Assembly: GCA_038046265.1 (NCBI GenBank)
Contig: JBBSWN010000010.1
Location: 75,091 to 139,090, forward strand
Length of the DNA: 64,000 nt
Reading direction: 5' to 3'
Origin: Nanobdellota archaeon
GTDB lineage: Archaea > Nanobdellota > Nanobdellia > SCGC-AAA011-G17 > JACPIM01
Shown here: one piece after another, positions 1-64,000 of the stretch
Numbering within the stretch: position 1 is the first letter of the stretch
How the letters are laid out: every line of letters starts with the position of its first letter
Position numbers and translations under genes: made by a program
The notes under the pieces: generated by a model
The model's database searches: none
Told to the model about the DNA's origin: nothing
What the model saw: the letters and a program-made list of their open reading frames with translations, nothing else

Positions 1-536
1 TGAGTTCTTAAAGGGACATTATTAAATGCAAGGCCGAGACCTTTTGTGAAAGTTGTTTTTGTTATGGAATTAAAGTAGCCGGTGCTGCCAAAAACTGTGC
101 TGACAACAATGCCGTCACCAATAAAATTTGAATTTAAACTTTTATTATTTACTTTTACATTAAACCTAATTGCTTCATATTGGTCTTTGTTTCTTATTAC
201 AATGTCGTTTATTGCTGCCAGCTTCTTGTTATTGTGAATAATATCCAGTTTTAAGTTTTCTTTTAAAGAGAACTTTTTTTGATTTAATTTTTTCAAGATA
301 AAATCAATATTGCTTAAATTATAGATAGAACATAATTTACAGATGCTGTTATCTCTAACTAATAATTTTGGTATTTTCGGGTATTTTCTTTCATTATAGA
401 AGTAAGTGCCGTCACCACCAACGCTAATTATTATTTCGGGATTTCTACTTAATTTCAGGTTTTTATATTTTAGAATTTTTTTGTTTACAAAAGAAACGCT
501 CTTTTTGTTTCTTCCTAAAACCAATATTTTTAGCAT
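1..536 (-). CDS. nadK: NAD kinase (partial; its 3' end lies beyond the window start)
   Basis: Manual minus-strand translation gives MLKILVLGRNKK...IISVGGDGTYFYNER...AAINDIVIRN...GDGIVVSTVFGSTGYFNSITKTTFTKGLGLAFNNVP. It has the GGDGT motif and the DG...ST.GSTxY signature of NAD kinases. There is no stop before position 1. The ATG is at 534-536 and an in-frame stop lies upstream at 762-764. Confidence 0.6.
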   Translation of the reverse strand, partial: MLKILVLGRNKKSVSFVNKKILKYKNLKLSRNPEIIISVGGDGTYFYNERKYPKIPKLLVRDNSICKLCSIYNLSNIDFILKKLNQKKFSLKENLKLDIIHNNKKLAAINDIVIRNKDQYEAIRFNVKVNNKSLNSNFIGDGIVVSTVFGSTGYFNSITKTTFTKGLGLAFNNVPLRT

Positions 537-570
537 TACTTTTATAAAACTAGGATTGTTAATAAAGCTT

Positions 571-1128
571 ATGGCTACTTTTGTTGTAGAGCATTTGGAT
601 GGAAAATTATGGAGATGGTGCTTGATTGAATACAAGCATATATCCAGGATTGTTGGAAAAAAGAGTTTATTGTTTACTAAAGTCAAAAGCAAGGAATTAA
701 GGAGATATGGTAAAGTTTTCAAGAAAAGCGTTTTAGAATTAAGTTTAAAAAATGCCTGTGTTTTAGATCCTGACGCCAAGAAGACTTTAACTCCTAAGGA
801 TGCCAGGAAATTTAAGTATTTTATTTTTGGGGGGATTTTAGGGAGCTATCCTGCCAAGAAAAGAACCAATAAAGAGTTAACAAGGAAATTGAAGTTTACA
901 GCAAGAAATATTGGGAAAAAGCAGTTCAGCACTGACAATGCTGTTTACGTTGTCAGGGAGATTCTGAAAGGAAAAAAATTAAAGGATTTAAAGTTTAAGG
1001 ACAAGATTGAAATACAATTAGGGAAGCATGATTCTGTTATTCTGCCCTACAGATACTTAATTATGAAAGGAAGACCACTTATTTCTGAAGAATTAGTTAA
1101 GTATTTGAAAAGAAGGAAAGAATTTTAG
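571..1128 (+). CDS. Conserved hypothetical protein of about 186 aa (possible SPOUT-like RNA-modification enzyme; unrecognised)
   Basis: The ORF-track frame 406..1128 starts on GTG and would overlap the nadK start. The first ATG is at 571 (MATFVVEHLDGKLWRW...FIFGGILGSYP). It lies divergent to nadK. Confidence 0.4.
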   Translation: MATFVVEHLDGKLWRWCLIEYKHISRIVGKKSLLFTKVKSKELRRYGKVFKKSVLELSLKNACVLDPDAKKTLTPKDARKFKYFIFGGILGSYPAKKRTNKELTRKLKFTARNIGKKQFSTDNAVYVVREILKGKKLKDLKFKDKIEIQLGKHDSVILPYRYLIMKGRPLISEELVKYLKRRKEF

Positions 1129-1183
1129 AGCTTTTATTGAGCTGCTATTAAGAATTTTAAAAAAAAGCAAAATTATGTTTTAA

Positions 1184-1600
1184 TTATTTTTGCTGGTCTT
1201 TTTCAACTAGTTCATTTAATTCTTGTGTCAACTGTTCTGAGTACGTTGCTGCTTTAGTGAGCTCTTCTTTTACTGCTTCCTGGGATTTATTTACATTTTC
1301 TACCTGCACTTTTACCAGCTTAATTGCTTCTTCTACTGTTTTTGTCACTAGAATGCCTGCACCAACGTTTACCATTACATTTCCAGGATCTGCTAGTTTA
1401 CTATTAACAAAAATCCCTGAACCTATAGAAGAAAATATTTCTGAATCTTTCTTAATGTCATTCATTTCAATTAAAGAAGTTTCAAGACTTGTTAATTCTG
1501 CCAACTGCTGCTGGAGCAACATGAATTGTTCCTGGACTTTTTTTATCTGCTGATTTAGAATTTGAAGTTCAATATATTTTTGCTGAATTTCCTGCTTCAT
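1184..1600 (-). CDS. pfdA: Prefoldin alpha subunit
   Basis: 138 aa with coiled-coil ends and a central beta-hairpin region (VNVGAGILVTKTVEEAIKLV). Archaea typically have pfdA near rpl14e. Confidence 0.7.
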   Translation of the reverse strand: MKQEIQQKYIELQILNQQIKKVQEQFMLLQQQLAELTSLETSLIEMNDIKKDSEIFSSIGSGIFVNSKLADPGNVMVNVGAGILVTKTVEEAIKLVKVQVENVNKSQEAVKEELTKAATYSEQLTQELNELVEKDQQK

Positions 1601-1605
1601 TTAAA

Positions 1606-1638
1606 CCCTTTTAGAAAAAGTGTTTACGGAAAACGACT
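1606..1638 (-). repeat. Recurrent upstream motif, copy upstream of pfdA
   Basis: Plus-strand text CCCTTTTAGAAAAAGTGTTTACGGAAAACGAC. Confidence 0.5.
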
Positions 1639-2308
1639 ATTTCTTGGCTCCTTTTTTAGTTTTTTCTGCTTTTGCTTTTTTTGGCTTTGTTTTTTTAGGC
1701 TCTTTTTTTACCTCTTTCTTTGGAACTTCTTTTATTTGAACTTTTTCTTCCTTTTTTAATTCTTTTTTCTCAGGAAGAGCTTTTAGCTTTTTCTTTTTTT
1801 CCTTAACTTCATAACCAAGAGCTTTTAACTCACGCTTTATTGTTTCTGTTGATTCATTTTTTTTAATATCTAATTTTTTATCCAAAGTTTTTAAGTGAAG
1901 AACATTGCATTTTCTTCTTTTTAACTGGCCGTCTATCAAGACAAAATTTTCATCTAATTTATCTATAATAACACATACTGAACCTGCTTCTCTTCCTGCT
2001 GTTTTTACACATAGTTGACCAAGTTCTAAAGGCAGTTCTTTTAGGTTTTTGAATTTTTCAATTATTTTTTCTCTAGAACATTTTGAGCACAAGTTTCCTC
2101 CAAAAGGCCTGGAAACTGTTTTTTGCGAGTATGGAAGATTTCTGAAGACAAACGGTCTTTCTCTTGGTATTCCTTTTAAATCATGACCACAAGAACCGCA
2201 TTTTGCTATTGACGGCTTTCTTTTTATGTAATGAACTGCTAAATTATTTCCAGGTGTTCTTACCTGGATTCTTCTTAAGCTTCTTGTTGCCTGAGGTTGA
2301 AATGCCAT
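1637..2308 (-). CDS. rpl34e-rpl14e: In-frame fusion of ribosomal proteins L34e (N-terminal) and L14e (C-terminal) with a lysine-rich tail
   Basis: The N-terminus MAFQPQATRSLRRIQVRTPG...CGSCGH...CSKCSRE is the L34e zinc ribbon. Residues from about 95 (LGQLCVKTAGREAGSVCVIIDKLDENFVLIDGQLKRRKCNVLHLKTL) are the L14e KOW fold. No stop and no in-frame ATG/GTG/TTG separates the two parts (the junction codons are CTA AAA GAA CTG CCT TTA GAA CTT GGT CAA). A roughly 55-aa K/E-rich tail follows. Confidence 0.7.
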   Translation of the reverse strand: MAFQPQATRSLRRIQVRTPGNNLAVHYIKRKPSIAKCGSCGHDLKGIPRERPFVFRNLPYSQKTVSRPFGGNLCSKCSREKIIEKFKNLKELPLELGQLCVKTAGREAGSVCVIIDKLDENFVLIDGQLKRRKCNVLHLKTLDKKLDIKKNESTETIKRELKALGYEVKEKKKKLKALPEKKELKKEEKVQIKEVPKKEVKKEPKKTKPKKAKAEKTKKGAKK

Positions 2309-2309
2309 T

Positions 2310-2768
2310 TTAGTGTATTTTTAATAATTTTCTTAAGGCTATGTTAAAGATTATTGAAAACAAGATATATGAACCGAGCCATCCCAAGCTTATGCCGAAT
2401 GGCAATGTCAGCAATTTTACTCCTGGAGGAAAAGCTTGCCTTAACCAACCAAAGATAAACAACAAAGGAAGCAAAGTTACCAATGTTGCTGGAAGCGAGT
2501 GCTGTAAGTATTTTAAACTTGTTTCCATTGATCTTTTTTGTATTTCTATTAGTTTCTGGGGGTCATTTTTAAACTTTTGCATTTCTTTTTTAAAATATTC
2601 TGTGTCTTCTTTCAAGGATTTCATTGCATGCTGGTTTGTAAAAAATTTCATAGCCAGGTTTACTATTAAAGTTAAGATAAATGAGATTATAATAATGTTC
2701 CAAGGATTTCCTAAGGAAATTATTGGTCCGAACAAGAAATTAAAGAAACTTTCTAATGCCATTTTCAC
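2310..2768 (-). CDS. DUF106 / Oxa1-superfamily membrane insertase-like protein
   Basis: 152 aa with 3 TM segments and a central charged coiled region. It sits in the conserved position next to secY. Confidence 0.55.
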   Translation of the reverse strand: MKMALESFFNFLFGPIISLGNPWNIIIISFILTLIVNLAMKFFTNQHAMKSLKEDTEYFKKEMQKFKNDPQKLIEIQKRSMETSLKYLQHSLPATLVTLLPLLFIFGWLRQAFPPGVKLLTLPFGISLGWLGSYILFSIIFNIALRKLLKIH

Positions 2769-4165
2769 TCCATCATTTTTCTGAAAGCGGGATTCATGTC
2801 TGCCATGTGCTGCTTACTGATATCTTCATATAATCTGTATATAATCATTACTGTCAGCAAGATTCCTGTTCCACTTGACAATGCTCCGAGCAAGTCTGCT
2901 GTTGCTGCCAACAACCCAACTGCTACTGCTCCCATTACAGTTAAAGGAGAAATGTATCTTTCTAATAATCTTTCAACAACTCTAGGGTCTCTTCTAAAAC
3001 CAGGAACTTGAAGACCAGAATTAATTATTTGTTTTGCCTGGGAGGATGCATCCATTCCAGATGTCTGGACCCAGAAAACTGAAAATATTATAGAACCAAT
3101 TACAAAAGAAAGTATGTAAACCAAGGATTTAAGTATTAAAATTGGATGGAAACTGCCACCTAAAATTTCTGCTGGCAGATTAGGAGCAAAAAGCCAGGCA
3201 ACTAGGCCAGAAACTGGAACATTGCCTGCAAATGTACCTAACAATGGAATGCCTTTGCTTTCTAATAATCTTGCCCATAATTGAATATTTGCAAACAAAG
3301 CAGCTATTAATATAACTGGAATATTTGATGTGTAAATGAATTTTAAAGGCCATCTTATGCCATGACCTCTGATTCTTCCAAAGCTTAATGGAATTTCCAC
3401 TTTCATAGATTGAGCATATGTTGCTATAAGGAAAATTAAAATTGTGAATACAATTAACAAGGCTGCTAGAAAAGCTTCTCTAGGATTTCTTCCTATTAAG
3501 GATAACAAGAAAACCCATAACTGGCCGACTGGACTTTCACCTGTGCCAAATGCAAATGTTCCTGCTCTTGTTAAAGGAGAGAAAATTCTTATAAAAATCT
3601 GGGAAGAAACACCAGCTGCTATAAACAATGAAATACCAGAACCAAAACCCCATTTATTTAAGACTTCATCCATGAACAAGACCACCATGCCACCAACAAA
3701 CAACTGGAATATTAATATTAATTGAAGATAAAAGAATGTTGATTGAAGCAAATTTTGAGCAGGAGCAAGACCACCTAAAAGCACGTAAACTATAGCTTCA
3801 AAAATAATGAAGAATACTGCTGCTATTTTTTGGACACCCTGGAATTTTGTCCTGCCTTCTTTTGTTGTTGTGTCAAATTTCAATATTTCAGAACCTACCA
3901 ACAACTGGAGAACTATGGATGCTGTAACTATCGGGCCAATACCCAAAGATAAAATGCTGCCAAAGCTTGCCCCCAACAATATTGACAAGGATTCAAATTG
4001 AGATAATGCGTTTTGACCAAGACCATACAATGGAACAACACTAAGAATATAGAAGGCTGCTAAAATAGTTAAAGTCCACTTTAACTTAATATTGAAAGAA
4101 AGGTGTTTTTCATCTGGACCTTTTACTTCTGGAAGCTTCCTTATCCAATTGTCGAGAATACTCAT
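2765..4165 (-). CDS. secY: Preprotein translocase subunit SecY
   Basis: 466 aa with 10 TM segments. It ends the ribosomal operon after L15. Confidence 0.9.
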   Translation of the reverse strand: MSILDNWIRKLPEVKGPDEKHLSFNIKLKWTLTILAAFYILSVVPLYGLGQNALSQFESLSILLGASFGSILSLGIGPIVTASIVLQLLVGSEILKFDTTTKEGRTKFQGVQKIAAVFFIIFEAIVYVLLGGLAPAQNLLQSTFFYLQLILIFQLFVGGMVVLFMDEVLNKWGFGSGISLFIAAGVSSQIFIRIFSPLTRAGTFAFGTGESPVGQLWVFLLSLIGRNPREAFLAALLIVFTILIFLIATYAQSMKVEIPLSFGRIRGHGIRWPLKFIYTSNIPVILIAALFANIQLWARLLESKGIPLLGTFAGNVPVSGLVAWLFAPNLPAEILGGSFHPILILKSLVYILSFVIGSIIFSVFWVQTSGMDASSQAKQIINSGLQVPGFRRDPRVVERLLERYISPLTVMGAVAVGLLAATADLLGALSSGTGILLTVMIIYRLYEDISKQHMADMNPAFRKMME

Positions 4166-4572
4166 TGTTCTAAAACTTGTCCACCTGCTTTTTCTATTTT
4201 TTCTTTTGCGCTTTCTGAAAATTTAGGCACTATTACAGTAATTTTCTTGTTTATATTTCCTTTGCCTAATAGTTTGTTATAACCTAGGTTTAATAAATTT
4301 ATTTTGTCTTCCTTGAATTTATTTAAGTCTTGAACATTAATTGTTTTTATTTTTAACAAGACTTTTTGAGGTCTTTTAAAGCCAGTTTTTCCAAAGTAAG
4401 CGTGGCCAAATTGCTTTAAGATCATGGTTTTTCTATGGTCAGATCTTTTACCTGTGCCAGACATTCCATGGCCGCCTCGATTTCCTGCTTTTCTATGCTT
4501 TTTCTTACTACCCCAGCCATATGTATAGCTTCCTTTCTGCCTTGAATTTTTCTTTCTTTTGTTTACTGGCAT
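4162..4572 (-). CDS. rpl15: 50S ribosomal protein L15 (uL15)
   Basis: Basic, glycine-rich N-terminus (GHGMSGTGKR) in the conserved position. Confidence 0.85.
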   Translation of the reverse strand: MPVNKRKKNSRQKGSYTYGWGSKKKHRKAGNRGGHGMSGTGKRSDHRKTMILKQFGHAYFGKTGFKRPQKVLLKIKTINVQDLNKFKEDKINLLNLGYNKLLGKGNINKKITVIVPKFSESAKEKIEKAGGQVLEQ

Positions 4573-4585
4573 GATCTTTTTAAAA

Positions 4586-4640
4586 AAAGCTTTACCAAAA
4601 ATAAGAACTAACCCTTTAACAAAGCGTTAACGGAAAGATT
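4586..4640 (-). repeat. Recurrent upstream motif, copy upstream of rpl15 (element order differs)
   Basis: AAAGCTTTACCAAAAA ... ACCCTTTAACAAAGCGTTAACGGAAAG. Confidence 0.4.
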
Positions 4641-4669
4641 CTTATCAACTCCGATGAACTTTTTTCCTC

Positions 4670-5146
4670 CTAAATCATTTTTTGAATTAAATCATTTATT
4701 TTTTCTTTTCTATAGCCTAATGAACCGCCTAATGAATATGGTTTTTTTGTCCCTGATTTTTCAAAACCACCTTTTGGCGGGCATAATTTGAAAAAATTTT
4801 TTAAACCAGGAATATCCTTGAATTCTTTTTTTGAATTTAAGAACTGCTCTGAAAATTCGTCTAATGATAATTTTGTTTTGTCTTTGACATAATTTTCTGA
4901 GAATTTTTCTTTTTTTGTGATTTTACCTCTTTTAACTAACAATAATTTTAAAGTTTCTTTGTTAATTTCACCCCATGTGACAAAGTCATTTATTTTCTGG
5001 ATTATGCTAGCATAATTTTGAGAAGAAGAAACTATGGTGCATGTAAATTTATTATATAATCTTAATAATTTAAATGTGTCCTTAATTTCCTTTTTTATGT
5101 TTACTTGTCCAGCAAGCCTGACAATAGCTAATCTCTTGTTTTCCAT
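4670..5146 (-). CDS. rpl30: 50S ribosomal protein L30 (uL30)
   Basis: Lies between S5 and L15. The N-terminal ferredoxin-like domain is MENKRLAIVRLAGQVN. Confidence 0.8.
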   Translation of the reverse strand: MENKRLAIVRLAGQVNIKKEIKDTFKLLRLYNKFTCTIVSSSQNYASIIQKINDFVTWGEINKETLKLLLVKRGKITKKEKFSENYVKDKTKLSLDEFSEQFLNSKKEFKDIPGLKNFFKLCPPKGGFEKSGTKKPYSLGGSLGYRKEKINDLIQKMI

Positions 5147-5148
5147 TT

Positions 5149-5961
5149 TTATGATATGACCTCTGGAATTTCTTCTCTTACTTTATGCTGGGTTTTTGTT
5201 GAACTTAATTTTTTCAAAGCATCGAAACAAGATGAAATAAGATTTAGTTTTGTTCTTGACTGGCCGAAGGTTCTTGAATAAACATCTTTAATGCCTGCAA
5301 AATTTAAAAGCTTGGCACATTCTTTTTCAACACAAAGGCCTGTTCCTTTAGGAGCTGGCAAAAGCTCAATTTCAACTGAACTTGTTTTTGCACTTACTGC
5401 AAAAGGTATAGAATGAGAACCTTGGCAACTGCATTCCCAGGAGCCACAACCATTTTTAATTTTCATCAAATTTAACTTTGCTTTTCTGACTGCTTTTTCC
5501 CTTGCCGGGACTGTTTCTTTTGCCTTGCCATAACCAAAACCAACATAACCTTCCTTGTTTCCGACAATTGCTAAAGCTGCGAACTTTGGCTTGTTTCCTT
5601 CTGCTGTTTTTTTCTGGGTCTGCCTCCAGATTGATCTTTTTCCACCGCCAAATTTTCCCTTGCTCTGACCAACCAGGATAAAATCTGTTTCTAAATTAGG
5701 GATTAAAGTATCAACAATTTGAGCTTCAAGGATTCTTAATCCTTTTCCAAGAATTTCATCTATATTAGTTATCTTCCCTTCTTTTACAAGCTTTCCCAAA
5801 GTTGTTTTTGGAGACCAGCCTGAGACTTCTTCTTTTATAACTACACCTGCTGGTAGTTCAGCTTCAGGCAGCGCTTCAATTGACAAAGCAACTTCTGTGC
5901 TTTCAAGCTTGCTTTCTTCTTGTTCTGGAAGTCTTTTCTTCTCCATTGGAACCCTTTTCAT
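5149..5961 (-). CDS. rps5: 30S ribosomal protein S5 (uS5) with an acidic N-terminal extension of about 48 aa
   Basis: It has the dsRBD and S5 C-terminal domain (GKFGGGKRSIWRQ...VGNKEGYVGFGYGKAKE). The canonical start WSPKTTLGKLV is at residue 49. Confidence 0.85.
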   Translation of the reverse strand: MKRVPMEKKRLPEQEESKLESTEVALSIEALPEAELPAGVVIKEEVSGWSPKTTLGKLVKEGKITNIDEILGKGLRILEAQIVDTLIPNLETDFILVGQSKGKFGGGKRSIWRQTQKKTAEGNKPKFAALAIVGNKEGYVGFGYGKAKETVPAREKAVRKAKLNLMKIKNGCGSWECSCQGSHSIPFAVSAKTSSVEIELLPAPKGTGLCVEKECAKLLNFAGIKDVYSRTFGQSRTKLNLISSCFDALKKLSSTKTQHKVREEIPEVIS

Positions 5962-6016
5962 AATGCGTTCACGGAAAACCGGGAACCTTTTTTGGCAAAA
6001 AGCTTCACCAAAAAAA
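5951..6016 (-). repeat. Recurrent upstream motif, copy upstream of and overlapping the rps5 start
   Basis: ACCCTTTTCAT|AATGCGTTCACGGAAAACCGG ... AAAAGCTTCACCAAAAAAA. Confidence 0.5.
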
Positions 6017-6033
6017 CAGGTGAAACCTTGCTT

Positions 6034-6546
6034 TTACTTTAATATTTTTGCCTTAATTTCATTTATATGCTTTCCTAAATCAGGAATCTTGTACTGTTTG
6101 TTTGATTTTTCATAATGATTTATTATGTGTTTTCCTTCTAATCTATCTTGGGAAGGAAGTATTTCTTTTTTATGGGGAATGTTTAAACCAGCATCAATTG
6201 AACCTTTTAATACTGCATACAATCTTGAGCCTTTTACGCTTCTATAAAGGCCTATGTCCAAAATAACTTTTTTTATTCCTTTTGCCAGAGCTTTTTTTCC
6301 AACCAAGATACCAAGAAGATATGCTGCTGGAATATTTTTTTTAGATGACTTAAGGCTGTATTTTTTCTCCAGTTCTTTTGTAGATGCTGACAAAAGTATT
6401 TTGTCACCATTTTCATGAAATTCAATTATTTGAGCTAAAGTGTTTTTTAAGGATTTTCTTACTACTAGCCTTGGTAATCTAGATTTAACTAAGGTTAGCC
6501 TTTTTCTATAATCTGTTCTTCCGTGAATTTTTCTGTTGAACTGCAT
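6034..6546 (-). CDS. rpl18: 50S ribosomal protein L18 (uL18)
   Basis: Begins MQFNRKIHGRTDYRKRL. Conserved position. Confidence 0.8.
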   Translation of the reverse strand: MQFNRKIHGRTDYRKRLTLVKSRLPRLVVRKSLKNTLAQIIEFHENGDKILLSASTKELEKKYSLKSSKKNIPAAYLLGILVGKKALAKGIKKVILDIGLYRSVKGSRLYAVLKGSIDAGLNIPHKKEILPSQDRLEGKHIINHYEKSNKQYKIPDLGKHINEIKAKILK

Positions 6547-6547
6547 T

Positions 6548-7003
6548 TTACTTTCTCTTCAGGAACAAGTTGTTTTCATCCAAGTGTAATTTCAAGTGTC
6601 TTTTACTCCTGAACTGGTTTCCTTTTATCATTTTGTAGACTTTTGAGTATGTTTCTGGAGCAACAAGATTTTTAAGTTTTAACAATTTAATGAATTTTCT
6701 TTGAACACGTACTTTTGTTATCCAAGCTCTTTTTCTAGGAGTTCTTGCTGTCTTTGTACCTTTTCTTGAACCTTGGCCTTTTCTTTTTCCTTTCCTTTTT
6801 TGCAATCTTAATTTATTTGCCCTGAAAGATGAGATTCCTTTTTTTTGCTTTGCTTTTATTGCATCATCATTAATTAATTTTCTAATGTCTGCTTTTGTAA
6901 TAGCTTCTTTAATATCATTCAATCTAGTGTTGTCAAACCAAACTCTGTTTTGACCTGCCTTCAAGATGTCTGCTGCTATTCTTTTCTGGACGTTTAGTTT
7001 CAT
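6548..7003 (-). CDS. rpl19e: 50S ribosomal protein L19e
   Basis: Begins MKLNVQKRIAADILKAGQNRVWFD, the L19e signature. Confidence 0.85.
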   Translation of the reverse strand: MKLNVQKRIAADILKAGQNRVWFDNTRLNDIKEAITKADIRKLINDDAIKAKQKKGISSFRANKLRLQKRKGKRKGQGSRKGTKTARTPRKRAWITKVRVQRKFIKLLKLKNLVAPETYSKVYKMIKGNQFRSKRHLKLHLDENNLFLKRK

Positions 7004-7563
7004 AATCCTGCCTCAAGTACTTTTCTTTTTTCTTCTTTTTCTCTTAATTTTTTTTCTTCATCTGTTTCTTTCTTTTCTTCTTTTACTTCCGGCTTTTTCT
7101 CCGGCTTCTTTTCTTTTATCTTTAGTTTTTCCTTTTTTTCCTTGATTCTTTTTTCAAATTCACTTATCAAGGACTTAATTTTTTCATCTATATTTTTTAT
7201 ATTCTGGATTTTGAAACTTTTTTCTTTTATTTTTTTCAATAATTCAATTCTTTTTTTTGCACCAACTGTTCTTCCTATTATTAAGATATTGTCTTTAGTT
7301 ACTTTTGCTAAATCATTTAAAGAATGAATTAAAATTGGAATTAAACCTTCTTTGCTTAAACCACGAACAAGCCTAGGGCTTTTATAACCAACACTGGGCT
7401 GTTTTCTTTTGCCCAGCTTCTTTTTCCTCATCTTAGAATGAATTCCCTTTGGCTTTCTCCAGGTTTTTTCAAGGTTTTTTCTTGCCGGGTATTCCTGCCT
7501 AATAAATTCTGGCTTGTTGTCTTTTATTTTTTCTCTTAATTCAAGCAATTCTGGGATTTTCAT
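7000..7563 (-). CDS. rpl32e: 50S ribosomal protein L32e with a K/E-rich C-terminal extension
   Basis: Core EFIRQEYPARKNLEKTWRKPKGIHSKMR, followed by a KEKK-repeat tail of about 70 aa. Confidence 0.8.
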   Translation of the reverse strand: MKIPELLELREKIKDNKPEFIRQEYPARKNLEKTWRKPKGIHSKMRKKKLGKRKQPSVGYKSPRLVRGLSKEGLIPILIHSLNDLAKVTKDNILIIGRTVGAKKRIELLKKIKEKSFKIQNIKNIDEKIKSLISEFEKRIKEKKEKLKIKEKKPEKKPEVKEEKKETDEEKKLREKEEKRKVLEAGL

Positions 7564-8126
7564 TTTAAATTTTCTCCTGCTTTTTCTATAATAAAGCAGC
7601 CGTCCTGGAATACACGCCTGTCTTTTTTTCGAATTTTAGTTGCAATTTCAATATTTGCACTAACTTGGCCAGCTTTTTCCTTGTCAAGGCTTTCAACAAC
7701 AATTATGTCACCATTTACTTTTACATTCACATTTTCTATTATATTTGCTGTTCTAGGGACTTTTTCCCCTAAGAAATTTTTAATTATGACTTTGTTTTTT
7801 TCAACAGAAACGCTCATAGGAAAGTGCCCTGAGCAAATTTTTAGCTTATATGTAAAATTATCTTTCACACCTTTTGCCATATTGTCGAAAATTGAAACTC
7901 CTGAATTAAGGTAGTCTTTGGATTTTCTGGAAAGGCCGTGAACAGAGAATTTTAAATTGTTATTTTCTTTTGTTAATTCAACTTTTAATGGTGTGAAGTT
8001 TTTTTGGATCTCTCCTTTTGGGCCTTTTATTTTTAGAATATTGTTATTTAGAGAAACTTCCACGTTTTCCGGGATTTCAATTTCTTCAAAAAGCTTTTTT
8101 TCTTTCATCTTAATAAACATAAGCAA
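7560..8126 (-). CDS. rpl6: 50S ribosomal protein L6 (uL6)
   Basis: Two L6 alpha/beta repeats. Conserved position. Confidence 0.85.
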   Translation of the reverse strand: MLMFIKMKEKKLFEEIEIPENVEVSLNNNILKIKGPKGEIQKNFTPLKVELTKENNNLKFSVHGLSRKSKDYLNSGVSIFDNMAKGVKDNFTYKLKICSGHFPMSVSVEKNKVIIKNFLGEKVPRTANIIENVNVKVNGDIIVVESLDKEKAGQVSANIEIATKIRKKDRRVFQDGCFIIEKAGENLK

Positions 8127-8502
8127 TTAATCTTCCGCCTAATTTTTTTTCTTTTGCCTCCAAATGAGTCATAACGCCTTTTGATGTTGAAACTATCAAG
8201 AAACCAAAGTCCTTGGCTGGAAGATATCTTTTCTCGAATTTTTCATATTCTGTTTTCTTTATATTATACCTAGGTTTTATAGAACCGCATTTGTTGATGT
8301 TTCCAAGCAAATGGATTTTTGCATGGCCACCTTTTATATTTTCTGTGTATTCAATTAAGCCAAGGAAATTGTTATTTTTCATTATTTCAAAAATAACTTT
8401 TATTGTTTTTGATATTGGTTTAACTAGGCAAGACTGTTTTCCAACTTTTTCTGCATTCAAGATATTTGAGAGTGCAGTTGACAATGTGTCGTTCATTGAC
8501 AT
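8110..8502 (-). CDS. rps8: 30S ribosomal protein S8 (uS8)
   Basis: Begins MSMNDTLSTALSNILNAEKVGK and ends RLIAYVY. Confidence 0.85.
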   Translation of the reverse strand: MSMNDTLSTALSNILNAEKVGKQSCLVKPISKTIKVIFEIMKNNNFLGLIEYTENIKGGHAKIHLLGNINKCGSIKPRYNIKKTEYEKFEKRYLPAKDFGFLIVSTSKGVMTHLEAKEKKLGGRLIAYVY

Positions 8503-8503
8503 T

Positions 8504-8734
8504 TTAGCTGTATTTTTTGAATCCTATGTCTCTCGCTATTTCCCTAAAGCACTGCCTGCATAATTTTAGGCCATATTTGCTTATATGGGCTCCAGTTCTG
8601 CCGCATCTCCTGCATTTATGATTCATGTCTCCAACTGACCTTTTTTTTGGAGCATTGTGCTTTATGAACTTGTTTAATTTAGCTGGCTTGTTTTTCAGCT
8701 GCTTAAAAACTTTTTTGTAATTGCTTGTTGTCAT
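8504..8734 (-). CDS. rps14: 30S ribosomal protein S14 type Z (uS14), zinc ribbon
   Basis: Contains the CRRCGR...CRQC zinc motif. Confidence 0.8.
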
Positions 8735-9240
8735 TGTGAGACCTCTAAAGAGTATTTTTTGTTAATGAAGTCAATTGCTTCCTGTTTTGATATTCTATGC
8801 TTCATTGGGATTTTTCTTTTCATTATAGCTCTTTTTTTAATTCTAAAACCAGGCCTCTCCAATGTTACTGAAACATCAAAGCCTATAATTCCAATTGAAG
8901 CATCATACTGAAGGCCGGGAATATCAAGATATTCTGGAACCCCGAATGAAAAATTACCCTGGCTGTCAAATTTCAACAGTGTTACTTTTTCCTTGTTAGC
9001 TACAAGTATTCTTTGCAATAATTCTTCTGCTTTCTTTCCTCTTATAGTTACTTTACATCCTATTTGCAAACCAGGACGAATGTCCCAAGTAGGAATTCTT
9101 TTTTGTGTTGTTGTTGGAACTGGCTTCATGTTTGAGAGTTTATTCAATAATTTAAGGCCTTTTTCCAGTCTTTCACCTGGCCCGCCTGTGCCTATGTTCA
9201 AGGTGATCTTCGCTATCCTGATTTCTTTCATTTTGTTCAT
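8731..9240 (-). CDS. rpl5: 50S ribosomal protein L5 (uL5)
   Basis: Conserved position. Begins [19 protein letters not shown]. Confidence 0.85.
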
Positions 9241-9908
9241 TTTTCAAGCACGAATGAGTAGTCTGCCAAGGTCTCATGAGTTTTGTTTTCAATTTTAAAA
9301 ACAACAATGTCTTTTGAGAATCCCGGGGCTTTTTTTATATCTACTAAAGTTCCTTTGTTTCCAATGTGTTTTCCGCCTGTCAAGTAAATTAATGCGTTTT
9401 TTTCAAATTTCAAGTGTTTTACAATTTTGTTGTCTTTTAATATGACAGAGTCGCGGACTTTATAGTTATCTTTGTCAATTATTAAATTTTCACCATTGTA
9501 AAAGTTTAACTGTGTTTTTTTCTTTTTAAGTGTTTTTTTACCTATAATTTTGCAGATTTTGTAATTGCTTTCTTCTTTGTTAACTTCCTTTAAATCTAAT
9601 TTTCCCTTTAATGAGTAAACTACTTTGTAATGTTTGTTTAAGTCTGGTATAGATAAAGTGTCAAATATTCCAACTGGGAAATCAAACTCTTTTCTTACTT
9701 TATTGTTTATAAGAACTTTATTGTTATTCAGGATTATATTTATTTCCCTTTTTTCTTTTCCTATCTTTAGTATTTCCCTAAGTATTACTCCTAAGGGCAT
9801 ACTTTCTTCTAATTTATGAGGGCCTGGAGATGGTTTTGTGATAAAGGTAGTTGTCTTTCTTTCAACAGGCCATGTACTTGGTGCATTGATTCTTTTTAAG
9901 TGCGTCAT
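9237..9908 (-). CDS. rps4e: 30S ribosomal protein S4e
   Basis: Begins MTHLKRINAPSTWPVERK and has S4/KOW domains. Confidence 0.85.
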   Translation of the reverse strand: MTHLKRINAPSTWPVERKTTTFITKPSPGPHKLEESMPLGVILREILKIGKEKREINIILNNNKVLINNKVRKEFDFPVGIFDTLSIPDLNKHYKVVYSLKGKLDLKEVNKEESNYKICKIIGKKTLKKKKTQLNFYNGENLIIDKDNYKVRDSVILKDNKIVKHLKFEKNALIYLTGGKHIGNKGTLVDIKKAPGFSKDIVVFKIENKTHETLADYSFVLEK

Positions 9909-10300
9909 TTTTTTGTTCCTATTATTTTTTCAACGGATTTTTTCCTTTCCTTGTCTTCCAGATTTAATTCTTTGATAAGGACATTTGAAGGATGAATTGG
10001 GTAAAAAGATTTTGTGCCGTCTTTTTTTGTCATTTCAGCTCCATCAATATAAATTCTTAATTTTCTCAAGTTAACATTGTTAATCAAGCCTAATTTTCCC
10101 TTGAACTGGCCTCTCATTATTATCACTTTGTCTCCTTTTTTTACTGGAAAGTTTCTTCTCTTGTATTTTTTAATTAATTCTTCTGACAAATGAGAGGACA
10201 TCATTTTTTGTTTTATGTTAAATGGAGCGTTAGCTATGTATTTTCTCTGCTTTCTAGGCTGAGTACTTGATATCCATTTCTTTGAAAATGCGTTTTTCAT
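9905..10300 (-). CDS. rpl24: 50S ribosomal protein L24 (uL24)
   Basis: KOW motif KGDKVIIMRGQFKGK. Confidence 0.8.
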   Translation of the reverse strand: MKNAFSKKWISSTQPRKQRKYIANAPFNIKQKMMSSHLSEELIKKYKRRNFPVKKGDKVIIMRGQFKGKLGLINNVNLRKLRIYIDGAEMTKKDGTKSFYPIHPSNVLIKELNLEDKERKKSVEKIIGTKK

Positions 10301-10702
10301 TTATACAACTATGCTGGCAACTTTGGCGACTGCAGGCCATCTGTCAGCAACCTCCTTAGCTATTGGGCCTTTGAACATTGTTCCTTTTGGATTTCCTTTT
10401 TCATCTTTTAATATTATGACTGCGTTGTCTGCAAATTTTATTCTTGTTCCGTCTTTTCTCCTGTATTCTTTTTTCTGCCTAACTACTATTGCTGGAACTA
10501 CTTGTTTCCTCATTTCTGTTTCTCCTTTTTGAACAGCAACCCAGATTAAATCTGAAACTCCGCAAGAAGGCTTTCTTCTTCTTACTGTTTTTGAACCTTT
10601 AATAGATACAATTCTGACTACCTTGGCACCTGAATTATCACAGGTTTCAACTACAGAGCCATGATTCAGGCATTTTGTTACTCTTGCTTTAAGCGCTTTC
10701 AT
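10301..10702 (-). CDS. rpl14: 50S ribosomal protein L14 (uL14)
   Basis: Begins MKALKARVTKCLNHGSVVETCDNSGAK. Confidence 0.9.
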   Translation of the reverse strand: MKALKARVTKCLNHGSVVETCDNSGAKVVRIVSIKGSKTVRRRKPSCGVSDLIWVAVQKGETEMRKQVVPAIVVRQKKEYRRKDGTRIKFADNAVIILKDEKGNPKGTMFKGPIAKEVADRWPAVAKVASIVV

Positions 10703-11027
10703 TTTCTATTATCACGAAGTTTTTCATTTTTGATATTGGGCGACATTCCATTATTTTTACAGTGTCACCAACTTTTATGTCAATACAGGGAGTGGAGTGA
10801 ACATGGATTCTGGATCTTCTTTTTTCAAATCTTTCATATTTCTGCAAGTAAAACAACCTAGGAAATTCAACGTGAGCTGTTTTTTGCGAGGAAATTTTTG
10901 TAACTTTTCCTGTGAAGAAGTTTCCTCTAATTTTCAAGCCTTTATGAAAAGGACAGTGCTTATCATCACAGCTTTTAGCAGGTGATTTCAAATTTATTCC
11001 AGTGTTTGATATTTCTTGTTTTTTCAT
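10689..11027 (-). CDS. rps17: 30S ribosomal protein S17 (uS17)
   Basis: OB fold (GKVTKISSQKTAHVEF...DTVKIMECRPISK). Confidence 0.85.
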   Translation of the reverse strand: MKKQEISNTGINLKSPAKSCDDKHCPFHKGLKIRGNFFTGKVTKISSQKTAHVEFPRLFYLQKYERFEKRRSRIHVHSTPCIDIKVGDTVKIMECRPISKMKNFVIIENESA

Positions 11028-11281
11028 TTTTTTAACCTGTCTTCCGGCCTTCCAACCAGGATTTCTCCATTTACTTTTATTTCATGATTGTCTTTGAAAA
11101 TCTTTAATGTAACTTGGTCTTTTACAAGTGTTAAGGATTTTTCAGGAGTTTTAACTACCAAAGTGTTTTTTGTTTCATCCACTATTGTGCCTTGAATTCC
11201 GATCAAGTTCTTGTTTTTTGATTCTATTACTTCCATTTTCAATCCTATCAGTTCATGCCTTAAAAAATCCTTTAAGTTCAT
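11024..11281 (-). CDS. rnp1: RNase P protein component 1 (Rpp29/Pop4)
   Basis: 85 aa Sm-like protein (GLKMEVIESKNKNLIGIQGTIVDETKNTLVV). It sits in the archaeal position between L29/SUI1 and S17. Confidence 0.65.
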   Translation of the reverse strand: MNLKDFLRHELIGLKMEVIESKNKNLIGIQGTIVDETKNTLVVKTPEKSLTLVKDQVTLKIFKDNHEIKVNGEILVGRPEDRLKK

Positions 11282-11283
11282 GT

Positions 11284-11592
11284 TTAGTTTGTCTCAATTG
11301 CATCGGCTGAAAACCCAAGCCTGATGAGCTCTTCCTTTGTTTTTTCTGTGTGTTCTCCCTGGAGTTCAATTGTGTCTCCTTTTACTGTTCCTCCACATGC
11401 AAATTTTGATTTTAATTTTTTAGCCAAATCCTTAAGGTCAATTTCCTTGTTGTTAATGCCGTAAACAACTGTGATTAGTTTTCCGAATTTTCTTTTTTCA
11501 GTTTTAACTTTTATTCTTTGTCCTTCCTTTGCGATTGTCTGGCAGACGCAAAGGTCTTTTGGCAAGCCACATTTTGAACAAATTTCGTTCAT
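11284..11592 (-). CDS. sui1: Translation initiation factor SUI1 / aIF1
   Basis: CxxC...C start ([13 protein letters not shown]), followed by the SUI1 fold [12 protein letters not shown]...ACGGTVKG. Confidence 0.75.
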
Positions 11593-11810
11593 TTCTTTTT
11601 AGCAACCTCCACAGACTGAGTCTGGTTTTTTTGATTCATTAATGTCAATATTCTTGCAATTGTTCTTCTTGTATTTCTTATTAAAGCGGGCTTTTCAAGT
11701 GTTGTTCCTCTGGCCCTTTTAGCATTTAAGACAATTAATTCTTTTTTAAGTTCAACTAGTTTTGACTTAAGGTCTTCATTTTTCATTTCTCTTAATTCAT
11801 TTATTTTCAT
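11589..11810 (-). CDS. rpl29: 50S ribosomal protein L29 (uL29)
   Basis: Begins [25 protein letters not shown]. Confidence 0.8.
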
Positions 11811-12645
11811 TTTCTATTTTTTCTTCTTTTGGAGCTTGTTCAGAAGCTTCACCAATAACGGGAGTTTCTTCAATTGGTTCTTCTTTAAGCTCTTCTGTTT
11901 TTTCTTCAACTTTTTCTTTTGTTTTTCTTGTTCTTTTTTTCTTTGAAGCTTCTTTGAGAGCCTCACCAGGAACTTCTTCCTTTGATTCAGTTTTTAGTTC
12001 TATTTTTGCTTCTGCTTGTTCCAATGGTTTTTCAACTAACACATTTTCTTTATTTAAAACCAGGATTTTATCTGGGAGTACTACGTCTGGTGTCATGATA
12101 CTTACTTTTATTCCTATTATTCCGGATTTTAATTTCGCCTGGGCAACTGCTTTTTTTACTTTATCTGATGCTATATAGCCAGATTTTTTCAAGTGGCCTG
12201 CTTTAAATCTCCATGATCTTGCTCTTGCGCTAGGGACTTTTCCTGAAATAACTATTTCTGCTCCGAGGGCACCTGAATTGATAATGTCCTGCAAAGTTTT
12301 GTAGCCTACTGACTTAAATCTTTTTGAACCAAATCTTACTAAAGTTGAACTAATTCTGTCTGCAACGAAGTTTGCATCAAGCATGGGATTTTGAATTTCA
12401 CCAATTTCAATCTGGGGGTTTTCCATGCTGAATTTTTTCTTTAAAACATTTGTTAATCTTCTGATATTTTCCCCTTTTTTTCCAACAACTAAGCCGGGCC
12501 TTGTAGTAAAGATAACAACTTTTTCTCCTAAAGGAGTTCTTTGAACTTCTATATGAGAAAATCCTGTCCCAGTAAATTCTGCCTTGACATATTCATGGAT
12601 CTGGAATTCCTTTATTTTCTGACTAACAAATTGTCTTTCAATCAT
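11797..12645 (-). CDS. rps3: 30S ribosomal protein S3 (uS3) with a K/E-rich C-terminal tail
   Basis: KH domain and S3 C-terminal domain, followed by an extension of about 70 aa (KEEVPGEALKEASKKKRTRK...). Confidence 0.85.
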   Translation of the reverse strand: MIERQFVSQKIKEFQIHEYVKAEFTGTGFSHIEVQRTPLGEKVVIFTTRPGLVVGKKGENIRRLTNVLKKKFSMENPQIEIGEIQNPMLDANFVADRISSTLVRFGSKRFKSVGYKTLQDIINSGALGAEIVISGKVPSARARSWRFKAGHLKKSGYIASDKVKKAVAQAKLKSGIIGIKVSIMTPDVVLPDKILVLNKENVLVEKPLEQAEAKIELKTESKEEVPGEALKEASKKKRTRKTKEKVEEKTEELKEEPIEETPVIGEASEQAPKEEKIENENK

Positions 12646-13157
12646 TTTTTAACTTCCTTTGAACCTTCTTTAGAAGAAGCTTCACCAAGACTTTTCTTTG
12701 GACTTTCTTTAGAAGCACTTGGAACTTTTTTTGAATCTGGTTTTTTCTGTTTTTCAAAAGCATAAATTTCAACATTTGTTCTTTTTTGTCTTCTTCCCCT
12801 ATGCCTGCTATAATGCCATGACAATGATGCCTGGTTTGTAATTGCCTTGTCAATCTGCAATGATTCTGAGTTAAGGCCCTTGTTTCTTGCATTGCCTTCC
12901 AATGTTTTTAACAAATTGAGGAAGTGCAGAGATGCTTTTTTTGGATAAAATCCAGGACCTAAATGGCCCTTTTTATGGCCTCTCTTATGATAAAATCTTT
13001 TTAATTTTATTACTGCTTTTTCTTCTATGACTTTGTGCAATGTGTCTTTAATTTTAGAGACTTCCTTGCCTTTCATGAACATGCAGAGCTCTATTGCGTG
13101 CTTTGTTGAAATAGGCAAATTAAATCCAGATGCTTTTACTAAGTCTTTTTCTGCCAT
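12642..13157 (-). CDS. rpl22: 50S ribosomal protein L22 (uL22) with an S/K-rich tail
   Basis: Begins MAEKDLVKASGFNLPISTKHAIELC. Confidence 0.85.
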   Translation of the reverse strand: MAEKDLVKASGFNLPISTKHAIELCMFMKGKEVSKIKDTLHKVIEEKAVIKLKRFYHKRGHKKGHLGPGFYPKKASLHFLNLLKTLEGNARNKGLNSESLQIDKAITNQASLSWHYSRHRGRRQKRTNVEIYAFEKQKKPDSKKVPSASKESPKKSLGEASSKEGSKEVKK

Positions 13158-13163
13158 TTTAAT

Positions 13164-13562
13164 TTACTTCTTAGGAGAAGCTCCTGCACTTGACCTTGTT
13201 GCTCCAATTCCTGGAGCAGAGTGCTGAACTCTCTGCCTTGTTGTAACAAATTCACCAAGTGCATGACCTAATTTCTCAACTGTAATCTGGACAGGAACAA
13301 ATTCCTTTCCACTATAAACATAAATTGTGATTCCTAGAAATTCAGGGATAACAATCATATCCCTGCAGTGGGTTTTTACTATTTTCTTTACTTTCCCTAA
13401 CTTGAATTTTTTTACTTTTTCAACTAGTTTTTTATGCGCTTCTGGAAGACCTCTTTTTAAAATTCTTCGAGGTCTTGAAGTTGTAATTAGCATGAAGTCA
13501 TTTACTGTCATGTCTTTTAATTCTCTTTCATTTTTTCCTTTGTATAATGCTTCTTTTGCCAT
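13164..13562 (-). CDS. rps19: 30S ribosomal protein S19 (uS19)
   Basis: Contains GHALGEFVTTRQRVQHSAPGIGATRSS. Confidence 0.9.
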   Translation of the reverse strand: MAKEALYKGKNERELKDMTVNDFMLITTSRPRRILKRGLPEAHKKLVEKVKKFKLGKVKKIVKTHCRDMIVIPEFLGITIYVYSGKEFVPVQITVEKLGHALGEFVTTRQRVQHSAPGIGATRSSAGASPKK

Positions 13563-13563
13563 T

Positions 13564-14286
13564 TTACTTTCTGCCTGTCCTTCTTGCTGCTACTTTACCA
13601 ACTTTTCTTCCAGGAGGAGCGTCTCTTGAGACTACTTTAATCTTTGCATGTTTTCTTCCTCTTCCTGAACCATAAGGATGGTTTAAAGCATTCATTGCAA
13701 CTGCTGAAGTTTGAGGATAAACTTTTCCTCTTGCTCTCATATAATGCCATCTTTTTCCTGCTTTTACAAAAGGCTTGTCTTTACGTCCATGACCAGATAA
13801 AGTTCCTATTGTTGCCCTGCAGTCTGGGAGGAATTTTCTTTGTTTTTTTGATGGTAATTCTACTAAGATTGAGTTTCTTGTTATGGATATTATTTTTGCA
13901 CAATTTCCAGCTGCTCTGCAGAATTTTCCGCCGTCTCCTGGAAAGCTTTCTATATTATATACTAATGTTCCTTCTGGAATTTGTTTTAAAGGAAGAGTAT
14001 TTCCATTGTTTAAAGAAGATAACAAACCCGATTCTATTTTATCATTAACTCTTAAATTTGAAGGAGCAAGCATAAACGCTTCTTCATTGTTTTCGAATTT
14101 TATTTTTGCCAATGGTGTTGTGTGGCCTGGGCATTTTACTAAGTCAACTACCTTTCCTGTTATTTTTCCTGATTTTTCAAACTGGTCAAATTTTCTATAT
14201 TTTACTTCTGCTAAAAAATGATTGGAGCGAGCTCTATATACGGGTGTTCCTCTTCCACGTCTCCTGATAATTATACGTTTTCCCAT
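13564..14286 (-). CDS. rpl2: 50S ribosomal protein L2 (uL2)
   Basis: Begins MGKRIIIRRRGRGTP and contains HPYGSGRGRKHAKIKVVSRDAPPGRKVG. Confidence 0.9.
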   Translation of the reverse strand: MGKRIIIRRRGRGTPVYRARSNHFLAEVKYRKFDQFEKSGKITGKVVDLVKCPGHTTPLAKIKFENNEEAFMLAPSNLRVNDKIESGLLSSLNNGNTLPLKQIPEGTLVYNIESFPGDGGKFCRAAGNCAKIISITRNSILVELPSKKQRKFLPDCRATIGTLSGHGRKDKPFVKAGKRWHYMRARGKVYPQTSAVAMNALNHPYGSGRGRKHAKIKVVSRDAPPGRKVGKVAARRTGRK

Positions 14287-14603
14287 TATACTTTTACCTC
14301 TGAACCAGTTTCACTTAATATTCTTGTTAATCTACGTTTTGCCTGCATATCTCTTTCTAATTTTTGTTGAGTTATTCTTTCAATTCCAAGTAGACAGGTT
14401 GGCTTGTTTGTTATTTTACCATCTTCTTCCATTATCCAGTTGTCTAATACTAAAAAGAAGACTTCTGGTTGACTTGAGTGAAAAACATGAGCTCCTGTTG
14501 ATTCTGAGAAACCTAAATACGTTGCCGGATTTTCTGGATAACCTTTTATCTTAAAGGCTTCTCCTTTCTTCAAATCTGGTTTTTTGTAATATTCTTCTAC
14601 CAT
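14286..14603 (-). CDS. Hypothetical 105-aa protein inserted between rpl23 and rpl2
   Basis: It is translationally coupled on both sides. There is a 2-nt gap after the rpl23 stop, and its own stop overlaps the rpl2 start. It has no recognisable family and is less lysine-rich than its neighbours. Confidence 0.45.
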   Translation of the reverse strand: MVEEYYKKPDLKKGEAFKIKGYPENPATYLGFSESTGAHVFHSSQPEVFFLVLDNWIMEEDGKITNKPTCLLGIERITQQKLERDMQAKRRLTRILSETGSEVKV

Positions 14604-14605
14604 TT

Positions 14606-14863
14606 TTACATTAATCCTAATTTTGTTGCTACATCAAGAGCTATGTTATCTTTATGGAGCTTTACAAATGCTTTTTTTCCTTCTACTCCTATTAAAGTGT
14701 TTATTTTTTGGACTTTTACATGAAACATTTCTTCAACTGCTTTTTTTATTTCAGGCTTTTTTGCTTTTCTGTCTACTATGAAGACTATTTTGTTTTCTGT
14801 TTCCATTAACTTGAAACATTTTTCAGTTGCTATTGGATATTTTATTATTTCATGACTTTCCAT
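14606..14863 (-). CDS. rpl23: 50S ribosomal protein L23 (uL23)
   Basis: 85 aa, in the conserved position after L4. Confidence 0.8.
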   Translation of the reverse strand: MESHEIIKYPIATEKCFKLMETENKIVFIVDRKAKKPEIKKAVEEMFHVKVQKINTLIGVEGKKAFVKLHKDNIALDVATKLGLM

Positions 14864-15749
14864 TTAAACCTTCTTTCGGGGGTTCTTTTTTGACAGCTTC
14901 TTTTGAAGTTTCTTTTACATATTCTTTTGAAACTTGTTTTATTTCATTAAAAAATAACTTCTTTTCATTTAAAAGATCAATTGCATCTTTTGTGAAAAGA
15001 GTTAATCTTCCAGGAATTCCACCTGGAGCCAATAATTCAACATTAAGATTATTTATTAAAGTGCAGTCAATTCCCTTTATTGAGGACAAGATTCTTGAGA
15101 CGGGACTTTTTTTTGCAATCACGAACAAAGGGCCTTTCTTGTTTTTGTATTTTCTTCCTCTTTTTGAGCCCTGGCCTGCTTTCACTTTTCTAATATTTAT
15201 TCTTTTTAACTCGTTTTCAAGGCCTAATTTTTCAAGGAATTTTACAAGGTCTTTTGTTTTTTTAAGATCATATAATTTATTGTCAATCACTAACGGCAAT
15301 GTTTTGAATAAATGACCTCTTTGTTTTACCAAGATTTCATTTGCAGATGCGCTTAATGCAGATCTGATTGCTTTCCTGTTTTCCTTTGTGTTTATTTTTT
15401 CCTTATATATTTTATAAGCTTTAGGTGGGTGAGCTCTTCTGCCTTTGTATGTTCCTGGAGCAAATGCACCAACCCAGCCAAATTGTGAACCTCTTCTCCA
15501 TATAGTTTTTCTAGCTGATCTTGAAATTCCTTTTCCATATGAAGTTTTGAATTTTCTTCTTCTTCTTGACAATTTTGCTGAAACTCTCTGGCCTGCTTTT
15601 GGATAAGAACCATAAGGCTGTTTTTTATTTGATTTAATTGCCAGGAAAGCTCTTTGGATCAAGTCTTTTCTTAATGGCTCGTTAAATTGAGCAGGCAATT
15701 CTATTGAACCTGACTTACTTCCATCTATATTATATATGTCTGCTTTCAT
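14850..15749 (-). CDS. rpl4: 50S ribosomal protein L4 (uL4) with a K-rich tail
   Basis: Begins MKADIYNIDGSKSGSIELP... and follows L3 in the conserved position. Confidence 0.8.
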   Translation of the reverse strand: MKADIYNIDGSKSGSIELPAQFNEPLRKDLIQRAFLAIKSNKKQPYGSYPKAGQRVSAKLSRRRRKFKTSYGKGISRSARKTIWRRGSQFGWVGAFAPGTYKGRRAHPPKAYKIYKEKINTKENRKAIRSALSASANEILVKQRGHLFKTLPLVIDNKLYDLKKTKDLVKFLEKLGLENELKRINIRKVKAGQGSKRGRKYKNKKGPLFVIAKKSPVSRILSSIKGIDCTLINNLNVELLAPGGIPGRLTLFTKDAIDLLNEKKLFFNEIKQVSKEYVKETSKEAVKKEPPKEGLNGKS

Positions 15750-16708
15750 TCTTTAACCTTTAAATTAACACTTGTTATCTCGAACATTTCTGTTCTTTTT
15801 CCAGGCCTCATTGCCTCTGTCAAGACTATTGGTCTTTTTCTTACTCCGGGTAATGATCCTTTAACAAAAATAAAATCATTATTTATTAATCCATATTTAT
15901 GGAAACCAGAAACTGGGTTTACTTCTTTTACATTGTTGTTTATTTTCACGATTAATTTATTATATTCTGTTCTTTTGTGATAACCCATTTTACCTGTATT
16001 TGGAACTGTGTACCTAACTTTAGAAGGATTCCATGGGCCTGGTGTTCCTATTCCACGTACTTTTTTCTTTGATTTATGCCTTAATCTTTTAACACCAAAT
16101 CTTTTAATCGGGCTTTGGAATCCTTTTCCTTTTGTAACTGCGTGAACGTCTACTAACTGGTTTATCTTGAAAACATCTGAAATCTTGATTTCCTTATCCA
16201 AGAACTGTTTTAAGAACTCCAGCTTTTCTTTTGGAGTCTTTCCACCAGAGGCTATTTCAACAACTTCTGGTTTTTTTCTTTCTATTGACGTTAATGATGG
16301 TTTTGTGTAGACAACCAATCTAACATCATCAAAGTTGTCAGGAATATTGTTTAATTTTTTAGGAATCATAGTTTTTCTTTTTACTTCTTTGTCAATATTT
16401 TTTGAAAAAACTTCAGAAAGAACTTTTAAACCATCAAAATCTTGTTTGTAAAATCTTAAAGAAAGAGCTTTTAACGGGGGGCACTCAAGGATTGTAATTG
16501 GAATGGAAATAATCTGGTTTTTTGTTATTGAATTTGGAGTGTTGTCCTTGACCATTGCATGAGACATTCCAACTTTATAACCAATGAAACCAAGCAACTT
16601 TAATTCTTCTTTTTTAACCCAGTTATGGATTCTTGAATATGGTTTTTGAGCCCTCTTTCTAGGCCAGACCTGCATACTTCCCCTTCTCGGATGATGCCAC
16701 TTTGACAT
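15746..16708 (-). CDS. rpl3: 50S ribosomal protein L3 (uL3)
   Basis: Begins MSKWHHPRRGSMQVWPRKRA and contains FQSPIKRFGVKRLRHK. It is the first gene of the operon. Confidence 0.9.
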   Translation of the reverse strand: MSKWHHPRRGSMQVWPRKRAQKPYSRIHNWVKKEELKLLGFIGYKVGMSHAMVKDNTPNSITKNQIISIPITILECPPLKALSLRFYKQDFDGLKVLSEVFSKNIDKEVKRKTMIPKKLNNIPDNFDDVRLVVYTKPSLTSIERKKPEVVEIASGGKTPKEKLEFLKQFLDKEIKISDVFKINQLVDVHAVTKGKGFQSPIKRFGVKRLRHKSKKKVRGIGTPGPWNPSKVRYTVPNTGKMGYHKRTEYNKLIVKINNNVKEVNPVSGFHKYGLINNDFIFVKGSLPGVRKRPIVLTEAMRPGKRTEMFEITSVNLKVKE

Positions 16709-16721
16709 TTTTATTTTTAAA

Positions 16722-16752
16722 AAAGTTTAATCCAAAACGACTAAACTTGGTT
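16722..16752 (-). repeat. Degenerate copy of the motif upstream of rpl3 (operon leader)
   Basis: AAAAAGTTTAATCCAAAACGACTAAACTTGG aligns with the pfdA copy AAAAAGTGTTTACGGAAAACGACTATTTCTTGG. Confidence 0.35.
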
Positions 16753-16829
16753 TATATTTCTTTCTAGAATCAGCGACTAATTATCGATACAGTAAGGGTA
16801 CTTTTATGAGAAAAATTTGGTTTATAAAG

Positions 16830-17681
16830 CTATTGGTTTTTTTGCATGTTTTCTTTTAATTTTAGAATTGTTTCTTCTATTCTTTTTGTTATATCTGGCA
16901 GTTTAAGGCCTGTTTTTTCTAATTTAGTTGTATCTATAATAGCATCTACTCTTTTTACTTTTGATTTTTTGTCTAATTCTTCTTTTGGTTTTATGTTAAT
17001 TTCCATTTTATCTTTGAGATTATCTTTTAACATTAGCGCTATTTTATGTGGTGAAATAGTTCCTGAATTAGTAATATTAAATATTCCTGTTTGATTTTTG
17101 TCTATTAGATGCTTAGTTGCCAGTAATAAATCATCTGCAATTGTCATGCTATTTGGATTTGTATGAAATTCTTTATAATTCAGCATTTTATGAAGTATAT
17201 TTCTTGGGTGAACTTTAGAACTTAATAATAGCCTTGGTCTTAATATTAATACTTTTAGTCCTTTTTTTATTTTGTCTTGCAGTAACTGGTCTGCCCATGT
17301 TTTTGTCCACGAATAAAATGCAATTGGTTTCGGCAGGTCTGTTTCTTTGAATATTGGCTTACCGTCAATGCTTTCAAATATACAACCAGAAGAAATATGG
17401 ATTAAGAAAATATTATTTTTAAGACAGACTTTTGCTACATTATCTGCACCTAAGGTATTAACTTTGAATGTTTCTAATCTATTTTCTTCACACCAGTCTG
17501 TATTTGTTTTTGCTGCTGTGTTAATTACTATATTTGGCTTGAAATTGTCAACAGCTTTCTGAACTTCTTCTTCGTTTGTTATATCTACTTGCGCTATTTC
17601 AGATTTATAGTTGTTATTATTAAAGAAATCTTTGTATAAGTTCCCTAATTGCCCATTTCCAAAGATAAGAATTTTGTGCAT
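16830..17681 (-). CDS. NAD(P)-dependent sugar reductase, dTDP-4-dehydrorhamnose reductase (RmlD)-like
   Basis: Begins MHKILIFGNGQLGN, with AAKTNTDWCEEN and YSWTKTWADQ in the relative positions of the RmlD motifs. Confidence 0.55.
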   Translation of the reverse strand: MHKILIFGNGQLGNLYKDFFNNNNYKSEIAQVDITNEEEVQKAVDNFKPNIVINTAAKTNTDWCEENRLETFKVNTLGADNVAKVCLKNNIFLIHISSGCIFESIDGKPIFKETDLPKPIAFYSWTKTWADQLLQDKIKKGLKVLILRPRLLLSSKVHPRNILHKMLNYKEFHTNPNSMTIADDLLLATKHLIDKNQTGIFNITNSGTISPHKIALMLKDNLKDKMEINIKPKEELDKKSKVKRVDAIIDTTKLEKTGLKLPDITKRIEETILKLKENMQKNQ

Positions 17682-17744
17682 TTGAAAAAGTATTTATACT
17701 CGTTTTTAGTGGGTCTATGCTATTTATTAAGTTTTTGGAGAAAA

Positions 17745-18638
17745 ATGAAAAAATTGACTTTATTGAATATTAATTTTAATGATAGCAACCATACGCTGGA
17801 GTTATTAGAGAGTTTAAAGAATTCTAATTTTAAGGAATATGACTTTTTAGTATGGGACAATAATTCTACAAAGCCAGAGGCTGCTGAAGCGAGAGATAAA
17901 ATAGAGAAAATGCAGGATATTAAACTAATCAAAAACAGCAAAAATTTAGGTTTTACAGGCGGTGTTAATGGAGCTCTTAAACACATTAAGACAAAATATG
18001 TTTTATTGTTAAATCCAGACACTATAATTGATAAAGATACAATTAAGGAAATGCTAGGTCTTATTGAAGGTGATGAAAAAATAGCTTTTGTAAGCGCAGC
18101 AATTTATAATTATCATCAAAGAGACAAGATAGACTCTTTTGGCGGGAAAATGAGTTTTTTTACTGGCATAGGAAGGCCGTTGAAAATTGAAACTGAAACC
18201 AGAGAATTGAAAGATGGAGAATATTGCGATGCCTGCTGCTTGATGTTTAACAGGGAAATTTTTATAGAATTAGGCGGGTATGATGACAGGTATTTTGCTT
18301 ATGCTGAAACAGAAGATGTTTTATTTAAAGCTATGAAAAAAGGGTATAAAGTTTATATAAACCCTAAGGCAAGAGTATGGCATAAACTATATGGAAGTTC
18401 TGGGGGAAAAAGGAGCAAATTTACAACTTATCATTTAGCTAGAAATAGAATTCTGTTAATGAGGAAGTATTTATCATTACCAAGATTTATGCTCTTTTTA
18501 TTTTTGAATTTATTTTTAATTACTCCGGTACAAACTTTAATATTTTTGAAAAGAAAACAGTTTGATTTAATGCCGAGCTATTATAAGGGAATTTTACACG
18601 GACTTATTGGGAAATATGGAATGGCTTTTTTTGAATAG
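17745..18638 (+). CDS. Glycosyltransferase family 2
   Basis: The ORF-track frame starts on TTG at 17649. The first ATG is at 17745, preceded by GGAG. GT-A fold with a DxD-like region and LNPDTIID. Confidence 0.7.
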   Translation: MKKLTLLNINFNDSNHTLELLESLKNSNFKEYDFLVWDNNSTKPEAAEARDKIEKMQDIKLIKNSKNLGFTGGVNGALKHIKTKYVLLLNPDTIIDKDTIKEMLGLIEGDEKIAFVSAAIYNYHQRDKIDSFGGKMSFFTGIGRPLKIETETRELKDGEYCDACCLMFNREIFIELGGYDDRYFAYAETEDVLFKAMKKGYKVYINPKARVWHKLYGSSGGKRSKFTTYHLARNRILLMRKYLSLPRFMLFLFLNLFLITPVQTLIFLKRKQFDLMPSYYKGILHGLIGKYGMAFFE

Positions 18639-18674
18639 ATTTATATATTAACTTATTTGGTTCTTGCATGCAAA

Positions 18675-19727
18675 ATGATTCAAGATAAAGATTTAATTTT
18701 ATTAAGGGAAGATTTAATTAAATTATCCCGGAGAATAGGTAGAGGAATTTCAGAGGATGTTTTTGGAAGATTATCTATAATAGAAAGAAAAAAACAAGTA
18801 TTTAACCAAAGGACTGAAGGAAATACTTCAAAGCTCGATGCTATTGCAGATACTATTATAGTTTATGAAGCACAAAAAATAGCTCGTAAACATGGAATTC
18901 CAATTTCTATTTTATCTGGTGGAGACAAAATTAAAGAAGAAGTTAATGTTTCTGTATCAGGATCGTTACAAGATAGGGTTGTATTTTCATGTGATGGAGT
19001 TGATGGCACCACAAATGCAATGACTGATGGAATGCCTTGGGCATCTGCTTTATTTGGATATACTGACCCAACAAGCAAACCTTTAGAAGGACTTAAATTT
19101 GGGGATTTTGTTACTGGTGCTGTGTATGTTGTTAGTGGAACTTCATTTGGTACTGTAAAAACGGGAAATTTATTTTTTGCTTATGATGGATGTGATTCTG
19201 CTATATTAAATGATGTTAATGGTGGCTTGTATCCTTTATTAACAACAGAAGAAACACAAGCTAAAAATTGGACATTTGGAATAGATACTATGGCTGCCAG
19301 AGCAACATATCTGCCTGGGCCAGAAAGAGACACAAAAGGAAGCGCTAGAAGACAGAAATTCTGGCAAGCTTTGACAGGATTAATTGGAACTGCTGTAAAT
19401 GATGAAGTTAGATTATTCGGGGCTGGATTAGAGCAAATGGCTATATTATCGCCTGCTACTGATAAAATAGATACAACCTTAAGTTTTTATTCTGGAAATC
19501 CAAGATTAGCTGGATGTTTAGCTGCTTACCAATTTAAAGATAATATTATTGGACCAAAAACAATTTTGAAAAAAGCTGGTGCAAAAGTTGTTGTATTTGC
19601 CGGACCGCAAAAAGGAATGGATATTGATGAAGTTCCATTACAACCACATACACATTATTTAGCTGCTGGTAATGATGAAGTTAAGAACTTTGTTTTAGAT
19701 GCTTTAAAAGATTATAATCCGGATTAA
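18675..19727 (+). CDS. Divergent inositol-monophosphatase/FBPase-family sugar phosphatase (tentative)
   Basis: SCDGVDGTTNAM resembles the DP(I/L)DGT motif. WTFGIDTMAARA resembles WD.AAG, and LAAGNDE lies in the C-terminal region. The first ATG is at 18675; the track's TTG start is at 18657. Confidence 0.35.
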   Translation: MIQDKDLILLREDLIKLSRRIGRGISEDVFGRLSIIERKKQVFNQRTEGNTSKLDAIADTIIVYEAQKIARKHGIPISILSGGDKIKEEVNVSVSGSLQDRVVFSCDGVDGTTNAMTDGMPWASALFGYTDPTSKPLEGLKFGDFVTGAVYVVSGTSFGTVKTGNLFFAYDGCDSAILNDVNGGLYPLLTTEETQAKNWTFGIDTMAARATYLPGPERDTKGSARRQKFWQALTGLIGTAVNDEVRLFGAGLEQMAILSPATDKIDTTLSFYSGNPRLAGCLAAYQFKDNIIGPKTILKKAGAKVVVFAGPQKGMDIDEVPLQPHTHYLAAGNDEVKNFVLDALKDYNPD

Positions 19728-19775
19728 AAACAAATAATTTATAAATTTAATCTATATAAAAAGTTTGGAGGGATT

Positions 19776-21938
19776 ATGACTAGAGTTCTTGTAACAGGAG
19801 GAGCTGGATTTATTGGACACCATTTTATTAATCATTTGCTTGTAAATACTGACTGGGAAATTATTGTTTTAGATAAATTAAATTATGCAAGCTGTGGGTG
19901 GGACAGAGTAAGAGACATAAATGTTTTTAATCCTAAAAGAGTTTCTTTATTGTCTGCTGATTTTTCTCACCTTCTTGATCAGGGACTTGTAAAAGAAATT
20001 GGAGACTGCGATTATATTTTTCATATAGGTGCTGAGACGCACGTCGACAATAGTATTTTGAATCCAGAACCTTTTGTGATGAGTAATGTTGTTGGAACTA
20101 TGAGATTATTGGATTTAGCAAGAACAATGCCAAATTTAAAGAAGATGTTTGTTTTTTCCTGTTATGATCAAGATACATTTGCTTTAACTAAAAATGGAAT
20201 TAAAAAATTTGATGAAATCAAAGTAGATGATAAAGTTTTATCTATTAATCCTAAAACCGGCGAATTAGAAGAAAAGGATGTTGAGGCTGTAATTATTCAA
20301 GATTATGAGGGAGATATGTATCATTTTGAAAGTTCCAGAGCAGACATAAAAGTTACTCCAAATCACAGGATGTTTTTTGTTTCAAGTAAGGAAGGAATTC
20401 AAGTTGAAGAGGCTAGTGAAGTGGCAAAAAGATCAGTTGTTCATTTGCCAAGAGGAAACTGGAAGGGAGAAGATCAAGAAAATATTTTTTTAGAAGGAAT
20501 CGGTTATGTAAAAACAGAAGATCTTTTTTATTTATGTGGTATTTTTATTGGTGATGGATTTACTGCTAAGCAAATAAAGATTATGGAATCGAAGAGCGGT
20601 TTGACTAAATTAGAAAGAATGGATTTGGCAAGAGATTCTGAAACTGGCAGATTTATTAATACTGGAAAGATTGGGCCAATTGAAGTTGTGACTAGTACAA
20701 GCTGGAGAATATTTTTCGATATCCCTGTTTTAGATAAAGCGAGAGAAAGGCTGGAAAACACTTTACAAAGCTTAAATATTAAATATTCTGCACATTCTGG
20801 AAAGTCAGGAGAGCATATTTATTTTTCATCTAAAGAATGGCTGAAATTTTTTGAACAATTTGGAAAAGGTGCAGAAAATAAAAACATTCCTTCATGGATG
20901 CTAGAATATGATAAAAAATATTTGAAGTGTTTATTTGAAGGCCTTATTGATAGTGACGGATATTATGGCAAAAGCCACATTCAATATACTACAATATCTA
21001 AAAAGCTTTTAAAGGATATTTGTGAACTTGGATTTAAATTAGGAAGATACCCTTTTTTTAGAAAACGATATAGTGAATCTATTTTTGAAAACAGAGTAAT
21101 TAAAGGTTATGCTTATTATATTAATTTTCCATTACAAGATGTTAAAATTGGAAATAAAAATGTTAAAATAGAAAATTACAAGGGGAAGATATGGTGTCTG
21201 AAAGTAAAAGATAATAAAAATTTTATTGTTGCCAGAAATGGCAAACTAGCTTTCTGCGGAAATACTGATGAAGTTTATGGACACGCACCAGATGGTGTTG
21301 CTTACAAAGAATGGGACAGGCATAATCCAACAAATCCTTATTCTGCTTCAAAGTCAGGTGGGGAAATGCTGGCTTTATCGTATGCAAATACTTATGGTGT
21401 TCCTGTTGTTATTACAAACTGTATGAATGTTTTTGGTGAAAGACAACATCCTGAAAAATTTATACCAAAAGCATTGAATAAAATTCTTAAAGGAGAGAAA
21501 GTTACTTTACATTATTATCCTGGAAAGGAAAGACCGGGTGCAAGATTCTGGATACATGCAAGAAATGTTGCTGCGGCAATTATGTTTTTAATAGATCATG
21601 GAAAAGTTGGAGAGAAATATAATATTGTTGGAGAAAAAGAAGTTGATAATTTAGAGATTGCAAAAATGATTTCAAAAATTACTGGCAAAGAGTTAAATTA
21701 TGAAATTGATGATACTTATATGGACAGACCAGGACATGACTTAAGGTATGCTCTTGATGGAACAAAAATGAAAGAAATGGGTTGGCATATTCCAATTCCA
21801 TTTGAACAGTCGTTTGAAAAAACAGTCAGATGGATGGTGCACGAAAATAATTTAAGATGGCTTGATATCAGCACTTATTCTAAACTTGTGAATGGAAAAA
21901 ATGCCATGCAAAAAGTTGCACTTCAATCTATCAAGTAA
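19776..21938 (+). CDS. rmlB: dTDP-glucose 4,6-dehydratase (RmlB-type short-chain dehydrogenase) interrupted by an intein
   Basis: GGAGFIGHHF Rossmann motif and the YSASK catalytic motif. The conserved S-TDEVYG motif is split by 368 aa. The spliced extein would be 352 aa. Confidence 0.8.
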   Translation: MTRVLVTGGAGFIGHHFINHLLVNTDWEIIVLDKLNYASCGWDRVRDINVFNPKRVSLLSADFSHLLDQGLVKEIGDCDYIFHIGAETHVDNSILNPEPFVMSNVVGTMRLLDLARTMPNLKKMFVFSCYDQDTFALTKNGIKKFDEIKVDDKVLSINPKTGELEEKDVEAVIIQDYEGDMYHFESSRADIKVTPNHRMFFVSSKEGIQVEEASEVAKRSVVHLPRGNWKGEDQENIFLEGIGYVKTEDLFYLCGIFIGDGFTAKQIKIMESKSGLTKLERMDLARDSETGRFINTGKIGPIEVVTSTSWRIFFDIPVLDKARERLENTLQSLNIKYSAHSGKSGEHIYFSSKEWLKFFEQFGKGAENKNIPSWMLEYDKKYLKCLFEGLIDSDGYYGKSHIQYTTISKKLLKDICELGFKLGRYPFFRKRYSESIFENRVIKGYAYYINFPLQDVKIGNKNVKIENYKGKIWCLKVKDNKNFIVARNGKLAFCGNTDEVYGHAPDGVAYKEWDRHNPTNPYSASKSGGEMLALSYANTYGVPVVITNCMNVFGERQHPEKFIPKALNKILKGEKVTLHYYPGKERPGARFWIHARNVAAAIMFLIDHGKVGEKYNIVGEKEVDNLEIAKMISKITGKELNYEIDDTYMDRPGHDLRYALDGTKMKEMGWHIPIPFEQSFEKTVRWMVHENNLRWLDISTYSKLVNGKNAMQKVALQSIK
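20160..21263 (+). mobile_element. Intein (368 aa) with a LAGLIDADG homing-endonuclease domain, inserted in rmlB
   Basis: It starts with Cys (CYDQDTFALTKNG). Block B is KVTPNHRMF. Two LAGLIDADG motifs are present (LCGIFIGDGF and LFEGLIDSDGYY). The C-terminal block is NFIVARNGKLAFCGN, followed by a +1 Thr. Flanking exteins rejoin as FVFS|TDEVYG. Confidence 0.75.
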
Positions 21939-22027
21939 AACTTTTTAAAAAATTTAATCAAAAGTAATACTGAATTATTAACCAAGTAATAAATATATTT
22001 TTAAACTAATTCTTTTCTAAAATTTAA

Positions 22028-22582
22028 ATGTTACAAACAATTACAAAAGAATTAATTGAAGAAATGGCTGAAAAAGCCAGAACAAGTCCGAGGAAGAGGG
22101 CGCTAAAATGTTTGCATACTCCTCCAAAAGGACCTGAAGATAATTCTTATGAACCACAAAGACTAGTAAATGCTTTTCAAAGAGACACTTATGCACAACC
22201 ACACAAACACGGAAACAGAGATGCAAATGGAAATGAGGATCCTAACAATCCATCTAAATTAGAAACGTTTACAGTTTTAAAAGGAAAGCTTTATGTTGTA
22301 TTTTTTGATGATCAAGGACATTTAAGAGAAGAAATTTTGCTTTCAAATGATTTAATTCCTTATGTTGAAGTTCCACCAGGAACATGGCATACTGTAGTTG
22401 GAGAATCAGAAGTTTCTGTTGGGTTAGAAGTTAAAGTTTTAGATCCAAGCAACCAACAAAGTCCGACATATAATATGAGAACTGATAAATTCTTTGCACC
22501 TTGGGCTCCAAAAGAAGGAACTCCAGAAGCTGTTCAGTATTTAGAAGGTCTAAGAAAAAGATTAGCTATTTTTAGAGCATAA
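22028..22582 (+). CDS. Cupin-fold protein (WbuC-like, or an RmlC-like epimerase)
   Basis: 184 aa with a beta-rich region and conserved His residues (HKHGN...GTWHTV), typical of cupins found in O-antigen loci. Confidence 0.4.
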   Translation: MLQTITKELIEEMAEKARTSPRKRALKCLHTPPKGPEDNSYEPQRLVNAFQRDTYAQPHKHGNRDANGNEDPNNPSKLETFTVLKGKLYVVFFDDQGHLREEILLSNDLIPYVEVPPGTWHTVVGESEVSVGLEVKVLDPSNQQSPTYNMRTDKFFAPWAPKEGTPEAVQYLEGLRKRLAIFRA

Positions 22583-22643
22583 ATTTATAGATTTTTATTA
22601 GTAAACCTTTTTAAATTAAGACTTCTTAGTATTTAAGTGAAAA

Positions 22644-23795
22644 ATGAGGTATGATTTTGTAGTTTTGGGCGCCACTGGCATGCAGGGCAGGATTGTATCT
22701 AGAGACTTATTAGAAAATGGATTTTCTGTTTTAATGTGCGGGAGAGACAAGCCGAGAGTAGACCAAATTTTAGACAAATATGATAAAACTTCTTTTCAAT
22801 ATGTTGACATAAATGACAAGAGCCATGCTTTGGATGTTTTGAAAAAATCAGGAGCTAATGTAGTTGTAAACTGCATGGAGGGAGATTTTAATTTATTAGC
22901 TTTAGAACTTTCAATGAAAGCAAATGCAAGCTGTCTTGACCTTGGGTCTGAAATATGGATGACTAAGAGACAATTAAAATTAAATGATTTATTAAAAAGA
23001 AAAGGATTAATTTCTATTACAGGATGCGGGAGTGTTCCGGGTGTTGGAAATGTAATGCTGACTCATGCTGCAAATAAATTAGATAAAGTTACTGACATTG
23101 ATGTTGGATTTAGCTGGGACTCAAACATAAAGAAGTTTGTTGTGCCATTTTCAATTAAAAGTATTTTAGAAGAGTTTACTGATCCTGCTCCTATTGTACA
23201 GAAAGGAAAATTTATTAAGAAAACTCCTTTAGATTCTGTAATTGTTGACCATCACAGGGAAATTGGGAAGCAGAAAGAATTTTTTGTAAGGCATCCAGAA
23301 ACTTATACTTTTTTCAGGTATTTTAAAGATAAGGGAGTAAAGAACATAAGATTTTATGCTGGATTTCCGCAACATTCTTTTGAAAAGATAATGGCTATGA
23401 TAGATTTAGGGTTAGCAAGTTATGATGAACTTTTAATTAATGGGGTGAAAATAGCTCCTGTTGATTTTTTGACAGAAGTCTTGAAAAGAATTCAAATTCC
23501 CAAAGAATACAAGGAAGAGGAAAATTTATGGGTTAAAGTTACAGGAGAAAAGAACAAGGAGAAGAAAACTATTTTAATGGAATGTATTGTGCCGACTTTA
23601 AGTGGATGGCATGATGCTGGGTGCAATATTGACACTGGAATGCCAGCAAGCATAATGGCCCAGTTTGTGAAAAATGAAACTATTAAAGAGAAGGGAAGTT
23701 TTGCTCCTGAAGCTTGTGTACCGCCAGAACCTTTGTTCAAGGAATTAAGAAAGAGAAAAATGGTTGTTTATGAGAATGGAAGAATAATAAATTAA
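22644..23795 (+). CDS. Saccharopine dehydrogenase-like NAD(P)-binding oxidoreductase
   Basis: Begins MRYDFVVLGATGMQGRIV. The C-terminal domain resembles the Sacchrp_dh family. Confidence 0.5.
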   Translation: MRYDFVVLGATGMQGRIVSRDLLENGFSVLMCGRDKPRVDQILDKYDKTSFQYVDINDKSHALDVLKKSGANVVVNCMEGDFNLLALELSMKANASCLDLGSEIWMTKRQLKLNDLLKRKGLISITGCGSVPGVGNVMLTHAANKLDKVTDIDVGFSWDSNIKKFVVPFSIKSILEEFTDPAPIVQKGKFIKKTPLDSVIVDHHREIGKQKEFFVRHPETYTFFRYFKDKGVKNIRFYAGFPQHSFEKIMAMIDLGLASYDELLINGVKIAPVDFLTEVLKRIQIPKEYKEEENLWVKVTGEKNKEKKTILMECIVPTLSGWHDAGCNIDTGMPASIMAQFVKNETIKEKGSFAPEACVPPEPLFKELRKRKMVVYENGRIIN

Positions 23796-23798
23796 TTC

Positions 23799-25187
23799 TT
23801 AGGCTGCGCTTGATAATTTAATTCCATACAACTGATTGTCTTTATAGCCTCTGAATTTATTATAAACAAGTTTGTAAAGATTTTTTATAGGTTTATTATC
23901 TGGCATGTTAATTAAGACTTTTAACAAACCAGTTTTGTATATAACTGGGTAAGCTGCTGCTACTGCAAACCATTTTTGTAGATGCTCTACTTGTTTTTTA
24001 TTTTTAAGTTTTACTATCGTGGTTTCAAAGAATTTAGGACCAATGTCATTAAAGTCACCTTCTAAAAGACCACGAGATATTGCATATTCTGTTAAAGGCA
24101 AGCCAGGATAAGGCTGGAATATTGAGCACCAAGCATATAAAGGCTTACATTTTATATTCATTTTTAATGTTTCTATGTCTGTTTCTAAACTTGATTCTGG
24201 CAAACCTAAAATATTCTGCAACATGATTTTTATTCCATATTTGTGCAATAAATCTGATGCTTTGTAGACTGTTTCCTTGTCCATTTCTCTTTTAATTACA
24301 ACATTTCTTATATAATCGTCTGCTGCTTCCAAAGCCATGTGAACTGAGTAACAGCCTGCTTCTTTTAATAAACGAGCTGTGTTTTCATCTACAGTGTTCG
24401 GCCTTACGTGACAATGGAAAGGCAAATTAATTTCTTTTTTATATTTTTCTGAGAATTCTTTTAACCAAGGCTTGTTCATTACAAAAATATCATCTTGAAA
24501 ATAAACAAATTTACCGCCATGTTTTTCAAATACTTGTTTTATTTCAGCAATTAAATTATCTACTGATCTCCATCTAACCCACCTTCCTTTTCCACCATAG
24601 ATTTTATCTATTGATGCATTGAAACAGTATTGACATTTATAGGCACAACCCCTGCAAGCTATGAAATGTCTTATTGGTTCATCTTTCCAGATTTTATGTT
24701 CATATGCAACATCTCTATCTGGAAAAGGCAATGTGTCAAGAGATTCATTTAGATTTCTAATTTCATTTTTGTAAATTTTTCCATCTTTTTTTATCCAAAG
24801 ATTTTGAATATTTGTGTAATCTTTTCCTTCGTCATAATTATTTGCCAATTCTGCTATTGCTTCCTCACATTCACCTTGCGCTACAATGTCCATTCCTTCT
24901 TCTTCTATTACTTGTGGGTGGAAAGTTGGATGTGAGCCACCCATTAAAGTCAAGAAATTATGATGTTGTTTTAATTCATTTGTTATTCTTAGAAATTCGG
25001 TTTGACCACCAGTCATTACAGAACCAGCTACAACATCGGGTTTAAAGTCTTGGACTACTTTTTTTAAATCGTCTTGGCCAATAACTGCTATTTTTGTCTG
25101 GTGGTTGTATTTTTTTAGAATTGCACTTATGTATAATAAACCTAAGGGTTCTACAGGATGCTTCCATGCTAAAAATAGAAATTTCAT
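23799..25187 (-). CDS. B12-binding radical SAM enzyme (probable methyltransferase class B)
   Basis: N-terminal cobalamin-binding Rossmann region (GGSHPTFHP), followed by the CAYKCQYC CxxxCxxC motif. Confidence 0.75.
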   Translation of the reverse strand: MKFLFLAWKHPVEPLGLLYISAILKKYNHQTKIAVIGQDDLKKVVQDFKPDVVAGSVMTGGQTEFLRITNELKQHHNFLTLMGGSHPTFHPQVIEEEGMDIVAQGECEEAIAELANNYDEGKDYTNIQNLWIKKDGKIYKNEIRNLNESLDTLPFPDRDVAYEHKIWKDEPIRHFIACRGCAYKCQYCFNASIDKIYGGKGRWVRWRSVDNLIAEIKQVFEKHGGKFVYFQDDIFVMNKPWLKEFSEKYKKEINLPFHCHVRPNTVDENTARLLKEAGCYSVHMALEAADDYIRNVVIKREMDKETVYKASDLLHKYGIKIMLQNILGLPESSLETDIETLKMNIKCKPLYAWCSIFQPYPGLPLTEYAISRGLLEGDFNDIGPKFFETTIVKLKNKKQVEHLQKWFAVAAAYPVIYKTGLLKVLINMPDNKPIKNLYKLVYNKFRGYKDNQLYGIKLSSAA

Positions 25188-25236
25188 AGTTACCTCAACT
25201 ATTGTTAATCTGTTATTTTTATAAAGATTTCGATAT

Positions 25237-26505
25237 TTAATAAGGTTCTATTTTAAGTTTGTCACTAATATCTTTTCCTTGTTCATGCATAAAAATTGTT
25301 TCTGCCATATAATCTATGCCGTCTAGAGTTCCATATTTTTCTTTTAAATCTTGATTAAAACTTCTATTAAATCGTGCTCGATCCACTGCTTTTTCTAATG
25401 ACTTTTTAGGATCGGAAAAATCTATTTCAACACCTAGCTCTAATCTCTCAACACCGTGATTATTCATTATTATTTCTGGATCATCCTTGGGTTTGTATGA
25501 TGGGAATAATAAACCCACATCTAATCCATGTTCTGCCAGCATATGAATAGACCAAACAGAAGACCAACCAGTTCGAGCTATCTGGGCTTTTATTCTTTGA
25601 TTTGCTATTTTAAATGGTGGGTGTTTAATTCCTCCGACTCGATTATTTAAATTGTCATCACTTGAATAAATCTGCAGACCCATTTCTTTAGCAATATCAT
25701 AAAAACCAGATTCTGCCAAACCCTGAATTCCTGTAACAACAACGTAAATTCCATCTTTAGGTAATTCAGTTGTATCTAATTTAGGAACATGCATTTGTGG
25801 TGGACAAGATAATTCTGTTGGTTTTTGTTTTTCTCTTCTTCTCACATAAGAAAATACTCCTGGATCAGAAACAAAATGGAGTTTCTGATAATCTGTTAAT
25901 CTTCCAGCTAAGGGGATTACTTTTTGGATTAATTCTGGATCTATCTGGACTTCGGGAAAACTTAAGGCTCTTGACAGAACTTCTGAAAAGTAGCCTGCAC
26001 CTGCATTCATGTAAAATGCATTTTGGTGTTGCAATCTTATTCTGTTATTAAAATCAAAAACTGCTGTTGTGTCTTTTAGATCTATAGCTACTTTTTCTCC
26101 TGTTAAGGTTTCAAGTTCTCTTTTTTCATTTTCAATTAGTTTTTTTAATTCTTCTTCATTTTCTGCATTATGTACTAAAAAATCTTTTAATGCTTCTTCA
26201 TAATCTGAACCTTTGAAAAAAACTTTATCTAATAAAGCTCCAACCTTTAAATCTAGTAAAAATTCACTAGGATGTTTTTCAAGAAAATCTTTTCCAGCTG
26301 CTTCTTCAGCTATTTCTTTCATAAATTGTTTTTGCCTTGACCCGGGTTCTTTGCCTTTGAAAGCATAGGAAGGAATTAAAGGAAAAACTGCTGGCAGTCT
26401 TTGAAGACCTAGAGCTTCTCTTTGATTATTGTAAGAAATAACAAAGTCAACCATTCTTGAGAACGGGCCATTACCATGAGCAAAATTAATATATATGTGT
26501 GACAT
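25237..26505 (-). CDS. Hypothetical protein (possible GT-B-like fold)
   Basis: 422 aa, not lysine-rich. The C-terminal ARTGWSSVWSIHMLAEHGLDVGLLFP loosely resembles a GT1/GT28 nucleotide-sugar binding region. Confidence 0.3.
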   Translation of the reverse strand: MSHIYINFAHGNGPFSRMVDFVISYNNQREALGLQRLPAVFPLIPSYAFKGKEPGSRQKQFMKEIAEEAAGKDFLEKHPSEFLLDLKVGALLDKVFFKGSDYEEALKDFLVHNAENEEELKKLIENEKRELETLTGEKVAIDLKDTTAVFDFNNRIRLQHQNAFYMNAGAGYFSEVLSRALSFPEVQIDPELIQKVIPLAGRLTDYQKLHFVSDPGVFSYVRRREKQKPTELSCPPQMHVPKLDTTELPKDGIYVVVTGIQGLAESGFYDIAKEMGLQIYSSDDNLNNRVGGIKHPPFKIANQRIKAQIARTGWSSVWSIHMLAEHGLDVGLLFPSYKPKDDPEIIMNNHGVERLELGVEIDFSDPKKSLEKAVDRARFNRSFNQDLKEKYGTLDGIDYMAETIFMHEQGKDISDKLKIEPY

Positions 26506-26546
26506 TTCAAAAAAGTTTAAGTTATTATTTATAAATTCGATTTATT

Positions 26547-27407
26547 CTAATTTAGTAATAAAAATTTATCCTTTATTGTAAAATAACAGGAAGTTAAAAT
26601 TAGCAAGCCACCAATTAAAGTGTAAAGATGTGGAATTTCTTTTAGGAAAATTAAGGAAAGAATTACTGCTCCGACTGGCTCTAAGTAAGTAATCAAGGAA
26701 ACGTTTTGAGCTGGAAGTTTAGTTACTGCTTTAATGAATAATAAAACATTAAAACCTTGGTGAACAATCCCCAATAAAAGCAAAGGCAAAATATCTGCTA
26801 GTAATATTGTTGGCTTCTGATATAAAATAAATGGTAATAAGATAATTACAGAGAAAAACATCTGAGAAAACAAGATTTCTTTGTCATTATAGTGAGTAGA
26901 TGCTTTTTTGAAAAGGAGAATTGTAAGGGCTGAACCGAAAGCTGAAACAATACCTAAAAAAATACCAAATGTATTTTTGCTTGATAAATCTAAATTTGTT
27001 GGATTCAATAAAATTAGCAAACCTGCTAATGACAATATTAACAGAAACCACGATTTCCTTTTTGATTTTTCATTAATTATTAATGGAGCTAATAAAATAA
27101 CTAGAATTGGGAATAAATAATGCGAGAATGTTGCATTTGCAATTGTTGTTAACTGATAGGCATAGAAATAAGCTGAGTTATTTACTGCTCCAAATAAACC
27201 AATTAAAATCGGAATTAACAAATTTCTTTTTGTAAAAAAGTCTTTTAGTTTTTTGTCTTTAAGTAATGAGATTCCAAAGATAATTGTGGCGATTAAAGCA
27301 GCACAAAAGTATATTATTAAACCATTAACAGAAATGAATTTGACAAACAAACCCATAGAACTAAATACTAAAATTGCAGAAATCAAACTCAAATAATTTG
27401 TGTTCAT
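26547..27407 (-). CDS. EamA/DMT-family transporter
   Basis: 286 aa with about 10 TM helices in two repeated halves. Confidence 0.6.
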   Translation of the reverse strand: MNTNYLSLISAILVFSSMGLFVKFISVNGLIIYFCAALIATIIFGISLLKDKKLKDFFTKRNLLIPILIGLFGAVNNSAYFYAYQLTTIANATFSHYLFPILVILLAPLIINEKSKRKSWFLLILSLAGLLILLNPTNLDLSSKNTFGIFLGIVSAFGSALTILLFKKASTHYNDKEILFSQMFFSVIILLPFILYQKPTILLADILPLLLLGIVHQGFNVLLFIKAVTKLPAQNVSLITYLEPVGAVILSLIFLKEIPHLYTLIGGLLILTSCYFTIKDKFLLLN

Positions 27408-27439
27408 ATCTTTTTATCATTTAATTTTATTATAAAACT

Positions 27440-27500
27440 ATACTTTAAATACATTTATAAAACAAAACATTTAAATACATAGAAATACATTTAGATTGAA
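27440..27500 (+). promoter_or_regulatory. AT-rich region upstream of the vapB-like gene with direct repeats AAATACATTTA and a TATA-like TTTATAAA
   Basis: Three copies of AAATACAT lie within 60 nt, and TTTATAAAAC sits at about -35 relative to the ATG at 27501. Confidence 0.3.
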
Positions 27501-27734
27501 ATGGGAACTATAACCATAAATGTAAAAGATGATATTGAGAAAACTTTTAGAAAAAGAGTTTATCAGTTGTATGGCAAGAAAAAAGGAACTTTAGGAAAAG
27601 CACTAGCAGAAGCTATGAAGGAATGGAGCATGAAGAAAGAGTATTTTGATAGATGTATGGCTTTACTAGAAAGAGGAGCTGACATGGGTAAAATTAAGTA
27701 TAAAGAAAGAGATGAGCTGCATGATCGCGATTGA
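27501..27734 (+). CDS. Putative antitoxin (VapB-like)
   Basis: 77-aa basic protein that overlaps the start of the downstream PIN gene. Confidence 0.4.
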   Translation: MGTITINVKDDIEKTFRKRVYQLYGKKKGTLGKALAEAMKEWSMKKEYFDRCMALLERGADMGKIKYKERDELHDRD

Positions 27735-28131
27735 TACAAATATCCTTGTATACGCTTTTGATACTGCTTATAATGAAAAAAGAGAAATATGTAAAAAGAT
27801 TATTAATGAAATCTTTGAAGGCAAAAAAACCGGGGTTGTTACAAATCAAATTTTAGGCGAATTTGCTAATGTAGTAACAAGAAAAATTGAAAAACCACTA
27901 ACAAAGGAAGATACTATTTCAATTATAGGAGCAATATTAGTAAGTAAAAACTGGAAAGTACTAACCTATTCTGGAGAGACTGTGCTAAATGCTTTAAAAT
28001 TAAATAAAAACTTTTGGGATTCTGTTGTTATACAAACACTTAAGGAACATAATGTTAGAGAAATAATTACTGAAAATGTTAGGGATTTTGAAGGTTCTGG
28101 TTTGATTATAATTAATCCATTTGAAAATTAG
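27712..28131 (+). CDS. vapC: PIN-domain toxin (VapC-like)
   Basis: MIAIDTNILVYAFDT N-terminal PIN signature with acidic residues. Confidence 0.7.
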   Translation: MSCMIAIDTNILVYAFDTAYNEKREICKKIINEIFEGKKTGVVTNQILGEFANVVTRKIEKPLTKEDTISIIGAILVSKNWKVLTYSGETVLNALKLNKNFWDSVVIQTLKEHNVREIITENVRDFEGSGLIIINPFEN

Positions 28132-28134
28132 AAA

Positions 28135-29979
28135 TTATTTTTTAATTATTACATTCAGCCACATTGACAATCTGGCAAAAAATAATAAAATTGTCCAGTA
28201 AAATTCTTTTATTGTTCTTGGATAAGTTAAAGCTGAAATTGTGCCTTTCAAGATTTCATTTTTTAGGGATTTAACTTTGGCTTCTTTAATTTTTAATTTA
28301 TTCTGAATAACTTCATGCTTTTTTGCATGCAAAGATTTCTGTTCAAACCATTCATTTAATGTAACTGGATTTTTAACCAAAACTTTTGCGTTTTCAATGT
28401 ATTTTAATTTATAGAAATTTCTCCAGAAAATATATGGTATTAAATGATCTTCAGCAACTCCTAATGGAATTTCCTTTACAAAACCATTTTTGAATGCAAA
28501 TAAATAATTAGTGCCTTCAAAGAATTTTTCCTGCTGTGATAATTCTTTTCTTATTTTATGGGCGCCAGCATCCAGCAATAAATGAGACCAGTAGCCCACC
28601 AAGTTATTTTTTGGATTTAAGGAAATTGGTCTGCCTGTAACGCAGCCAACTGAAGGATCTTTAAAAGAGTTTAAAACTTCATTTATTGAAGAATTTGACA
28701 AGATTGCCAGGTCATTTGTAACTAAAATTATTTTGTTTTTTGCCAATTCAAGACCAGAATTTATTAAATTTGAGTTTTCTTTTTGAAGAACAATTTTTAA
28801 ATTAGGGTATTTTTTTGCAAGGTCTTTTGTATTTTTATCTTTTGATGATATTATTATTTCATATTGAACTGGGATTTTTTGGTCTACAATGGCTCTTAAT
28901 GATTTTTCTGTGTCTTCTAATTTATTTGACATTAATATTATTGACAAGGATTGTTTTTTTACTTCTATGGCTGCATTTAACAAGTCTTTTACATAAACTC
29001 CGTCTATACAACTAGGAATTCTGCCATCATATGAAGAGTAACAGCCAACACAGTCAGATGGTGTAAAGATTTTTAAACCTTGAGTGTACATTTCTATTTC
29101 CTGGGGTGCTGTCTGGCCGAAAAAAGTAATTGTGTTTCTTTTTAATGCCAATGATATATGAAGACCTAATGAATCTGATGTAACAACTGTGTCACAGATT
29201 GAGATTAAGGAAGCTAATTCAAAAATGTAATTTCCACAGCCAGCATTAATTAAAGGCACTCTTGCTTCTGTCAAAATTTTATTGTTTCTCTCAATTTGAT
29301 CAGGACCGCCTAATAAAATTATTTTAGCATTTAATTCTTTGTACAATTTTTGGATTAATTCTATTGTTTTGTCTATTGGCAGACTTTTTAATGGCCATCT
29401 CACGCCTGCTCCTGTGTTGATTCCGACTATGAAGTCGTCTTTTTTTAAATTGTATCTTCTTAGAAAATCTTTTGCAAATTCTTTTTGTTTTTTTGTCAGG
29501 ATTAAAATAGGCGGGTCTTTTTTGTATGTTAATTCTGACAAATCATAGATTAGTTCTGGATAAGTTTTCTTGTTTTTCTTTTTCAATACATCGTTCATTG
29601 GTTTTGGGCCAATCAAGGACATTTTAAAGTAATATTCAGCTGACTTTGTCGGAACTATTTTGTTTTCATTATTAACATAGTAACCATAGATTTTTGCTTT
29701 TTTATTTAAGAAATGAGAAGTTAAAGAACATGCTTCATAATCTTCATCCAGATTAATTACGATATCAAAAGTTTCTTGTTTTAAGTTAAGGATGTTTTCC
29801 TTGCCATAAAGAACTATTTTATTTATGTAAGGATTTGTTTTTACTAAGTCTAGGGCTTCTAATTTTGTGAACCATGTGATTTTAGAATTTGGATATTTTC
29901 TTTTTATACCAGTAAGTATACAAGTTGATCTTAGGACATCACCTAATGCACCTTGCTTTATTATGAGGATATTAGTCAC
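28135..29979 (-). CDS. Bifunctional glycosyltransferase: N-terminal GT9 (heptosyltransferase-like) fused to a C-terminal GT2-like domain
   Basis: The GTG start reads MTNILIIKQGALGDVLRS. The GT9 core is GINTGAGVRWP...LGGPDQ...VTSDSLGLHISLAL. A GT-A-like region of about 270 aa follows. Confidence 0.65.
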   Translation of the reverse strand: MTNILIIKQGALGDVLRSTCILTGIKRKYPNSKITWFTKLEALDLVKTNPYINKIVLYGKENILNLKQETFDIVINLDEDYEACSLTSHFLNKKAKIYGYYVNNENKIVPTKSAEYYFKMSLIGPKPMNDVLKKKNKKTYPELIYDLSELTYKKDPPILILTKKQKEFAKDFLRRYNLKKDDFIVGINTGAGVRWPLKSLPIDKTIELIQKLYKELNAKIILLGGPDQIERNNKILTEARVPLINAGCGNYIFELASLISICDTVVTSDSLGLHISLALKRNTITFFGQTAPQEIEMYTQGLKIFTPSDCVGCYSSYDGRIPSCIDGVYVKDLLNAAIEVKKQSLSIILMSNKLEDTEKSLRAIVDQKIPVQYEIIISSKDKNTKDLAKKYPNLKIVLQKENSNLINSGLELAKNKIILVTNDLAILSNSSINEVLNSFKDPSVGCVTGRPISLNPKNNLVGYWSHLLLDAGAHKIRKELSQQEKFFEGTNYLFAFKNGFVKEIPLGVAEDHLIPYIFWRNFYKLKYIENAKVLVKNPVTLNEWFEQKSLHAKKHEVIQNKLKIKEAKVKSLKNEILKGTISALTYPRTIKEFYWTILLFFARLSMWLNVIIKK

Positions 29980-29985
29980 AATGAG

Positions 29986-30032
29986 CCCTTTTCAGAAAAG
30001 CGTTCACGAAAAACCGGCGCTTCACCAAAAAG
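29986..30032 (-). repeat. Recurrent upstream motif, copy upstream of the GT9-GT2 gene
   Basis: CCCTTTTCAGAAAAGCGTTCACGAAAAACCGGCGCTTCACCAAAAAG. Confidence 0.5.
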
Positions 30033-30033
30033 A

Positions 30034-30618
30034 TTAATCAAATTTTAGTTCGTCATCTTGAACATATTCAAGATTTTTTTGTAATGCCATATATGCTTTT
30101 TGAAGTTCTCTGCCTAAATATGCGCAATGATCTTTTCTAATAGCTAATTTTTCTTTATTGATTATTGTTTGGTAAATGTCAATTGGCTTTTTGCCTGTTA
30201 TTTTCAAGACTAATTTGTTTCTTTCATTGCAGAAACCAACTTCTATTAATTTTTTTTCTTTATTTACTCTTATTAAAAAATAACCTGCTGGATCTAATAC
30301 AAATTCCTTGCTATCATCATAGTCTGCTTTTACTTCCTTTACATTGTCTTGTTTTAATTCTGTTGTGACTATTTCTTTATTATCTTCTAGATTAATGACT
30401 TTGATTGAGTTTGTAGGACAGGAACTTGCTGCTTTTATTAATTTTTCTGCTTCATTATCTGGGAGCTCTAATTCTAGAACTTGAGTATTGTTATTTGTGT
30501 GGCCTTTTTTTAAGAATGCTTTATGGTTTTTTGATTCAAAGTGAGAAGGATCAATGCTAATGCAGCTTCTATTATCAATACATTTTTCCATATCTAATTC
30601 TACTCTTAATTTTTTCAT
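30034..30618 (-). CDS. Ferredoxin-like mono-cluster domain protein with a C-terminal domain of unknown function
   Basis: N-terminal C-x5-C...C-P arrangement (CIDNRSC...SSCPTNSI), as in single-cluster ferredoxins. The C-terminus contains a DPAGYF motif. Confidence 0.4.
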   Translation of the reverse strand: MKKLRVELDMEKCIDNRSCISIDPSHFESKNHKAFLKKGHTNNNTQVLELELPDNEAEKLIKAASSCPTNSIKVINLEDNKEIVTTELKQDNVKEVKADYDDSKEFVLDPAGYFLIRVNKEKKLIEVGFCNERNKLVLKITGKKPIDIYQTIINKEKLAIRKDHCAYLGRELQKAYMALQKNLEYVQDDELKFD

Positions 30619-30655
30619 CTTACTAAGAACACCTTATTTTTTCTTTATATGCTTA

Positions 30656-31816
30656 TTATTTAGACTTTTTAAGCTTATTTATTGTTTCTTTATATAGATT
30701 TAAGGTTCTTTCTGCTATTAAGTCCCAATCATAGTTTTGGGCTTTTTCTTTATTATTTTTAGAGATTTTTTCAGCCAGCTTTTTGTCTTCCAGTAATAAC
30801 AGGATTTTTTCTTTTAGTTTTTGTATGTCGCCGTAATTTACAAAGAAACCGTTTTCAGGATCTTTTATTTCATAAGGAATTCCGTTTACAGGAGAGGCTA
30901 CTATTGGAAGGCCAGATGCCAAGGCTTCAAATAAAGTCAGAGGAAGGCCTTCACGAAAACTGGGCATTACATATATTTCAGAAGACTGGTACATTTTTGC
31001 TATTTTTTCTTTTTCCCTTATCGGGCCAAGGATAACTATATTTGGATCATCAGCAACTAATTCTTTTACTTTATTCAACATTCCTTCATCTGGACCAACT
31101 ATCAAGAATTTTATATCTTTTCTTTCTTTCAGGATTTCTTTTGCTGCCAATACAAACTTGTCAGGGCCTTTAGTTGGATTTAATCTTCCGAAGAACAAGA
31201 CGATTTTTTCTTTTATATTTAACTGTTTTTTGAAGTCATTGTTTTTAATTTTATTGAAGAATATTTTGTCTACACCATTTGGGATTACTATGATTTTTTC
31301 TTTTTTCCCACCATATTTTTCTATAAATGGGATTTCCCAGGGTGTAATTGCAATTATTTTATCTGAGAATTTAAAACTTATTTTGTTTATTGTTTTATAT
31401 GAAATGTTAACCAAGATTCTTCCTACCAAAGATCTGAAACCTTCTGTCCATGGACAATGAGTTGTGTGAACTAAGGGAGTTTTTTTTATTTTAGCTATTA
31501 TTGAGCCGAAAAAAGTATGGGCATGGCCTGAAACATGTGTGTGAATTATGTCGAATTTGTATTTTGATAATGTCCAGAGTAGAGAAGGAAAAATGGAGGC
31601 AAAACTTGCAACTTTTAAAATATGGAAATGCCTGTGAACGTGAACACCATTGATTGTTTCTTCTTTTGTTTTTATCCTGGATTTTTTATCCCAGTCTGAT
31701 GTAAATATATGAACTTCATGACCTTGCTTTACATATCTCTCTGCTAATTCTTTTACAACCTGCTCTACACCACCTATTGTAGGGTAGTAGAATGCTGTGA
31801 CATAGGCTATTTTCAT
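30656..31816 (-). CDS. Glycosyltransferase family 4
   Basis: Contains EGLPLTLFEALASGLPIVAS. The likely start is MKIAYVTAFYYP; the ORF-track start at 31837 is TTG. Confidence 0.75.
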   Translation of the reverse strand: MKIAYVTAFYYPTIGGVEQVVKELAERYVKQGHEVHIFTSDWDKKSRIKTKEETINGVHVHRHFHILKVASFASIFPSLLWTLSKYKFDIIHTHVSGHAHTFFGSIIAKIKKTPLVHTTHCPWTEGFRSLVGRILVNISYKTINKISFKFSDKIIAITPWEIPFIEKYGGKKEKIIVIPNGVDKIFFNKIKNNDFKKQLNIKEKIVLFFGRLNPTKGPDKFVLAAKEILKERKDIKFLIVGPDEGMLNKVKELVADDPNIVILGPIREKEKIAKMYQSSEIYVMPSFREGLPLTLFEALASGLPIVASPVNGIPYEIKDPENGFFVNYGDIQKLKEKILLLLEDKKLAEKISKNNKEKAQNYDWDLIAERTLNLYKETINKLKKSK

Positions 31817-31855
31817 GTGAAAAGGCTTAAAAACCAACTTTATATAGATTTTGCC

Positions 31856-32941
31856 ATGAAAATCTTGTATTCAAACAAATCGTTGTATCCATATGAAGGG
31901 GGGGCAGATATTTCTGCATTTACTTTGTTAGAACATTTGGCTGAAAAGCATGAGGTGAGTGCTTATTACATTGGAGACATAAAGGAAAATTCCAAAGTTA
32001 AGTTATATCCGCAAAAAATAAAGCAAAAAAAAGGATTATGGATTAATTTGTTTTTTTTAAGAAGAAAATGGAAAAAGATATTGAAAAAGGCCATTGAAAA
32101 AGAGAAACCAGACTTAATTATTTCACAAGATTATTTTATAGGGCCAAGCGTTAAAATTGCGAAAAAATATGGTGTTAAAAGCATTATTTTTTTGAGAAGT
32201 TATTTTCATTTAAGCATTGATAATTTTAAAAGTTATCTGCCAGAAGAAGGAAAGTTTACTAGCAAGGATTTAATTTATCAGTTACAATGGCCTTTTTTTA
32301 AGTTTGTTGTAAAGGAAAGCAAGTGGGCTTTAAAAAATGCTGATTTAGTTTGCTCTGTAAGTAATTATATGAGAGATGTTACATTAAAGTTTTGCAATGT
32401 CAAGAGCGAGGTTGTAAGGCCATTTGTTTCTTTTAATGAATGCAAAGCAGAGAGAAAGGGGGATTATATTTTGTATATTAATCCGGACAAGCACAAAGGA
32501 AAGGAGATTTTTGAAAAAATTGCAACTTTACTGCCTTTGAAAAAATTCTTAGTGGCTGGAAAAAAAGACTATAAAACTGAGTTAATGAATGTTGATGTTG
32601 TTGGTTTTGAGGACAAGAAAGAAATTTATTCAAAAGGAAGATTATTGCTAGTGCCTTCTATTTTTCCTGACCCTCATCCTAGAGTTGTGGTAGAAGCTAT
32701 GGTTAATGGAATTCCCTGTGTTGTAAGCGACAGGGGCGGATTAAGGGAAGAAGTGGGGGGAGCGGGAGTTATTGTTGAGGATATTTTTGATATTGATGAA
32801 TGGGTTAAAAAAATAAAAGCTTTTGATGATGAAGAGTTTTACAAAAAAATGAGCAAGTACAGCCAGTTTAAAGCTTTGGAATTTGAGGACAAAAGGCAGT
32901 TTATCAGGTTTGAACATTTACTAAGCAAGTTATTTAATTGA
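31856..32941 (+). CDS. Glycosyltransferase family 4
   Basis: Contains PRVVVEAMVNGIPCVVSDRGGLRE. The first ATG is at 31856; the track's start at 31817 is GTG. Confidence 0.65.
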   Translation: MKILYSNKSLYPYEGGADISAFTLLEHLAEKHEVSAYYIGDIKENSKVKLYPQKIKQKKGLWINLFFLRRKWKKILKKAIEKEKPDLIISQDYFIGPSVKIAKKYGVKSIIFLRSYFHLSIDNFKSYLPEEGKFTSKDLIYQLQWPFFKFVVKESKWALKNADLVCSVSNYMRDVTLKFCNVKSEVVRPFVSFNECKAERKGDYILYINPDKHKGKEIFEKIATLLPLKKFLVAGKKDYKTELMNVDVVGFEDKKEIYSKGRLLLVPSIFPDPHPRVVVEAMVNGIPCVVSDRGGLREEVGGAGVIVEDIFDIDEWVKKIKAFDDEEFYKKMSKYSQFKALEFEDKRQFIRFEHLLSKLFN

Positions 32942-34448
32942 GGAATTTTTTTGATATTTTATTTTTTAAATCTTTTATTAAGTCGAGGTCATCTTTATCT
33001 AGAATTTTTAATAGGTAAACTAGTGATGAATATACTACTAAAATAAACAAGGATGTAATTATCAAGTTAATTTCACTGGAAAATTTGATGTAGTTTTTAA
33101 AAATCAATGTCAAAACTAAAGTTAAAATTAAAGCGATGAAAATTTTTACGTAGTTGAACATAAACGGATGAAGTTTTGTAAATTTATATGAAGTTAACAT
33201 CATTAAAATGGCACCAATAAAGAAAGACAAGGACGTTGCAATTGATGCCCCGACAATACTGTATTTTGGAATAAGGAAGTAATTTAATATTATATTTGAG
33301 AGAGCAAAAATTGCAATTATAATGAAGATTGTTTTTGTTTTCTTTATTACAGAAAGAAGATTCATGCTGATATCACTTAATGAGAAAACTAAGTAACCAA
33401 TGCTTAAGATTGTTAATGGAAGGGCTGCTGATATGTATTCTGATCTAAAAAAAGTAAGAACTAGGTCTTTTGACAACAAGAAAATTATCAGGAAAATAGG
33501 TATGTTTAACAGCAGGGAATATTTTGAGACTTTTTTGTAAATATCACTTATTTGATCTAGGTTGTTTTTACCGTATAGTTCTGATATAATTGGCATGAAC
33601 AAGTACATAATTCCATATATTGGGACTATGATTAAGGTTGAGGTTGGAAGAGCAACATTATATATTCCAACGTCTGAAGTTGTCTTGAAATAACCTATCA
33701 TTAACAAGTCAGTCCAGGCGATTATAAACCACATGAAGTTTTTCAGCATTAAAGGCAGGGAATAATTCAACAATTCTTTTTTGTTTTCTTTTTCTTTAAT
33801 TTCTCTGGAAAATATACTGAAAATTTTCTTGTTGAATGCAAATAATGACAGGAAAAAAACAATTATTATTGAGAGTACGAAACCAAGCAAAGCACCATAT
33901 AATTTAAAACCAAGAGTTATTAAAATAAAAGTTATTATTAATCTTAATGATTTTTCTGTTAATTCCTTGAAAAGGACTTCGTATTCTGGTTTTTGGAATG
34001 CCCTGAATGAAACAAGGATTAACTGGAGAAGTGTGGAGAAAGGAAGAGCAATTGCGATGAACAAAATAACTTTTGTAAGTTCATATTCATCAAAAATTCT
34101 GCTTGAAATAAAGTCAGAGAAGACAATGAGAAGAACTGCAATAAACAAGCTTGAATTTAAGACTGTTTTTAAAGATATTAAAAGAGTATTTTTAACCAAT
34201 GCCTGGTTATTTTTGCCATTGTAAAAAGGAATAAATCTCAAAATGCCTTCATCTAACCCCATCAAAGCAAGAGCGCTAGAAAAGGACAATACTGCAAGGC
34301 CAAGGCTTAACAAGCCGTAATCATGAGAACCTAATTTTATAGCAACAAGAACAACATATAAGTAGGAAAATAGCTTACCAAAGACCATTGAAAATAAAAC
34401 AAGGAAAGCTCCTTTCACTATTTTCTCCATATAAGGCAAAGAATCCAT
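32934..34448 (-). CDS. Oligosaccharide flippase (Wzx/MOP superfamily)
   Basis: 504 aa with about 12-14 TM helices and a MATE-like repeat. Confidence 0.65.
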   Translation of the reverse strand: MDSLPYMEKIVKGAFLVLFSMVFGKLFSYLYVVLVAIKLGSHDYGLLSLGLAVLSFSSALALMGLDEGILRFIPFYNGKNNQALVKNTLLISLKTVLNSSLFIAVLLIVFSDFISSRIFDEYELTKVILFIAIALPFSTLLQLILVSFRAFQKPEYEVLFKELTEKSLRLIITFILITLGFKLYGALLGFVLSIIIVFFLSLFAFNKKIFSIFSREIKEKENKKELLNYSLPLMLKNFMWFIIAWTDLLMIGYFKTTSDVGIYNVALPTSTLIIVPIYGIMYLFMPIISELYGKNNLDQISDIYKKVSKYSLLLNIPIFLIIFLLSKDLVLTFFRSEYISAALPLTILSIGYLVFSLSDISMNLLSVIKKTKTIFIIIAIFALSNIILNYFLIPKYSIVGASIATSLSFFIGAILMMLTSYKFTKLHPFMFNYVKIFIALILTLVLTLIFKNYIKFSSEINLIITSLFILVVYSSLVYLLKILDKDDLDLIKDLKNKISKKFLN

Positions 34449-34501
34449 TTTTTTAAGAAGAAGTGTTAAATTTAAAAACCTTTTCAGTATAGCTTTTGGG
34501 A

Positions 34502-36373
34502 ATGTGCGGGATAGCTGGATTTAATTTTGAGGACAAGGATTTAATTAAAAAGATGTGCGACTCTATTGAGCACAGAGGACCTGATGATTTTGGTTTTTAT
34601 TCTGATAAATTCTGCACTATTGGAAACAGGAGATTGAGCATTATTGACTTAAAGAAAGGGAAGCAGCCTATTTCTAATGAAGATGGAACAATATGGGTTG
34701 TTTTTAACGGGGAAATTTACAATTTTTTAGACATTAAAGATGAGTTAGAGAAGAGGGGGCATAATTTTTACACAAACACTGACACAGAAGTAATTGTACA
34801 TGCTTACCAGGAATACAAGGAAGACTGTGTTAAATTATTCAGGGGGATGTTTGCTTTTTGTGTTTATGATGCTAATGAGAAGAAATTGTTTTTAGCAAGA
34901 GACAGGACAGGAAAAAAACCCCTGTATTATTATCATGAAAATGATAAATTCTTATTTGGGTCTGAATTAAAGGCTTTATTATGTTATGAAGAGCTAAAGA
35001 AGGAAATAAATTTAGAGGGAGTTCATCATTATTTAACTTTTGGATATGTGCCAACACCATTAACAATTTTAAGGAATGTTAAGAAATTAGAGCCAGGGCA
35101 TTATTTAATTTTTAAAAATAATGAAATTACAATTGAGAAGTACTGGGATGTAAATTTTAACGAGATAAAAAGCTCTGAAGAATATTTTGCAAACAGGATT
35201 TATGAAATTTTGAAGGACAGTGTTAAAATAAGGCTAGTTGGAGATGTTCCTATCGGCGCTTTCTTGTCTGGTGGGAGTGATTCAAGCATTGTTGTCGGGC
35301 TAATGTCAAAGTTTCAGAAAGTAAAGACTTTTTCCATTGGATTTAGCGAGAAAGATTTTGATGAATTAAACTATGCAAAGATAGTGAGTGAGAAATTTAA
35401 TACTGACCACAAGGAGTTTAATGTTTCTGTTAATCTAACTAAAGATTTACCATTTATTATGAAGCAGTTTGATGAGCCTTTTGTTGACCCTTCTGCCTTA
35501 CCTACTTATTATTTATGCAAATTAACAAGGGAGCATGTCAAAGTTGCCTTGAGCGGTGATGGTGGGGATGAAGTTTTTGCTGGATATACAAGATATAATC
35601 CATGGAACCAGGATAAAATTGCTAAGGTCTACAGGTTTATGCCTCCTTTTTTAAAATCTGGTTTAGGAAAAATATCAGGGCTAGTTTATGACAAGACTAA
35701 GAATAATTTTTTCAGGAAATTCAAGAAAATTAATGACTTAAGCAGCTTAAATAAAGAAGAAAGGTGGATGTCAAAACTAAACTTGTTTAATGAGGAAGAG
35801 AAAAAAGAATTATACTTAGAAAAGCCAGATGTTCCAGATTCTTTTTCTGTAATAAATTATCATTTCAAGAAATGCAATTCAAGGAATTTTTTAAACAAGA
35901 TGCTGTATGCTGACATGAAGACTTTTTTATTAGATGATGGATTAACAAAGGTTGACAGGATGAGCATGATGAATTCTCTGGAAGTAAGAAATCCTTTTTT
36001 AGACACCTATGTGATTGACTTAGCTTCTGGAATTCCTGCTTACTTGAAAATCAAGAATGGAATAAATAAATATATTTTGAAAAAAGCTTTTTCAGATTTA
36101 CTGCCAAAGGAGATTTTAGAAAGAGGGAAACAAGGTTTTGATGTTCCAATAAAACACTGGATTAAGAATGAGTTAAAGGATTTAGTCAATACAGAATTAA
36201 TTAACGATGTTAGTAAAAGAAATTTCTTTAAAAAAGATTATGTAAAGAAGATCATAGATGAACATAATTCTGACAGAAGAGATAATTCAAGAAGAATTTG
36301 GAGCTTATTGATGCTGGAATTATGGAACAAAATTTATATGGATAATATAGATATAAAGAAAATTAAGCTTTAG
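34502..36373 (+). CDS. asnB: Asparagine synthase (glutamine-hydrolysing)-family amidotransferase
   Basis: Begins MCGIAGF with the Cys2 nucleophile, and has the SGGSDSS PP-loop. The ATG is at 34502; the track's start at 34496 is TTG. Confidence 0.85.
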   Translation: MCGIAGFNFEDKDLIKKMCDSIEHRGPDDFGFYSDKFCTIGNRRLSIIDLKKGKQPISNEDGTIWVVFNGEIYNFLDIKDELEKRGHNFYTNTDTEVIVHAYQEYKEDCVKLFRGMFAFCVYDANEKKLFLARDRTGKKPLYYYHENDKFLFGSELKALLCYEELKKEINLEGVHHYLTFGYVPTPLTILRNVKKLEPGHYLIFKNNEITIEKYWDVNFNEIKSSEEYFANRIYEILKDSVKIRLVGDVPIGAFLSGGSDSSIVVGLMSKFQKVKTFSIGFSEKDFDELNYAKIVSEKFNTDHKEFNVSVNLTKDLPFIMKQFDEPFVDPSALPTYYLCKLTREHVKVALSGDGGDEVFAGYTRYNPWNQDKIAKVYRFMPPFLKSGLGKISGLVYDKTKNNFFRKFKKINDLSSLNKEERWMSKLNLFNEEEKKELYLEKPDVPDSFSVINYHFKKCNSRNFLNKMLYADMKTFLLDDGLTKVDRMSMMNSLEVRNPFLDTYVIDLASGIPAYLKIKNGINKYILKKAFSDLLPKEILERGKQGFDVPIKHWIKNELKDLVNTELINDVSKRNFFKKDYVKKIIDEHNSDRRDNSRRIWSLLMLELWNKIYMDNIDIKKIKL

Positions 36374-36755
36374 ATTCTCTTTCTTTTTTAATAGTTTCAT
36401 ATAAGTCATTTAGTGCATTTCTTAATTCTGCAATTTCAACTGGTTTTCTAAAGAAGTAATCTGGTTCAAGAGATTTCCATTCATCTTGGCCTTTAGAATC
36501 TCCTGAATTAGCAATTATTCTTGGTTTATGCCCTAAGCTTCTTGCCTTTTTAACAATATTAGGGCCGTAAGGAAGTCCATTACAATAAGTATCTGATAAA
36601 ACAATCTCTGGTTTTTTTAAAATTAAATCAATGCCTTCTTTTTCGGTCATTGCCAGTTCAGTTTTAAAACCCAATCTGTCAACTACTGTCCTGAATACAC
36701 CTGCGGGACTATCATCATCTTCAATGATTAGAACTGTTATATCTTTCTTTTCCAT
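36363..36755 (-). CDS. Stand-alone response-regulator receiver domain
   Basis: 130 aa with an EDDD acidic pocket, a phospho-acceptor Asp in VLSDTY, and a conserved Lys. Confidence 0.65.
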   Translation of the reverse strand: MEKKDITVLIIEDDDSPAGVFRTVVDRLGFKTELAMTEKEGIDLILKKPEIVLSDTYCNGLPYGPNIVKKARSLGHKPRIIANSGDSKGQDEWKSLEPDYFFRKPVEIAELRNALNDLYETIKKERESKA

Positions 36756-36845
36756 ATTGTTATTACTTATAAATAGTATTTATAAAGGTTTCTCTTTAGG
36801 TTAGTTTTAAATAGAGGGTTTTGTTTATATAGAAAAGGAGGGATT

Positions 36846-37982
36846 ATGACTTTAAACCAGTTTTCTAATGCTGAAAGAATGGCTTATCAGGTAATTAGGA
36901 AAATACCAGCAAGAATAAAGAATCCTTTAGTTGCAAATATCAATAGATTTAGAGTAAAGAGAGTGAAGAATTTTCAAACACCACAAAATTTGATTTTTTA
37001 TGTTACTGATTACTGCAATGCAAGATGCTCTCATTGTTTTTACTGGAAGAATTTGAACAAGAGACAAGATGAAATGACATTAGATCAAATAAAGACAATG
37101 ATAAAATCATTGAAAACACAATTAAACATGCTGGTAATCACTGGTGGGGAGCCTTTTATCAGAAAAGATCTTTATGAGATATGCTCTGCTTTTTACCAGA
37201 TAAACAAGACAAAAAGAATTAACATTGTGACTAATGGATTATTAGGAACTAAAATTCTTGATACAGTAACAAGACTAGTTACTGAAAATCCTGATAAAAG
37301 ACTGACTATTATTGTTTCTTTAGATGGTTTAGAAGACACGCACAATATGATAAGAAGAGTTCCTAATATATGGAAAAAGGACATTGAATTAATTGATGAT
37401 TTAAAGAAAATTGCTGAACAGCATTCTAACTTGTCATTGTTTGTAAATTTGACTATGACAAAGACAAATATACATGAAGTAAAGCCTTTAAGCAAATTTG
37501 TTAAAGATGAATTAAAGATTAATTTTAAGGTAAATGTTTTAAGGACAGGAAAAAATTATTATCAAGTTCCAAAAGAAATTTTAATGGATTATGAGCCTGA
37601 GATTTCCAACCAGCCAAGTGTTGAGGAATTAGAAGAAGTTTATGAATGGATGGACAAAGAGACTGAGGATTTACCAGGAAAAGTTGAGGTTTTGAAACTA
37701 AAGCACTCAATTGACATGATAAAGCATGAGAAGCCAACTTTAAAATGTTTGGCTGGGTATAATGACGGGGTGGTTTTTCCAACTGGGAAAGTTGCTATAT
37801 GCGAGCCTACAAAATCTTTTGCAGATTTAAAAGATTATAATTTTGACTTTAACAAATTATGGAATTCTAAGGAAGCCCAGTTAATGAGACAGCAGACTAG
37901 CGAGTGTTTTTGTCTGCAATCCTGCAACTTGCTTAATTCTATGAAATATGACACAGCTACACTTAAAAACCTGCTAAAGTAA
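36846..37982 (+). CDS. Radical SAM enzyme with a C-terminal SPASM/twitch Cys cluster
   Basis: CNARCSHC CxxxCxxC motif plus a C-terminal Cys-rich region (CEPT...CFCLQSC). GGAGGG lies upstream. Confidence 0.7.
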   Translation: MTLNQFSNAERMAYQVIRKIPARIKNPLVANINRFRVKRVKNFQTPQNLIFYVTDYCNARCSHCFYWKNLNKRQDEMTLDQIKTMIKSLKTQLNMLVITGGEPFIRKDLYEICSAFYQINKTKRINIVTNGLLGTKILDTVTRLVTENPDKRLTIIVSLDGLEDTHNMIRRVPNIWKKDIELIDDLKKIAEQHSNLSLFVNLTMTKTNIHEVKPLSKFVKDELKINFKVNVLRTGKNYYQVPKEILMDYEPEISNQPSVEELEEVYEWMDKETEDLPGKVEVLKLKHSIDMIKHEKPTLKCLAGYNDGVVFPTGKVAICEPTKSFADLKDYNFDFNKLWNSKEAQLMRQQTSECFCLQSCNLLNSMKYDTATLKNLLK

Positions 37983-38038
37983 GCTTTTTGAGAAAAAGCT
38001 TAAGCAAAAAGCATAAGAAAGCCTTTAGGAAAAATAAA

Positions 38039-39184
38039 ATGAAAACTACATTAGTGTCAAGCACATTGTCTAGCAATCCTTTTATTAGAATGTATCCTTT
38101 TGGAAGAATTTTAAGTGAAAAATATGAGACCAAGATTACAGGACCTGTAAATTCAAATGGAATTTATGAGCCTTTGAGAAATGAAGAATGGAATATAAAG
38201 CCTGTAAAGGAACTTAAAATATTTCCTTTTTACTTGAAGACTTTTTATGATATCTGCAAAAAAGTTGATTCTGATATTGTGCATGTTTTTAAGCCGAAAG
38301 TTTACAGTTACGGAGCAGGATTATGGCTAAAGTTATTGAAAAACAAGAAAATAATTTTGGATATTGATGACTGGGAGAGCCAGTATGTTTATGATAATTA
38401 TTTTTCTTTAAATCCAGCTGACATTATGAAATTTTTTTTAGTTGATTTTTATTATCCTGAAAGTTATTTTTCAAAGAAAATATTAGAAAAATTAAGGAAT
38501 TATTCTGACAGGATTATTGTTGATGCCTTATGCCTGCAAAAGAAGTTTGGAGGAACTTATATTCCGTCTGGGGCTGACACTGATTTGTTTGATCCTGAAA
38601 AATACAACGGGAAAAGGATAAGAGAGAAGTTTGGTGTTGAGAAAGATGAAATTTTAGTTTCTTTTATAGGAACTCCCAGAAAGCATAAAGGAATATTAGA
38701 ATTATTGTGGGCTTTTAAGGAAGCAAGAAAAGAAAACCACAAAATAAAATTAATGATTATTGGAGCTAGTTCTGATAATAAATTTGCCAATGAATTAAGA
38801 AAAAAAGAAGGAATTATTGTAGAGAATTACAGACCACATAATGAGATTCCGGAGTATGTTGCTGCTGCTGACATTATAGCTACTCCTTTGAAAAGCAATC
38901 CTTCTGCTATGATGCAGATGCCATACAAAATTTACGAAATGATGTCAATGGCAAAACCAATTATTGCAACTAATGTTGCTGATATTTCAATTGCCTTGAA
39001 AAACTGCGGGACAGTTATTGAGCCTAATAACTTAGAACAGTTAAAGAAAGGAATTTTAGAGTACAGCGAGAATATCAAATTAAGAAACCTGCATGGAAAA
39101 AGAGCAAGAGAAAAATGCATTAAGGAATACAGCTTTGATGTTATAAGAAAAAGAATTTTTGAAGTTTATGATAATTTAAGTTAA
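38039..39184 (+). CDS. Glycosyltransferase family 4
   Basis: GT-B C-terminal motifs. The first ATG is at 38039; the track's TTG start is at 37988. Confidence 0.6.
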   Translation: MKTTLVSSTLSSNPFIRMYPFGRILSEKYETKITGPVNSNGIYEPLRNEEWNIKPVKELKIFPFYLKTFYDICKKVDSDIVHVFKPKVYSYGAGLWLKLLKNKKIILDIDDWESQYVYDNYFSLNPADIMKFFLVDFYYPESYFSKKILEKLRNYSDRIIVDALCLQKKFGGTYIPSGADTDLFDPEKYNGKRIREKFGVEKDEILVSFIGTPRKHKGILELLWAFKEARKENHKIKLMIIGASSDNKFANELRKKEGIIVENYRPHNEIPEYVAAADIIATPLKSNPSAMMQMPYKIYEMMSMAKPIIATNVADISIALKNCGTVIEPNNLEQLKKGILEYSENIKLRNLHGKRAREKCIKEYSFDVIRKRIFEVYDNLS

Positions 39185-40179
39185 TTCTTGACCAGATTAT
39201 TTTGTTTTTCTACGAGATTTTCTTTCATAAATTCAATGTATCTTTTTAAACCTAATTCCAGATTGTGTTTTGGATTATAACCTAGAAGGTTTTTTGCTTT
39301 TGTTGGATCTAAAGTTCCTCTTTTAGGTCTCTTAAATCCAGCATCTTTGTTTACATATTCAATCTGGAGGTCTTGAAAATGTGATTTAAGAATCATTGCA
39401 AAATCTAGTAAAGATCTTGCTTCACCGAATGTAATATTAAATGTTTCATTTTGAGCTTTTGGTTCGAATGTTGCCAGAACAAACCCGTCTGCTAAATCTT
39501 CAACATATGTAAAGTCCAACTTTTCTTCCCCATTATTAAATAATTTTATTGGTTTTTTAAGAACTGCATTTTCTACAAATATCTGAGTAACTCTTCTGTT
39601 TAAATCTGTTGGGCCGTAAACCGCTGACGGCCTTATTATTGTATAGTCTAAATTGCTTCTTATGCCTGCTATTTTTGTTAAGTGTTCGCCAAATAATTTT
39701 GTTGCACCATATATGTTTACTGGAGTTAAAGGATGATCTTCAGTTATTTTGTCAAACAAGAAATTGCCGTAAACCATGCTAGATGATGTATAAACAAATC
39801 TTTCAACGAGACTATATTCTTCAACTGCTGATAAAAGATTGGCCGTGCCTAGGCAAGTATTGGAGATAGATTCATAAATATTTTTTTCACTAATTTCTGC
39901 AACTGGAATTGCTGCCAAGTGAATGACTCTTGTTGGCTGGTGTTTTTTTATAATTCTTGATATAATCTCTTGGTTAGTTGTGCTGCCTCTTTCAAAAGTT
40001 ATAGAGTTTTCTAGGCCCTGGAATCTTAATTTTATGTATTTACTATATTGTCCTGTTAATGGGGGAGAATATTGTTCGAAAGCATCTAGAATAACTATTT
40101 CATGACCTAGTTCAACAAGTTTTCTGACAATGTGGGAACCTATAAATCCAGCTCCACCTGTTATGAGTATTTTGGCCAT
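39181..40179 (-). CDS. NAD-dependent sugar epimerase/dehydratase (UDP-sugar 4-epimerase or 4,6-dehydratase class)
   Basis: Begins MAKILITGGAGFIGSH and has the YGATK catalytic motif. Confidence 0.75.
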   Translation of the reverse strand: MAKILITGGAGFIGSHIVRKLVELGHEIVILDAFEQYSPPLTGQYSKYIKLRFQGLENSITFERGSTTNQEIISRIIKKHQPTRVIHLAAIPVAEISEKNIYESISNTCLGTANLLSAVEEYSLVERFVYTSSSMVYGNFLFDKITEDHPLTPVNIYGATKLFGEHLTKIAGIRSNLDYTIIRPSAVYGPTDLNRRVTQIFVENAVLKKPIKLFNNGEEKLDFTYVEDLADGFVLATFEPKAQNETFNITFGEARSLLDFAMILKSHFQDLQIEYVNKDAGFKRPKRGTLDPTKAKNLLGYNPKHNLELGLKRYIEFMKENLVEKQNNLVKN

Positions 40180-40282
40180 AAGTCACCTTTGATAAAGCAT
40201 TTATAGTGCTATTTATAAAATTTTTGCATTTTTGATGTTTGATAATGAAAAAGCTTTTTAATGAACATGGGTGTTTAGGAAT

Positions 40283-41488
40283 ATGCCAACAATAACTTTA
40301 GTATGCAATGAATTTCCACCAATTATAATGGGTGGTGTGGGAAATACAGCAAGAGTATTAGCAAATAATTATTCTAAAATAAAAAATTTAAAAGTCAATG
40401 TAGTTACTGCAAGATATAATGAGAATAAGGATTTACCAAGAATAGAAAAAAAAGGAAATTTAACAATTTATAGAATTAAGGCCCCAAATTGGCTTGAGGC
40501 TATTATAGGAAAGATATACAAAAAAAATTTGTGCTTTCCTTTTTATGCTGGCTTGTTTTCTTTATTTAATAAAAAATTAATTAAGGAGTCAGATTTAATT
40601 CACAGCTTACATGTAAGGGATGTTCCTTTTTTTAGGACTTATGGAAAACCTGTTGTTTTGAATATAAGTGATTTTTATTCTTCTATTATTCCTTTTAATT
40701 TTTTTAAGTATCCGTATAAATGGGAGAGGGGAAAATTTTATAAATATTTAAATCATATGTGGTTTAGAATATTGGACAGATTAAGTATTGATAAGGCTAT
40801 GGCTATTTTATGCGAGTGTTATTATGCAAAAAACATAATTGAAAAAAATTATATGTCTTCTCATGGAAAAACTTTTATGATACATAAAGGGATAGATTTT
40901 CCTAAATTTAAGAAAGTGAAGAAAGAAATAGATATTTTATTTATAGGTTCTAGATTTGAGATTAAAGGTGCTAAAGAAGTTTTATATGCTGTTAATTTGT
41001 TAAAGAAAAAATATCCTAAAATAAAATGTTTAATGATAGGGAGGTATTCTAAATTTGATTATGATTATGAAAAGTTTATCAATGAAAATAATTTAAAAGA
41101 TAAAATAACTATTTTGGGAAATACTCCACATGATGAGTTAATTAAATATTTATTAAAATCAAAAATTTATGTTATTCCAACTCATTTAGAGAGTTTAGCT
41201 CAAACAACAATAGAGGCTATGGCTTGTAAGGTACCTGTGATTTCTTCTAATGTTGGAGGGCAACCAGAGGCTGTTACTCAGGATATTGGATTTATTGTTG
41301 AGCCTACTGATTATGAAGCAATAGCAAAATATGTTGATTTTTTATTACAAAATCCAAAAAAAGCTAAAGAAATGGGTGAAAAAAGTTTTAAAAAAGCTAA
41401 AGAGGAATTTTCTGAAGAATTAATGGTTAAAAAATATATTGAAGTTTACAATTTATTTTTACCTGAAAACAAGAAAATAATAGTTTAA
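40283..41488 (+). CDS. Glycosyltransferase family 4
   Basis: GT-B fold, with the C-terminal domain ESLAQTTIEAMACKVPVISSNVGG. ATG at 40283. Confidence 0.7.
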   Translation: MPTITLVCNEFPPIIMGGVGNTARVLANNYSKIKNLKVNVVTARYNENKDLPRIEKKGNLTIYRIKAPNWLEAIIGKIYKKNLCFPFYAGLFSLFNKKLIKESDLIHSLHVRDVPFFRTYGKPVVLNISDFYSSIIPFNFFKYPYKWERGKFYKYLNHMWFRILDRLSIDKAMAILCECYYAKNIIEKNYMSSHGKTFMIHKGIDFPKFKKVKKEIDILFIGSRFEIKGAKEVLYAVNLLKKKYPKIKCLMIGRYSKFDYDYEKFINENNLKDKITILGNTPHDELIKYLLKSKIYVIPTHLESLAQTTIEAMACKVPVISSNVGGQPEAVTQDIGFIVEPTDYEAIAKYVDFLLQNPKKAKEMGEKSFKKAKEEFSEELMVKKYIEVYNLFLPENKKIIV

Positions 41489-42093
41489 TGACTTATCAAG
41501 TATCAATAGATGAATTAGCAAATTTTATAAGTTTATTACTTAGTGATTTTTATATGGTTTTTAGATTGATTTTAGAAAGACTTGTAGTTTATCCATTGAA
41601 TTTAATCCCTTCATTAGTTGGTGTTATTTTAAGAAGAGGTTTTTATAAATTTTTGTTTAAAAAAATGGGAAAGAAAGTAGTAATAAAAGAGTTTAATGTT
41701 ATAAAGCACTTGGGAAATATAGAAATAGGTAATTATAGTGAAATTAACCAGTTTTGTTTTATTAATGCAATGGGGGGGTTAAAAATTGGAGATTATTGTC
41801 AAATAGCTCCTATGGTTTCTTTGGTAACATTTAATTATAAAAAAGATAATTTACCAATGCCTTATATTAAGCAAGGCGAGGAGAAAAAAAGCATAGAATT
41901 AGGAAATAATGTCTGGCTAGGAAATAAAGTTACTGTTGTGGCTGGTGTAAAAATAGGAGATAATTCTATTATAGGAGCAAATAGCGTTGTTACAAAAGAT
42001 GTGCCAGCAAATTCTATTGCAGTTGGAAGTCCTGCAACTGTTGTTAAACAGTTTAAAAACAACAAATGGGTTGATATTAAATATAATAAGTAA
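41488..42093 (+). CDS. Hexapeptide-repeat sugar N/O-acetyltransferase
   Basis: Left-handed beta-helix repeats (VWLGNKVTVVAGVKIGDNSIIGANSVV). Its start overlaps the upstream stop. Confidence 0.7.
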   Translation: MTYQVSIDELANFISLLLSDFYMVFRLILERLVVYPLNLIPSLVGVILRRGFYKFLFKKMGKKVVIKEFNVIKHLGNIEIGNYSEINQFCFINAMGGLKIGDYCQIAPMVSLVTFNYKKDNLPMPYIKQGEEKKSIELGNNVWLGNKVTVVAGVKIGDNSIIGANSVVTKDVPANSIAVGSPATVVKQFKNNKWVDIKYNK

Positions 42094-42126
42094 ATTTATA
42101 AATTCTATCTATAAAAATTTAAGGAC

Positions 42127-43209
42127 ATGAACATTTCATTTAACAAACCTATTTTAGGTAAAGAGGAAGAAGAAAAGGTACTAGAGGTAATTAGATCTGG
42201 AAATTTATTATTAGGAAATAAAGTTGAAGAGTTTGAGAAAGAATTTGCGAAGTATATTGGAGTAAAGCACTGTATATGCACAAGCTCCGGAACAACTGCC
42301 TTGAATACTGTTTTAAGAGCAAACGGCATTAAAGAAGGTGATGAAGTAATTACAACGCCATTGTCTTTTATTGCTACTGCTAATTCTGTTTTACATTTAA
42401 ATGCAAAACCGGTTTTTGCTGATATAGATGAAAATACTTTTACAATAAACCCTAGTTTAATCAAGGAAAAAATTACAAAAAAGACAAGAGCAATTTTACC
42501 AGTAAGCTTGTATGGACATCCTTGCTACATGGATGAGATTAAAGAGATTGCTGAAAAGCATAATTTACTAGTTATAGAGGATTGTGCACAATCACATGGA
42601 TCTGAGTATAAGGGAAGAAAAACAGGCTCCTTGACAATGAGTTCTGCTTTTAGTTTTGACCCTACAAAAAGCATTTCAAGTGCTGGAGGGGGGGCTGTTG
42701 TTACTAATGATGACAAGATTATGGAAATGTCAAGGATGATAAGGATACACGGGCAAAGAGAAAAAAACAACCATGAAATTCTGGGTTTTAACTACAAGAT
42801 GAATGATATCTCTGCTGTAATTTTAATAGAGCAATTAAAGAAAATAGACAATTTTTTGAAAAGAAGAAAAGAAAATGCAGATTTTTTAACAAGGAATTTA
42901 AAAGATTTAAAGTGGCTGAAAGTTCCAGAAGTAAAAGAGAACTGCAGACATTCATTCAGCAGATTTACAATTAAAGTAATTGGAAAAAACAGAGATGAAG
43001 TTATGAAGAAGTTAAATGAAAAAGGAATTGGAACAGGATTGTTTTATCCGAAGCCGATTCACAAGCAGAAGGTATATATTGATTTAAATTACAAAGACAG
43101 TCTGCCTGTTGCTGAAAAAATATGCAGCCAGATTTTAAGTCTGCCAGTTCATCCAGGATTAAACAAGGAAGAACTAGAATATATAGTAGAAATAATGAAT
43201 TCTATTTAA
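42127..43209 (+). CDS. DegT/DnrJ/EryC1-family sugar aminotransferase (PLP-dependent)
   Basis: Pyridoxal-lysine region FSFDPTKSISSAGGGAVVTND. Confidence 0.8.
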   Translation: MNISFNKPILGKEEEEKVLEVIRSGNLLLGNKVEEFEKEFAKYIGVKHCICTSSGTTALNTVLRANGIKEGDEVITTPLSFIATANSVLHLNAKPVFADIDENTFTINPSLIKEKITKKTRAILPVSLYGHPCYMDEIKEIAEKHNLLVIEDCAQSHGSEYKGRKTGSLTMSSAFSFDPTKSISSAGGGAVVTNDDKIMEMSRMIRIHGQREKNNHEILGFNYKMNDISAVILIEQLKKIDNFLKRRKENADFLTRNLKDLKWLKVPEVKENCRHSFSRFTIKVIGKNRDEVMKKLNEKGIGTGLFYPKPIHKQKVYIDLNYKDSLPVAEKICSQILSLPVHPGLNKEELEYIVEIMNSI

Positions 43210-44263
43210 GTCTTTTTGAAATTTCTTCTGCTATTGCAAAACAAGATGTAAGGCCAGGAGAATCTATACCTAATAAATGGAAGACGTTTTCTGGATTTTC
43301 TTCTATTAAAAAGTCATTTATGCTTAATTTAGATCTTATTCCAGAAAATCCTTCTTCTAGGTCTGAAATTTCAACTGCAGGGAAATAAGGCTTAATTGCT
43401 TCATAAAAAAGTAAAGCTGGAAGCTTGTCTCTTGTATAGTCTGTTTTTTCTTCTATTTTTCTTGATGATGGACCAACTAAAAGTTTATCTTCAAATGTTG
43501 GAGTTAAATGGATGCCTAAGAAAGTATCTGAAGGAACTGGGTAAACTGGTCTTGAAACTAATGCTGCTTTTTTTCCTTTTATTTCAAAATATTCTCCCCT
43601 ATATGGTATAATTTTGTGCTTTCTGCTTTTAGTTATCATTGTGTAGATTTCATCTGCAAAAAGGCCTGTTGCATTAATTACGAAATTAAAATTATCGCTG
43701 CCTCTTTCTTCTGTTTCTATTTTTACTTCATCATTTTCTTTTGATATATTTTTGATTTTGGAATTTCTTAAAATGACAACTCCTCTTTTACTGCACTCTC
43801 TTTCTAATGCATTTACTAATTCAGCAACATCGACTATTCCAGATGTTGGCGAGAAAAGAGCTGATCTTGCCTCGATATACGGCTCCAGTTTTTTTACTTC
43901 TTCTCTTGAAAGTTTAGATAAAGGGACGTTATTATTTAAGCCATTTTCAAATAATTTTTCTAGTTCTTTTTCATCTGCTTCAGTTACTGCTACAATAAGC
44001 TTGCCATCTTTTTTATATTTTATTTTATGTCTTTCACAAAAATCATAGAGCAATTTGTTTCCTTCTATACAAAGTCTCTTTTTCAAAGAATTTCCAGGAT
44101 AATATAAACCAGAGTGAACAACTCCTGAGTTTCGAGAAGATGAATGGGCAAAGAGAAAAGGCTCTTTTTCAAACAAGAAAACGTTTGTGAATAAGGATAA
44201 TTCATATGCTACTGCGCAGCCGACAATACCACCACCAATTATAGCAACTTTTTCCTCTATCAT
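43202..44263 (-). CDS. FAD-dependent oxidoreductase (LhgO/GlpA-like)
   Basis: Dinucleotide-binding motif VAIIGGGIVGCAVAYEL. Confidence 0.6.
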   Translation of the reverse strand: MIEEKVAIIGGGIVGCAVAYELSLFTNVFLFEKEPFLFAHSSSRNSGVVHSGLYYPGNSLKKRLCIEGNKLLYDFCERHKIKYKKDGKLIVAVTEADEKELEKLFENGLNNNVPLSKLSREEVKKLEPYIEARSALFSPTSGIVDVAELVNALERECSKRGVVILRNSKIKNISKENDEVKIETEERGSDNFNFVINATGLFADEIYTMITKSRKHKIIPYRGEYFEIKGKKAALVSRPVYPVPSDTFLGIHLTPTFEDKLLVGPSSRKIEEKTDYTRDKLPALLFYEAIKPYFPAVEISDLEEGFSGIRSKLSINDFLIEENPENVFHLLGIDSPGLTSCFAIAEEISKRLK

Positions 44264-44264
44264 G

Positions 44265-44951
44265 TTAGAAAAGATTTTTGAAAACTATCCACATATATCT
44301 TGGGCCGTGCTTTGTCATTGATATATTAGATTTACCTGAAACTCTTTTTAATTCTCTGCTAGGCACTTCAAGAATTTTGTAACCTTTTTTAATGCATTTT
44401 ATGCACATTTCTGTTTCTATTTCAGTATGTTTTGAGACAAGGTTTAAATTTTTAAGAGCAATTACTTTAAAAGCCCTAAACCCGTTTTGGGTGTCCTGCA
44501 TTTCTGTCTTAAAGCGCCAGTTAATTATTTGAGCGATGCACATTGAGAAAAAAACCCTTAAAAACTTGTTAAAGTCACCGTACATCTCCTCGCTTCCACC
44601 AAGAAATCTAGAACCTATGACCATATCTGCTTTGTTTTCTATAATTGGCTGGACTAAGGAAGGAATGTCAGATGCAATATGAGAGCCATCACTGTCAATA
44701 AAAACAACAATTTCATCATCTTTTAAATAATCTATAGAAGTTCTTATGCCGTCGCCTTTTCCAAGGCCATTATCAAATATTACTTTTGCACCAAGCTGTT
44801 TTGCAATTTCAGGTGTTTTGTCCTTGTTTTTTTTAGCAACACTTACGATTATTTCATCACAAAAAGGCTTTACTTCTTTTATTGTCCTGCCTATTGTTGA
44901 TTCCTCGTTATATGCTGGGATAACAACTATTATTTTAGGTATTAAGGACAT
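44265..44951 (-). CDS. Glycosyltransferase family 2 (dolichyl-phosphate sugar synthase-like)
   Basis: Contains IIVVIPAYNEESTI and DSDG. The ATG is at 44951; the track's upstream start is TTG. Confidence 0.65.
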   Translation of the reverse strand: MSLIPKIIVVIPAYNEESTIGRTIKEVKPFCDEIIVSVAKKNKDKTPEIAKQLGAKVIFDNGLGKGDGIRTSIDYLKDDEIVVFIDSDGSHIASDIPSLVQPIIENKADMVIGSRFLGGSEEMYGDFNKFLRVFFSMCIAQIINWRFKTEMQDTQNGFRAFKVIALKNLNLVSKHTEIETEMCIKCIKKGYKILEVPSRELKRVSGKSNISMTKHGPRYMWIVFKNLF

Positions 44952-44997
44952 ACAAACTGGGAGAAACAAGGTGTTTTTAAACTTTCTTGTGATTTAA

Positions 44998-46338
44998 TTA
45001 ATAGCCACCTTTCAATAAAAAGGTTTTTCCCATGTCAAACAAGTACTTTGCTTCATGAACAGAAAACCTTTTCATGAATGAAGTAAAATAAGCTGGCCTA
45101 AGGTAAAATCTTTTTAAAAAGTATTTGTATCTTTTGTTTAACTCAGGATCTTTATTATAAAAGTAAAGCAAGCCATCCCAATTACCTTCTTTATATTCTT
45201 CATCATATTCATCAAACAAAGGAGAGCCTGGAACTGGTGTGAAAAAAGACAACCATAAATAGTCTGGATTTATTTTCTTTGCAAGAGAGACGCTTTTTTC
45301 TAAGTCTTCCCATTCTTCACCTGGCAGACCAACAATAAAGTAGGATTTTGTTTTTAAACCAACTTTTCTTGCAACTTTAAAAGTTTCTTCAATCATGCTA
45401 ATGGTGATTCCTTTTCTTACATTGTTAAGGACTTTCTGGCTTCCGCTTTCAACGCCAAAAGAAACAACTTCACAACCTGCTTCTTTCATAGCTCTTAAAG
45501 TTTCTTCAGATATTTTTACTCTTAACTGCGAGGACCATCTTATTCCTAAATCTTTTATTGCTGCACAGATTTCTTGAACTCTGTCTTCTTCTGTTGTAAA
45601 ATTGACATCATCAAAAATAATGCTTCTTATTCCGAATTTTTCCTTAAGCATTTTTATTTCGGCAACAATGTTTTCAGTGCTTCTATATCTAGTTCTTCTT
45701 TGAAATGTTGTGTAGTCTGCACAAAATGTACAAGTAAAAGGACAGCCTCTTGATGAATTTATTTGGGTTGTTAATTCACCTGGCTTGCAAACAAAACCAA
45801 ACTGAACTGTGCCTGCATATTTTTTTAAGTTTATTAAATGCCTTGCAGGGAAAGGAAAATTGTCTAAGTTCTCTTCAAGTTCACGAGGCTTGTTTTTATG
45901 TATGCCATTTTCATCTTTATATGCAAGGCCATCAATTTTACTTTGTTCTTTGCCCTGGCAATATTCCAGGAATGTCCATTCAGATTCACCGAAGCATGCT
46001 GCTTCACATTTTAATTCTTCAATTGTTCTTTCTGGAAATGCGCTTGCATGAGGACCGCCTGCAATTACTTTTGCATTGTGATCATGAGCAAATTTTGTCA
46101 AGTAAATAGCTCTTTTTATACAAGGACTTACCACGCCCAAGCCTACAATATCTGGCTTGAATTGCTTTACTGCGTCTTCAAAAATGTCACCACATAATTC
46201 ATCAACTATTTTGACTTCAAAATTATTAGCTTCCAGCATGCTGGCTACATATAAAAGACCAATAGGCTGATGCCTGCCGCCCACTGCTTTCATATTACCC
46301 ATGACGTCATTATCGACGCGAACCAGCAAAATTTTCAT
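44998..46338 (-). CDS. B12-binding radical SAM enzyme
   Basis: N-terminal cobalamin-binding domain (AGGPHASAFPE), followed by CPFTCTFC. Confidence 0.75.
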   Translation of the reverse strand: MKILLVRVDNDVMGNMKAVGGRHQPIGLLYVASMLEANNFEVKIVDELCGDIFEDAVKQFKPDIVGLGVVSPCIKRAIYLTKFAHDHNAKVIAGGPHASAFPERTIEELKCEAACFGESEWTFLEYCQGKEQSKIDGLAYKDENGIHKNKPRELEENLDNFPFPARHLINLKKYAGTVQFGFVCKPGELTTQINSSRGCPFTCTFCADYTTFQRRTRYRSTENIVAEIKMLKEKFGIRSIIFDDVNFTTEEDRVQEICAAIKDLGIRWSSQLRVKISEETLRAMKEAGCEVVSFGVESGSQKVLNNVRKGITISMIEETFKVARKVGLKTKSYFIVGLPGEEWEDLEKSVSLAKKINPDYLWLSFFTPVPGSPLFDEYDEEYKEGNWDGLLYFYNKDPELNKRYKYFLKRFYLRPAYFTSFMKRFSVHEAKYLFDMGKTFLLKGGY

Positions 46339-47225
46339 TAGTTTTTTACCTCTTTAATCCAAAGCTTTAATCCTGTATCAAAATCAAGTGGTTTAAAGTT
46401 TAAATCTTTTTCTGCGGGGCCAATGTCCAAGGCTCTTTGCTTTTGAGTCATGCTTAAATATTGTTCATGTGTCATCAGCCAATGCATGCCTAGAGCTTCA
46501 TTTACCTTAATTATGAATTTAAACGGCCAGGCAGGCACTTTGATGTATTTTTTACTGCCTGGAGTTAATCGGCCTATTTTTTTCATATATTCTTTTATAG
46601 TTAATTTGGTTGCTCCACCAATATAATAAGTTTTGTTTAAGGCTATTTTAGATTCAAGAACTTTCATTATTATAGAAATTATGTCATCTATATAAACTGG
46701 GCGTATTTCAGCATCTCCTATAACTGGGATAATTGAGTGCTTTCTTAACAAATTATATGTCATTGTCAAACCTTTGTCTCCTTTTCCGTAAATCATGGCG
46801 GGCCTTATTATTACAAAAGGGATTTTGCTGTTTTTAACTATTATTTCACTTTGGAGCTTGCTGTTTCCGTAAATTCCCAGTTCTTTAAATGTTGCATTAA
46901 CAGAACTAAAGTGAATAATTTTCTTTACAGAATTTAACTGGCATGCTTCAATCAAATTTTTAGTTCCAAGGACGTTTACAGAGTAATTTGTATTTTTATT
47001 TATTGACTGGACTGCTGCTGCAAGATGAACAACATAGTCAATATTTTTTGCTGCGTCTATTAAACTGTTTTTGTCAAGCAAATTTCCGTGAACAAGTTCG
47101 ACATTTTCCTTAAATTCAGGCTTAGTTTTTGAGAACAAGCAACGAACTTTGTATTTTTTTACAGCTTCTTTAACAAAATGCTTTCCTATGAAACCTGTAG
47201 AACCTGTTATTAAAATATTTTTCAT
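46338..47225 (-). CDS. NAD-dependent epimerase/dehydratase
   Basis: Begins MKNILITGSTGFIGKHF. Its stop overlaps the start of the downstream rSAM gene. Confidence 0.7.
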   Translation of the reverse strand: MKNILITGSTGFIGKHFVKEAVKKYKVRCLFSKTKPEFKENVELVHGNLLDKNSLIDAAKNIDYVVHLAAAVQSINKNTNYSVNVLGTKNLIEACQLNSVKKIIHFSSVNATFKELGIYGNSKLQSEIIVKNSKIPFVIIRPAMIYGKGDKGLTMTYNLLRKHSIIPVIGDAEIRPVYIDDIISIIMKVLESKIALNKTYYIGGATKLTIKEYMKKIGRLTPGSKKYIKVPAWPFKFIIKVNEALGMHWLMTHEQYLSMTQKQRALDIGPAEKDLNFKPLDFDTGLKLWIKEVKN

Positions 47226-47231
47226 AGCAAA

Positions 47232-48356
47232 TTATTTTTTGTAAAGAGGATGGAATAACAAATTAATTTCAGTCTGGTTGTTCCAGAAACAAGCTCTGCA
47301 CTCTCGAACTTTTTCCCTGTCGTTTTTAATTTCATTTGAGTACCAGTATTCTTTAAGAGGTGTCTTGCGAATATTAGGACCTTTGTCTACTTCACCTTCC
47401 ATTCTAGGGAAACATGGATAAATGTCACCATAAGCACCTATACATAATGTTGCGTAGCCAGCATAGCAAGAAAATGGAAGTTTTTTATGGGCAAATGCAT
47501 CTTTAAAAAGTTTAAGATACGCCAAAGAGTTTTCAATAGCTTTTGACTTTTGTCTGATATTAATTAATTGGTCTACTGCTCTGTTTAATTTTTCTATTTT
47601 TTCTTCATCAATTTTAAATTCTGAGCTGTTTTCCTTTCCTGTGCTAAACAAGCCAATGTCATGGAACGGCATGAAACTAATATGATCAACACCTTTTTTC
47701 TTAAGAATAGTAACTAAATCAATTAATTGATCAACATTATAATTGCTTACTACATTAACTACGACAATTTTTATTCTGCTTTTCAATTCTTTTCTTAATT
47801 CAACTATGTTATCTATTGCTTGCAATACTTTTTCGTAAGAGCCATTGCCACGGATAGCATCATGTGTTTCTGGCAAAGCGCCATCTACAGAAAAGCCAAT
47901 GGCATCTAAACCAGACTCTACAACTTTTCTTGCGATTTGCTTGGAAGCAATTATTGTGCCATTAGAAGACATATGAGTGACCATTCCTTTTTGCTTTGTA
48001 TATTTAATTAAGTCAAGCATGTCCGGCCTTAAAATCGGTTCACCGCCTGTAAAACCAATTCCTGCTGTACCTATTTCTGCAAAATCATCAATTAAATTGT
48101 ACATTTCTTCTGTTGAAAGCTCTTTTTTGTCATGCTGCTTGTCATATTCACCAGGACCTTTCCAAAGAAAACACATAGGGCATCTTAGATTGCATTTATA
48201 GGTAACAACTATTGAACCATGGAACGGGCCAGCATAGGATTTTCGTCTTGCACGGGAAAGAATTAGGCCACTGTATTGAAGCCCTCTTTTTGGACCAATA
48301 AGGACGTCACCTTCTACAGTTTTCTTTAATAAGTAGGATAAGTAGAGATCTCTCAT
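47232..48356 (-). CDS. Radical SAM enzyme (SPASM/twitch type)
   Basis: CNLRCPMC motif, with additional C-terminal cysteines (CYAGYATLCIGAYGDIYPCF...CRAC). Confidence 0.7.
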   Translation of the reverse strand: MRDLYLSYLLKKTVEGDVLIGPKRGLQYSGLILSRARRKSYAGPFHGSIVVTYKCNLRCPMCFLWKGPGEYDKQHDKKELSTEEMYNLIDDFAEIGTAGIGFTGGEPILRPDMLDLIKYTKQKGMVTHMSSNGTIIASKQIARKVVESGLDAIGFSVDGALPETHDAIRGNGSYEKVLQAIDNIVELRKELKSRIKIVVVNVVSNYNVDQLIDLVTILKKKGVDHISFMPFHDIGLFSTGKENSSEFKIDEEKIEKLNRAVDQLINIRQKSKAIENSLAYLKLFKDAFAHKKLPFSCYAGYATLCIGAYGDIYPCFPRMEGEVDKGPNIRKTPLKEYWYSNEIKNDREKVRECRACFWNNQTEINLLFHPLYKK

Positions 48357-48490
48357 TTTAGCCTTAATTTTGCTAGATTCTTTTTAAATTTTTCGCAAGA
48401 GCTGTTTATTTATATATGGTAGTAAATATAATTTTTAAGGAAGAAGTGTTTCAGGGTTTCGATAGGTATTTATATTAAATCTATTCACTT

Positions 48491-49567
48491 ATGAATCCTA
48501 AAATGAAACCTCTTTACTGCATTTCGAAAAAATTATTGATGTCGAATTATAAAAGGCTAGATAGTCCTTGCAAGATTACATTTGCAATTACATATGCCTG
48601 TACATTTCTCTGCAAAACATGCAACATAGGAAAGAATTATTTAGCAAACCCAAGACAAACCAGAGAGGGAGAATTAAGTTATGAGGAAATTGGAGCAATT
48701 TTTAGGAAGGCAAGACCATCATGGCTTCAGATAACTGGAGGAGAGCCTTTTATGAGAAATGTTTACCAGATTTTAAAGTCAATTACAGAAAACAATGATG
48801 AACTTTATGTTGCTCATACAACAACAAATGGAATAGATACAAAAAATATTGTTGAGCAGGTAAAAAAAATTCTTGGTTTAAAAATTCCGCGTTTTGTTGT
48901 TTCTATAAGCGTGGATGGTTTTGAGGAATTTCACAATGAAGTTAGAGGGATAAAAGGTTCTTTTGACAAGTGCCTGGCAACTTTTTTTGAATTAAAAAAA
49001 CTTGAGAACAGGCATTTTAATGTTTTTATAAGCTATACATCTTCTCCTTTTAACATGGGCAGAATAGAGACATTTATACAAGAGATGGGGAAGAAATATG
49101 GAATAGAACCAAAGTACATACACATGAATTTATACCACACATCAAGCCATTATTTTAAAAATACAGAGCAGCAGAAGACAGAAGATTATAACAAAAATGT
49201 GCTTAATGAAATAAGAGCTTACAGGAGACTTAAAAAAGGAAATGACTGGAAGGTTAGTTTTTTTGAGAACAGGTATTCCAAGTTTGTTGAGAAATTTGTT
49301 GAAACTGGGAAGTCTCCTCTGCCGTGCAAGGCATTAAATTCTTCCTGTTTCATGGATCCTTATGGAAATGTTTTTCCCTGCCTGGTGTGGACAAAGAAAT
49401 TAGGGAATATAAGAGAATTTGATTTAGATCTGAAGAAATTATGGCAAGACCCTAATGTTGTAAAAATGCAGGAAGATGCAGAAGCTTTAAGATGCCCAAA
49501 CTGCTGGACTCCCTGCGAAGCTTATCAGACAATTGCAGGCAACATAGGGAAAAGCTTGATAAAGTAA
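48491..49567 (+). CDS. Radical SAM enzyme (SPASM/twitch type)
   Basis: CTFLCKTC motif plus C-terminal cysteines (CKALNSSCF...FPC...CPNCWTPC). Confidence 0.7.
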   Translation: MNPKMKPLYCISKKLLMSNYKRLDSPCKITFAITYACTFLCKTCNIGKNYLANPRQTREGELSYEEIGAIFRKARPSWLQITGGEPFMRNVYQILKSITENNDELYVAHTTTNGIDTKNIVEQVKKILGLKIPRFVVSISVDGFEEFHNEVRGIKGSFDKCLATFFELKKLENRHFNVFISYTSSPFNMGRIETFIQEMGKKYGIEPKYIHMNLYHTSSHYFKNTEQQKTEDYNKNVLNEIRAYRRLKKGNDWKVSFFENRYSKFVEKFVETGKSPLPCKALNSSCFMDPYGNVFPCLVWTKKLGNIREFDLDLKKLWQDPNVVKMQEDAEALRCPNCWTPCEAYQTIAGNIGKSLIK

Positions 49568-49586
49568 TTTTAGAATTTTAAGCAAC

Positions 49587-51386
49587 ATGATAGAGAAAAT
49601 AAGGAATTATTTGCTTTTAAATCCACTTGCAATAGACTTAATTTTATTAGCTATTATAACTATTTTTTTAGGATTTCTTGGTGGAATTCCTCTTGGAATG
49701 CAGGATTCAATTTTAGGACCTGCACTTAATGCTGCCAAAAGATTTGGGAATCCAAGATATTTTGCTTCACCTGGTTTTGTTATTTATATTTTTATGATTG
49801 CTTATAGTTTTTTGTTTATTTTTCTTTATTTAATAGGAAAAGTTAATAGTGCCAATGAGTTTAGAAATTTATTTGAAACTGATGTTATTTTTGATAATGT
49901 TGCTTTTCATTTATTAGGATATTTAATTATTATTTTGTTTTCTATAATTGGGGTGGTTTTTACTTACTTAATTGCTTATAAATTAACTAGAAAAAGAAGT
50001 ATTTCATTTTTAGCTGGCCTGTTTTTAGCAACTTCTTTATTATGGGTTACAAATTCACATCTTTTAACTGTGAATATTCCTTATGCAGCTATTGTTACAG
50101 GAACAATATTTCTTGTTTTAAAATTTGTAAAAGAAAAAGAACTAAATAAGAAGCATTTAATTATTTTAGGGATAGCCCTAGGAGTTTCCTGCTCAACAAA
50201 ATATAACGGGTTTTTAGTTTCTTCTATTATATTTGCCCCGATGATATATTCTTATTGGGGAAAATTCAAACTTTTATTGAAGCATATTTTAATAATTGGG
50301 CTAACAGCTACTTTTGTATTTGTTGTTTTTAATCCATATATATTTCTTGATTATGAGACATTTAAAGGGTATAATGAGATACAGAAAAACTCTTTGTCAA
50401 AAGGCTGGTATGGTTTTGAGAGCGAGACAAGGTATACTTTTAAGGAACATATAACACAGTCACTTTATTTTGGGTATGGGCTTTTTCCTTTAATTTTGGC
50501 TTTAATCGGTGTTTTGTATGTTATAATAAGCAAGGAAATTAATATTACAGCAAAAATTACAATAATAGTTTTTCCCCTGATTTTTTATTTTGTCATGGGA
50601 TTGTCAAAATCTCTTTTATACAGATATATGCTTCCAGTTTTTCCTTTACTGGCAGTATTTTCTGGACTAGGAGTTTATTTTTTATATTTGAATTTAACTA
50701 AGTTAGCAAATAATTCTGACAGTAAAAAATTCATAGTTTTATTTCTTTTAGTAATCAGCATTGTTTCTTTGTATCCAAATATAAGAGATTCTGTCAAGCA
50801 TGATTTACTTTTAAGAGAAACAGATACAAGAACTGATTTATTAGATATTTTAAATCAAGCTGGGCTAAATGATGTCAAATTAAATATTTACTATGGGAGA
50901 TATTTAAGCGATGCTATTTACAATAACTCAAATGTTAAAATTGAAAATAATTTGTTTGCACAAAGCATTGATGAAAATGTTTTTGAAGATGAAGCTAATG
51001 TAATTGCTTTTGACAGCATTTCTCATGACAGGGTTGTTTTCAGCAACAGAAAAGGGAATCAGGAAATGATTTATGAGAATTATTCTGGACATTTTGGACT
51101 GCCTAATGACATTAAGAAAAATTACAGAAATTTTGAAAATCTGCATGTAATTCAAATAAGCCCTTTTAATGTTCCAAAAGAACAAGTTCCTTATTCACAG
51201 CAGTCTGGAACTGCTCCATTCAGGCCTGATTTAAAGTTTAGAGTTAAGCCAGGACCATTTATTGAGATTTATTTTAAGAGCAAGATTATTGCAGATAAAT
51301 TAATGAATTCATGCAACAGGCAAAACATTAATTGCAAGCTGTTAACAGGAAAGGAAAGCTATTATTTCAGGAGTATAAGGGCTTGA
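49587..51386 (+). CDS. Polytopic membrane protein (possible GT-C glycosyltransferase)
   Basis: About 400 aa with multiple TM helices, followed by a soluble domain of about 180 aa. Confidence 0.35.
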   Translation: MIEKIRNYLLLNPLAIDLILLAIITIFLGFLGGIPLGMQDSILGPALNAAKRFGNPRYFASPGFVIYIFMIAYSFLFIFLYLIGKVNSANEFRNLFETDVIFDNVAFHLLGYLIIILFSIIGVVFTYLIAYKLTRKRSISFLAGLFLATSLLWVTNSHLLTVNIPYAAIVTGTIFLVLKFVKEKELNKKHLIILGIALGVSCSTKYNGFLVSSIIFAPMIYSYWGKFKLLLKHILIIGLTATFVFVVFNPYIFLDYETFKGYNEIQKNSLSKGWYGFESETRYTFKEHITQSLYFGYGLFPLILALIGVLYVIISKEINITAKITIIVFPLIFYFVMGLSKSLLYRYMLPVFPLLAVFSGLGVYFLYLNLTKLANNSDSKKFIVLFLLVISIVSLYPNIRDSVKHDLLLRETDTRTDLLDILNQAGLNDVKLNIYYGRYLSDAIYNNSNVKIENNLFAQSIDENVFEDEANVIAFDSISHDRVVFSNRKGNQEMIYENYSGHFGLPNDIKKNYRNFENLHVIQISPFNVPKEQVPYSQQSGTAPFRPDLKFRVKPGPFIEIYFKSKIIADKLMNSCNRQNINCKLLTGKESYYFRSIRA

Positions 51387-51462
51387 GCAACCCGAAAACT
51401 ATATAAATATAGTACAATGAATTAACAATAGTTTATGATTATTATGTTTAAATGAGGGCAAT

Positions 51463-53031
51463 ATGCAAAAAGAGAAATATGAAGTTTTACTGATTAATCC
51501 TGGATTTAATCAGAAGAGTTTTCAATTTTACCAGAATATTCCAGTTGATCTTCTTGAATTAGGATCATATTTAGTTGCAAAAGGAATCAAGGTAAAAATA
51601 TTAGACTGTTCTGTGAGAGAGAAATATGATGATTATGTAAGGGAATATGCAAAAGACGCTATTTTAGTCGGCATAGGTGTTATGAATGCACAGATTACAT
51701 CTGCTTTTGAGATTATGAACATTATAAGATCTGTGAACCCAAATGTTAAATTTATCTGGGGGGGAGCACATTCAACTTTGTATCCTTTGCAAACTATCCA
51801 GCATAAAGATGTGGATTTTATTGTTGTTGGAGAGGGAGAAGAACCTTTGTATAATCTTTATTTAGCAATAAAGAACAATACTACTTATGAAAATATTAAT
51901 GGTATAGGTTACAGGAAAAACGAGGAAATAAAAATAAATCAACCTCATCCTTTGATTGATGTAAACAAGCTGCCAATAATTGACTATAGCTTAATAGATG
52001 AAGAAATGCTAGATTTGTACAGACATAATAATACAGACACTTTTTTTCCAGTAACAACAAGCAGAGGATGCCCTCATAGATGCAGTTTTTGCATAAATGT
52101 TGTTACAAAAAACAGGTGGAGAGGGAAAAATCCAGAAAAAGTTCTAGAGGAATTATCTTATGTTTACAATAAACTAGGAATTACTAAAATCAGGTTTAGA
52201 GATGAGTTGTTTTTTGTTGATAAAGAAAGAGTAAAGAAAATATTAAAAGGTTTAATTGAAAGAAATGTAAAGATTGACTGGAGAGCTAACTGCAAGGCTG
52301 ATTATTTTAGAAGAGGACTTATAGATGATGAGATGATGAAATATGTAAAAGAGAGCGGGTGTAGTGAACTAGGAATTGGTGCAGAGAGCGGAAGCCAAAG
52401 AATGCTTGATTTGATAAAAAAGGACAACACTGTTGAGGATGTATTGAACATGGTAAGAATATGCCATCAATGGGGCATTAGAGGAAATTATTCTTTTATG
52501 ATAGGACTGCCTAAAGAAACAAAAGAAGAAATGATAAAAACAATTAAGTTTATCAAAAAAATAAAAAAACTAGATCCAAATTCTTTTATTATAGGACCAC
52601 AACCTTACAGACCTTATCCTGGGGGAGAACTGTTTGAACATGCAGTAAGTTTGGGATGGAAAGAACCACAGACTCTTGAGGGGTGGGCTGGTAACTATTC
52701 AGAAATGTTATTTGCACCAACATCCAAGATGTTTCCGTGGATTGAAGATCCTGTTTTTGTTGACAATTTATTGTTATATACAAAATTTGCTTCAAACACT
52801 TTTGGACAGATTAAAGAAAGATATGCTTCTGGATCTACAAGAATAAAGGCACCTAAATTATTTATTTATGCTTTTGCTTTATGGTGCAAATTAAGATGGA
52901 CTGCGGGTGTATATGACAAGTTTTTCGAGATAAAATTAATTGAAAAATATTACAAACACAGAATTAAGAAGAATGAGCAGATGCCCAATGCTGCTTCAAA
53001 TCATGTTATGGAGTCATTTGCTGCCGAATAA
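51463..53031 (+). CDS. B12-binding radical SAM enzyme
   Basis: Cobalamin-binding N-terminal domain, followed by CPHRCSFC. Confidence 0.75.
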   Translation: MQKEKYEVLLINPGFNQKSFQFYQNIPVDLLELGSYLVAKGIKVKILDCSVREKYDDYVREYAKDAILVGIGVMNAQITSAFEIMNIIRSVNPNVKFIWGGAHSTLYPLQTIQHKDVDFIVVGEGEEPLYNLYLAIKNNTTYENINGIGYRKNEEIKINQPHPLIDVNKLPIIDYSLIDEEMLDLYRHNNTDTFFPVTTSRGCPHRCSFCINVVTKNRWRGKNPEKVLEELSYVYNKLGITKIRFRDELFFVDKERVKKILKGLIERNVKIDWRANCKADYFRRGLIDDEMMKYVKESGCSELGIGAESGSQRMLDLIKKDNTVEDVLNMVRICHQWGIRGNYSFMIGLPKETKEEMIKTIKFIKKIKKLDPNSFIIGPQPYRPYPGGELFEHAVSLGWKEPQTLEGWAGNYSEMLFAPTSKMFPWIEDPVFVDNLLLYTKFASNTFGQIKERYASGSTRIKAPKLFIYAFALWCKLRWTAGVYDKFFEIKLIEKYYKHRIKKNEQMPNAASNHVMESFAAE

Positions 53032-53093
53032 TTATTTTATAAATAAATATTTAAATGATTAATTATAGGAGAATTTAATTTAAAGGTGAAAAG

Positions 53094-54530
53094 ATGAGAG
53101 TTGTAGTTGCTAATCCTCCATGGCCAGGTTCTGGTTATGGAACAAGAAGTAATGTAAGATGGCCTCATAGAAGGGGAGATAAAGTTCTTACTTATCCTAT
53201 TTACTTAGCTTATGCTGTTTCAATGCTAAAACAAGATGGTTTTCAGGCTTGGGGTATTGATGCAGTGGACAAGGAATGGGGAATTTCTGAATTTATCCAG
53301 AAAATAAAAGATTATAAGCCAGCAATTGTTTTTATGGAAGTTTCTGCACCTTCTTTTATTTATGATTTAGAGACTGCACAGAAAGTAAAGGAAGAAGTTG
53401 GATGCATTGTTGCTTTTTGCGGACCTCACATGAATTATCACCATGAAAAAACAATCAAAAATTATAATTTTGTTGACATAACAATAAGGGATGAATTTGA
53501 CATTATAATAAAAAATGTCTGCAGAGCTTTATCTGACAACAAGCCTTTGTCAAGTGTTTTGGGAATTACTTACAGGGAATTTGGAAGAGTAATTGTGAAT
53601 GAAAAAAAACCATTTGAAGAAAATCTAGATTCATTGCCTTTTCCAGACAGAGATGATTTTGCAATGGAAAGCTATGTACAAGGTTTTTATGCTGGAAAGA
53701 AAACTGCAATGATGCTTCAAAGCAGAGGATGTCCTGCAAGATGCACTTTCTGCATATGGCCGCAAACAATGACAGGACACTCACATAGAAGAAGAAGTCC
53801 TAAGAATATATGTGATGAAATTGAATATTTAAAGAATAAGTATGGGGTAGATGAAGTTTTCTTTGATGATGATACTTTTATTATTGACAAGAAAGCGGGG
53901 ATTGAATTATTAGATGAAATGATAAAAACAAAATTAAATGTCCCATGGATGTGCATGTGCAGAGTAAATTCAGTTGACAATGAGGTACTGGCCAAGATGA
54001 AGGGGGCTGGGTGCACACAAGTTTATTATGGTTTTGAGTCTGGATCACAAAAAATACTTAATTCTATCAAGAAAGGAGCAACACCACAGCAGGCTTTGGA
54101 CATTGTCAGGGAGACACCAAGACTAGGGATGTATGCTGCTGGGAGTTTTATCATTGGACTGCCAGAAGATGACATGGCAACTATTAATGACACTATCAAA
54201 TTTGCAATCAAGCTAAAGGCAAATTATGTGCAGTTTGTTTTGGCAGAAGCACTGCCTGGAACTGAAATGTATGAGACAGCTGTAAATGAAAATCTTTTAA
54301 AGATTAATTCCTGGTCTGAATTAGACGGAACTCACGGGAATTTTTTGCAGACAAAGTACTTAAATAATCATGAATTAAAAGGAATGTTAAGGAAGTGCTA
54401 CATAAAGTACTATACTTCTCCGAGCATTGTGTGGGAAAATGTAAAGAAAGTAAGAAACATGAATGATGTCAGGAAGTTATTGAGAGGGGCTAATTCTGTT
54501 TTGGCGAGAATAATGTACTACAAGGAATAA
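53094..54530 (+). CDS. B12-binding radical SAM enzyme
   Basis: Cobalamin-binding N-terminal domain, followed by CPARCTFC. It lies in tandem with the previous paralogue. Confidence 0.75.
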   Translation: MRVVVANPPWPGSGYGTRSNVRWPHRRGDKVLTYPIYLAYAVSMLKQDGFQAWGIDAVDKEWGISEFIQKIKDYKPAIVFMEVSAPSFIYDLETAQKVKEEVGCIVAFCGPHMNYHHEKTIKNYNFVDITIRDEFDIIIKNVCRALSDNKPLSSVLGITYREFGRVIVNEKKPFEENLDSLPFPDRDDFAMESYVQGFYAGKKTAMMLQSRGCPARCTFCIWPQTMTGHSHRRRSPKNICDEIEYLKNKYGVDEVFFDDDTFIIDKKAGIELLDEMIKTKLNVPWMCMCRVNSVDNEVLAKMKGAGCTQVYYGFESGSQKILNSIKKGATPQQALDIVRETPRLGMYAAGSFIIGLPEDDMATINDTIKFAIKLKANYVQFVLAEALPGTEMYETAVNENLLKINSWSELDGTHGNFLQTKYLNNHELKGMLRKCYIKYYTSPSIVWENVKKVRNMNDVRKLLRGANSVLARIMYYKE

Positions 54531-54574
54531 ATTAAAACGAGCAATTTAAAAATACAAAGATAGAGTTTTTTTAT

Positions 54575-55474
54575 ATGGAAATAATTTTTTTAGTGCTAGC
54601 TTTTTTCTTGAATGTAATTATTGATCTTTTAATAAGTGGGCAGTATAGATACCTTGTTAAATTTATTGAGAAAAAGATAAGCTACCTTAGTGCTTTAGTA
54701 ATAGTTTCTTTATCTTTTTTTCTAAGATTAATACTAGTTTCAAAGAGCGGGTCTTTTTTAGGGACTCCTATTGCGGGAAAACTAAAAGAGGGAATTTCAC
54801 TAACAAAAGGAGCATTGATAATTGCTTTTGAAAACATTACTTATACTTTATGGCAATTATTTATTTTGGTTTTTATTTTAGCATTTAACAGGGAGTTTAT
54901 TGAAGAAAATATCATAATTGCAATACCATTAGTTTTTTTAATAATAGTGTTAATGATCATGTGTCTTTATAAGTATGAGAAAATTCTTTACTTGATTTTT
55001 AAGATTTATAGTTTTTTTCCTGTTAAACTGAAAAATATAATTAGGAAAACAGGCCTTAAAAAAGAAAATATAGAGAGCCAGTTTAACAAGCTAAAAATGC
55101 TGTTTTCAAACAAACTTTTTTTATTAAACTATAATTTAATTTCTTTGCTGATAATTTTGATAAGCCCTTATTCACTTGTTTTTTTAGGAAAATTTTATTC
55201 AATAAGTGTAAACTATTTTGATTCTTTTAGTGTTTACTGGTTTTCCTTTATTTTAGGAAGATTAAGCGGGATGCCTATAGGTTTAGGTGTAAGGGATGTT
55301 TCAACTGGTTATTTACTGACAAATTTAGGGATTTCAACACAGATATCTTTGCAAATTGTTTTTTTATCCAGGGTTGTTTCTTTTTTCCCGTTTTTTCCAA
55401 TCGGACTGGGGTGTTTTATCAAGTACGGCAAGGAGAAAATTTTCAGCATTATTTACAACAAGAACAAGGATTAA
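54575..55474 (+). CDS. Integral membrane protein (flippase-like)
   Basis: 299 aa with about 8 TM helices. Confidence 0.4.
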   Translation: MEIIFLVLAFFLNVIIDLLISGQYRYLVKFIEKKISYLSALVIVSLSFFLRLILVSKSGSFLGTPIAGKLKEGISLTKGALIIAFENITYTLWQLFILVFILAFNREFIEENIIIAIPLVFLIIVLMIMCLYKYEKILYLIFKIYSFFPVKLKNIIRKTGLKKENIESQFNKLKMLFSNKLFLLNYNLISLLIILISPYSLVFLGKFYSISVNYFDSFSVYWFSFILGRLSGMPIGLGVRDVSTGYLLTNLGISTQISLQIVFLSRVVSFFPFFPIGLGCFIKYGKEKIFSIIYNKNKD

Positions 55475-57219
55475 ATTTTTAACCTGTAAATTCTAATTCC
55501 TTCGTTTTCTATTTGGGCCAAGAAAATCTTTTGCTTGGTGGTTATTATATAATGCATTTTTTTCAGGTCTTGATCTCCAAAGAACAAGTTATGGTTGAGC
55601 CAAAAACCTGTTAATGAAACATACTGAGCTGGGTATTGGTTTTCTTTTATAACTGAATAAGTTGAAGAAACATTTATTAAAGGATTGCCCTCAATTTCAA
55701 ACAAGATGTTTTTTATTTTGTCATGATCAACATCATTTAAGTAAAGGCCAACCTGGCTTTGAGGGCTCTCATATATTTTTTTAGCCTGGTGGTTGTTTAT
55801 TGTGAAATTCAATGCATTTACTATGATAAAAACTGTTAAGACAAGGAAAACTATTTTCTTGAATTTTAATTTGTTTATTAAAAAGAAACTAGCTATAGGG
55901 AGAATTATGAAAAAAGCCATCATAATAAAGAATATTGGAAAATTAAATAGATGGTTTATTGAAAGTTCCTTGTTTATGATATAGTTTAAAAGTATGTTTA
56001 ATGCTCCAATGTGAGTTAAGGAAAGGTTGTTAATGGGTGTTAAATTTGAAAATATAAGCTGAGTAGATATTATAAAAAAAGGGATGCTAAAGACAATTAT
56101 TTTTTTCAACTTATTTTTTTGCTCAGAAGTATAGTTATTTAAGCCAATTACGCCGAGGATTAAAACTAAAGGTGAAAGAATATCCATGTACCTAAAAATT
56201 GGTCTTCCTGTGTAAAACTTGAAAAAAGACGGCAAAGAAGAATCTGATGGGCCGAGAGCATTATTTGAAAGAACAAGAGTAAAACTTAAAATTGAAACTA
56301 GTGCGACAATTGCAAAACAAAATAATTTTCTGCTGTCTTTTATATTTTTAAATGCGAAAAAGGACAAGAAGAAAAATATCAGGCCAGACGATATTGACAA
56401 GGCGACAAGGTGCATAATTATCCAGTTAACTAAAGAAATTATGTAAGGAAATAAGCCGCCATGTTTTGAAGGTGTTAGAAATGAGTCTAGGTTGTCTTTT
56501 GCAGTGTCTTCAACAATGCCTGCTATGCTCGGGCCAAAGTGAATATAATTTCTAATTAACCAAGGAGAGATTATTAAAAGAAGAACAAAGATGCTGACGA
56601 TAATGTTCTTGCAGTTTAGTTTTTCCTTTAATGTCAGTCTTTTTATTAAAATTGAGACAAAGAAAATCGGGATTAATATTAAGCCCAAGTTTTTTGTCAG
56701 GAATGACAAGGAAATAAAAACAGATGCAAGAACATTGTTTTTTAGAGTGTTTTCCTTTAAGGACTTGTAAATAAAGTAAATTGAAGAAAGGAATAATGGG
56801 AAAAAAAGATTTTCAGCCAAGATATAGCTAGAGAAAGAGAAAAATACAGGAAGGAAAGCTGTTAAAACTACAAAATAATTTCTTTTATCTTCTTCCAGTA
56901 ATTCTTTAGAAAAGAAATATGCAGGGATTATCACTAAAGTTGAGATGAATGAATTTATTATTTTCATTAAAAAGTATATTATTTCCATATTTTTTGCAAG
57001 GTAAGCTATGGATAAAATTACAGGGTAAAGTGGCGGGTAAAAAGGAGATGGTATATTTTCTGACAAGACAAAATTATGAGTAAAGAAGAAACTTCTTGCT
57101 AATTTTGAATAAATATATTCATCCCAAAATCCTGTTGGGGAGGAAATAAAATAAGACAAGATAATCTTAATTACTACGATTATTGAGTAAATATAGACAA
57201 GTTTTTTTGTAGGGCTCAT
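55471..57219 (-). CDS. GT-C family membrane glycosyltransferase (PMT/ArnT-like)
   Basis: WDEYIYSKLARS acidic first-loop motif followed by more than 10 TM helices. Confidence 0.5.
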   Translation of the reverse strand: MSPTKKLVYIYSIIVVIKIILSYFISSPTGFWDEYIYSKLARSFFFTHNFVLSENIPSPFYPPLYPVILSIAYLAKNMEIIYFLMKIINSFISTLVIIPAYFFSKELLEEDKRNYFVVLTAFLPVFFSFSSYILAENLFFPLFLSSIYFIYKSLKENTLKNNVLASVFISLSFLTKNLGLILIPIFFVSILIKRLTLKEKLNCKNIIVSIFVLLLIISPWLIRNYIHFGPSIAGIVEDTAKDNLDSFLTPSKHGGLFPYIISLVNWIIMHLVALSISSGLIFFFLSFFAFKNIKDSRKLFCFAIVALVSILSFTLVLSNNALGPSDSSLPSFFKFYTGRPIFRYMDILSPLVLILGVIGLNNYTSEQKNKLKKIIVFSIPFFIISTQLIFSNLTPINNLSLTHIGALNILLNYIINKELSINHLFNFPIFFIMMAFFIILPIASFFLINKLKFKKIVFLVLTVFIIVNALNFTINNHQAKKIYESPQSQVGLYLNDVDHDKIKNILFEIEGNPLINVSSTYSVIKENQYPAQYVSLTGFWLNHNLFFGDQDLKKMHYIITTKQKIFLAQIENEGIRIYRLKI

Positions 57220-57277
57220 TTTTTTTAAGTTTTACAAGGAAAACTTTATAATTACTTCTTTTTAAATATTTTCTGTT

Positions 57278-58306
57278 ATGAGAAATGAGGTTTATATTGA
57301 GATAATTAATGAAGGAATAAACAAGATATTAGGATTTCAGGATACTAGGAAGGGGGCTTTGACAGAGGGGTGTTTTTTTTATCCTTACTGGAGAAATAAA
57401 AGAGAGAGTTACGTAAATTCCAGGTGGCAGGAAGCTGTATTGAGCTTAAGCTGGTATTTTAACAAGTTCAGCAATGAGGAAATTTGGGAAAGGATTGTAA
57501 AGGGAATTGATTTTTGGAGTAGATTACAGCAGAACAATGGAAGTTTTCCAGAGTATTCAAGACATGACAGGAGCTTTTCTGCCACTGCTTTTTCCACCTT
57601 GGCTATTGTAAATTCATTAAATTTGATTAATTATTCAAAGGAAAAGTGGCTTGAAAGGATAAAAAAAAGCTGTGATTATTTAATTAAAAATGATGATTTT
57701 GTCTTCATTAGAAATGAACTTGCTGCTTCTTTAGTATTATTGAAAGCTGGAGAATATTTACATGAGCCTAATTATTTAAATGAAAGCGAGAAGAAATTTG
57801 ATTTTGTCTTGAAAAAACAAAATGAGAAAGGCTATTTTAGCGAGGAAGGGGTTTTTGACTTAAGCTACAATACCATGATACTTGAGTTACTAGGAAATTA
57901 TTATTTAAGCACAAATGACAGAAAAATCTTGGAAAGCGCAGACAAGTTTATCAACTTTTTTCATAATTTGGATTTAAAGACTTACAGGAAATACAAAAAA
58001 GCAAACTGGGTTATTATCGGCGGGTTCGAAATTTTTTCAAATGAAGTAAAAAACGGAAAAGAAGCGCTTGTCAAGGCTTTAAATAATTTTAATTTTCATC
58101 ATTTAGATTATGACAATAATTTTTGCACTGATTTATACAGGTTGTGTTATGCTTATGACAATTTTAAAGAAGATTTAGAGCATCTTGAATTAAAATCTGA
58201 GCTAAATGTGAATACTTATTATTCTGGAAGACAATCCAAAATCTTGAATATTTTAAGGCCTTTTGGAATACATAATTTTATGAGAATAAAGCAGAAACTT
58301 TTTTGA
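57278..58306 (+). CDS. Hypothetical protein, possibly alpha/alpha-toroid repeat
   Basis: Contains QQNNGSFPEY, a QW-like repeat. Confidence 0.3.
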   Translation: MRNEVYIEIINEGINKILGFQDTRKGALTEGCFFYPYWRNKRESYVNSRWQEAVLSLSWYFNKFSNEEIWERIVKGIDFWSRLQQNNGSFPEYSRHDRSFSATAFSTLAIVNSLNLINYSKEKWLERIKKSCDYLIKNDDFVFIRNELAASLVLLKAGEYLHEPNYLNESEKKFDFVLKKQNEKGYFSEEGVFDLSYNTMILELLGNYYLSTNDRKILESADKFINFFHNLDLKTYRKYKKANWVIIGGFEIFSNEVKNGKEALVKALNNFNFHHLDYDNNFCTDLYRLCYAYDNFKEDLEHLELKSELNVNTYYSGRQSKILNILRPFGIHNFMRIKQKLF

Positions 58307-58365
58307 AAAAGTTTCATTAAAAATAAGAACCTAGTTTCTTATCATCTCCTAGGATTATATGAAAA

Positions 58366-58818
58366 TTATTTTAGTTTTTCAATTTCTAAAACTATTTTGT
58401 TAAATGCTTCTGGAGTGTTTGCACAAGACTCTGATCTTTTTGTTATTTCTTTGTTTAAATAAACTCTTAACAATATAATCGGGCAGTTTTCCCCAGCTCC
58501 TTCCATATAAGGAGGGATTGAATTAAATTCGTCACTATCAACTAAGGATTTAAGGTAATTTAAGTCTGCTTCTAACAAAGTGTTTTCATTTTTAGTTTCT
58601 TCCTTATTTTTATTTATTAAAGAAGTTATGTATTTTCCTGTTGAATAAATTTGATATTTATTTGTTACACCGCTTTCTTGTGTTTTTTCAAGGGAAATAA
58701 TTAATTTTTCCTGTTCAACCGGCGGCTGATAAACTGGAGCTGGCTCTTGTTTTGAACATCCTGAAATAACTAACAAAGATAGTGTTAGTAAAATGAATAT
58801 ATATTTTGAAATTTTCAT
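58366..58818 (-). CDS. Putative lipoprotein
   Basis: Signal peptide ending in the lipobox-like ISGCS. Confidence 0.4.
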   Translation of the reverse strand: MKISKYIFILLTLSLLVISGCSKQEPAPVYQPPVEQEKLIISLEKTQESGVTNKYQIYSTGKYITSLINKNKEETKNENTLLEADLNYLKSLVDSDEFNSIPPYMEGAGENCPIILLRVYLNKEITKRSESCANTPEAFNKIVLEIEKLK

Positions 58819-58884
58819 ATGTTTTTTGTTATTAGTTAGTTTAAAAAGGTTTCGGGAAAGGCTAGAAATATTCTTCGTAGATTT

Positions 58885-60324
58885 TTATTCAGGGGGGCGC
58901 CCTGATCCTCCTGCTAATAAGGCTGCTGCTCCGAGAACGTATTTTCTTAAGATAGGCCAATTATCTATGTTTTTTATTTTTCTGAAAATTACTTTTGGCC
59001 TGAAATAGAAACTTTTTAATGCCAATCTCTGCATTGCTTTTAATTCTTCTGATGTTCTGCCATGAGTTGTCCAAGGAAGCTGGTCGTCTGAGAAACCACC
59101 CCAGGTTTGATAATTATCCCAGTCTGCCTGGCTTGATGTTAAAATGCCGTGTTCTTTTGCATCTTTATACAACTGGGTGCCTGGATATGGAATTGTTACT
59201 GTGAACTGGGCCCAGTCTGGATCTAATTCTTTTGCAAAATTGATCGTTGCCATGTCATCATCTTTTGATGCTCCTGGCAGACCAATCATAAAGTAACCTC
59301 TTGTTTCTAATCCAGCTTCTCTAGCCCACTTGAAAGCATTTCTTATTTGATCGAGGGTTGCATCTTTATGAATAGTATCAATTAATTTTTGAGTTCCGCC
59401 TTCAACACCAAAATGAATACCACCACAACCAGCTGACTTCATTTTTTTTAATAATTCTAAATCAACTAATCCTGCTCTTGTAATGCAGTCCCAAATCATT
59501 TTTTCATTTAACTTTTCTTTTATTATTGCATCACATAATTCTATTGTTCTTTTTTTGCTTAATGTAAAGGTATCATCTCTTATTAGAATTTCTTTTGCTC
59601 CAAAATCATTAACTAACATTTTCATTTCTTCTACGACTCTTGGAACTGAGTGCATTCTATATCCGGTATTTGCTGTTGAACAAAATGTACATCTATAAGG
59701 ACATCCTCTTGTTGTTACCATAGTATAAGCTGGAAGTCTTTTGTAATAAGAAACAGAAGGCCTGTATAAATTCATTTTTATTAACTTTCTGTCTGGTATT
59801 GGAAAAAAATCTAAATCCTGGATTTTCGGTTTTGGTTCATTTTTAATTGTAATTCCATTTTCTTTGTAAACAATGCCTTTTACATTATTTAACGGGATAT
59901 TTTTTTCAAAAGCATCCAGAATTTCCTTAAAAGTAACTTCTGCTTCACCAATTGTAACAATATCAATGCATTCTTCCTGCGCTGTTTCCATTGGCCTTAC
60001 TGATGCATGAGAACCACCAACAATTGTTTTAATATTTGGATTTACTTTTTTAGTAATTTTACAAACTCCCAATGATTGAGAAAACATTGATGTAAGCATT
60101 GCAACACCAACAACATCATAATTATTATTTTTTATATGAAGCTCTAATTCTTCTGTAGAAATTCCTTCTGCCTCACAATCTAGGATTTCAGCTTTGTGGC
60201 CATTATGATTGAGAAAAGTAGCGATATATAATAGGCTTAATGGTTCAGATTTAGGACCTACTTTTTTACCTAATTTTTTCCAATAGCCGTTGTCTAATGA
60301 CGGCATTACTAATAGTGCTTTCAT
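58885..60324 (-). CDS. B12-binding radical SAM enzyme
   Basis: Cobalamin-binding N-terminal domain, followed by CPYRCTFC. Confidence 0.75.
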   Translation of the reverse strand: MKALLVMPSLDNGYWKKLGKKVGPKSEPLSLLYIATFLNHNGHKAEILDCEAEGISTEELELHIKNNNYDVVGVAMLTSMFSQSLGVCKITKKVNPNIKTIVGGSHASVRPMETAQEECIDIVTIGEAEVTFKEILDAFEKNIPLNNVKGIVYKENGITIKNEPKPKIQDLDFFPIPDRKLIKMNLYRPSVSYYKRLPAYTMVTTRGCPYRCTFCSTANTGYRMHSVPRVVEEMKMLVNDFGAKEILIRDDTFTLSKKRTIELCDAIIKEKLNEKMIWDCITRAGLVDLELLKKMKSAGCGGIHFGVEGGTQKLIDTIHKDATLDQIRNAFKWAREAGLETRGYFMIGLPGASKDDDMATINFAKELDPDWAQFTVTIPYPGTQLYKDAKEHGILTSSQADWDNYQTWGGFSDDQLPWTTHGRTSEELKAMQRLALKSFYFRPKVIFRKIKNIDNWPILRKYVLGAAALLAGGSGRPPE

Positions 60325-60337
60325 TTTAACCTTTTTT

Positions 60338-60386
60338 ACCCTTTTTACGAAAAGCGTTCACGTAAAAACGCAAAGCTTAACCAAAG
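60338..60386 (-). repeat. Recurrent upstream motif, copy upstream of the B12-rSAM gene 58885..60324
   Basis: ACCCTTTTTACGAAAAGCGTTCACGTAAAAACGCAAAGCTTAACCAAAG. Confidence 0.5.
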
Positions 60387-60468
60387 ATCTTTAACTATAG
60401 TTGATTTTAAATGTTTATATTTTAATGCTTTAAATATTTTTATATATTTTCTTATTTTCTTGTTTTTT

Positions 60469-61332
60469 ATGGAATTTAAGAATTTAACTGAAAATGTCAA
60501 AATTCCAGTTCTAGGTTTGGGAACTGGGGGGTTTGGGAGTGTTTTTGACACTTTAGCTTTAAAGAACAGGAAAAGCGTTTCTATTATTCAAGAGGCGATA
60601 AAATTAGGTGTAACTCATATTGACACTGCTGAATTATATGCTAATGGGTATTGCGAAAAATTGGTTGGGGAAGCTATAAATGAGTTTAAAAGAGAAGATT
60701 TATTTATAACTACAAAAGTTTCTCCTGATAATTTAAAGTATAATGATCTAATAAATTCTGCCAAAAACAGCCTGAAAAGATTACAGACTAAATATATTGA
60801 TTTATATTTAATTCATAATTATAATCCAAATATTCCTTTAAAGGAAACAATGGAAGCAATGGATTTTTTAGTTGAACAAAAATTAGTGAGACTTATTGGG
60901 GTAAGCAATTTTACAGTTGAAGAGTTAAAAGAAGCCCAGAAATTCACAAAAAACAGAATAACTGCAAACCAGATTGAGTATAATTTGTTTTATAGAAACA
61001 AGACTACAAACGGGTTTTTAAAAAACCAGAACATTGAAATGGAGTCTAAGATAATTCCTTATTGCCAAGAAAACAACATAATTATTATTGCTTACAGGCC
61101 ATTGGCAAAGGGAGAGTTGTTTAAGAAGGAAATTCCTATTTTAGATGAATTATGCAGAAAGTACAATAAGACAAGAGCACAAATTGCCTTGAACTGGTTA
61201 ATTTCTAAAGACAAAGTTGTTACAATACCAAAATCTTCTAATTTAGAGCATATTAAAGAGAATTTAGGAGCTTTAGGATGGAGAATGGAGAAAGAAGATT
61301 TAGAGAAATTGGATAAAATTGAATTTTCTTAG
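60469..61332 (+). CDS. Aldo/keto reductase
   Basis: MEFKNL...IPVLGLGTG and the AKR TIM-barrel motifs. The ATG is at 60469; the track's start is TTG. Confidence 0.75.
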   Translation: MEFKNLTENVKIPVLGLGTGGFGSVFDTLALKNRKSVSIIQEAIKLGVTHIDTAELYANGYCEKLVGEAINEFKREDLFITTKVSPDNLKYNDLINSAKNSLKRLQTKYIDLYLIHNYNPNIPLKETMEAMDFLVEQKLVRLIGVSNFTVEELKEAQKFTKNRITANQIEYNLFYRNKTTNGFLKNQNIEMESKIIPYCQENNIIIIAYRPLAKGELFKKEIPILDELCRKYNKTRAQIALNWLISKDKVVTIPKSSNLEHIKENLGALGWRMEKEDLEKLDKIEFS

Positions 61333-61406
61333 TTTTATATTAATCTAATAGTAGTAACAAATAGAAAGGTTTATAAACTAAATTTTTACTAGAAAATTAA
61401 AGAAAA

Positions 61407-62369
61407 ATGTCAAATCCAAACCACAAAGCAAAGAGAGATTATCTTGTTGGGAAGCTTATAGACGGGGCTTTGGCTCTTTCTGAGTTGTTTTATCAAAACT
61501 TAACGAATCCAGCAACTGACAGCAAATGTTTAGCCAGATCTCTTAATGACAAATATGATTTGACTAAAAACCAAAGAGGTAAATTAAGACAAATCTCTAA
61601 TAAAATTGAAAGAGCAAAAAGTATTGTTGGTTTTTTAACTTCTGAGTATCAATTAGGACAAAAAGGAAATTTCGAAAAAAGACAGGCGTTGTATAGATTA
61701 ATTTATGGAAAAGAACCTCCAAAAGAATTTACTATAAAACCACATTCTTTTACTATGGGTGTTTATGCTCAAAAAGAGTGCTTTAAAGAAGATGTAATGG
61801 GTGATGCTGGATCTTTAGATGTTACTATAAATGATGTGTTAAGAGATAATGGGGAAGAGATAAAGAAAGGGACTTTTAGATTTAGAAATTTAGATAATTT
61901 AGTTTTTAGAGTAAATTGTGATGATCCTGATTTTTTAGCTGAATATAAGGAAAAAGGGTTAGGAAATACTTTTGTTGAAAGGCATGAAATAAAACATATT
62001 ATTGATATATTGTGCTGGGACTATAGTGATTTTTCTGATGAATTATCTGCTGACATGTTTGCAGGACATTGGGACAGAACAAGCATTTATTTGGGAACAA
62101 TGGCTGTGGAGGCAAAAGTAAAAAAGATGAAAAGAGATTTAGAAAGATTAAAGAAAGAAGGATGCCCTGAAATTGCAATTAAGTTAAAAGAAGATGCTTT
62201 ATCTAAGGTAGAAAAATCATTTAGAGATTTTTTAGCTATTTCATTAGATGATTTAAAGGAAGTTAGCGATAACTTAGACAATACTGCTTTATCTTACGTT
62301 GTTGGGATGATTCCTTCTAGAGAGTTAGCTAGAAAAATTAAATTAATTAAAGAACATTTGAAAAAATAA
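61407..62369 (+). CDS. Hypothetical protein with an HExxH motif (possible zinc metallopeptidase)
   Basis: Contains VERHEIKHIID. Confidence 0.35.
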   Translation: MSNPNHKAKRDYLVGKLIDGALALSELFYQNLTNPATDSKCLARSLNDKYDLTKNQRGKLRQISNKIERAKSIVGFLTSEYQLGQKGNFEKRQALYRLIYGKEPPKEFTIKPHSFTMGVYAQKECFKEDVMGDAGSLDVTINDVLRDNGEEIKKGTFRFRNLDNLVFRVNCDDPDFLAEYKEKGLGNTFVERHEIKHIIDILCWDYSDFSDELSADMFAGHWDRTSIYLGTMAVEAKVKKMKRDLERLKKEGCPEIAIKLKEDALSKVEKSFRDFLAISLDDLKEVSDNLDNTALSYVVGMIPSRELARKIKLIKEHLKK

Positions 62370-62398
62370 TTGAGATTATAGACTTTTATTTATATATA

Positions 62399-63283
62399 TT
62401 ACTTTCTAACAGAATCTGCGAAGAAACCAAATAAGACTATCTGGACGCCTACTACTATTAAAAGCATTGTTAGAATTTGGGAAGGTATGTGGCCTACTTG
62501 CCCTGTTGTTATAAAGAAGTAAATTAATCTTAAGCCAATTAAAAAACCCACTAAAATAAATGTCAAGCCTATTGAGCCAAAGAATTTTAATGGTTCAAAG
62601 TCACGGTAAATTCTTAATATATTTATCCAGGCTTTTAATGCATAATCAAGAGAATTTTTAAACAACCTGCTGTCTCTTGTTTTGTTAGTTGTAATTGGGA
62701 TTTCTGCTATTCTCATTTTTGCTTTTCCTGCTCTTATTAATTGTTCTTGAGTGTATGTAAAAGTGTTGATTAAAGGAAGTTCTGCCACTTCTTTTCTAAA
62801 TGCCCTAAATCCAGTTGTTGTATCTCTTAATTTTGTTTTTAACAAGCTGGAGAAGACTTTTGCAAATGCTACGTTTCCTAACTTTTTCATTAAAGAGCCT
62901 GAGTACTGGCCCTGCCCAAATCTACTTCCCAGAACTAAGTCATAACCTTCCTGGATTTTTTTTATTAAATGAGGTATATACTGAGAAGGATATTGATTGT
63001 CGGCATCTGTATGAACTATGATGTCTGCATTTAATTCCAAGCATTTTTCCATTTCTGTTTTGAATGTCTCTGCAAGTCCTTTATTTCTTGAGTGTGAGAA
63101 GACAATAGCCCCTTTTTCCTTTGCAACTTCAACTGTCTTGTCTCTAGAGCCATCATTTATAACTAAAATTTTATAATTATAATTATTTGAATTCATTATA
63201 TTTTTTATTTCATCAATTACTTTAGGCAGAGTGTTTTCTTCATTATACGCTGGTATTGTTACAACTATAAGTTCTTTTGACAT
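62399..63283 (-). CDS. Glycosyltransferase family 2 with C-terminal TM helices (dolichyl-phosphate hexose synthase-like)
   Basis: IPAYNEENTL and TDADNQ motifs, with 2 C-terminal TM helices. Confidence 0.7.
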   Translation of the reverse strand: MSKELIVVTIPAYNEENTLPKVIDEIKNIMNSNNYNYKILVINDGSRDKTVEVAKEKGAIVFSHSRNKGLAETFKTEMEKCLELNADIIVHTDADNQYPSQYIPHLIKKIQEGYDLVLGSRFGQGQYSGSLMKKLGNVAFAKVFSSLLKTKLRDTTTGFRAFRKEVAELPLINTFTYTQEQLIRAGKAKMRIAEIPITTNKTRDSRLFKNSLDYALKAWINILRIYRDFEPLKFFGSIGLTFILVGFLIGLRLIYFFITTGQVGHIPSQILTMLLIVVGVQIVLFGFFADSVRK

Positions 63284-63486
63284 TTTCGAGAATTAATACT
63301 TTAAGTGCTTTTTAAAGCTTCTGATAGGCTTTTAGAAAAAGCCTAAACAAAAACTATTGGAAGATTTTTACTTGTTTAAAAAGGGTTTTGAAAAACTTAC
63401 GAATTTAATTCTGCAAAATCGAAAATATTTCGAAAATTTTTGGGAAGTTATTATAAAGAATTTTGCATTATAAAATAATGTGAAAA

Positions 63487-63558
63487 GCCATCGTAAGTTA
63501 ATGGTAAACTATTGGGCTCGTCACCCCGGCAATGCGAGTTCGAATCTCGCCGATGGCT
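63487..63558 (+). tRNA. tRNA, probable anticodon CGU (Thr), atypical anticodon arm
   Basis: 72-nt cloverleaf folded by hand. Acceptor GCCATCG/CGATGGC, D arm AGTT/AACT with a GG loop, T arm GCGAG-TTCGAAT-CTCGC. The anticodon stem has one T-C mismatch, and loop CTCGTCA has C at position 37. Confidence 0.55.
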
Positions 63559-63615
63559 CACAATAGCTAAGCTATCAAAAGTTAATTAGTATTTAGAATT
63601 TATAAGGTTATTGGT

Positions 63616-64000
63616 TTAATTTGTATAAAGATCAATGTGCAGCATTTTCTTTCCAAAGTAAATTCCAACATATCTGTCTGGTTTTGCTTTTCTATATTCT
63701 CTTTTTGGTGTTGAAATTATTATTTCATTTGAGTTTTCTATGTTACCTAATTTTGCCAGTGTTTTTACTATTTCTTCAAGATTATCTTCTGTTTGAAATA
63801 ATGTTTGAAGAAATTTTTCTGCAAGAGTATAGTATTCATTTTTTAGTGAATTTACTTTTCTTATATTGAGAATAGGAACTCCAACTCTTCTTTCTAGGTT
63901 TGAGTCTTTTAAAACACCGAGAAGATTTTTATCATTGAATCTTACTTGAGTGGTTGTTCTTAAGAAGAGTTCTCGACCGAATTTTTCGCTTTTTCCTAAT
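63616..64000 (-). CDS. Hypothetical protein (partial; the N-terminus lies beyond the window end)
   Basis: Manual minus-strand translation gives an open frame of more than 125 codons (...VGVPILNIRKVN...YVGIYFGKKMLHIDLYTN*). The stop is at 63616-63618. Confidence 0.35.
   Translation of the reverse strand, partial: LGKSEKFGRELFLRTTTQVRFNDKNLLGVLKDSNLERRVGVPILNIRKVNSLKNEYYTLAEKFLQTLFQTEDNLEEIVKTLAKLGNIENSNEIIISTPKREYRKAKPDRYVGIYFGKKMLHIDLYTN

Follow-up and report, generated by a model that had tools for sequence, protein, structure and literature searches.

A glycan island with eight radical SAM genes in a DPANN archaeon: a possible cell-surface glycoconjugate locus

The window, i.e., the whole 64,000-nucleotide stretch of DNA that was analysed, contains a 46 kb glycan island with eight radical SAM genes and comes from a Woesearchaeota/Nanoarchaeota (DPANN) MAG. 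The HpnJ-like protein encoded at 53094–54530 is 100% identical to a protein of an NCBI 'Nanoarchaeota archaeon' MAG, and the closest contigs belong to Candidatus Woesearchaeota. The host is an AT-rich DPANN archaeon of the tiny, symbiotic type. As for the boundaries, a preliminary description of this DNA had the island start at 17649; the actual left edge is 16830, where an RmlD-like gene immediately follows ribosomal protein L3 (15746–16708), and the right boundary is a tRNA-Thr(CGT) gene (63487–63559, plus strand; ARAGORN). The coding density of the island is 96%, with no gap in it roomy enough for a peptide precursor gene.

Among the sugar-processing genes, two are of the Rml type, both scoring below equivalog cut-offs. 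These are the RmlD-like SDR reductase (16830–17681, minus strand), with 121 bits for Pfam RmlD_sub_bind and 114.5 for NCBIfam rmlD (cut-off 224), and an RmlB-like NDP-hexose 4,6-dehydratase (19776–21938, plus), whose Pfam GDP_Man_Dehyd/Epimerase match comes in two pieces. A 368-aa LAGLIDADG intein (residues C129–N496; Pfam Intein_splicing and LAGLIDADG_3) splits the latter inside the STDEVYG active-site motif, with junctions FVFS/C...GN/TDEVYG, and the spliced extein reaches 279 bits as dTDP-glucose 4,6-dehydratase (cut-off 365). The Rml-type enzymes reported earlier are thus retained only for these two steps, RmlA and RmlC not being found in the island with Pfam and NCBIfam profiles. Further genes encode a WbuC-family cupin (22028–22582, plus; 95.9 bits for NCBIfam TIGR04366, which has a cut-off of 42), of a family linked to O-antigen loci, and an AsnB-type glutamine amidotransferase (34496–36373, plus; PF00733 344.8 bits, passing TIGR01536), of a kind associated with EPS loci and best matched by the XrtA/PEP-CTERM amidotransferase (617 bits versus a cut-off of 817). 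They also include an NDP-sugar epimerase/dehydratase of the SDR type (39181–40179, minus; PF01370 170.6 bits, below every equivalog cut-off), an LbH (hexapeptide) sugar O/N-acetyltransferase (41488–42093, plus; PF00132, NCBIfam best WbbJ and WcaF), a DegT-type sugar aminotransferase of the PseC/LegC/ArnB-like kind (42127–43209, plus; PF01041 425.5 bits, PseC 294.8 with a cut-off of 423.5), and a second PF01370 SDR (46338–47225, minus), which is best matched by the hopanoid-associated sugar epimerase HpnA (91 bits, cut-off 368).

Redox functions are represented by a saccharopine-dehydrogenase-like NAD(P) oxidoreductase (22644–23795, plus; Pfam Sacchrp_dh_C and Sacchrp_dh_NADP), a DAO-family FAD oxidoreductase (43202–44263, minus; PF01266 236 bits, NCBIfam best L-2-hydroxyglutarate oxidase with 279.7 bits, below the cut-off of 299), and an aldo/keto reductase (60460–61332, plus; PF00248 209 bits), which in close relatives separates the GT-C gene from radical SAM no. 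3. A 4Fe-4S ferredoxin fused to PterinBD-DUF4346 (30034–30618, minus; PF13370, PF14251 73 bits) is a possible electron donor. The remaining content comprises a PIN toxin, a stand-alone receiver domain (36363–36755, minus; PF00072 27.3 bits, a weak match below the cut-off of 30.2) whose position is kept in related locus L002, and five ORFs without significant family match. Profile searches gave no significant match for 61407–62369 (plus), no family match for 25237–26505, upstream of radical SAM no. 1 on the same minus strand, and no Pfam or NCBIfam match for 18657–19727 (plus), a soluble protein with no predicted TM segment. The conserved ORF at 57278–58306 (plus) has faint alpha/alpha-toroid-like matches, all sub-threshold in Pfam, and orthologues with 63–81% identity in L005, L011, and L013. 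The small protein at 58366–58818 (minus), downstream of radical SAM no. 5, has an N-terminal TM or signal segment and an orthologue in L005.

According to the profile searches, the island holds eight GT-A/GT-B genes and two GT-C genes, the former yielding nine domains since one gene is a fusion; the two GT-C enzymes counted earlier are recovered, but the roughly 11 other glycosyltransferases are reduced to eight genes. They include a rhamnosyltransferase-like GT2 (17649–18638, plus; PF00535 66 bits, NCBIfam best rhamnosyltran, below cut-off), the fusion of a heptosyltransferase-like GT9 with a GT2 (28135–29979, minus; PF01075 53 bits, PF00535 25 bits), two GT4 genes with PF00534 and PF13439 (30656–31837, minus, PF00534 126.7 bits; 31817–32941, plus, 55% identical to its L002 orthologue), a GT-B gene of the Glycos_transf_1 type (37988–39184, plus; PF00534 68.7 bits, 80% identity in L002), and a further GT4 (40271–41488, plus; PF00534 127.9 bits). 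Two GT2 enzymes resemble polyprenyl-phosphate sugar synthases. The short one at 44265–44969 (minus), AglJ/DPMS-like, scores 138.7 bits with the AglJ model (cut-off 325), followed by the PpgS and Dol-P hexose transferase models, and its best PDB match is Dol-P-Man synthase 5MLZ. The other, at 62399–63283 (minus), AglJ/ArnC/GtrB/DPMS-like, scores 146.5 bits with the same model and cut-off, matches DPMS 5MLZ (4.5e-21), then ArnC and GtrB over nearly full length, and has the two C-terminal TM helices typical of the type; its orthologues in L004, L007, L009, and L011 are 55–85% identical.

Regarding membrane proteins, both GT-C enzymes exceed the Pfam PMT_2 cut-off: PMT/PMT_2 at 49587–51386 (plus; PF02366 40.8 and PF13231 38.4 bits, about nine or more TM segments) and PMT_2 at 55471–57219 (minus; PF13231 32.2 bits, 11 TM segments), the latter with counterparts in L004, L007, L011, and L013. 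The Wzx/MOP-type flippase (32934–34448, minus; PF01943 80.7 bits, 12 TM segments) has orthologues in L002, L007, and L009. Pfam also confirms the AsnB, DegT, LbH, Wzx, and GT-C assignments made previously. A flippase-like protein of the LPG_synthase_TM/MprF flippase domain family (54575–55474, plus; PF03706 58 bits) passes TIGR00374 with 47.4 bits (cut-off 43.2), and an EamA/DMT transporter (26547–27407, minus; PF00892 134.7 bits) has about 9–10 TM segments by hydropathy. The island contains no AglB/STT3 gene.

All eight radical SAM genes called from motifs in the preliminary description exceed the gathering score of PF04055 (Radical_SAM, Pfam), and each has exactly one intact CxxxCxxC motif. 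Four of the five predicted B12-binding Rossmann domains pass PF02310 (B12-binding, Pfam), namely those of no. 1 (23799–25187, minus; PF02310 60.7 bits, PF04055 74.6 bits), no. 2 (44998–46338, minus; 66.9 and 103 bits), no. 3 (51463–53031, plus; 56.3 and 79.6 bits), and no. 5 (58885–60324, minus; 75.2 and 83.7 bits). The fifth domain, in no. 4 (53094–54530, plus), has 23.8 bits against a cut-off of 32.1; it is supported by orthologues with precomputed PF02310 matches and by an AlphaFold model (pLDDT 87.8) with a Rossmann domain at the N-terminus, which Foldseek superposes on AprD4, TsrM, QCMT, OxsB, CysS, and TokK.

The best HMM matches of the B12-type enzymes are HpnJ and BchE, both non-methylases; among solved structures AprD4 comes closest to them, ahead of the methylase QCMT. 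Enzyme no. 4 is HpnJ-like over its full length (314 bits across residues 13–470, cut-off 577.6), with a runner-up family at 147 bits. Nos. 2 and 5 have HpnJ scores of 206 and 219 bits, respectively (BchE 183.5 for no. 5), and PDB matches to AprD4 at 1.5e-26 and 2.5e-26 (QCMT 9.5e-24 for no. 2). No. 3 scores 154.5 bits with BchE and 152.8 with HpnJ, and shares 87% identity with its L001 orthologue and 68% with that of L002. No. 1, the most divergent paralogue, carries the motif C181xxxC185xxC188, has HpnJ as its NCBIfam best (121 bits, cut-off 578), and AprD4 as its sole PDB match. None of the eight radical SAM proteins reaches a curated NCBIfam family cut-off, and for this reason no reaction is assigned to them. 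The class B methylase assignment proposed before therefore gives way to a broader reading in which C-methylation is one of several possible chemistries, given also the non-methylase matches and the proximity to AprD4. AprD4 is a B12-independent sugar diol dehydratase, with a crystal structure containing its substrate paromamine; since it has the same fold without B12 and one B12 domain is sub-threshold, cobalamin binding by the five enzymes stays putative.

The main rival explanation is that the radical SAM enzymes remodel the sugar head groups of membrane glycolipids, as HpnJ and Cds do. That HpnJ and Cds are genetically needed for ring-contracted sugar head groups on lipids also speaks for the sugar-tailoring reading preferred below, as do the sugar chemistry of AprD4 and a similarity network in which HpnJ, MoeK5, and Fom3 group together among cobalamin radical SAM enzymes.

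As for the three SPASM/twitch-type proteins, PF13186 passes for no. 7 (47232–48356, minus; 26.6 bits, PF04055 99.3) and no. 8 (48491–49567, plus; 32.3 bits, PF04055 42.8), but not for no. 6 (36846–37982, plus; 17.0 bits, cut-off 21.5; PF04055 62.8), which has five C-terminal cysteines, most of them conserved. The C-terminal cysteines number 5, 5, and 6 across the three, compared with seven in canonical SPASM. Their best matches are MoaA, AhbD/NirJ-type enzymes, and peptide maturases; in the PDB, no. 7 matches MoaA, 5WGG, GDGT-MAS, BlsE, and PqqE, and no. 8 matches SkfB alone. The orthologues of no. 8 in L001 and L011 are 83% identical to it. The BtrN/DesII type suggested earlier is not recognisable in these proteins, as none of the three matches BtrN in HMM or PDB comparison, and DesII is matched by no. 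7 only, weakly and in the radical SAM core (E = 2e-4).

The radical SAM genes belong to tight operons with glycan genes, glycosyltransferases included. The minus-strand operon runs from 48356 down to 43202 in the order SPASM, SDR, B12-type enzyme, AglJ-like GT2, and, as final gene, FAD oxidoreductase. The plus-strand operon (48491–55474) begins with SPASM-type no. 8 and continues with GT-C, B12-type, HpnJ-like, and flippase-like genes. Assuming that radical SAM genes make up 1–3% of the genome, the chance of finding at least eight among 40 genes is P ~6e-9 to 2e-5; a stronger argument is that relatives repeat this set of genes.

DPANN relatives share an AglJ/ArnC-like GT2 (55–68% identity), PMT_2, flippase-like, Wzx, and SPASM genes, and two to four B12-type radical SAM genes. 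In L003 and L009, orthologues of no. 6 directly adjoin the HpnJ-like gene, and GT9 genes also occur at the flanks of the cassette in both L007 and L009. The flippase-like family adjoins the HpnJ-like gene or lies one gene away in L002, L009, L011, and L013; in L007 the distance is at most 3 kb. The nearest counterpart of the GT4 at 40271–41488 sits directly after the HpnJ-like gene, the order in L002 and L013 being HpnJ-like, GT4 (45% and 44% identity, respectively), and flippase-like. Of the metagenome loci, 54 offer 4 kb or more of flanking sequence around the HpnJ-like gene, and 47 of these have a GT4 gene within 6 kb of it; SDR, SPASM, GT2, and LbH genes recur too. Among the 80 loci fetched, 33 have a GT4 immediately upstream of the HpnJ-like gene and on its strand. 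The flippase-like and PMT_2 partners (6/54 and 3/54) are common in the DPANN clade only. An unrelated contig of 63.6% GC, L092, packs six B12-type radical SAM genes, interleaved with GT2 genes, into about 10 kb and repeats the order of a B12-type gene followed by a 234-aa GT2 seen at 44998–46338/44265–44969. This shared glycosyltransferase embedding supports sugars as substrates, and gene context is the strongest new evidence. It does not favour GrsA/B-type lipid modification by some of the B12 enzymes. On the other side, these enzyme families are also known to act on the hydrocarbon chains of lipids: Gmm and MoeK5 share 31% identity, and SPASM and B12-type radical SAM enzymes occur together in a gms-gmm-grs cluster.

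Gene families and related loci support the earlier view of an island for glycan or glycoconjugate biosynthesis, here placed in an AT-rich DPANN archaeon. We lean slightly towards a mosaic cell-surface glycoconjugate locus whose eight radical SAM enzymes tailor sugars on the cytoplasmic side before export. Most likely they would rewrite the sugars while these are still bound to a carrier, be it a lipid or a nucleotide. Genes enter this model by family assignment, and the flow between them we infer. The SDRs, RmlB-like dehydratase, DegT, LbH, and AsnB enzymes would supply modified nucleotide sugars; the two AglJ/ArnC/GtrB-like GT2 enzymes would place single sugars on polyprenyl (dolichyl) phosphate, and GT4, GT2, and GT9 enzymes would assemble lipid-carrier oligosaccharides. 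B12-domain and SPASM radical SAM enzymes would then alter carrier-linked sugars via hydrogen-atom abstraction, helped by neighbouring SDR, FAD, and aldo-keto oxidoreductases. Candidate reactions are a ring contraction like that of HpnJ, giving a carbocycle, an AprD4-like dehydration with subsequent reduction (deoxygenation), and also C-methylation, oxidation, or epimerisation. Products would cross the membrane via Wzx and the MprF-type flippase-like protein and be transferred to surface proteins or glycans by the two PMT-type GT-C enzymes. Since flippase-like and PMT_2 partners are largely restricted to DPANN, the version with a single sugar on the carrier may fit some modules only.

The proposed flow follows archaeal AglD/AglR/AglS logic with radical tailoring added, and likewise that of bacterial ArnC/ArnEF/ArnT and GtrABC, the tailoring being placed where ArnD acts in Arn. 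To our knowledge, radical tailoring of carrier-linked sugars is not known in any studied glycosylation pathway. The earlier interpretation as a radical-tailored glycan is partly supported. Its remark that no characterised archaeal glycosylation locus of this radical SAM density was known agrees with the absence of the term 'radical SAM' from the 12 top-ranked archaeal N-glycosylation papers in our search, but does not extend to uncharacterised clusters: similar ones are widespread in metagenomes, and some, such as L092, are denser and belong to other lineages.

The island lies between a minus-strand ribosomal protein operon (positions 1-16.7 kb, with L2, L4, and L3 confirmed) and tRNA-Thr(CGT) at 63487-63559, which forms its right-hand flank. 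It begins at 16830 rather than at 17649, where the preliminary description had placed its start, and comprises ~40 genes with a coding density of 96%; G+C of the window is ~31%. The gene content reported earlier is broadly confirmed by Pfam, which detects the Wzx flippase, AsnB, DegT, the LbH acetyltransferase, two PMT-type GT-C enzymes, and several SDRs. The number of glycosyltransferases, however, is a little lower than the initial estimate of ~11, with eight GT-A/GT-B genes, one of which is a GT9-GT2 fusion. The Rml-type enzymes are likewise reduced to an RmlB-like and an RmlD-like protein, both below their NCBIfam equivalog cut-offs (279 vs 365 and 114.5 vs 224 bits, respectively). RmlA and RmlC were not found in the window, and the cupin belongs to the WbuC family, so the window lacks a complete dTDP-rhamnose pathway. 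Five further ORFs (18657-19727, 25237-26505, 57278-58306, 58366-58818, and 61407-62369) receive no family assignment from Pfam or NCBIfam. Radical SAM genes account for one fifth of this surface-glycan locus, and eight among 40 genes is far above chance at any plausible, assumed genomic frequency.

Regarding individual genes at the left end, the RmlD-like gene (16830-17681, minus strand) and the first GT2 ORF (17649-18638, plus strand) share 33 bp at their 5' ends. Since the latter has a TTG start and matches Pfam only from residue 43, its true start is probably further downstream. The RmlB-like 4,6-dehydratase (19776-21938, plus strand) carries a 368-aa intein (C129-N496) with a LAGLIDADG homing-endonuclease domain, inserted exactly within the catalytic STDEVYG motif (FVFS/C...FCGN/TDEVYG, slashes marking the insertion borders). 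The penultimate intein residue is Gly instead of the usual His, and the extein after splicing has 352 aa. The sole long intergenic gap of the island is occupied by a 77-aa ORF (27501-27734, plus strand), which has no NCBIfam match, and a PIN-domain gene (27712-28131, plus strand), whose start it overlaps by 23 bp; the two look like a VapBC-type toxin-antitoxin pair within the glycan island.

According to Pfam, all eight proteins first described as radical SAM enzymes are indeed members of the superfamily, with PF04055 scores of 42.8-103 bits (cut-off 29.5) and a single CxxxCxxC motif each. The B12-binding domain attributed to five of them is also recovered, as PF02310 scores 56-75 bits (cut-off 32.1) in four (23799-25187, 44998-46338, 51463-53031, and 58885-60324). 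The fifth protein, 53094-54530, remains below the cut-off with 23.8 bits, but its AlphaFold model (27 family members, pLDDT 87.8) has a Rossmann domain at the N-terminus and superposes on AprD4, TsrM, QCMT/MgmA, OxsB, CysS, and TokK. The B12-type paralogues are 25-33% identical to each other and the SPASM-type proteins 23-25%, and both groups are thus old lineages rather than recent duplicates.

None of the eight radical SAM proteins reaches a curated NCBIfam cut-off for any model. The top model is HpnJ (TIGR03471) for four of the five B12-type proteins and BchE for the other one. HpnJ scores are equal to 121 (23799-25187), 206 (44998-46338), 153 (51463-53031), 314 (53094-54530), and 219 bits (58885-60324), all below the equivalog cut-off of 577.6. 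The best-scoring protein spans the HpnJ model end to end, with double the score of its runner-up family (147 bits). Among solved structures, AprD4 ranks first or second for each of the five B12-type proteins (E 4e-17 to 1.5e-26), and the methylase QCMT (PDB 9CCB) is matched by all of them except 23799-25187. This scoring against NCBIfam and PDB was used as a proxy for a phylogeny with reference enzymes, and it does not place the five proteins in a methylase family, as had been proposed when they were described as class B C-methylases. Both top models, HpnJ and BchE, are non-methylases, and the HpnR, KedN5, PhpK, and QCMT models give only 50-138 bits vs cut-offs of 360-700. The likeness to HpnJ and AprD4 instead indicates sugars as substrates. 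Judged from sequence, the family signal does not single out C-methylation, and dependence on cobalamin is presumed. A review groups AprD4 with enzymes unrelated to B12 use despite the common fold, and Pfam finds no cobalamin uptake or salvage genes in the window.

The family alignment of the HpnJ-like proteins contains an invariant N-terminal motif, N-P-P-W-P-G-x-G-x-G-x-R...R-W-P-H-x-R-x-D-K, which corresponds to residues 7-30 of 53094-54530, and an invariant W-P after CxxxCxxC. In the AlphaFold model residues 21-29 of the motif loop have pLDDT below 50. The motif is specific enough to pull out 254 metagenome relatives.

As for the three proteins assigned to the SPASM/twitch type, PF13186 is detected in 47232-48356 and 48491-49567 (26.6 and 32.3 bits; cut-off 21.5), whereas 36846-37982 stays below the cut-off with 17.0 bits. 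The C-terminal regions contain 5, 5, and 6 cysteines (7 in the canonical form), mostly kept in orthologues, and the label thus seems a fair one; these counts would be compatible with one auxiliary cluster or with a second, incomplete one. All three proteins are 358-378 aa long and have no extra Pfam domain. Over the generic core, they show similarity to MoaA, AhbD/NirJ-type enzymes, peptide maturases, GDGT-MAS, and BlsE. The proposed BtrN/DesII affiliation was not borne out: none of the three proteins has a PDB match to BtrN at E <= 1e-3, and DesII matches only 47232-48356, with E = 2e-4 and over the core only. Between AsnB and the first SPASM gene lies a stand-alone receiver-like domain (36363-36755, minus strand; under the Pfam cut-off), which is kept at the same position in a related locus, L002, and may hint at regulation of the locus. 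The gene at 30034-30618 (minus strand) encodes a 4Fe-4S ferredoxin domain fused to a PterinBD-DUF4346 domain, the latter being also C-terminal in MtrA-like and dihydropteroate-synthase-like proteins. This fusion could serve as the reductant for the radical SAM clusters; no counterpart was found in the related loci.

Matches to peptide maturases raise the question of whether the radical SAM enzymes mature a ribosomal peptide (RiPP) or a surface protein, with the glycosyltransferases decorating the product. For the SPASM proteins, the sactipeptide/ranthipeptide maturases StsB, PapB, and SkfB, as well as PqqE, are among the top matches in NCBIfam and PDB, and the B12-type proteins match ApyD and RiPP C-methyltransferase models, far under the cut-offs. 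The maturase matches, however, cover mainly the generic radical SAM core. Precursor ORFs were sought near the radical SAM genes, and no short one was found beside any of them: the gaps are at most 135 bp, and the sole larger gap (304 bp) contains the probable antitoxin. This search is the reason for the low rank of the peptide reading. Moreover, Pfam detects neither a RiPP recognition element nor a peptidase or an ABC exporter, and it is the glycan genes, not peptide genes, that are conserved in related loci. Peptide or protein maturation is thus very improbable.

Modification of lipid hydrocarbon chains, raised as the alternative in the preliminary description, would make the glycan neighbors incidental: isoprenoids would be cyclized, bridged, or methylated as by GrsA/B, Gms, Gmm, and Tes. 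A precedent for such a gene combination is the gms-gmm-grs cluster of Thermococcus guaymasensis, an archaeal cluster of SPASM/twitch (Gms) and B12-domain (GrsA/B, Gmm) radical SAM genes, and Gms and Gmm homologues have been reported for some DPANN genomes. That cluster, however, acts on GDGT hydrocarbon chains and lies outside glycosyltransferase operons, and Gms has a COG4001 domain, whereas the SPASM proteins of the window have no additional one. These proteins weakly match Tes and GDGT-MAS, and also AhbD, the outgroup used for Gms; yet the Tes scores are 58-76 bits vs a cut-off of 450, and the GDGT-MAS matches are core-only and no better than those to MoaA. Neither the window nor the related loci examined contain isoprenoid or lipid biosynthesis genes; the constant neighbors there are GT4, GT2, SDR, and LbH genes, and the radical SAM genes are interleaved with GT2 and GT-C genes in operons. 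Taken with this context, chain modification appears decidedly unlikely.

Six of the eight radical SAM enzymes are carried by two tight operons. The minus-strand operon, from 48356 down to 43202, consists of a SPASM gene, an SDR (46338-47225) with HpnA (hopanoid-associated sugar epimerase) as its top match, the B12-type gene 44998-46338, a 234-aa GT2 (44265-44969), and an FAD oxidoreductase. The plus-strand operon, from 48491 to 55474, includes a SPASM gene, a GT-C gene, the B12-type gene 51463-53031, the HpnJ-like gene, and a flippase-like membrane protein (54575-55474), with the second GT-C gene convergent to it. The membrane protein is above the cut-off of the MprF-family "flippase-like domain" model (TIGR00374). 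It was also considered as an HpnL orthologue, a reading that was dropped, as it matches the general flippase-like domain only and not HpnL.

At the family level, the GT2 proteins 44265-44969 and 62399-63283 belong to the polyprenyl-phosphate sugar synthase type. The closest solved relatives of both are Pyrococcus Dol-P-mannose synthase, ArnC, and GtrB, and in NCBIfam they score best with AglJ, Dol-P hexose transferase, PpgS, and ArnC, although under the equivalog cut-offs throughout (for AglJ, 146.5 bits for 62399-63283 and 138.7 bits for 44265-44969, cut-off 325). The protein 62399-63283 matches 5MLZ with E 4.5e-21, aligns with ArnC and GtrB over nearly the full length, and has the C-terminal TM helix pair typical of the type. 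Together with the flippases (Wzx and flippase-like) and PMT_2, these enzymes would make up the parts list of three-component carrier-lipid glycosylation, and the co-occurrence of GT2, flippase, and GT-C genes is kept in the related loci L004, L007, L009, and L011.

The genome contigs nearest to 53094-54530 belong to Candidatus Woesearchaeota (92% and 83% identity) and Nanoarchaeia (61-62%), and the organism of the window is a DPANN archaeon. In the three loci whose HpnJ-like protein is 92% identical (L001, L011, and L012), the block at 48.5-63.3 kb is kept, with gene identities from 32% to 92%, two additional B12-type genes between the SPASM pair, and the aldo-keto reductase elsewhere. Such differences form a mosaic pattern, as expected for a variable surface-glycan locus. 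More distant DPANN loci (L004, L007, and L009) repeat the AglJ-like GT2 (55-68% identity), PMT_2, flippase-like, Wzx, GT9, and SPASM genes, and each has two to four B12-type radical SAM genes, sometimes with added carbamoyl-, methyl-, or sulfotransferases. In L009 (17358-21437) the cassette adjoins sulfation genes (sulfotransferase, APS kinase, CysN-like, and PAPS reductase-like), and in L007 (6893-8596) a carbamoyltransferase, which suggests sulfated and carbamoylated glycan variants, respectively, in these Nanoarchaeia.

Beyond the DPANN relatives, a metagenome scan with the family alignment yielded 80 loci, which were annotated using the window proteins as queries. Among the 54 loci with flanks of 4 kb or more, 47 have a GT4 gene no further than 6 kb from the HpnJ-like gene, and in 33 of all 80 loci a GT4 gene is its immediate upstream same-strand neighbor. 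Other recurrent neighbors are SDR (24 loci), SPASM (19), GT2 (19), LbH (15), and further B12-type genes (13). The flippase-like and PMT_2 genes (6 and 3 loci, respectively) are mostly limited to the DPANN clade, while GT4 is constant, and the model was therefore broadened from an earlier version in which the entire HpnJ-like family would act solely on single Dol-P-linked sugars. A clade of ~40% identity to the window protein, including a Bathyarchaeota genome (its taxonomy being given by this one match), has a recurring operon of SDR, GT4, HpnJ-like, sometimes SPASM, GT4, and LbH genes. Homologues of 44998-46338 with ~35% identity occur in candidate-phyla bacteria and Pacearchaeota. A single operon in L092 (4246-14388 of ENA ERZ24794676 NODE_2387, 63.6% G+C) holds six B12-type genes interleaved with two GT2 genes and shares with the window the order of a B12-type radical SAM gene followed by a 234-aa GT2. 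The organism of L092 is unrelated to that of the window; its cluster is uncharacterised and denser in radical SAM genes than the island.

Given these loci, the association between radical SAM enzymes and glycosyltransferases is general, old, and uncharacterised, and not peculiar to the genome of the window. The island had been presented as singular; since similar and denser clusters, such as L092, are widespread, it is interesting but less singular than was thought. It is a surface-glycan cluster, i.e., a locus of known kind, with an unusual and recurrent layer of radical chemistry.

From the family assignments, operon structure, and conserved context we infer that the radical SAM enzymes most likely tailor carrier-bound sugars at the cytoplasmic face. 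The carrier could be dolichyl phosphate, to which the AglJ-like GT2 enzymes add the sugar, or a lipid-linked oligosaccharide growing via GT4, or possibly a nucleotide. Neighboring SDR, FAD, and aldo-keto oxidoreductases may finish the redox steps, e.g., where a dehydration is coupled to a subsequent reduction in the manner of AprD4/AprD3. Wzx or the flippase-like protein would next carry the products across the membrane, and the GT-C enzymes would attach them to their acceptors outside. A wider form of this proposal is an unrecognised pathway of radical glycan tailoring in DPANN, many sediment archaea, and candidate-phyla bacteria, in which arrays of B12-type and SPASM enzymes rewrite dolichyl-phosphate- or lipid-linked sugars before export. 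Besides radical deoxygenation and C-methylation, its reactions might comprise an HpnJ-type ring contraction that yields carbocyclic (calditol-like) units. In this wide form the proposal is speculative and, in our estimate, rather unlikely.

The scheme can be compared with known carrier glycosylation. Three-component systems include AglD/AglR/AglS of Haloferax and the bacterial GtrA/B/C and ArnC/ArnD/ArnEF/ArnT, and like them the window unites a polyprenyl-phosphate GT2, flippases, and a PMT/ArnT-type GT-C. ArnD is a precedent for sugar tailoring at the carrier-linked stage. In contrast to these systems, the AglJ cut-off is not reached in the window, and the family of the flippase-like protein is MprF, not GtrA or ArnE/F; moreover, we know of no three-component system with radical SAM enzymes.

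Among radical SAM enzymes, AprD4 (6FD2, the apramycin 1,2-diol dehydratase) is the top structural match of the 53094-54530 model, with TM-scores of 0.74 and 0.78, and was crystallised with the aminoglycoside sugar paromamine as substrate. AprD4 works with the reductase AprD3, and the pair of 44998-46338 and SDR 46338-47225 resembles this dehydratase/reductase pair. However, identity in the structural alignment is ~19%, the sequence matches lie in the radical SAM core and not in the N-terminal domain, and AprD4 works without cobalamin in a secondary-metabolite pathway, where its substrate is a soluble pseudo-disaccharide. The two-domain fold of MoeK5, GenK, Fom3, and OxsB, cobalamin-dependent radical SAM enzymes with sugars or sugar-like compounds as substrates, and of QCMT/MgmA is common to the B12-type proteins of the window, QCMT being aligned across both domains, although these enzymes (MoeK5, GenK, Fom3, OxsB, and QCMT) belong to antibiotic or cofactor pathways. 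MoeK5 C-methylates a lipid-linked sugar. In a published similarity network HpnJ, MoeK5, and Fom3 co-cluster.

The closest likeness of 53094-54530 is to HpnJ, which is genetically required for contraction of the glucosamine ring of a hopanoid glycolipid to a cyclitol ether, but is itself without biochemical characterisation. The same contraction of a hexose already attached to a lipid has been proposed for the archaeal calditol synthase Cds, to which the window protein is likened by function only. Both HpnJ and Cds are tied by genetic evidence to lipid head groups with a ring-contracted sugar. Both HpnJ and 53094-54530 combine a B12-type Rossmann domain with a radical SAM core, and the latter is also located among glycosyltransferase, HpnA-like SDR, and flippase-like genes. 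It differs in its score (314 vs 577.6 bits), its archaeal host, and a window with no hopanoid genes: shc and hpnH/I/K/L were not found there, HpnL being unmatched and HpnB reaching no more than 18 bits.

This likeness also underlies the main rival explanation, remodelling of membrane glycolipid head groups. Here GT4 or GT2 would glycosylate a lipid, the HpnJ-like enzyme and its partners would turn the sugar head group into a unit of cyclitol type, comparable to those of calditol and bacteriohopanetetrol cyclitol ether, or one altered in another way, and the MprF-type protein would flip the lipid to the outer leaflet. DPANN archaea are generally unable to make lipids, and the lipid would possibly be host-derived. 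A good fit is provided by the trio of HpnJ-like (full-length, 314 bits vs 147 for the next family), HpnA-like (46338-47225), and flippase-like genes: both HpnJ and Cds use sugars already on membrane lipids, and the MprF flippase-domain family flips a head-group-modified membrane lipid. The most constant neighbor, GT4, belongs to a family that includes glycolipid synthases; in the ~40%-identity clade, however, the HpnJ-like gene stands between several GT4 genes accompanied by LbH and SDR, an arrangement that resembles oligosaccharide assembly. The fit is poorer for Wzx, the two GT-C enzymes, the AglJ-like Dol-P-sugar synthases, and the numerous glycosyltransferases, all of them components typically seen where proteins or polysaccharides are glycosylated. 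The HpnJ score stays below its cut-off, HpnL, HpnI, and HpnK give no match, and Cds homologues are reported chiefly from acidophiles. Head-group remodelling therefore has a low probability, although it is the rival to be taken most seriously.

Radical sugar chemistry is known from antibiotics (aminoglycosides and moenomycin) and two lipid head groups, the hopanoid cyclitol ether and calditol. Reviews of B12 radical SAM enzymes list HpnJ under "other or unknown transformations", and the most recent one does not contain the words "glycan" or "polysaccharide". Vice versa, "radical SAM" is absent from the top-ranked literature on archaeal N-glycosylation, and a literature search on such loci returned no description, with nothing relevant for DPANN/Woesearchaeota and only unrelated capsule papers for polysaccharide clusters. 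If the radical tailoring pathway is real, surface glycans or glycolipids would carry kinds of sugar unseen in protein and cell-wall glycosylation, and surface biogenesis in a host-dependent organism would depend on outside cobalamin. Recurrence across many uncultivated lineages indicates that microbial surfaces carry a wide range of sugar modifications as yet unexplored. Most of the HpnJ/AprD4-like part of the B12-type radical SAM family has no assigned function, and gene sets such as GT2, radical SAM, and SDR are experimentally tractable for new reactions of this kind. As for DPANN, the locus suggests that, despite genome reduction, much coding capacity is devoted to a surface that is variable and chemically elaborate. 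Such a surface probably plays a part in attachment to the host or in evading viruses, and it may make the organism reliant on external cobalamin.

Downstream of the plus-strand operon, ORF 57278-58306 (plus strand) has 63-81% identity in relatives and only faint alpha/alpha-toroid-like matches (pectic acid lyase and LanC-like), and may be a glycan-processing enzyme. A faint GH76-like gene is located within ~7 kb downstream of the HpnJ-like gene in L007.

Follow-up and report, generated by a model that had tools for sequence, protein, structure and literature searches.

How can an RmlB-like sugar-nucleotide enzyme have its active-site motif parted by 368 residues, and what is the segment that parts it? 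The question is raised by a gene in the window (the whole 64,000-nt stretch of DNA analysed here) of an uncultured groundwater archaeon, the identical protein being encoded on six contigs from several Hainich groundwater samples. The gene (19776–21938, + strand, stop codon included) was assigned from the ORF list and from its Pfam SDR and intein domains to the precursor of an RmlB-like NDP-sugar 4,6-dehydratase plus an intein, and its intact 2160-nt frame encodes 720 aa (82.6 kDa). An earlier note, made from the letters alone, had described an intein with a LAGLIDADG endonuclease inside dTDP-glucose 4,6-dehydratase (RmlB); the ORF translation has the 720-aa frame, the 368-aa insert (20160–21263), the motifs, and the terminal ...AFCGN before Thr all where that note had put them. 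The profile, the predicted fold, the family comparison, and the empty allele agree in supporting the intein-plus-endonuclease reading. From the conservation of the residues concerned, we infer splicing and cleavage by a class 1 splicing intein that carries a LAGLIDADG homing endonuclease within an RmlB-like precursor, with a probability of roughly 0.85.

Host enzyme and gene neighbourhood

The N-extein (aa 1–128; 19776–20159, + strand) contains the Rossmann motif GGAGFIG (19797–19817) and ends in ...MFVFS, and the C-extein (aa 497–720; 21264–21935, + strand) starts with the catalytic Thr-Asp-Glu (21264–21272) and includes YSASK (21339–21353). Removal of the insert leaves a 352-aa extein with the junction FVFS|TDEVYG, which gives a single unbroken match to GDP_Man_Dehyd, Epimerase, and TIGR01181 in profile searches, and can be aligned to solved RmlB structures (6bi4, E 9e-60) with no gap at the junction. 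This alignment, proposed in the earlier note as a check, confirms the insertion site and the contiguous realignment of the exteins, and the junction is intact as had been claimed. The rejoined protein has the features of the extended-SDR fold, with the catalytic TDE at the junction and YSASK downstream; TDE, Y522, and K526 are invariant among the aligned homologues, and the closest proteins of solved structure are, without exception, dTDP-glucose 4,6-dehydratases. On TIGR01181 the extein scores 279.3 bits, under the 365.1-bit cutoff, although this is still the best-scoring family by far; we therefore call the host RmlB-like, rather than a certified equivalog.

The precursor gene lies in a glycan cluster that includes other SDR enzymes. 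Pathway context is provided by an RmlD-like reductase (16830–17681, − strand; Pfam RmlD_sub_bind, 121 bits) encoded on the other strand, some 2 kb upstream. Neither RmlA nor RmlC was recognised among the scanned window ORFs, and neither a second RmlB or RmlB paralogue nor a second copy of the RmlB intein was found within the window. For the full-length precursor, the best match among the GTDB species representatives searched is 46%.

Splicing domain

The insert sits between Ser128 and the catalytic Thr of S-TDEVYG, with CYDQDT as its N-terminal residues after ...KKMFVFS. Pfam Intein_splicing (PF14890) matches it at 49.3 bits (cutoff 35.8). With an AF2 model of the precursor (pLDDT 86) as query, Foldseek matches the exteins to RmlB structures and the insert to intein-endonucleases (7qsu, 1dq3, 2cw7, and 1vde; E 1e-15 to 4e-13). 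Together with an empty allele in a related genome (L083, below), these results define an intein of 368 aa and 42.5 kDa (ORF aa 129–496; 20160–21263, + strand), in which a LAGLIDADG endonuclease domain interrupts a HINT splicing domain, within an RmlB-type SDR enzyme.

The splicing residues do not vary among 32 inteins that belong to three host proteins (block numbering per PMC2807308). Block A (20160–20204, + strand) has the form Cys1-Tyr-Asp...Thr10..Gly13.Lys15, with Cys1 as the N-terminal nucleophile, and C1, D3, T10, G13, and K15 belong to this invariant set. Block B (DIKVTPNHRMFF; 20343–20378, + strand) includes TPNH as intein residues 66–69, in which T66, N68, and H69 are invariant; Thr66 is B:7, His69 is B:10, and B:12 is Met71, not Trp, this last position being Met, Ile, or Val in the RmlB-hosted family. 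In block F (YKGKIWCLKVKDNKNFIV; 21177–21230, + strand), Trp345-Cys346 (W345 in 120/120, C346 in 119/120) brings a Cys to F:4, where Asp is usual; the placement comes from an HMM alignment that sets WC opposite the YD of PI-PkoII VYDLSV. Within the same interval and on the same strand, Lys353 takes the place of the His that is usual in block F, and the conserved aromatic residue is Phe355; NadE-hosted members have HNL where the RmlB-hosted intein has KNF. The hairpin ARNG and block G, KLAFCGN|T (21231–21266, + strand), contribute Cys366 (G:5), the penultimate Gly367 (G:6), Asn368 (G:7), and Thr+1 (G:8). At G:5 the RmlB-hosted family has Cys (109 members) or Ser (11), and Thr is confined to CapD-hosted relatives. 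Among the 120 closest listed homologues, the N-terminal junction S|CYD and Cys1 are retained in all 119 that cover them, and the C-terminal junction ...GN|TDE, the block B Thr and His, and G367, N368, and T+1 are retained in every one.

At three near-invariant positions the window copy differs from the family consensus (R7F, G23D, and E358A); position 358, Ala in this copy, is Glu in 118/120. Positions 7 and 358 covary, with 171 R/K–E pairs, 14 E–R swaps, and also hydrophobic pairs; Phe7 and Ala358 of the window copy would represent a covarying contact, which makes it unlikely that this intein has decayed. There is no compositional island at the intein, its GC content being 0.300 (GC3 0.190), that of the extein 0.338, and that of the window 0.315.

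Endonuclease domain

The LAGLIDADG homing-endonuclease domain spans intein residues ~106–335 (20475–21164, + strand), approximate limits that are based on profile alignment with PI-SceI, PI-PkoII, and TliVMA, on the fold match, and on secondary structure in the model. The family profile matches the endonuclease parts of PI-PkoII, TliVMA, and PI-SceI with E 2e-11 to 3e-6. LAGLIDADG_3 (PF14528) scores 22.3 bits on the insert, just under its cutoff of 22.5, and the endonuclease call therefore draws on the motifs, on alignment of profiles, and on the matching fold, which together uphold the endonuclease that the earlier note had placed inside the intein. Motif 1 (block C, LCGIFIGDGF; intein 125–134; 20532–20561, + strand) contains Asp132 (119/120), equivalent to PI-SceI Asp218 in an alignment covering PI-SceI 208–230. 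Block D (NKNIPSW; 20877–20897, + strand) contains Lys241 (120/120), equivalent to Lys301 of PI-SceI (KNIPSF), and motif 2 (block E, FEGLIDSDGYY; intein 259–269; 20934–20966, + strand) contains D264 (120/120) and D266 (117/120), the latter equivalent to PI-SceI Asp326. D218, K301, and D326 are the three catalytic residues of PI-SceI; with their equivalents kept, the endonuclease looks intact by alignment.

Comparison with known inteins

The solved inteins TliVMA (7qsu/7qss), PI-PfuI (1dq3), PI-PkoII (2cw7), and PI-SceI (1vde) share with the RmlB intein a HINT domain split by a two-motif LAGLIDADG endonuclease, as well as Cys1, the block B TxxH, and the C-terminal Asn, and profile alignment with them covers blocks B, C, D, E, and F. 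However, identity to any solved intein is low (12–17%), and the RmlB intein differs in having Gly rather than His as the penultimate residue, Cys rather than Asp at F:4, and Thr at +1; the solved examples interrupt an ATPase, a polymerase, or a reductase, whereas the host here is a sugar-nucleotide dehydratase. The UDP-glucose dehydrogenase intein of methanogens (COG1004; 10 copies in Euryarchaeota; PMC4760082) likewise resides in an archaeal enzyme for an envelope-glycan precursor, but its host fold and insertion site differ, and no evidence of kinship between the two inteins was found.

Class 3 inteins, such as those of mycobacteriophage Bethlehem DnaB and Mycobacterium DnaB-1, share with the RmlB intein the F:4 Cys and, at G:5, a small residue with a hydroxyl or thiol group, and the Bethlehem DnaB intein also has Thr at +1. 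They lack Cys1/Ser1 and have Trp at B:12, unlike the RmlB intein with its invariant Cys1, TPNH, and B:12 Met. A class 3 assignment was considered for the F:4 Cys: this residue is present, but so is a nucleophile at position 1, B:12 is not Trp, and G:5 is Cys366 instead of Thr; the presence of Cys1 and the residue at B:12 rule the assignment out.

Inteins without a penultimate His are known to splice (PMC7664689; PMC4031507), and examples cited in PMC4031507 include those of Chen, Benner & Perler (2000), the Ceu ClpP intein (Wang & Liu, 1997), and the Ssp DnaE structure. In these inteins, as in the RmlB intein, residues other than a G:6 His must assist Asn cyclisation, which is a known minority condition. 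Unlike them, the present clade combines a fixed G:6 Gly (206/209) with the F:4 Cys, and its RmlB-hosted members carry Lys or Arg for the block-F His.

Empty allele, distribution, and mobility

An intein-free allele (P0265/L083) is present in a related genome; it is 87% identical, has the same gene order, and is also accompanied by the RmlD-like neighbour. The window flanks abut exactly in it, without a gap, at TCA|ACT: its junction DNA is ...AAATTTTTTTACTTTTCA|ACTGATGAGTATTATGGACAT..., and the rejoined junction of the window is ...AAGATGTTTGTTTTTTCC|ACTGATGAAGTTTATGGACAC.... All 120 closest listed relatives of the extein are likewise intein-free.

Hundreds of RmlB-like proteins (90%-identity clusters) have an intein at the same site, 376 proteins reaching E<=1e-5 among the candidates scored. 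The occupied site is spread over at least 15 bacterial and archaeal phyla, and about 48 species-representative MAGs from both domains carry the intein at the RmlB site; one source labels such a protein 'dTDP-D-glucose 4,6-dehydratase/intein/homing endonuclease'. The closest intein to the window copy is only ~54% identical. Other hosts of the clade, which numbers 196 representative inteins at E<1e-30, are Gmd, other extended SDRs (GalE-like), CapD-type dehydratases (CapD/PglF), NadE, and a MetE-like methionine synthase. Judged by these sequence comparisons, the RmlB intein is a real element that belongs to a clade common in metagenomes, and its host is not rare. The description of the host as uncommon in the earlier note thus holds for the classical curated lists and fails for metagenomes, where hundreds of clusters are occupied at the RmlB site. 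Similarly, the penultimate Gly is a minority feature among inteins, as had been stated, but it is not peculiar to the window copy, being found in 120/120 of the RmlB-hosted family and 206/209 of the wider clade; Cys at block-F position 4 is clade-wide in the same way.

A paper describing an RmlB-hosted intein was not found in the searchable literature. InBase reportedly includes 'Ter Ndse' inteins in a Trichodesmium NDP-sugar epimerase. In a 2015 survey, the table of frequent intein hosts includes UDP-glucose dehydrogenase, and RmlB is absent from that table (PMC4760082).

Pairs of family members share on average 51% identity in the intein and 46% in the extein; for the window copy, the corresponding values are 51% and 39%. 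Across phyla, inteins that are 72–79% identical reside in exteins that are only 47–67% identical. Because the rest of the extein clade to which the window copy belongs lacks an intein, and because conservation is higher in the intein than in the host enzyme, the comparison points to movement of the intein by horizontal homing. Similarity between phyla and a sporadic distribution lend indirect support to cleavage of the intein-free allele. Whole-gene transfer is seen too (one Altarchaeum extein and one Microgenomates extein are 79% identical), and some MAG taxonomic labels may be wrong; thus, the phyletic spread is not wholly attributable to intein homing.

Proposed splicing and homing

The intein separates Ser128 from the catalytic Thr of the SDR Thr/Tyr/Lys triad, and therefore the unspliced protein cannot be an active enzyme. 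Most likely, the intein would remove itself post-translationally by the standard class 1 route. An N–S acyl shift at Cys1, aided by Thr66 and His69 of block B, would be followed by transfer of the N-extein to the hydroxyl of Thr+1; cyclisation of Asn368 would then free the intein, and an O–N shift would restore the peptide bond in ...FVFS-TDEVYG.... The predicted products are a 40.1-kDa enzyme and a free intein of 42.5 kDa. The C-terminal steps would have to proceed with Gly367 where the penultimate residue is normally His and with Cys346 where block F normally has Asp; the two substitutions are fixed throughout the clade. The excised intein, as a two-motif LAGLIDADG endonuclease, presumably cleaves alleles that lack the intein within their conserved active-site sequence, after which repair would copy the intein into the cut allele. 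Homing of this kind would explain the use of the same site in many phyla, the greater conservation of the intein than of the host gene, and the empty site in a close syntenic relative.

Counting against splicing, Gly stands in for the penultimate His, Cys for the Asp of block F, and Lys for its His; in the window copy, the near-invariant Gly23 is moreover replaced by Asp. The Ceu ClpP intein, which has a penultimate Gly, reportedly fails to splice in E. coli unless this Gly is changed to His.

Alternative explanations

Several other readings of the insert can be weighed against a splicing intein with an active endonuclease. The intein might splice while its endonuclease is inactive in the window lineage, such that it is domesticated or stranded and inherited only vertically. 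The isolation of this lineage (the closest intein being as distant as noted above), the slightly sub-cutoff LAGLIDADG_3 score, and intein GC and GC3 values as low as those of the host, which indicate that the intein is not a recent arrival, are consistent with this reading. We nevertheless consider it unlikely, because the window copy keeps all three residues aligned with the catalytic residues of PI-SceI, and because the endonuclease part is 48% conserved across the family compared with 46% for the extein, which would be unexpected if the domain were decaying. It is much less probable still that the splicing function itself is defective and decaying, with the RmlB-like gene effectively inactivated. 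The departures at positions 7, 23, and 358, the missing penultimate His, and the other SDR enzymes in the glycan cluster could be read in this way, but the frame is intact over 2160 nt, the same protein recurs on six contigs and in several samples, all nucleophiles and block B are preserved, the covariation of positions 7 and 358 marks them as a contact pair, with hydrophobic pairs in some other members, and the window has no other RmlB.

A chemically active Cys346 throughout the clade, either as a class-3-like relay through a block-F branched thioester or in a Cys1–Cys346 disulfide that makes splicing redox-dependent, is a doubtful proposition. Class 3 inteins are recognised by their F:4 Cys nucleophile (PMC2807308, PMC5222942), in the present family this Cys is kept in 119/120 alongside Cys, Ser, or Thr at G:5, Thr+1, and the lack of a penultimate His, and disulfides of active-site cysteines are known to gate splicing (PMC4031507). 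On the other hand, neither Cys1 nor the standard TxxH of block B varies, B:12 is Met and not Trp, and class 1 inteins with an F:4 Cys are already known and polyphyletic (PMC3196547). That the 368 aa are never excised and simply form a normal accessory domain in a subfamily of these dehydratases has a negligible probability: nothing speaks for it beyond the presence of the segment in hundreds of homologues, whereas the segment has an intein profile and fold with complete splice-junction residues, parts the catalytic Thr from the preceding strand, and is absent from the 120 closest listed extein homologues. The uninterrupted, 87%-identical syntenic allele and the occurrence of the same module in the unrelated NadE and methionine synthase refute this reading.

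Implications for the intein clade and its hosts

A broader proposal, which we put forward tentatively and consider improbable as a whole, is that the window intein is a member of a large clade, not found described in the searchable literature, with the signature CYD...TPNH...WC...(E)RNG...xGN. This clade would have specialised, in Bacteria and Archaea, on nucleotide-sugar enzymes of the extended-SDR type (RmlB, Gmd, GalE-like, and CapD/PglF), with their catalytic Ser/Thr codon as its target, would also have moved to the unrelated NadE and MetE-like methionine synthase, and would splice with a non-canonical C-terminal set comprising F:4 Cys, G:6 Gly, and, in RmlB-hosted members, no block-F His. 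If the clade splices, how Asn cyclisation and the coordination of the steps would be accomplished with Thr+1 but with neither a penultimate His nor a block-F Asp is a testable question in intein chemistry; should the F:4 Cys take part in the reaction, whether as relay nucleophile or as redox switch, the clade would stand mechanistically between classes 1 and 3. For metagenomes, the comparison reveals a populous intein clade in enzymes of sugar-nucleotide, NAD, and methionine metabolism, in hosts that are unlisted in surveys of cultured genomes; in MAG annotation, such proteins now bear the name 'GDP-mannose 4,6-dehydratase' and are double the usual length. The filled allele of the window and the empty allele of L083, with shared gene order in two related DPANN-type archaea, provide a clean example of intein invasion, in which the invaded site is the catalytic threonine of a metabolic enzyme and not a replication protein.

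Intein and Host Enzyme

The 720-aa ORF at window 19776..21938 (+) encodes an RmlB-like enzyme with an intein inside it (20160-21263, +; 368 aa, ORF residues 129-496). The insert follows ...KKMFVFS, begins with CYDQDT, carries TPNH (intein residues 66-69), LCGIFIGDGF (125-134) and FEGLIDSDGYY (259-269), and ends with KLAFCGN before a Thr; scripted location in the ORF recovered exactly the coordinates and motifs reported in an earlier note. Deletion of the insert leaves a 352-aa protein with the junction FVFS↓TDEVYG. Pfam Intein_splicing matches the insert at 49.3 bits (cutoff 35.8), and LAGLIDADG_3 at 22.3 bits, just under its cutoff of 22.5. An AlphaFold2 model of the precursor (input of 36 homologues) has a mean pLDDT of 86; its low-confidence regions are confined to the two junctions and the C-terminal tail. 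By Foldseek against the PDB, the exteins of this model match RmlB structures (TM-score on target 0.8-0.9), and the insert matches the intein-endonucleases TliVMA (7qsu, 1e-15), PI-PfuI (1dq3), PI-PkoII (2cw7) and PI-SceI (1vde). Profile, predicted fold and empty allele thus support the original reading as an intein with a LAGLIDADG endonuclease, and the finding is real.

The rejoined extein (the host protein without the insert) matches GDP_Man_Dehyd (1-331/332) and Epimerase in Pfam, each in one unbroken stretch. Its best NCBIfam model, dTDP-glucose 4,6-dehydratase (TIGR01181), scores 279 bits against a 365-bit cutoff, and the host is therefore named RmlB-like. Extein residues 3-327 align with solved dTDP-glucose 4,6-dehydratases (6bi4, E 9e-60; 2hun, E 3e-59) and are gap-free at ...VSTDEVYG.... 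Because the +1 Thr of the intein is the Thr of the Thr-Asp-Glu motif, with YSASK further downstream, the intein is located in the catalytic centre, the usual placement of inteins (PMC7765530). No other RmlB was found within the window.

Empty Allele and Genomic Setting

The best support for regarding the 1104 bp as a discrete inserted element comes from comparing the filled and empty alleles. None of the best 120 matches to the rejoined extein (324-367 aa, 59-87% identity) contains an intein; the few named sources are Pacearchaeota, Nanoarchaeia, Sungbacteria (CPR), and one Pseudobdellovibrionaceae bacterium. The best match (P0265) is 87% identical over its full length and reads ...FFYFSTDEYYG... 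without interruption. Its contig (L083; NCBI GCA_053532875.1) has the gene order of the window: L22-S19-L2-L23-L4-L3, an RmlD-like gene, a GT2 glycosyltransferase, the dehydratase, and a B12-radical-SAM gene. The two flanks of the insert adjoin in L083 DNA at TTT TCA↓ACT GAT, with neither gap nor duplication.

At the nucleotide level, the window extein is 84% identical to the empty allele overall, but the 15 nt that border the junction on either side (window 20145-20174 joined to 21249-21278 vs. L083:6370-6399) are 70% identical; just 4% of 30-nt windows have so low a value. The window has TDEVYG, as in intein-bearing alleles, and the empty allele TDEYYG. The low junction identity, which is statistically weak, could reflect a tract of co-conversion or a target variant resistant to cleavage. 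L083, syntenic in other respects, lacks three genes that flank the dehydratase in the window: those for a 356-aa protein with no family match (18657-19727, +), a WbuC-family cupin (22028-22582, +), and a saccharopine-dehydrogenase-like protein (22644-23795, +); the locus has thus been remodelled beyond the intein insertion.

The window (GC 31.5%) is from an archaeon: L3_arch (363 bits) and rpl4p_arch (271 bits) match its proteins above cutoff. Among the contigs that carry the identical gene, one derives from a 0.1-um fraction of groundwater. A DPANN lineage is therefore probable. The dehydratase gene is at the edge of a ~45-kb surface-glycan cluster adjoining the ribosomal protein operon. This glycosyltransferase-rich cluster contains eight radical-SAM genes (23799-25187, 36846-37982, 44998-46338, 47232-48356, 48491-49567, 51463-53031, 53094-54530, and 58885-60324), at least four with B12-binding domains and two with SPASM, a density unusually high for a small archaeal genome. 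The longest GT2 ORF (17649-18638, +; 329 aa from a TTG start) shares 33 nt with the start of the divergent RmlD-like gene (16830-17681, -); the later start in public gene calls (297 aa) is probably the real one. Four large ORFs (342-599 aa), each scanned against one library, gave no match in NCBIfam (49587-51386, +; 55471-57219, -) or Pfam (57278-58306, +; 25237-26505, -).

Splicing Residues and Endonuclease

Inteins from three host proteins all share Cys1, Asp3, Thr10, Gly13, Lys15, Thr66, Asn68, and His69 in the N-terminal part, and Tyr340, Gly342, Trp345, Cys346, Arg359, Gly361, Gly367, and Asn368 in the C-terminal part. In the block numbering of Tori et al. (PMC2807308), Cys346 is F:4 (WC standing opposite the YD of PI-PkoII VYDLSV in an HMM alignment), and block G has Cys366 (G:5), Gly367 (G:6), and Asn368 (G:7). 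The usual block-F His position is Lys/Arg in RmlB-hosted members and His in NadE-hosted members. Class 3 inteins, defined by the absence of a position-1 nucleophile and by Trp B:12, Cys F:4, and Thr G:5 (PMC2807308, PMC5222942, PMC7664689), have Cys F:4 in common with the window intein; the latter, however, has Cys1 and Met at B:12, which rule out class 3 membership. Cys at F:4 has been described in class 1 inteins, where its carriers are polyphyletic (PMC3196547); it is the second most common F:4 residue (PMC4031507), and inteins without the penultimate His are also known (PMC7664689, PMC4031507). The combination of both features is unusual, not unprecedented.

In an alignment of a profile of 32 inteins with PI-SceI, LCGIFIGDG aligns with PI-SceI 208-219 (Asp132 = Asp218), and NKNIPSW...GLIDSDG with 301-327 (Lys241 = Lys301, Asp266 = Asp326). 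Asp218, Lys301, and Asp326 are the catalytic residues of PI-SceI. Among 120 homologues, Asp132 is conserved in 119, Lys241 in all, and Asp266 in 117; the endonuclease part shows 48% conservation, similar to the host enzyme. The window intein is likely to have endonuclease activity.

At three positions the window copy lacks a residue that is near-invariant in the family: 7 (Phe for Arg), 23 (Asp for Gly), and 358 (Ala for Glu). Covariation of positions 7 and 358 is seen across 209 clade members, with 171 R/K-E pairs, 14 E-R charge swaps, and hydrophobic pairs, among them L-A, F-I, M-I, and the window's F-A; the Fisher value for basic vs. acidic residues (4e-18) overstates independence, since the sequences are related. 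This covariation indicates a contact between block A and the F/G hairpin, compensated rather than lost in the window copy. Assemblies of several Hainich groundwater samples contain the identical 720-aa protein, on six contigs.

Distribution and Probable Mobility

Of the candidates scored in a full-protein search, 376 proteins reached E<=1e-5. The best 120 are nearly all 650-750 aa; among these, the junction S↓CYD is present in all 119 that cover it, and (C/S)GN↓TDE in all 120. In one source, such a protein is annotated as "dTDP-D-glucose 4,6-dehydratase/intein/homing endonuclease." In a scan of species-representative genomes, the full intein-bearing gene was present in ~48 MAGs, none from a cultured organism. 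Bacterial carriers include Gammaproteobacteria, Armatimonadota, Planctomycetota, Acidobacteriota, Patescibacteria, Clostridia, Actinomycetota, Omnitrophota, and Chloroflexota; archaeal carriers are Diapherotrites, Altarchaeum, Thermoplasmata, Methanosarcinales, and one Asgard archaeon. The view that this host is uncommon holds for the older literature, in which a 2015 survey of frequent intein hosts has UDP-glucose dehydrogenase but not RmlB (PMC4760082); it does not extend to current sequence data, where the site is widely occupied.

Among 115 family members, inteins average 51% pairwise identity and exteins 46%; the averages of the window copy are 51 and 39%, respectively. One group of inteins, found in Planctomycetia, Clostridia, Actinomycetota, Omnitrophota, and Patescibacteria, is 72-79% identical, its exteins only 47-67%, and archaeal and bacterial copies are intermixed by identity. 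The window extein belongs to a DPANN/CPR clade that is otherwise intein-free among its best 120 matches; the nearest relative of the window intein (54% identity) is in an extein only 38% identical. This pattern is consistent with horizontal homing, with the qualification that MAG labels can err and whole-gene transfer also occurs. The intein (GC 0.300) has no composition distinct from the extein (0.338), and thus the insertion is not recent.

The Wider Intein Clade

A phmmer search with the intein against 1.84 billion representatives found 2980 proteins at E<=1e-10, of which 196 reach E<=1e-30. The ending WC...(E)RNG...xGN is common to clade members in several hosts: NAD+ synthetase (GYF↓C...GN↓TKYGDG; the Pfam NAD_synthase match is split at position 138), CapD/PglF-type Polysacc_synt_2 dehydratases (S↓C...GN↓TDKAVN), GDP-mannose 4,6-dehydratase (TIGR01472, 338 bits, below the 415-bit cutoff), and other extended SDRs (GN↓SSEVYG, SMAVYG, or SDKAYG). 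Further hosts are a MetE-like methionine synthase and very large multi-intein proteins. In SDR hosts, the insertion point is the homologous catalytic Ser/Thr position.

Copies in other hosts occur at loci L049-L055 (e.g., L050:3007-4113), L046:3370-4416, and L047:3370-4428, and in proteins P0206, P0188, and P0160, all outside the window. NAD+ synthetase-hosted inteins (GYF↓C...FCGN↓TKYGDGG) are found in Anaerolineae, Thermoflexales, and Bipolaricaulota, and the CapD/PglF-type hosts are membrane dehydratases of Patescibacteria; giant proteins of 1.4-3.3 kaa carry clade inteins several times. No intein interrupts the three other extended-SDR genes of the window (39181-40179, 46338-47225, and 16830-17681, all -), even though clade members have entered the homologous active-site position in several families of SDR enzymes.

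The window intein is a new and apparently undescribed member of a known element type, from a clade common in uncultured microbes. What makes it of interest is the clean pair of filled and empty alleles, the range of metabolic enzymes that host the clade, and the non-canonical C-terminal residues.

Follow-up and report, generated by a model that had tools for sequence, protein, structure and literature searches.

The closest described counterparts of the N-terminal half of the protein analysed here are the CAZy GT9 enzymes of E. coli, WaaF (PDB 1PSW) and WaaC (2H1H, 6DFE), with 15–18% sequence identity, and a GT9 protein from Veillonella parvula (3TOV, a structural-genomics entry), which has 16–17% identity and consists of a single domain of approximately 349 residues. 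The TibC/AAH autotransporter heptosyltransferases (4RAP) are 13% identical; TibC has an N-terminal β-barrel and a β-hairpin thumb, assembles as a dodecamer, acts on a protein substrate and differs in the spacing of its cysteines. Nearer in sequence is a bacterial ‘Cys-rich’ GT9 subfamily of approximately 370–390 residues, found in Thermodesulfobacteriota, Nitrospirota, Omnitrophota and Pseudomonadota, which is 33–40% identical across the whole GT9 half, shares a C-terminal CxCCYK..C...PxC knuckle and has similar gene neighbours (GT4, B12-radical-SAM enzymes and PMT_2). The counterparts of the C-terminal half are the Pyrobaculum GT2 mannosyltransferase PcManGT (6YV7) and the hyaluronan and cellulose synthases (7SP7/8SNC, 4P00). 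No relevant match came from searching the literature for GT9 or GT9–GT2 enzymes of archaea.

The gene compared with these systems lies on the minus strand of a 64-kb stretch of Nanobdellota DNA (the window), and its product is divided as follows:

28135–29979, minus strand: whole open reading frame of the two-module glycosyltransferase (GT9 + GT2-like), 614 amino acids, GTG start
28975–29979, minus strand: GT9 (GT-B) module, residues 1–335
28360–28974, minus strand: GT2-like (GT-A) module, residues 336–540, with degenerate nucleotide-sugar and metal motifs
28141–28359, minus strand: three C-terminal helices, residues 541–561, 572–585 and 590–613, secondary structure taken from the model

The start site is backed by homologues, whose N termini agree with MTNILIIK, and a scan for promoters and terminators gave no signal above shuffled background. 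An identical NCBI protein carries the label ‘MAG: glycosyltransferase family 9 protein [Nanoarchaeota archaeon]’, and the gene is an ordinary, previously annotated family member. The AF2 model of the 614-residue protein has a pLDDT of 92.7. Unlike WaaC and WaaF, the protein contains a cysteine knuckle and a fused GT-A module and has no ADP-heptose genes nearby; 3TOV likewise has no GT2 fusion, cysteine knuckle or NDxLKKKNKKT loop, and the bacterial ‘Cys-rich’ proteins differ in having an extra N-terminal Cys4 extension and no GT2 fusion. The reading preferred here, with moderate confidence, is that of a GT9 transferase which is tethered to the membrane, acts on a lipid-linked glycan and carries a GT2 scaffold that is probably inactive.

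The N-terminal module is matched by PF01075 (Glyco_transf_9) over residues 66–304, scoring 53 bits where the gathering cutoff is 22, and has a GT-B fold of two Rossmann lobes for which the nearest solved structures are GT9 enzymes. An earlier note on this DNA had described a GT9 domain with a DSLGLH motif, and the HMM and fold searches, which could have pointed to a different GT-B family, left that assignment standing. The following elements of the module are conserved in the family:

29938–29940, minus strand: Asp14, predicted catalytic base, aligned to WaaC Asp13; aspartate in 119 of 120 members
29563–29595, minus strand: basic loop NDVLKKKNKKT, residues 129–139
29386–29388, minus strand: Lys198, counterpart of WaaC Lys192 (donor-phosphate contact); lysine in 119 of 120 members
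29158–29175, minus strand: DSLGLH motif, residues 269–274 (D269...H274), counterpart of WaaC D261...H266; aspartate in 118 and histidine in all of 120 members
29008–29052, minus strand: cysteine knuckle CVGCYSSYDGRIPSC, residues 310–324, where the GT9 C-lobe ends; candidate metal-binding site

This module would be the working enzyme, of inverting mechanism, with Asp14 activating the acceptor and with the NDP-sugar held, as in WaaC, by Lys198, residue 228 and the D269-x4-H274 pair. The basic loop, in which K133 is invariant and N129, D130, L132, N136 and K138 are conserved in at least 90% of members, may bind a phosphorylated or membrane-bound acceptor. The model is least certain at the knuckle (pLDDT of approximately 66), whose residues C310 and C313 are conserved in at least 90% of the family and whose CxxC...PxC cluster is also found in stand-alone archaeal and bacterial GT9 relatives. 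From its sequence, the knuckle probably binds a metal and stabilizes the fold. The GT9 half belongs to a cysteine-knuckle GT9 subfamily, stand-alone members of which occur in DPANN archaea, where such genes are common (40–46% identity), and in anaerobic bacteria (33–40% identity).

The second domain noticed at first reading is also real: it has a GT-A fold and is matched by PF00535 (Glycos_transf_2) over residues 347–462, marginally so at 25.2 bits against a cutoff of 23.3, with PF13641 remaining below threshold (23.3 against 27). Family members outside the clade of the window protein match PF00535, PF13641 and PF13632 clearly. What the earlier note had overlooked is the loss, from this half, of the DxD motif and of four other residues that do not vary elsewhere in the family. 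Five positions, E354, D399, D422, D424 and R550, are kept in all 109 members outside the clade and in none of the 11 inside it, and the GTDB loci show the same pattern; this clade-wide loss of five otherwise invariant GT2 residues is new here. In the window protein, E354 is replaced by leucine, D399 by glutamine and R550 by leucine, so that the family’s QxxR-type motif QKxRTxKAHE (arginine in 109 of 109 members outside the clade) reads QKSLHAKKHE. The GKGKS loop has also been deleted, as has the C-terminal tail. The two sites that bear most directly on catalysis are:

28708–28716, minus strand: N422-D423-L424, at the site of the family’s D-G-D (DxD) motif and at the end of model strand 417–422
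28447–28452, minus strand: E510-D511, retained ‘ED’ catalytic-base motif; glutamate in 11 of 11 and aspartate in 10 of 11 clade members

The module would represent a minimal GT-A domain of the cellulose-synthase, hyaluronan-synthase and PcManGT type, from all of which it differs in that the aspartate, DxD and arginine residues are gone in this clade. A further difference is that the protein lacks a transmembrane pore and contains one hydrophobic helix at most, so that it does not belong to the processive secreting synthases.

In most of the family the catalytic motifs are complete in both modules, which would therefore add two sugars. Whether the same holds for the window’s clade, with the GT2 half working through D423 and other residues without a DxD-bound metal, is a question to which a positive answer appears rather unlikely. 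The GT2 half is still under purifying selection (dN/dS of 0.06–0.24, compared with 0.04–0.09 for the GT9 half, values that are rough because dS is saturated), and the retained E510-D511 pair (10 of 11 members), together with an aspartate at 423 that is invariant in the clade (11 of 11) and lies one residue out of register, means that it could still catalyse in another way. Metal-independent GT-A enzymes without a functional DxD exist, as shown by WrtF (PMC12595478), and a lysine at position 424, present in 7 of the 11 members, could stand in for the metal; the window protein itself, however, has leucine there. Five independently invariant positions were moreover lost together, along with the two deleted segments, and the replacements vary within the clade (at R550: L, M, K, T, I, A, E or V), which suggests relaxed constraint and not a new motif. 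Only in this clade does the GT2 half also evolve at about twice the rate of its GT9 partner: the identity gap is −0.118 in the clade and −0.005 in the rest of the family. Judged on these sequence features, the GT2 half of the window’s lineage is probably inactive, and would serve without catalysis, either anchoring the protein to the membrane or offering a scaffold that binds the acceptor, with one active site left in the protein.

The three helices that follow the GT2 module resemble, in the fold comparison, those that lie at the interface in HAS, BcsA and PcManGT. The first of them holds the degenerate QxxR motif (QKSL), and the last displays an invariant stripe of W595, L599, R603 and W607. 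They are judged amphipathic from their sequence and are predicted to form a membrane-interface anchor, by which the protein would be attached to the cytoplasmic side of the membrane.

The gene is part of a glycan island that spans 16.8–63 kb of the window and adjoins an archaeal ribosomal-protein operon and SecY. The island encodes RmlD, epimerases/dehydratases, DegT, an acetyltransferase, four GT4 and three further GT2 glycosyltransferases, a Wzx-type flippase, AsnB and two PMT_2 GT-C proteins, and these sugar-synthesis, transferase and flippase genes bear out the archaeal glycan-locus setting first proposed for the gene. Neighbours of note are:

23799–25187, minus strand: B12-binding radical-SAM enzyme (Pfam)
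30034–30618, minus strand: ferredoxin–DUF4346 fusion, directly upstream (Pfam)
30656–31837, minus strand: GT4 glycosyltransferase, co-directional upstream partner (Pfam)
32934–34448, minus strand: Wzx/MurJ-type flippase, approximately 3 kb from the gene (Pfam PF01943, PF13440 and PF03023)

A GT4 gene lies at most 2.5 kb upstream in approximately three quarters of the fused loci, encoding either an orthologue of the window’s GT4 (53–90% identity) or a second type, that of locus L001. The ferredoxin–DUF4346 fusion is confined to the window’s clade, where it is also upstream in L006, L007, L008 and L009, and probably serves the radical-SAM enzymes, not the glycosyltransferase. Orthologues of the B12-radical-SAM enzyme with 81–94% identity are directly downstream in L004, L006, L008 and L009; in the window, PIN, EamA and one unannotated open reading frame stand between it and the gene. 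A PMT_2 GT-C gene follows in 21 of the 29 evaluable loci outside the clade, compared with none of 6 inside it.

Together with the upstream GT4, the protein would lengthen an oligosaccharide carried on a lipid, most probably dolichyl (pyro)phosphate, and a Wzx-type flippase would then export this oligosaccharide for glycosylation of surface proteins or of the envelope. The acceptor could instead be a glycolipid or a protein. The former possibility can be extended to the whole family, which by analogy with the LPS inner core would build a membrane glycolipid or lipoglycan on archaeol-type or scavenged host lipids instead of an N-glycan precursor, to be completed outside the cell by the downstream PMT_2 GT-C protein. 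Bacterial GT9 enzymes use a glycolipid as acceptor, and a bacterial cousin of the gene (L082) is flanked by LptFG and an ArnT-like PMT_2 within a lipid A cluster. In DPANN, the gene that follows downstream is usually PMT_2 as well, many members show weak Pfam matches of the GT2 half to GT21 (ceramide glucosyltransferase), and the conserved basic loop could hold a lipid head group. There are, however, no adjacent lipid-synthesis genes, and AglB/STT3, an AglH-type transferase and Wzx occur in the same clusters: all three, the second as a PF00953 gene, are within 10 kb in L001, and this co-clustering points to a dolichol-linked route of protein glycosylation. A stand-alone GT9 relative (L079) also shares a short gene cluster with STT3, approximately 7 kb apart. 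A glycolipid product for the family is thus given only a minor chance, and the dolichol-linked acceptor is retained as the preferred one.

The fusion is an old, conserved DPANN family that was not imported recently from bacteria. The same module order is shared by at least 120 full-length homologues (98–100% coverage, 39–88% identity), and fused loci occur in approximately 41 GTDB species representatives, among them archaeon GW2011_AR20, whose genome is complete (CP010426). The organisms are labelled Woese-, Pace- or Nanoarchaeota or unclassified archaeon, with two exceptions, a ‘Paceibacterota bacterium’ protein (P0079) and a 5-kb ‘Methanobacterium’ contig, both of which are probably mislabelled or mis-binned. 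In a neighbour-joining tree the sampled fused GT9 halves form a single clade together with one stand-alone sequence, and the archaeal and bacterial GT9 sequences are split with a bootstrap of 100/100, the ‘Cys-rich’ bacterial proteins forming a clade apart. Since these nearest bacterial relatives (33–40% identity) are a separate clade, any transfer between domains would be ancient. The base composition of the gene is native (GC z of −0.9, GC3 z of −0.2), which together with the conserved synteny and the phylogeny contradicts a recent horizontal transfer. One bacterial locus, L081, resembles that of the window, with GT9, GT4 and B12-radical-SAM genes; its neighbours are just 24–31% identical, a generic, family-level similarity, and transfer of the whole cluster between bacteria and DPANN is unsupported. 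Both modules also occur as stand-alone DPANN genes, so each is able to act autonomously.

This history bears on the horizontal acquisition from bacteria that the earlier note had suggested, and on its proposal of heptose or sialic-acid-like sugars in the glycan. A horizontally acquired, LPS-type ADP-heptose heptosyltransferase adding such a sugar is highly improbable, even though heptosyltransferases I, II and III are the best-scoring named families, with NCBIfam models covering residues 3–300. All of them score far below their equivalog cutoffs, at 50–58 bits against 135–185 (57.6 against 185.3, 56.7 against 134.6 and 50.1 against 170.2), approximately one third of the values required, and the PRK heptosyltransferase models give 28–39 against 437–569; identity to WaaC and WaaF is as low as stated above. 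The nearest non-DPANN relatives are bacterial, that in L082 lying in a lipid A/Kdo cluster, but the spread of the fusion over DPANN species with conserved synteny, the 100/100 split and the native composition count against acquisition from that source. Archaea are not known to have LPS or its Kdo2-lipid A acceptor, and there are no lipid A/Kdo genes in the window. Genes for heptose synthesis (SIS/GmhA, PfkB-cytidylyltransferase/HldE, HAD/GmhB and HddA/C) are absent from the scanned open reading frames of the 64-kb window, as are NeuB- and NeuA-type sialic-acid genes, and none of these domains was found in the annotated flanks of five further loci (L001, L002, L004, L006 and L007). Neither sugar proposal is supported, with the qualification that the WaaC residues for ADP-heptose (K192, D261 and H266, and the base D13) have conserved counterparts in the GT9 half, so that heptose may still be a donor; enzymes of NDP-heptose biosynthesis have been reported from archaea (PMC11461863). 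A more speculative variant, to which little probability is attached, is that the cysteine-knuckle GT9 proteins are a distinct subfamily which in Woese- and Pacearchaeota consumes archaeal NDP-heptose and builds a heptosylated, lipid-anchored glycan resembling the LPS inner core, the metal knuckle being structural or regulatory; if true, a heptosylated glycan would be made on cells incapable of synthesizing their own lipids.

The practical value of these results is chiefly that of an annotation correction and a target for biochemistry: archaea and anaerobic bacteria encode thousands of proteins of the cysteine-knuckle GT9 subfamily, for which the automatic label ‘LPS heptosyltransferase’ is unsupported. 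The window’s clade offers a probable natural case in which a bifunctional glycosyltransferase has had one of its catalytic modules turned into a conserved pseudo-enzyme domain. DPANN archaea need cell-surface contact with their hosts, and the making of their envelope glycans is almost unexplored; the GT9–GT2 protein, mostly accompanied by a GT4 and usually by a GT-C protein, provides a good way into this pathway.

The GT9–GT2 fusion is a conserved DPANN family rather than a local oddity. Its representative in the window (28135–29979, minus strand) is an intact open reading frame of 614 codons with a GTG start, and the N terminus of its product agrees with those of its homologues. The Pfam family Glyco_transf_9 matches residues 66–304 (53 bits, cutoff 22), a span that holds the DSLGLH motif (residues 269–274), and Glycos_transf_2 matches residues 347–462 marginally (25.2 bits, cutoff 23.3). 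The AlphaFold2 model, based on an alignment of 120 homologues, is confident (pLDDT 92.7, pTM 0.92). Reading frame, Pfam matches and model bear out the domain-level description in the earlier note, a GT9 joined to a GT2-like domain in an archaeal glycan locus, and the HMM assignment places the N-terminal half in Glyco_transf_9 and in no different GT-B family. An identical NCBI protein is labelled ‘MAG: glycosyltransferase family 9 protein [Nanoarchaeota archaeon]’; the gene is unexceptional and already annotated, belonging to a widespread, unstudied family.

Full-length homologues number at least 120 (98–100% coverage, 39–88% identity, 604–666 residues), nearly all of those labelled being from Woese-, Pace- or Nanoarchaeota. 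A scan of GTDB species representatives matched 71 loci. The fusion is present at approximately 41 of them, one being in the closed genome of archaeon GW2011_AR20; approximately 28 others, in DPANN archaea and three Anaerolineae, encode a GT2 homologue that stands alone (about 290 residues), with no GT9 within 6 kb. The sole match labelled ‘Methanobacterium’ (L034, JAQVTJ010000115.1) is a 5-kb contig whose fused gene is typical of the Pacearchaeota type and shares 69% identity with the GT9 half of P0055 (a fused homologue with intact GT2 motifs); the contig has probably been mis-binned, which would make this no true occurrence in Methanobacterium. A co-directional GT4 gene lies just upstream in about three-quarters of the fused loci, and a PMT_2 GT-C gene just downstream in 21 of the 29 evaluable loci outside the window’s clade of 11 fusion sequences. 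Genes for AglB/STT3, an AglH-type transferase and Wzx all fall within 10 kb at one Pacearchaeota locus, L001. Pacearchaeota islands (L001, 482–2695; L002, 4069–7647) also encode an ATP-sulfurylase fusion protein, APS kinase and a sulfotransferase-like protein, gene content that hints at sulfated surface glycans.

An archaeal-type ribosomal-protein/SecY operon fills the left 17 kb of the window, and a glycan island extends from 16.8 kb to its right end. Besides the fusion gene, the island encodes four GT4, three further GT2 and two PMT_2 GT-C transferases, a Wzx/MurJ-type flippase, RmlD, several epimerases/dehydratases (one with an intein), a DegT aminotransferase, a hexapeptide acetyltransferase and AsnB. 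Radical-SAM genes are unusually dense, with eight in all; five encode B12-binding enzymes, and two of the remaining three carry SPASM domains.

Features around the fusion gene
19776–21938, plus strand, NAD-dependent sugar epimerase/dehydratase with intein, 720 residues
23799–25187, B12-binding radical-SAM gene, probable methyltransferase
25237–26505, unannotated open reading frame, 422 residues
26547–27407, minus strand, EamA transporter
27712–28131, plus strand, PIN-domain gene, convergent, ending 3 nt from the fusion gene’s stop codon
30034–30618, minus strand, ferredoxin (4Fe-4S)–PterinBD–DUF4346 fusion, directly upstream of the fusion gene
36846–37982, radical-SAM gene
44998–46338, B12-binding radical-SAM gene, probable methyltransferase
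47232–48356, radical-SAM gene
48491–49567, radical-SAM gene
51463–53031, B12-binding radical-SAM gene, probable methyltransferase
53094–54530, B12-binding radical-SAM gene, probable methyltransferase
58885–60324, B12-binding radical-SAM gene, probable methyltransferase

In the window’s clade the neighbours have changed: no PMT_2 gene lies downstream in any of six loci, its place being taken by a B12-radical-SAM gene, and the ferredoxin–DUF4346 gene stands upstream, as in four relatives (L006, L007, L008 and L009) and nowhere in the rest of the family. Since the clade is one lineage, this swap counts as a single event. The ferredoxin–DUF4346 protein may serve as electron donor to the adjacent radical-SAM enzymes. 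In relatives the B12-radical-SAM gene is the immediate neighbour of the fusion gene; in the window, the PIN, EamA and 422-residue genes lie in that place, and this stretch looks like a local insertion. The intein (Pfam Intein_splicing, residues 137–488) splits the Epimerase/GDP_Man_Dehyd match in two; in L007 an intein lies instead in the B12-radical-SAM gene 3′ of the glycosyltransferase (905 residues). Ahead of a bacterial Cys-rich GT9 gene (L081) stand one radical-SAM gene and two of the B12-radical-SAM type. With the dense radical-SAM genes of the island, this suggests that the GT9 lineage is repeatedly associated with radical-SAM modification of sugars.

The GT9 half alone retrieved 339 clusters at E < 1e-30 from 1.84 billion cluster representatives, with two stand-alone groups besides the fused family. 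Named members of the first (approximately 335 residues, 40–46% identity) are all Woese- or Nanoarchaeota, and one of them shares a short gene cluster with STT3, about 7 kb distant. Those of the second (approximately 370–390 residues, 33–40% identity) are all bacteria, from Thermodesulfobacteriota/Deltaproteobacteria, Nitrospirae, Omnitrophota and Pseudomonadota. In all three sets the C-lobe ends in a cysteine knuckle, CxCCYK..C...PxC. The bacterial proteins (P0292, P0140 and P0310) have an N-terminal extension of about 35 residues with the pattern C-x9-C-x9-C-x2-C, which matched nothing in NCBIfam and Pfam scans and may form a zinc ribbon or an Fe-S site.

In a neighbour-joining tree of the GT9 domain (80 sequences, 325 columns, 100 bootstraps), archaeal and bacterial sequences separate with 100/100 support, the window’s sequence falling with the archaeal ones, and the window’s clade is likewise supported at 100/100. 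One clade holds all sampled fused sequences, and nested within it is a single stand-alone GT9 (P0130; L080, 530–1561; 343 residues). This protein shares 58% identity with the GT9 half of P0055, its gene has a GT4 orthologue and PMT_2 nearby, and it is probably a secondary fission product. The horizontal acquisition from bacteria proposed earlier is, as a recent event, contradicted by this split, by the conserved family and synteny, and by a composition typical of the window (GC 0.294, z −0.9; GC3 z −0.2). The gene bears no signature of bacterial capture; a single ancient inter-domain exchange of GT9, in either direction, is plausible. In a Pseudomonadota MAG (L082, 8001–9119), a Cys-rich GT9 39.5% identical to the window’s lies inside a lipid A/Kdo cluster ordered LpxD, FabZ-like, LpxA, LpxI, GnnA/B-like, LpxB, LptF/G, GT9, PMT_2, PAP2, GT2, PMT_2, PAP2, MsbA-like and WaaA, a GT9–PMT_2 adjacency that resembles the DPANN one.

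WaaC and WaaF, the Escherichia coli LPS heptosyltransferases, are only 15–18% identical to the window’s GT9, which scores 50–58 bits on heptosyltransferase I/II/III equivalog models with cutoffs of 135–185. Together with the relatives and the tree, these values mean that this archaeal lineage has had the GT9 for a long time and that the enzyme is no orthologue of LPS heptosyltransferases. Neither SIS/GmhA, PfkB-cytidylyltransferase/HldE and HAD/GmhB domains nor NeuB/NeuA-type domains were found among scanned window reading frames of at least 110 residues or in the flanking genes annotated at related loci, so the suggested sialic-acid-like sugars find no footing and heptose as the donor is unsupported. 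Heptose may nonetheless be used, since WaaC residues D13, K192, D261 and H266 align with D14, K198, D269 and H274, essentially invariant in the family, and NDP-heptose enzymes have been reported from archaea (PMC11461863). RmlD, the dehydratases, DegT and the acetyltransferase point to 6-deoxy and amino sugars.

Outside the window’s clade, all 109 members retain the GT2 motifs ITAFKEP, DPGKGKSxALN, LTDGDV (DxD), VAED and QKxRTxKAHE, and the C-terminal tail is conserved. All 11 clade members (67–88% identical) have other residues in place of E354, D399, D422, D424 and R550, a shorter GKGKS loop and a deletion of the tail, with GT9 catalytic residues intact throughout; the window’s protein has N422-D423-L424 at the DxD position and QKSL at QKxR. 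The GTDB loci repeat this clade-specific loss. Only in this clade does the GT2 half evolve relatively faster (identity gap −0.118, against −0.005 elsewhere). It is not decaying, because dN/dS is low (0.06–0.24, against 0.04–0.09 for the GT9 half; rough values, as dS is saturated) and E510-D511 and the helix stripe W595/L599/R603/W607 are kept. Two stand-alone homologues are also degenerate, L049 (4769–5614; FTDGNV/VAPD/QKIEH) and L051 (5998–6771; FSEGDS/VADD/QKVDA), so catalytic residues may have been lost, judging from these motifs, on more than one occasion. The L049 gene adjoins a ferredoxin–DUF4346 gene and a GT4 gene 80% identical to the window’s.

In the proposed mechanism the GT9 module is a GT-B transferase of the inverting kind, in which Asp14 would be the base, and it would transfer one sugar from an NDP-sugar onto a lipid-linked glycan bound to the membrane. 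The upstream GT4 would help to assemble this glycan, and the Wzx-type flippase would export it. The GT-A module and three C-terminal helices would tether the enzyme to the membrane, and the knuckle probably binds metal, by analogy with the iron finger of TibC (PMC4358343). In most of the family the GT2 module would add a second sugar; in the window’s clade it is probably an inactive scaffold or acceptor-binding domain, with the caveat that metal-independent GT-A enzymes such as WrtF exist (PMC12595478). Folds, motifs, family distribution, synteny and selection are demonstrated, and the acceptor, membrane association, metal binding and loss of GT2 activity are inferred. The novelty is modest and lies in the architecture and synteny across the whole fusion family, in a Cys-knuckle GT9 subfamily common to DPANN archaea and anaerobic bacteria, and in the loss of GT2 catalytic motifs specifically in the window’s clade.
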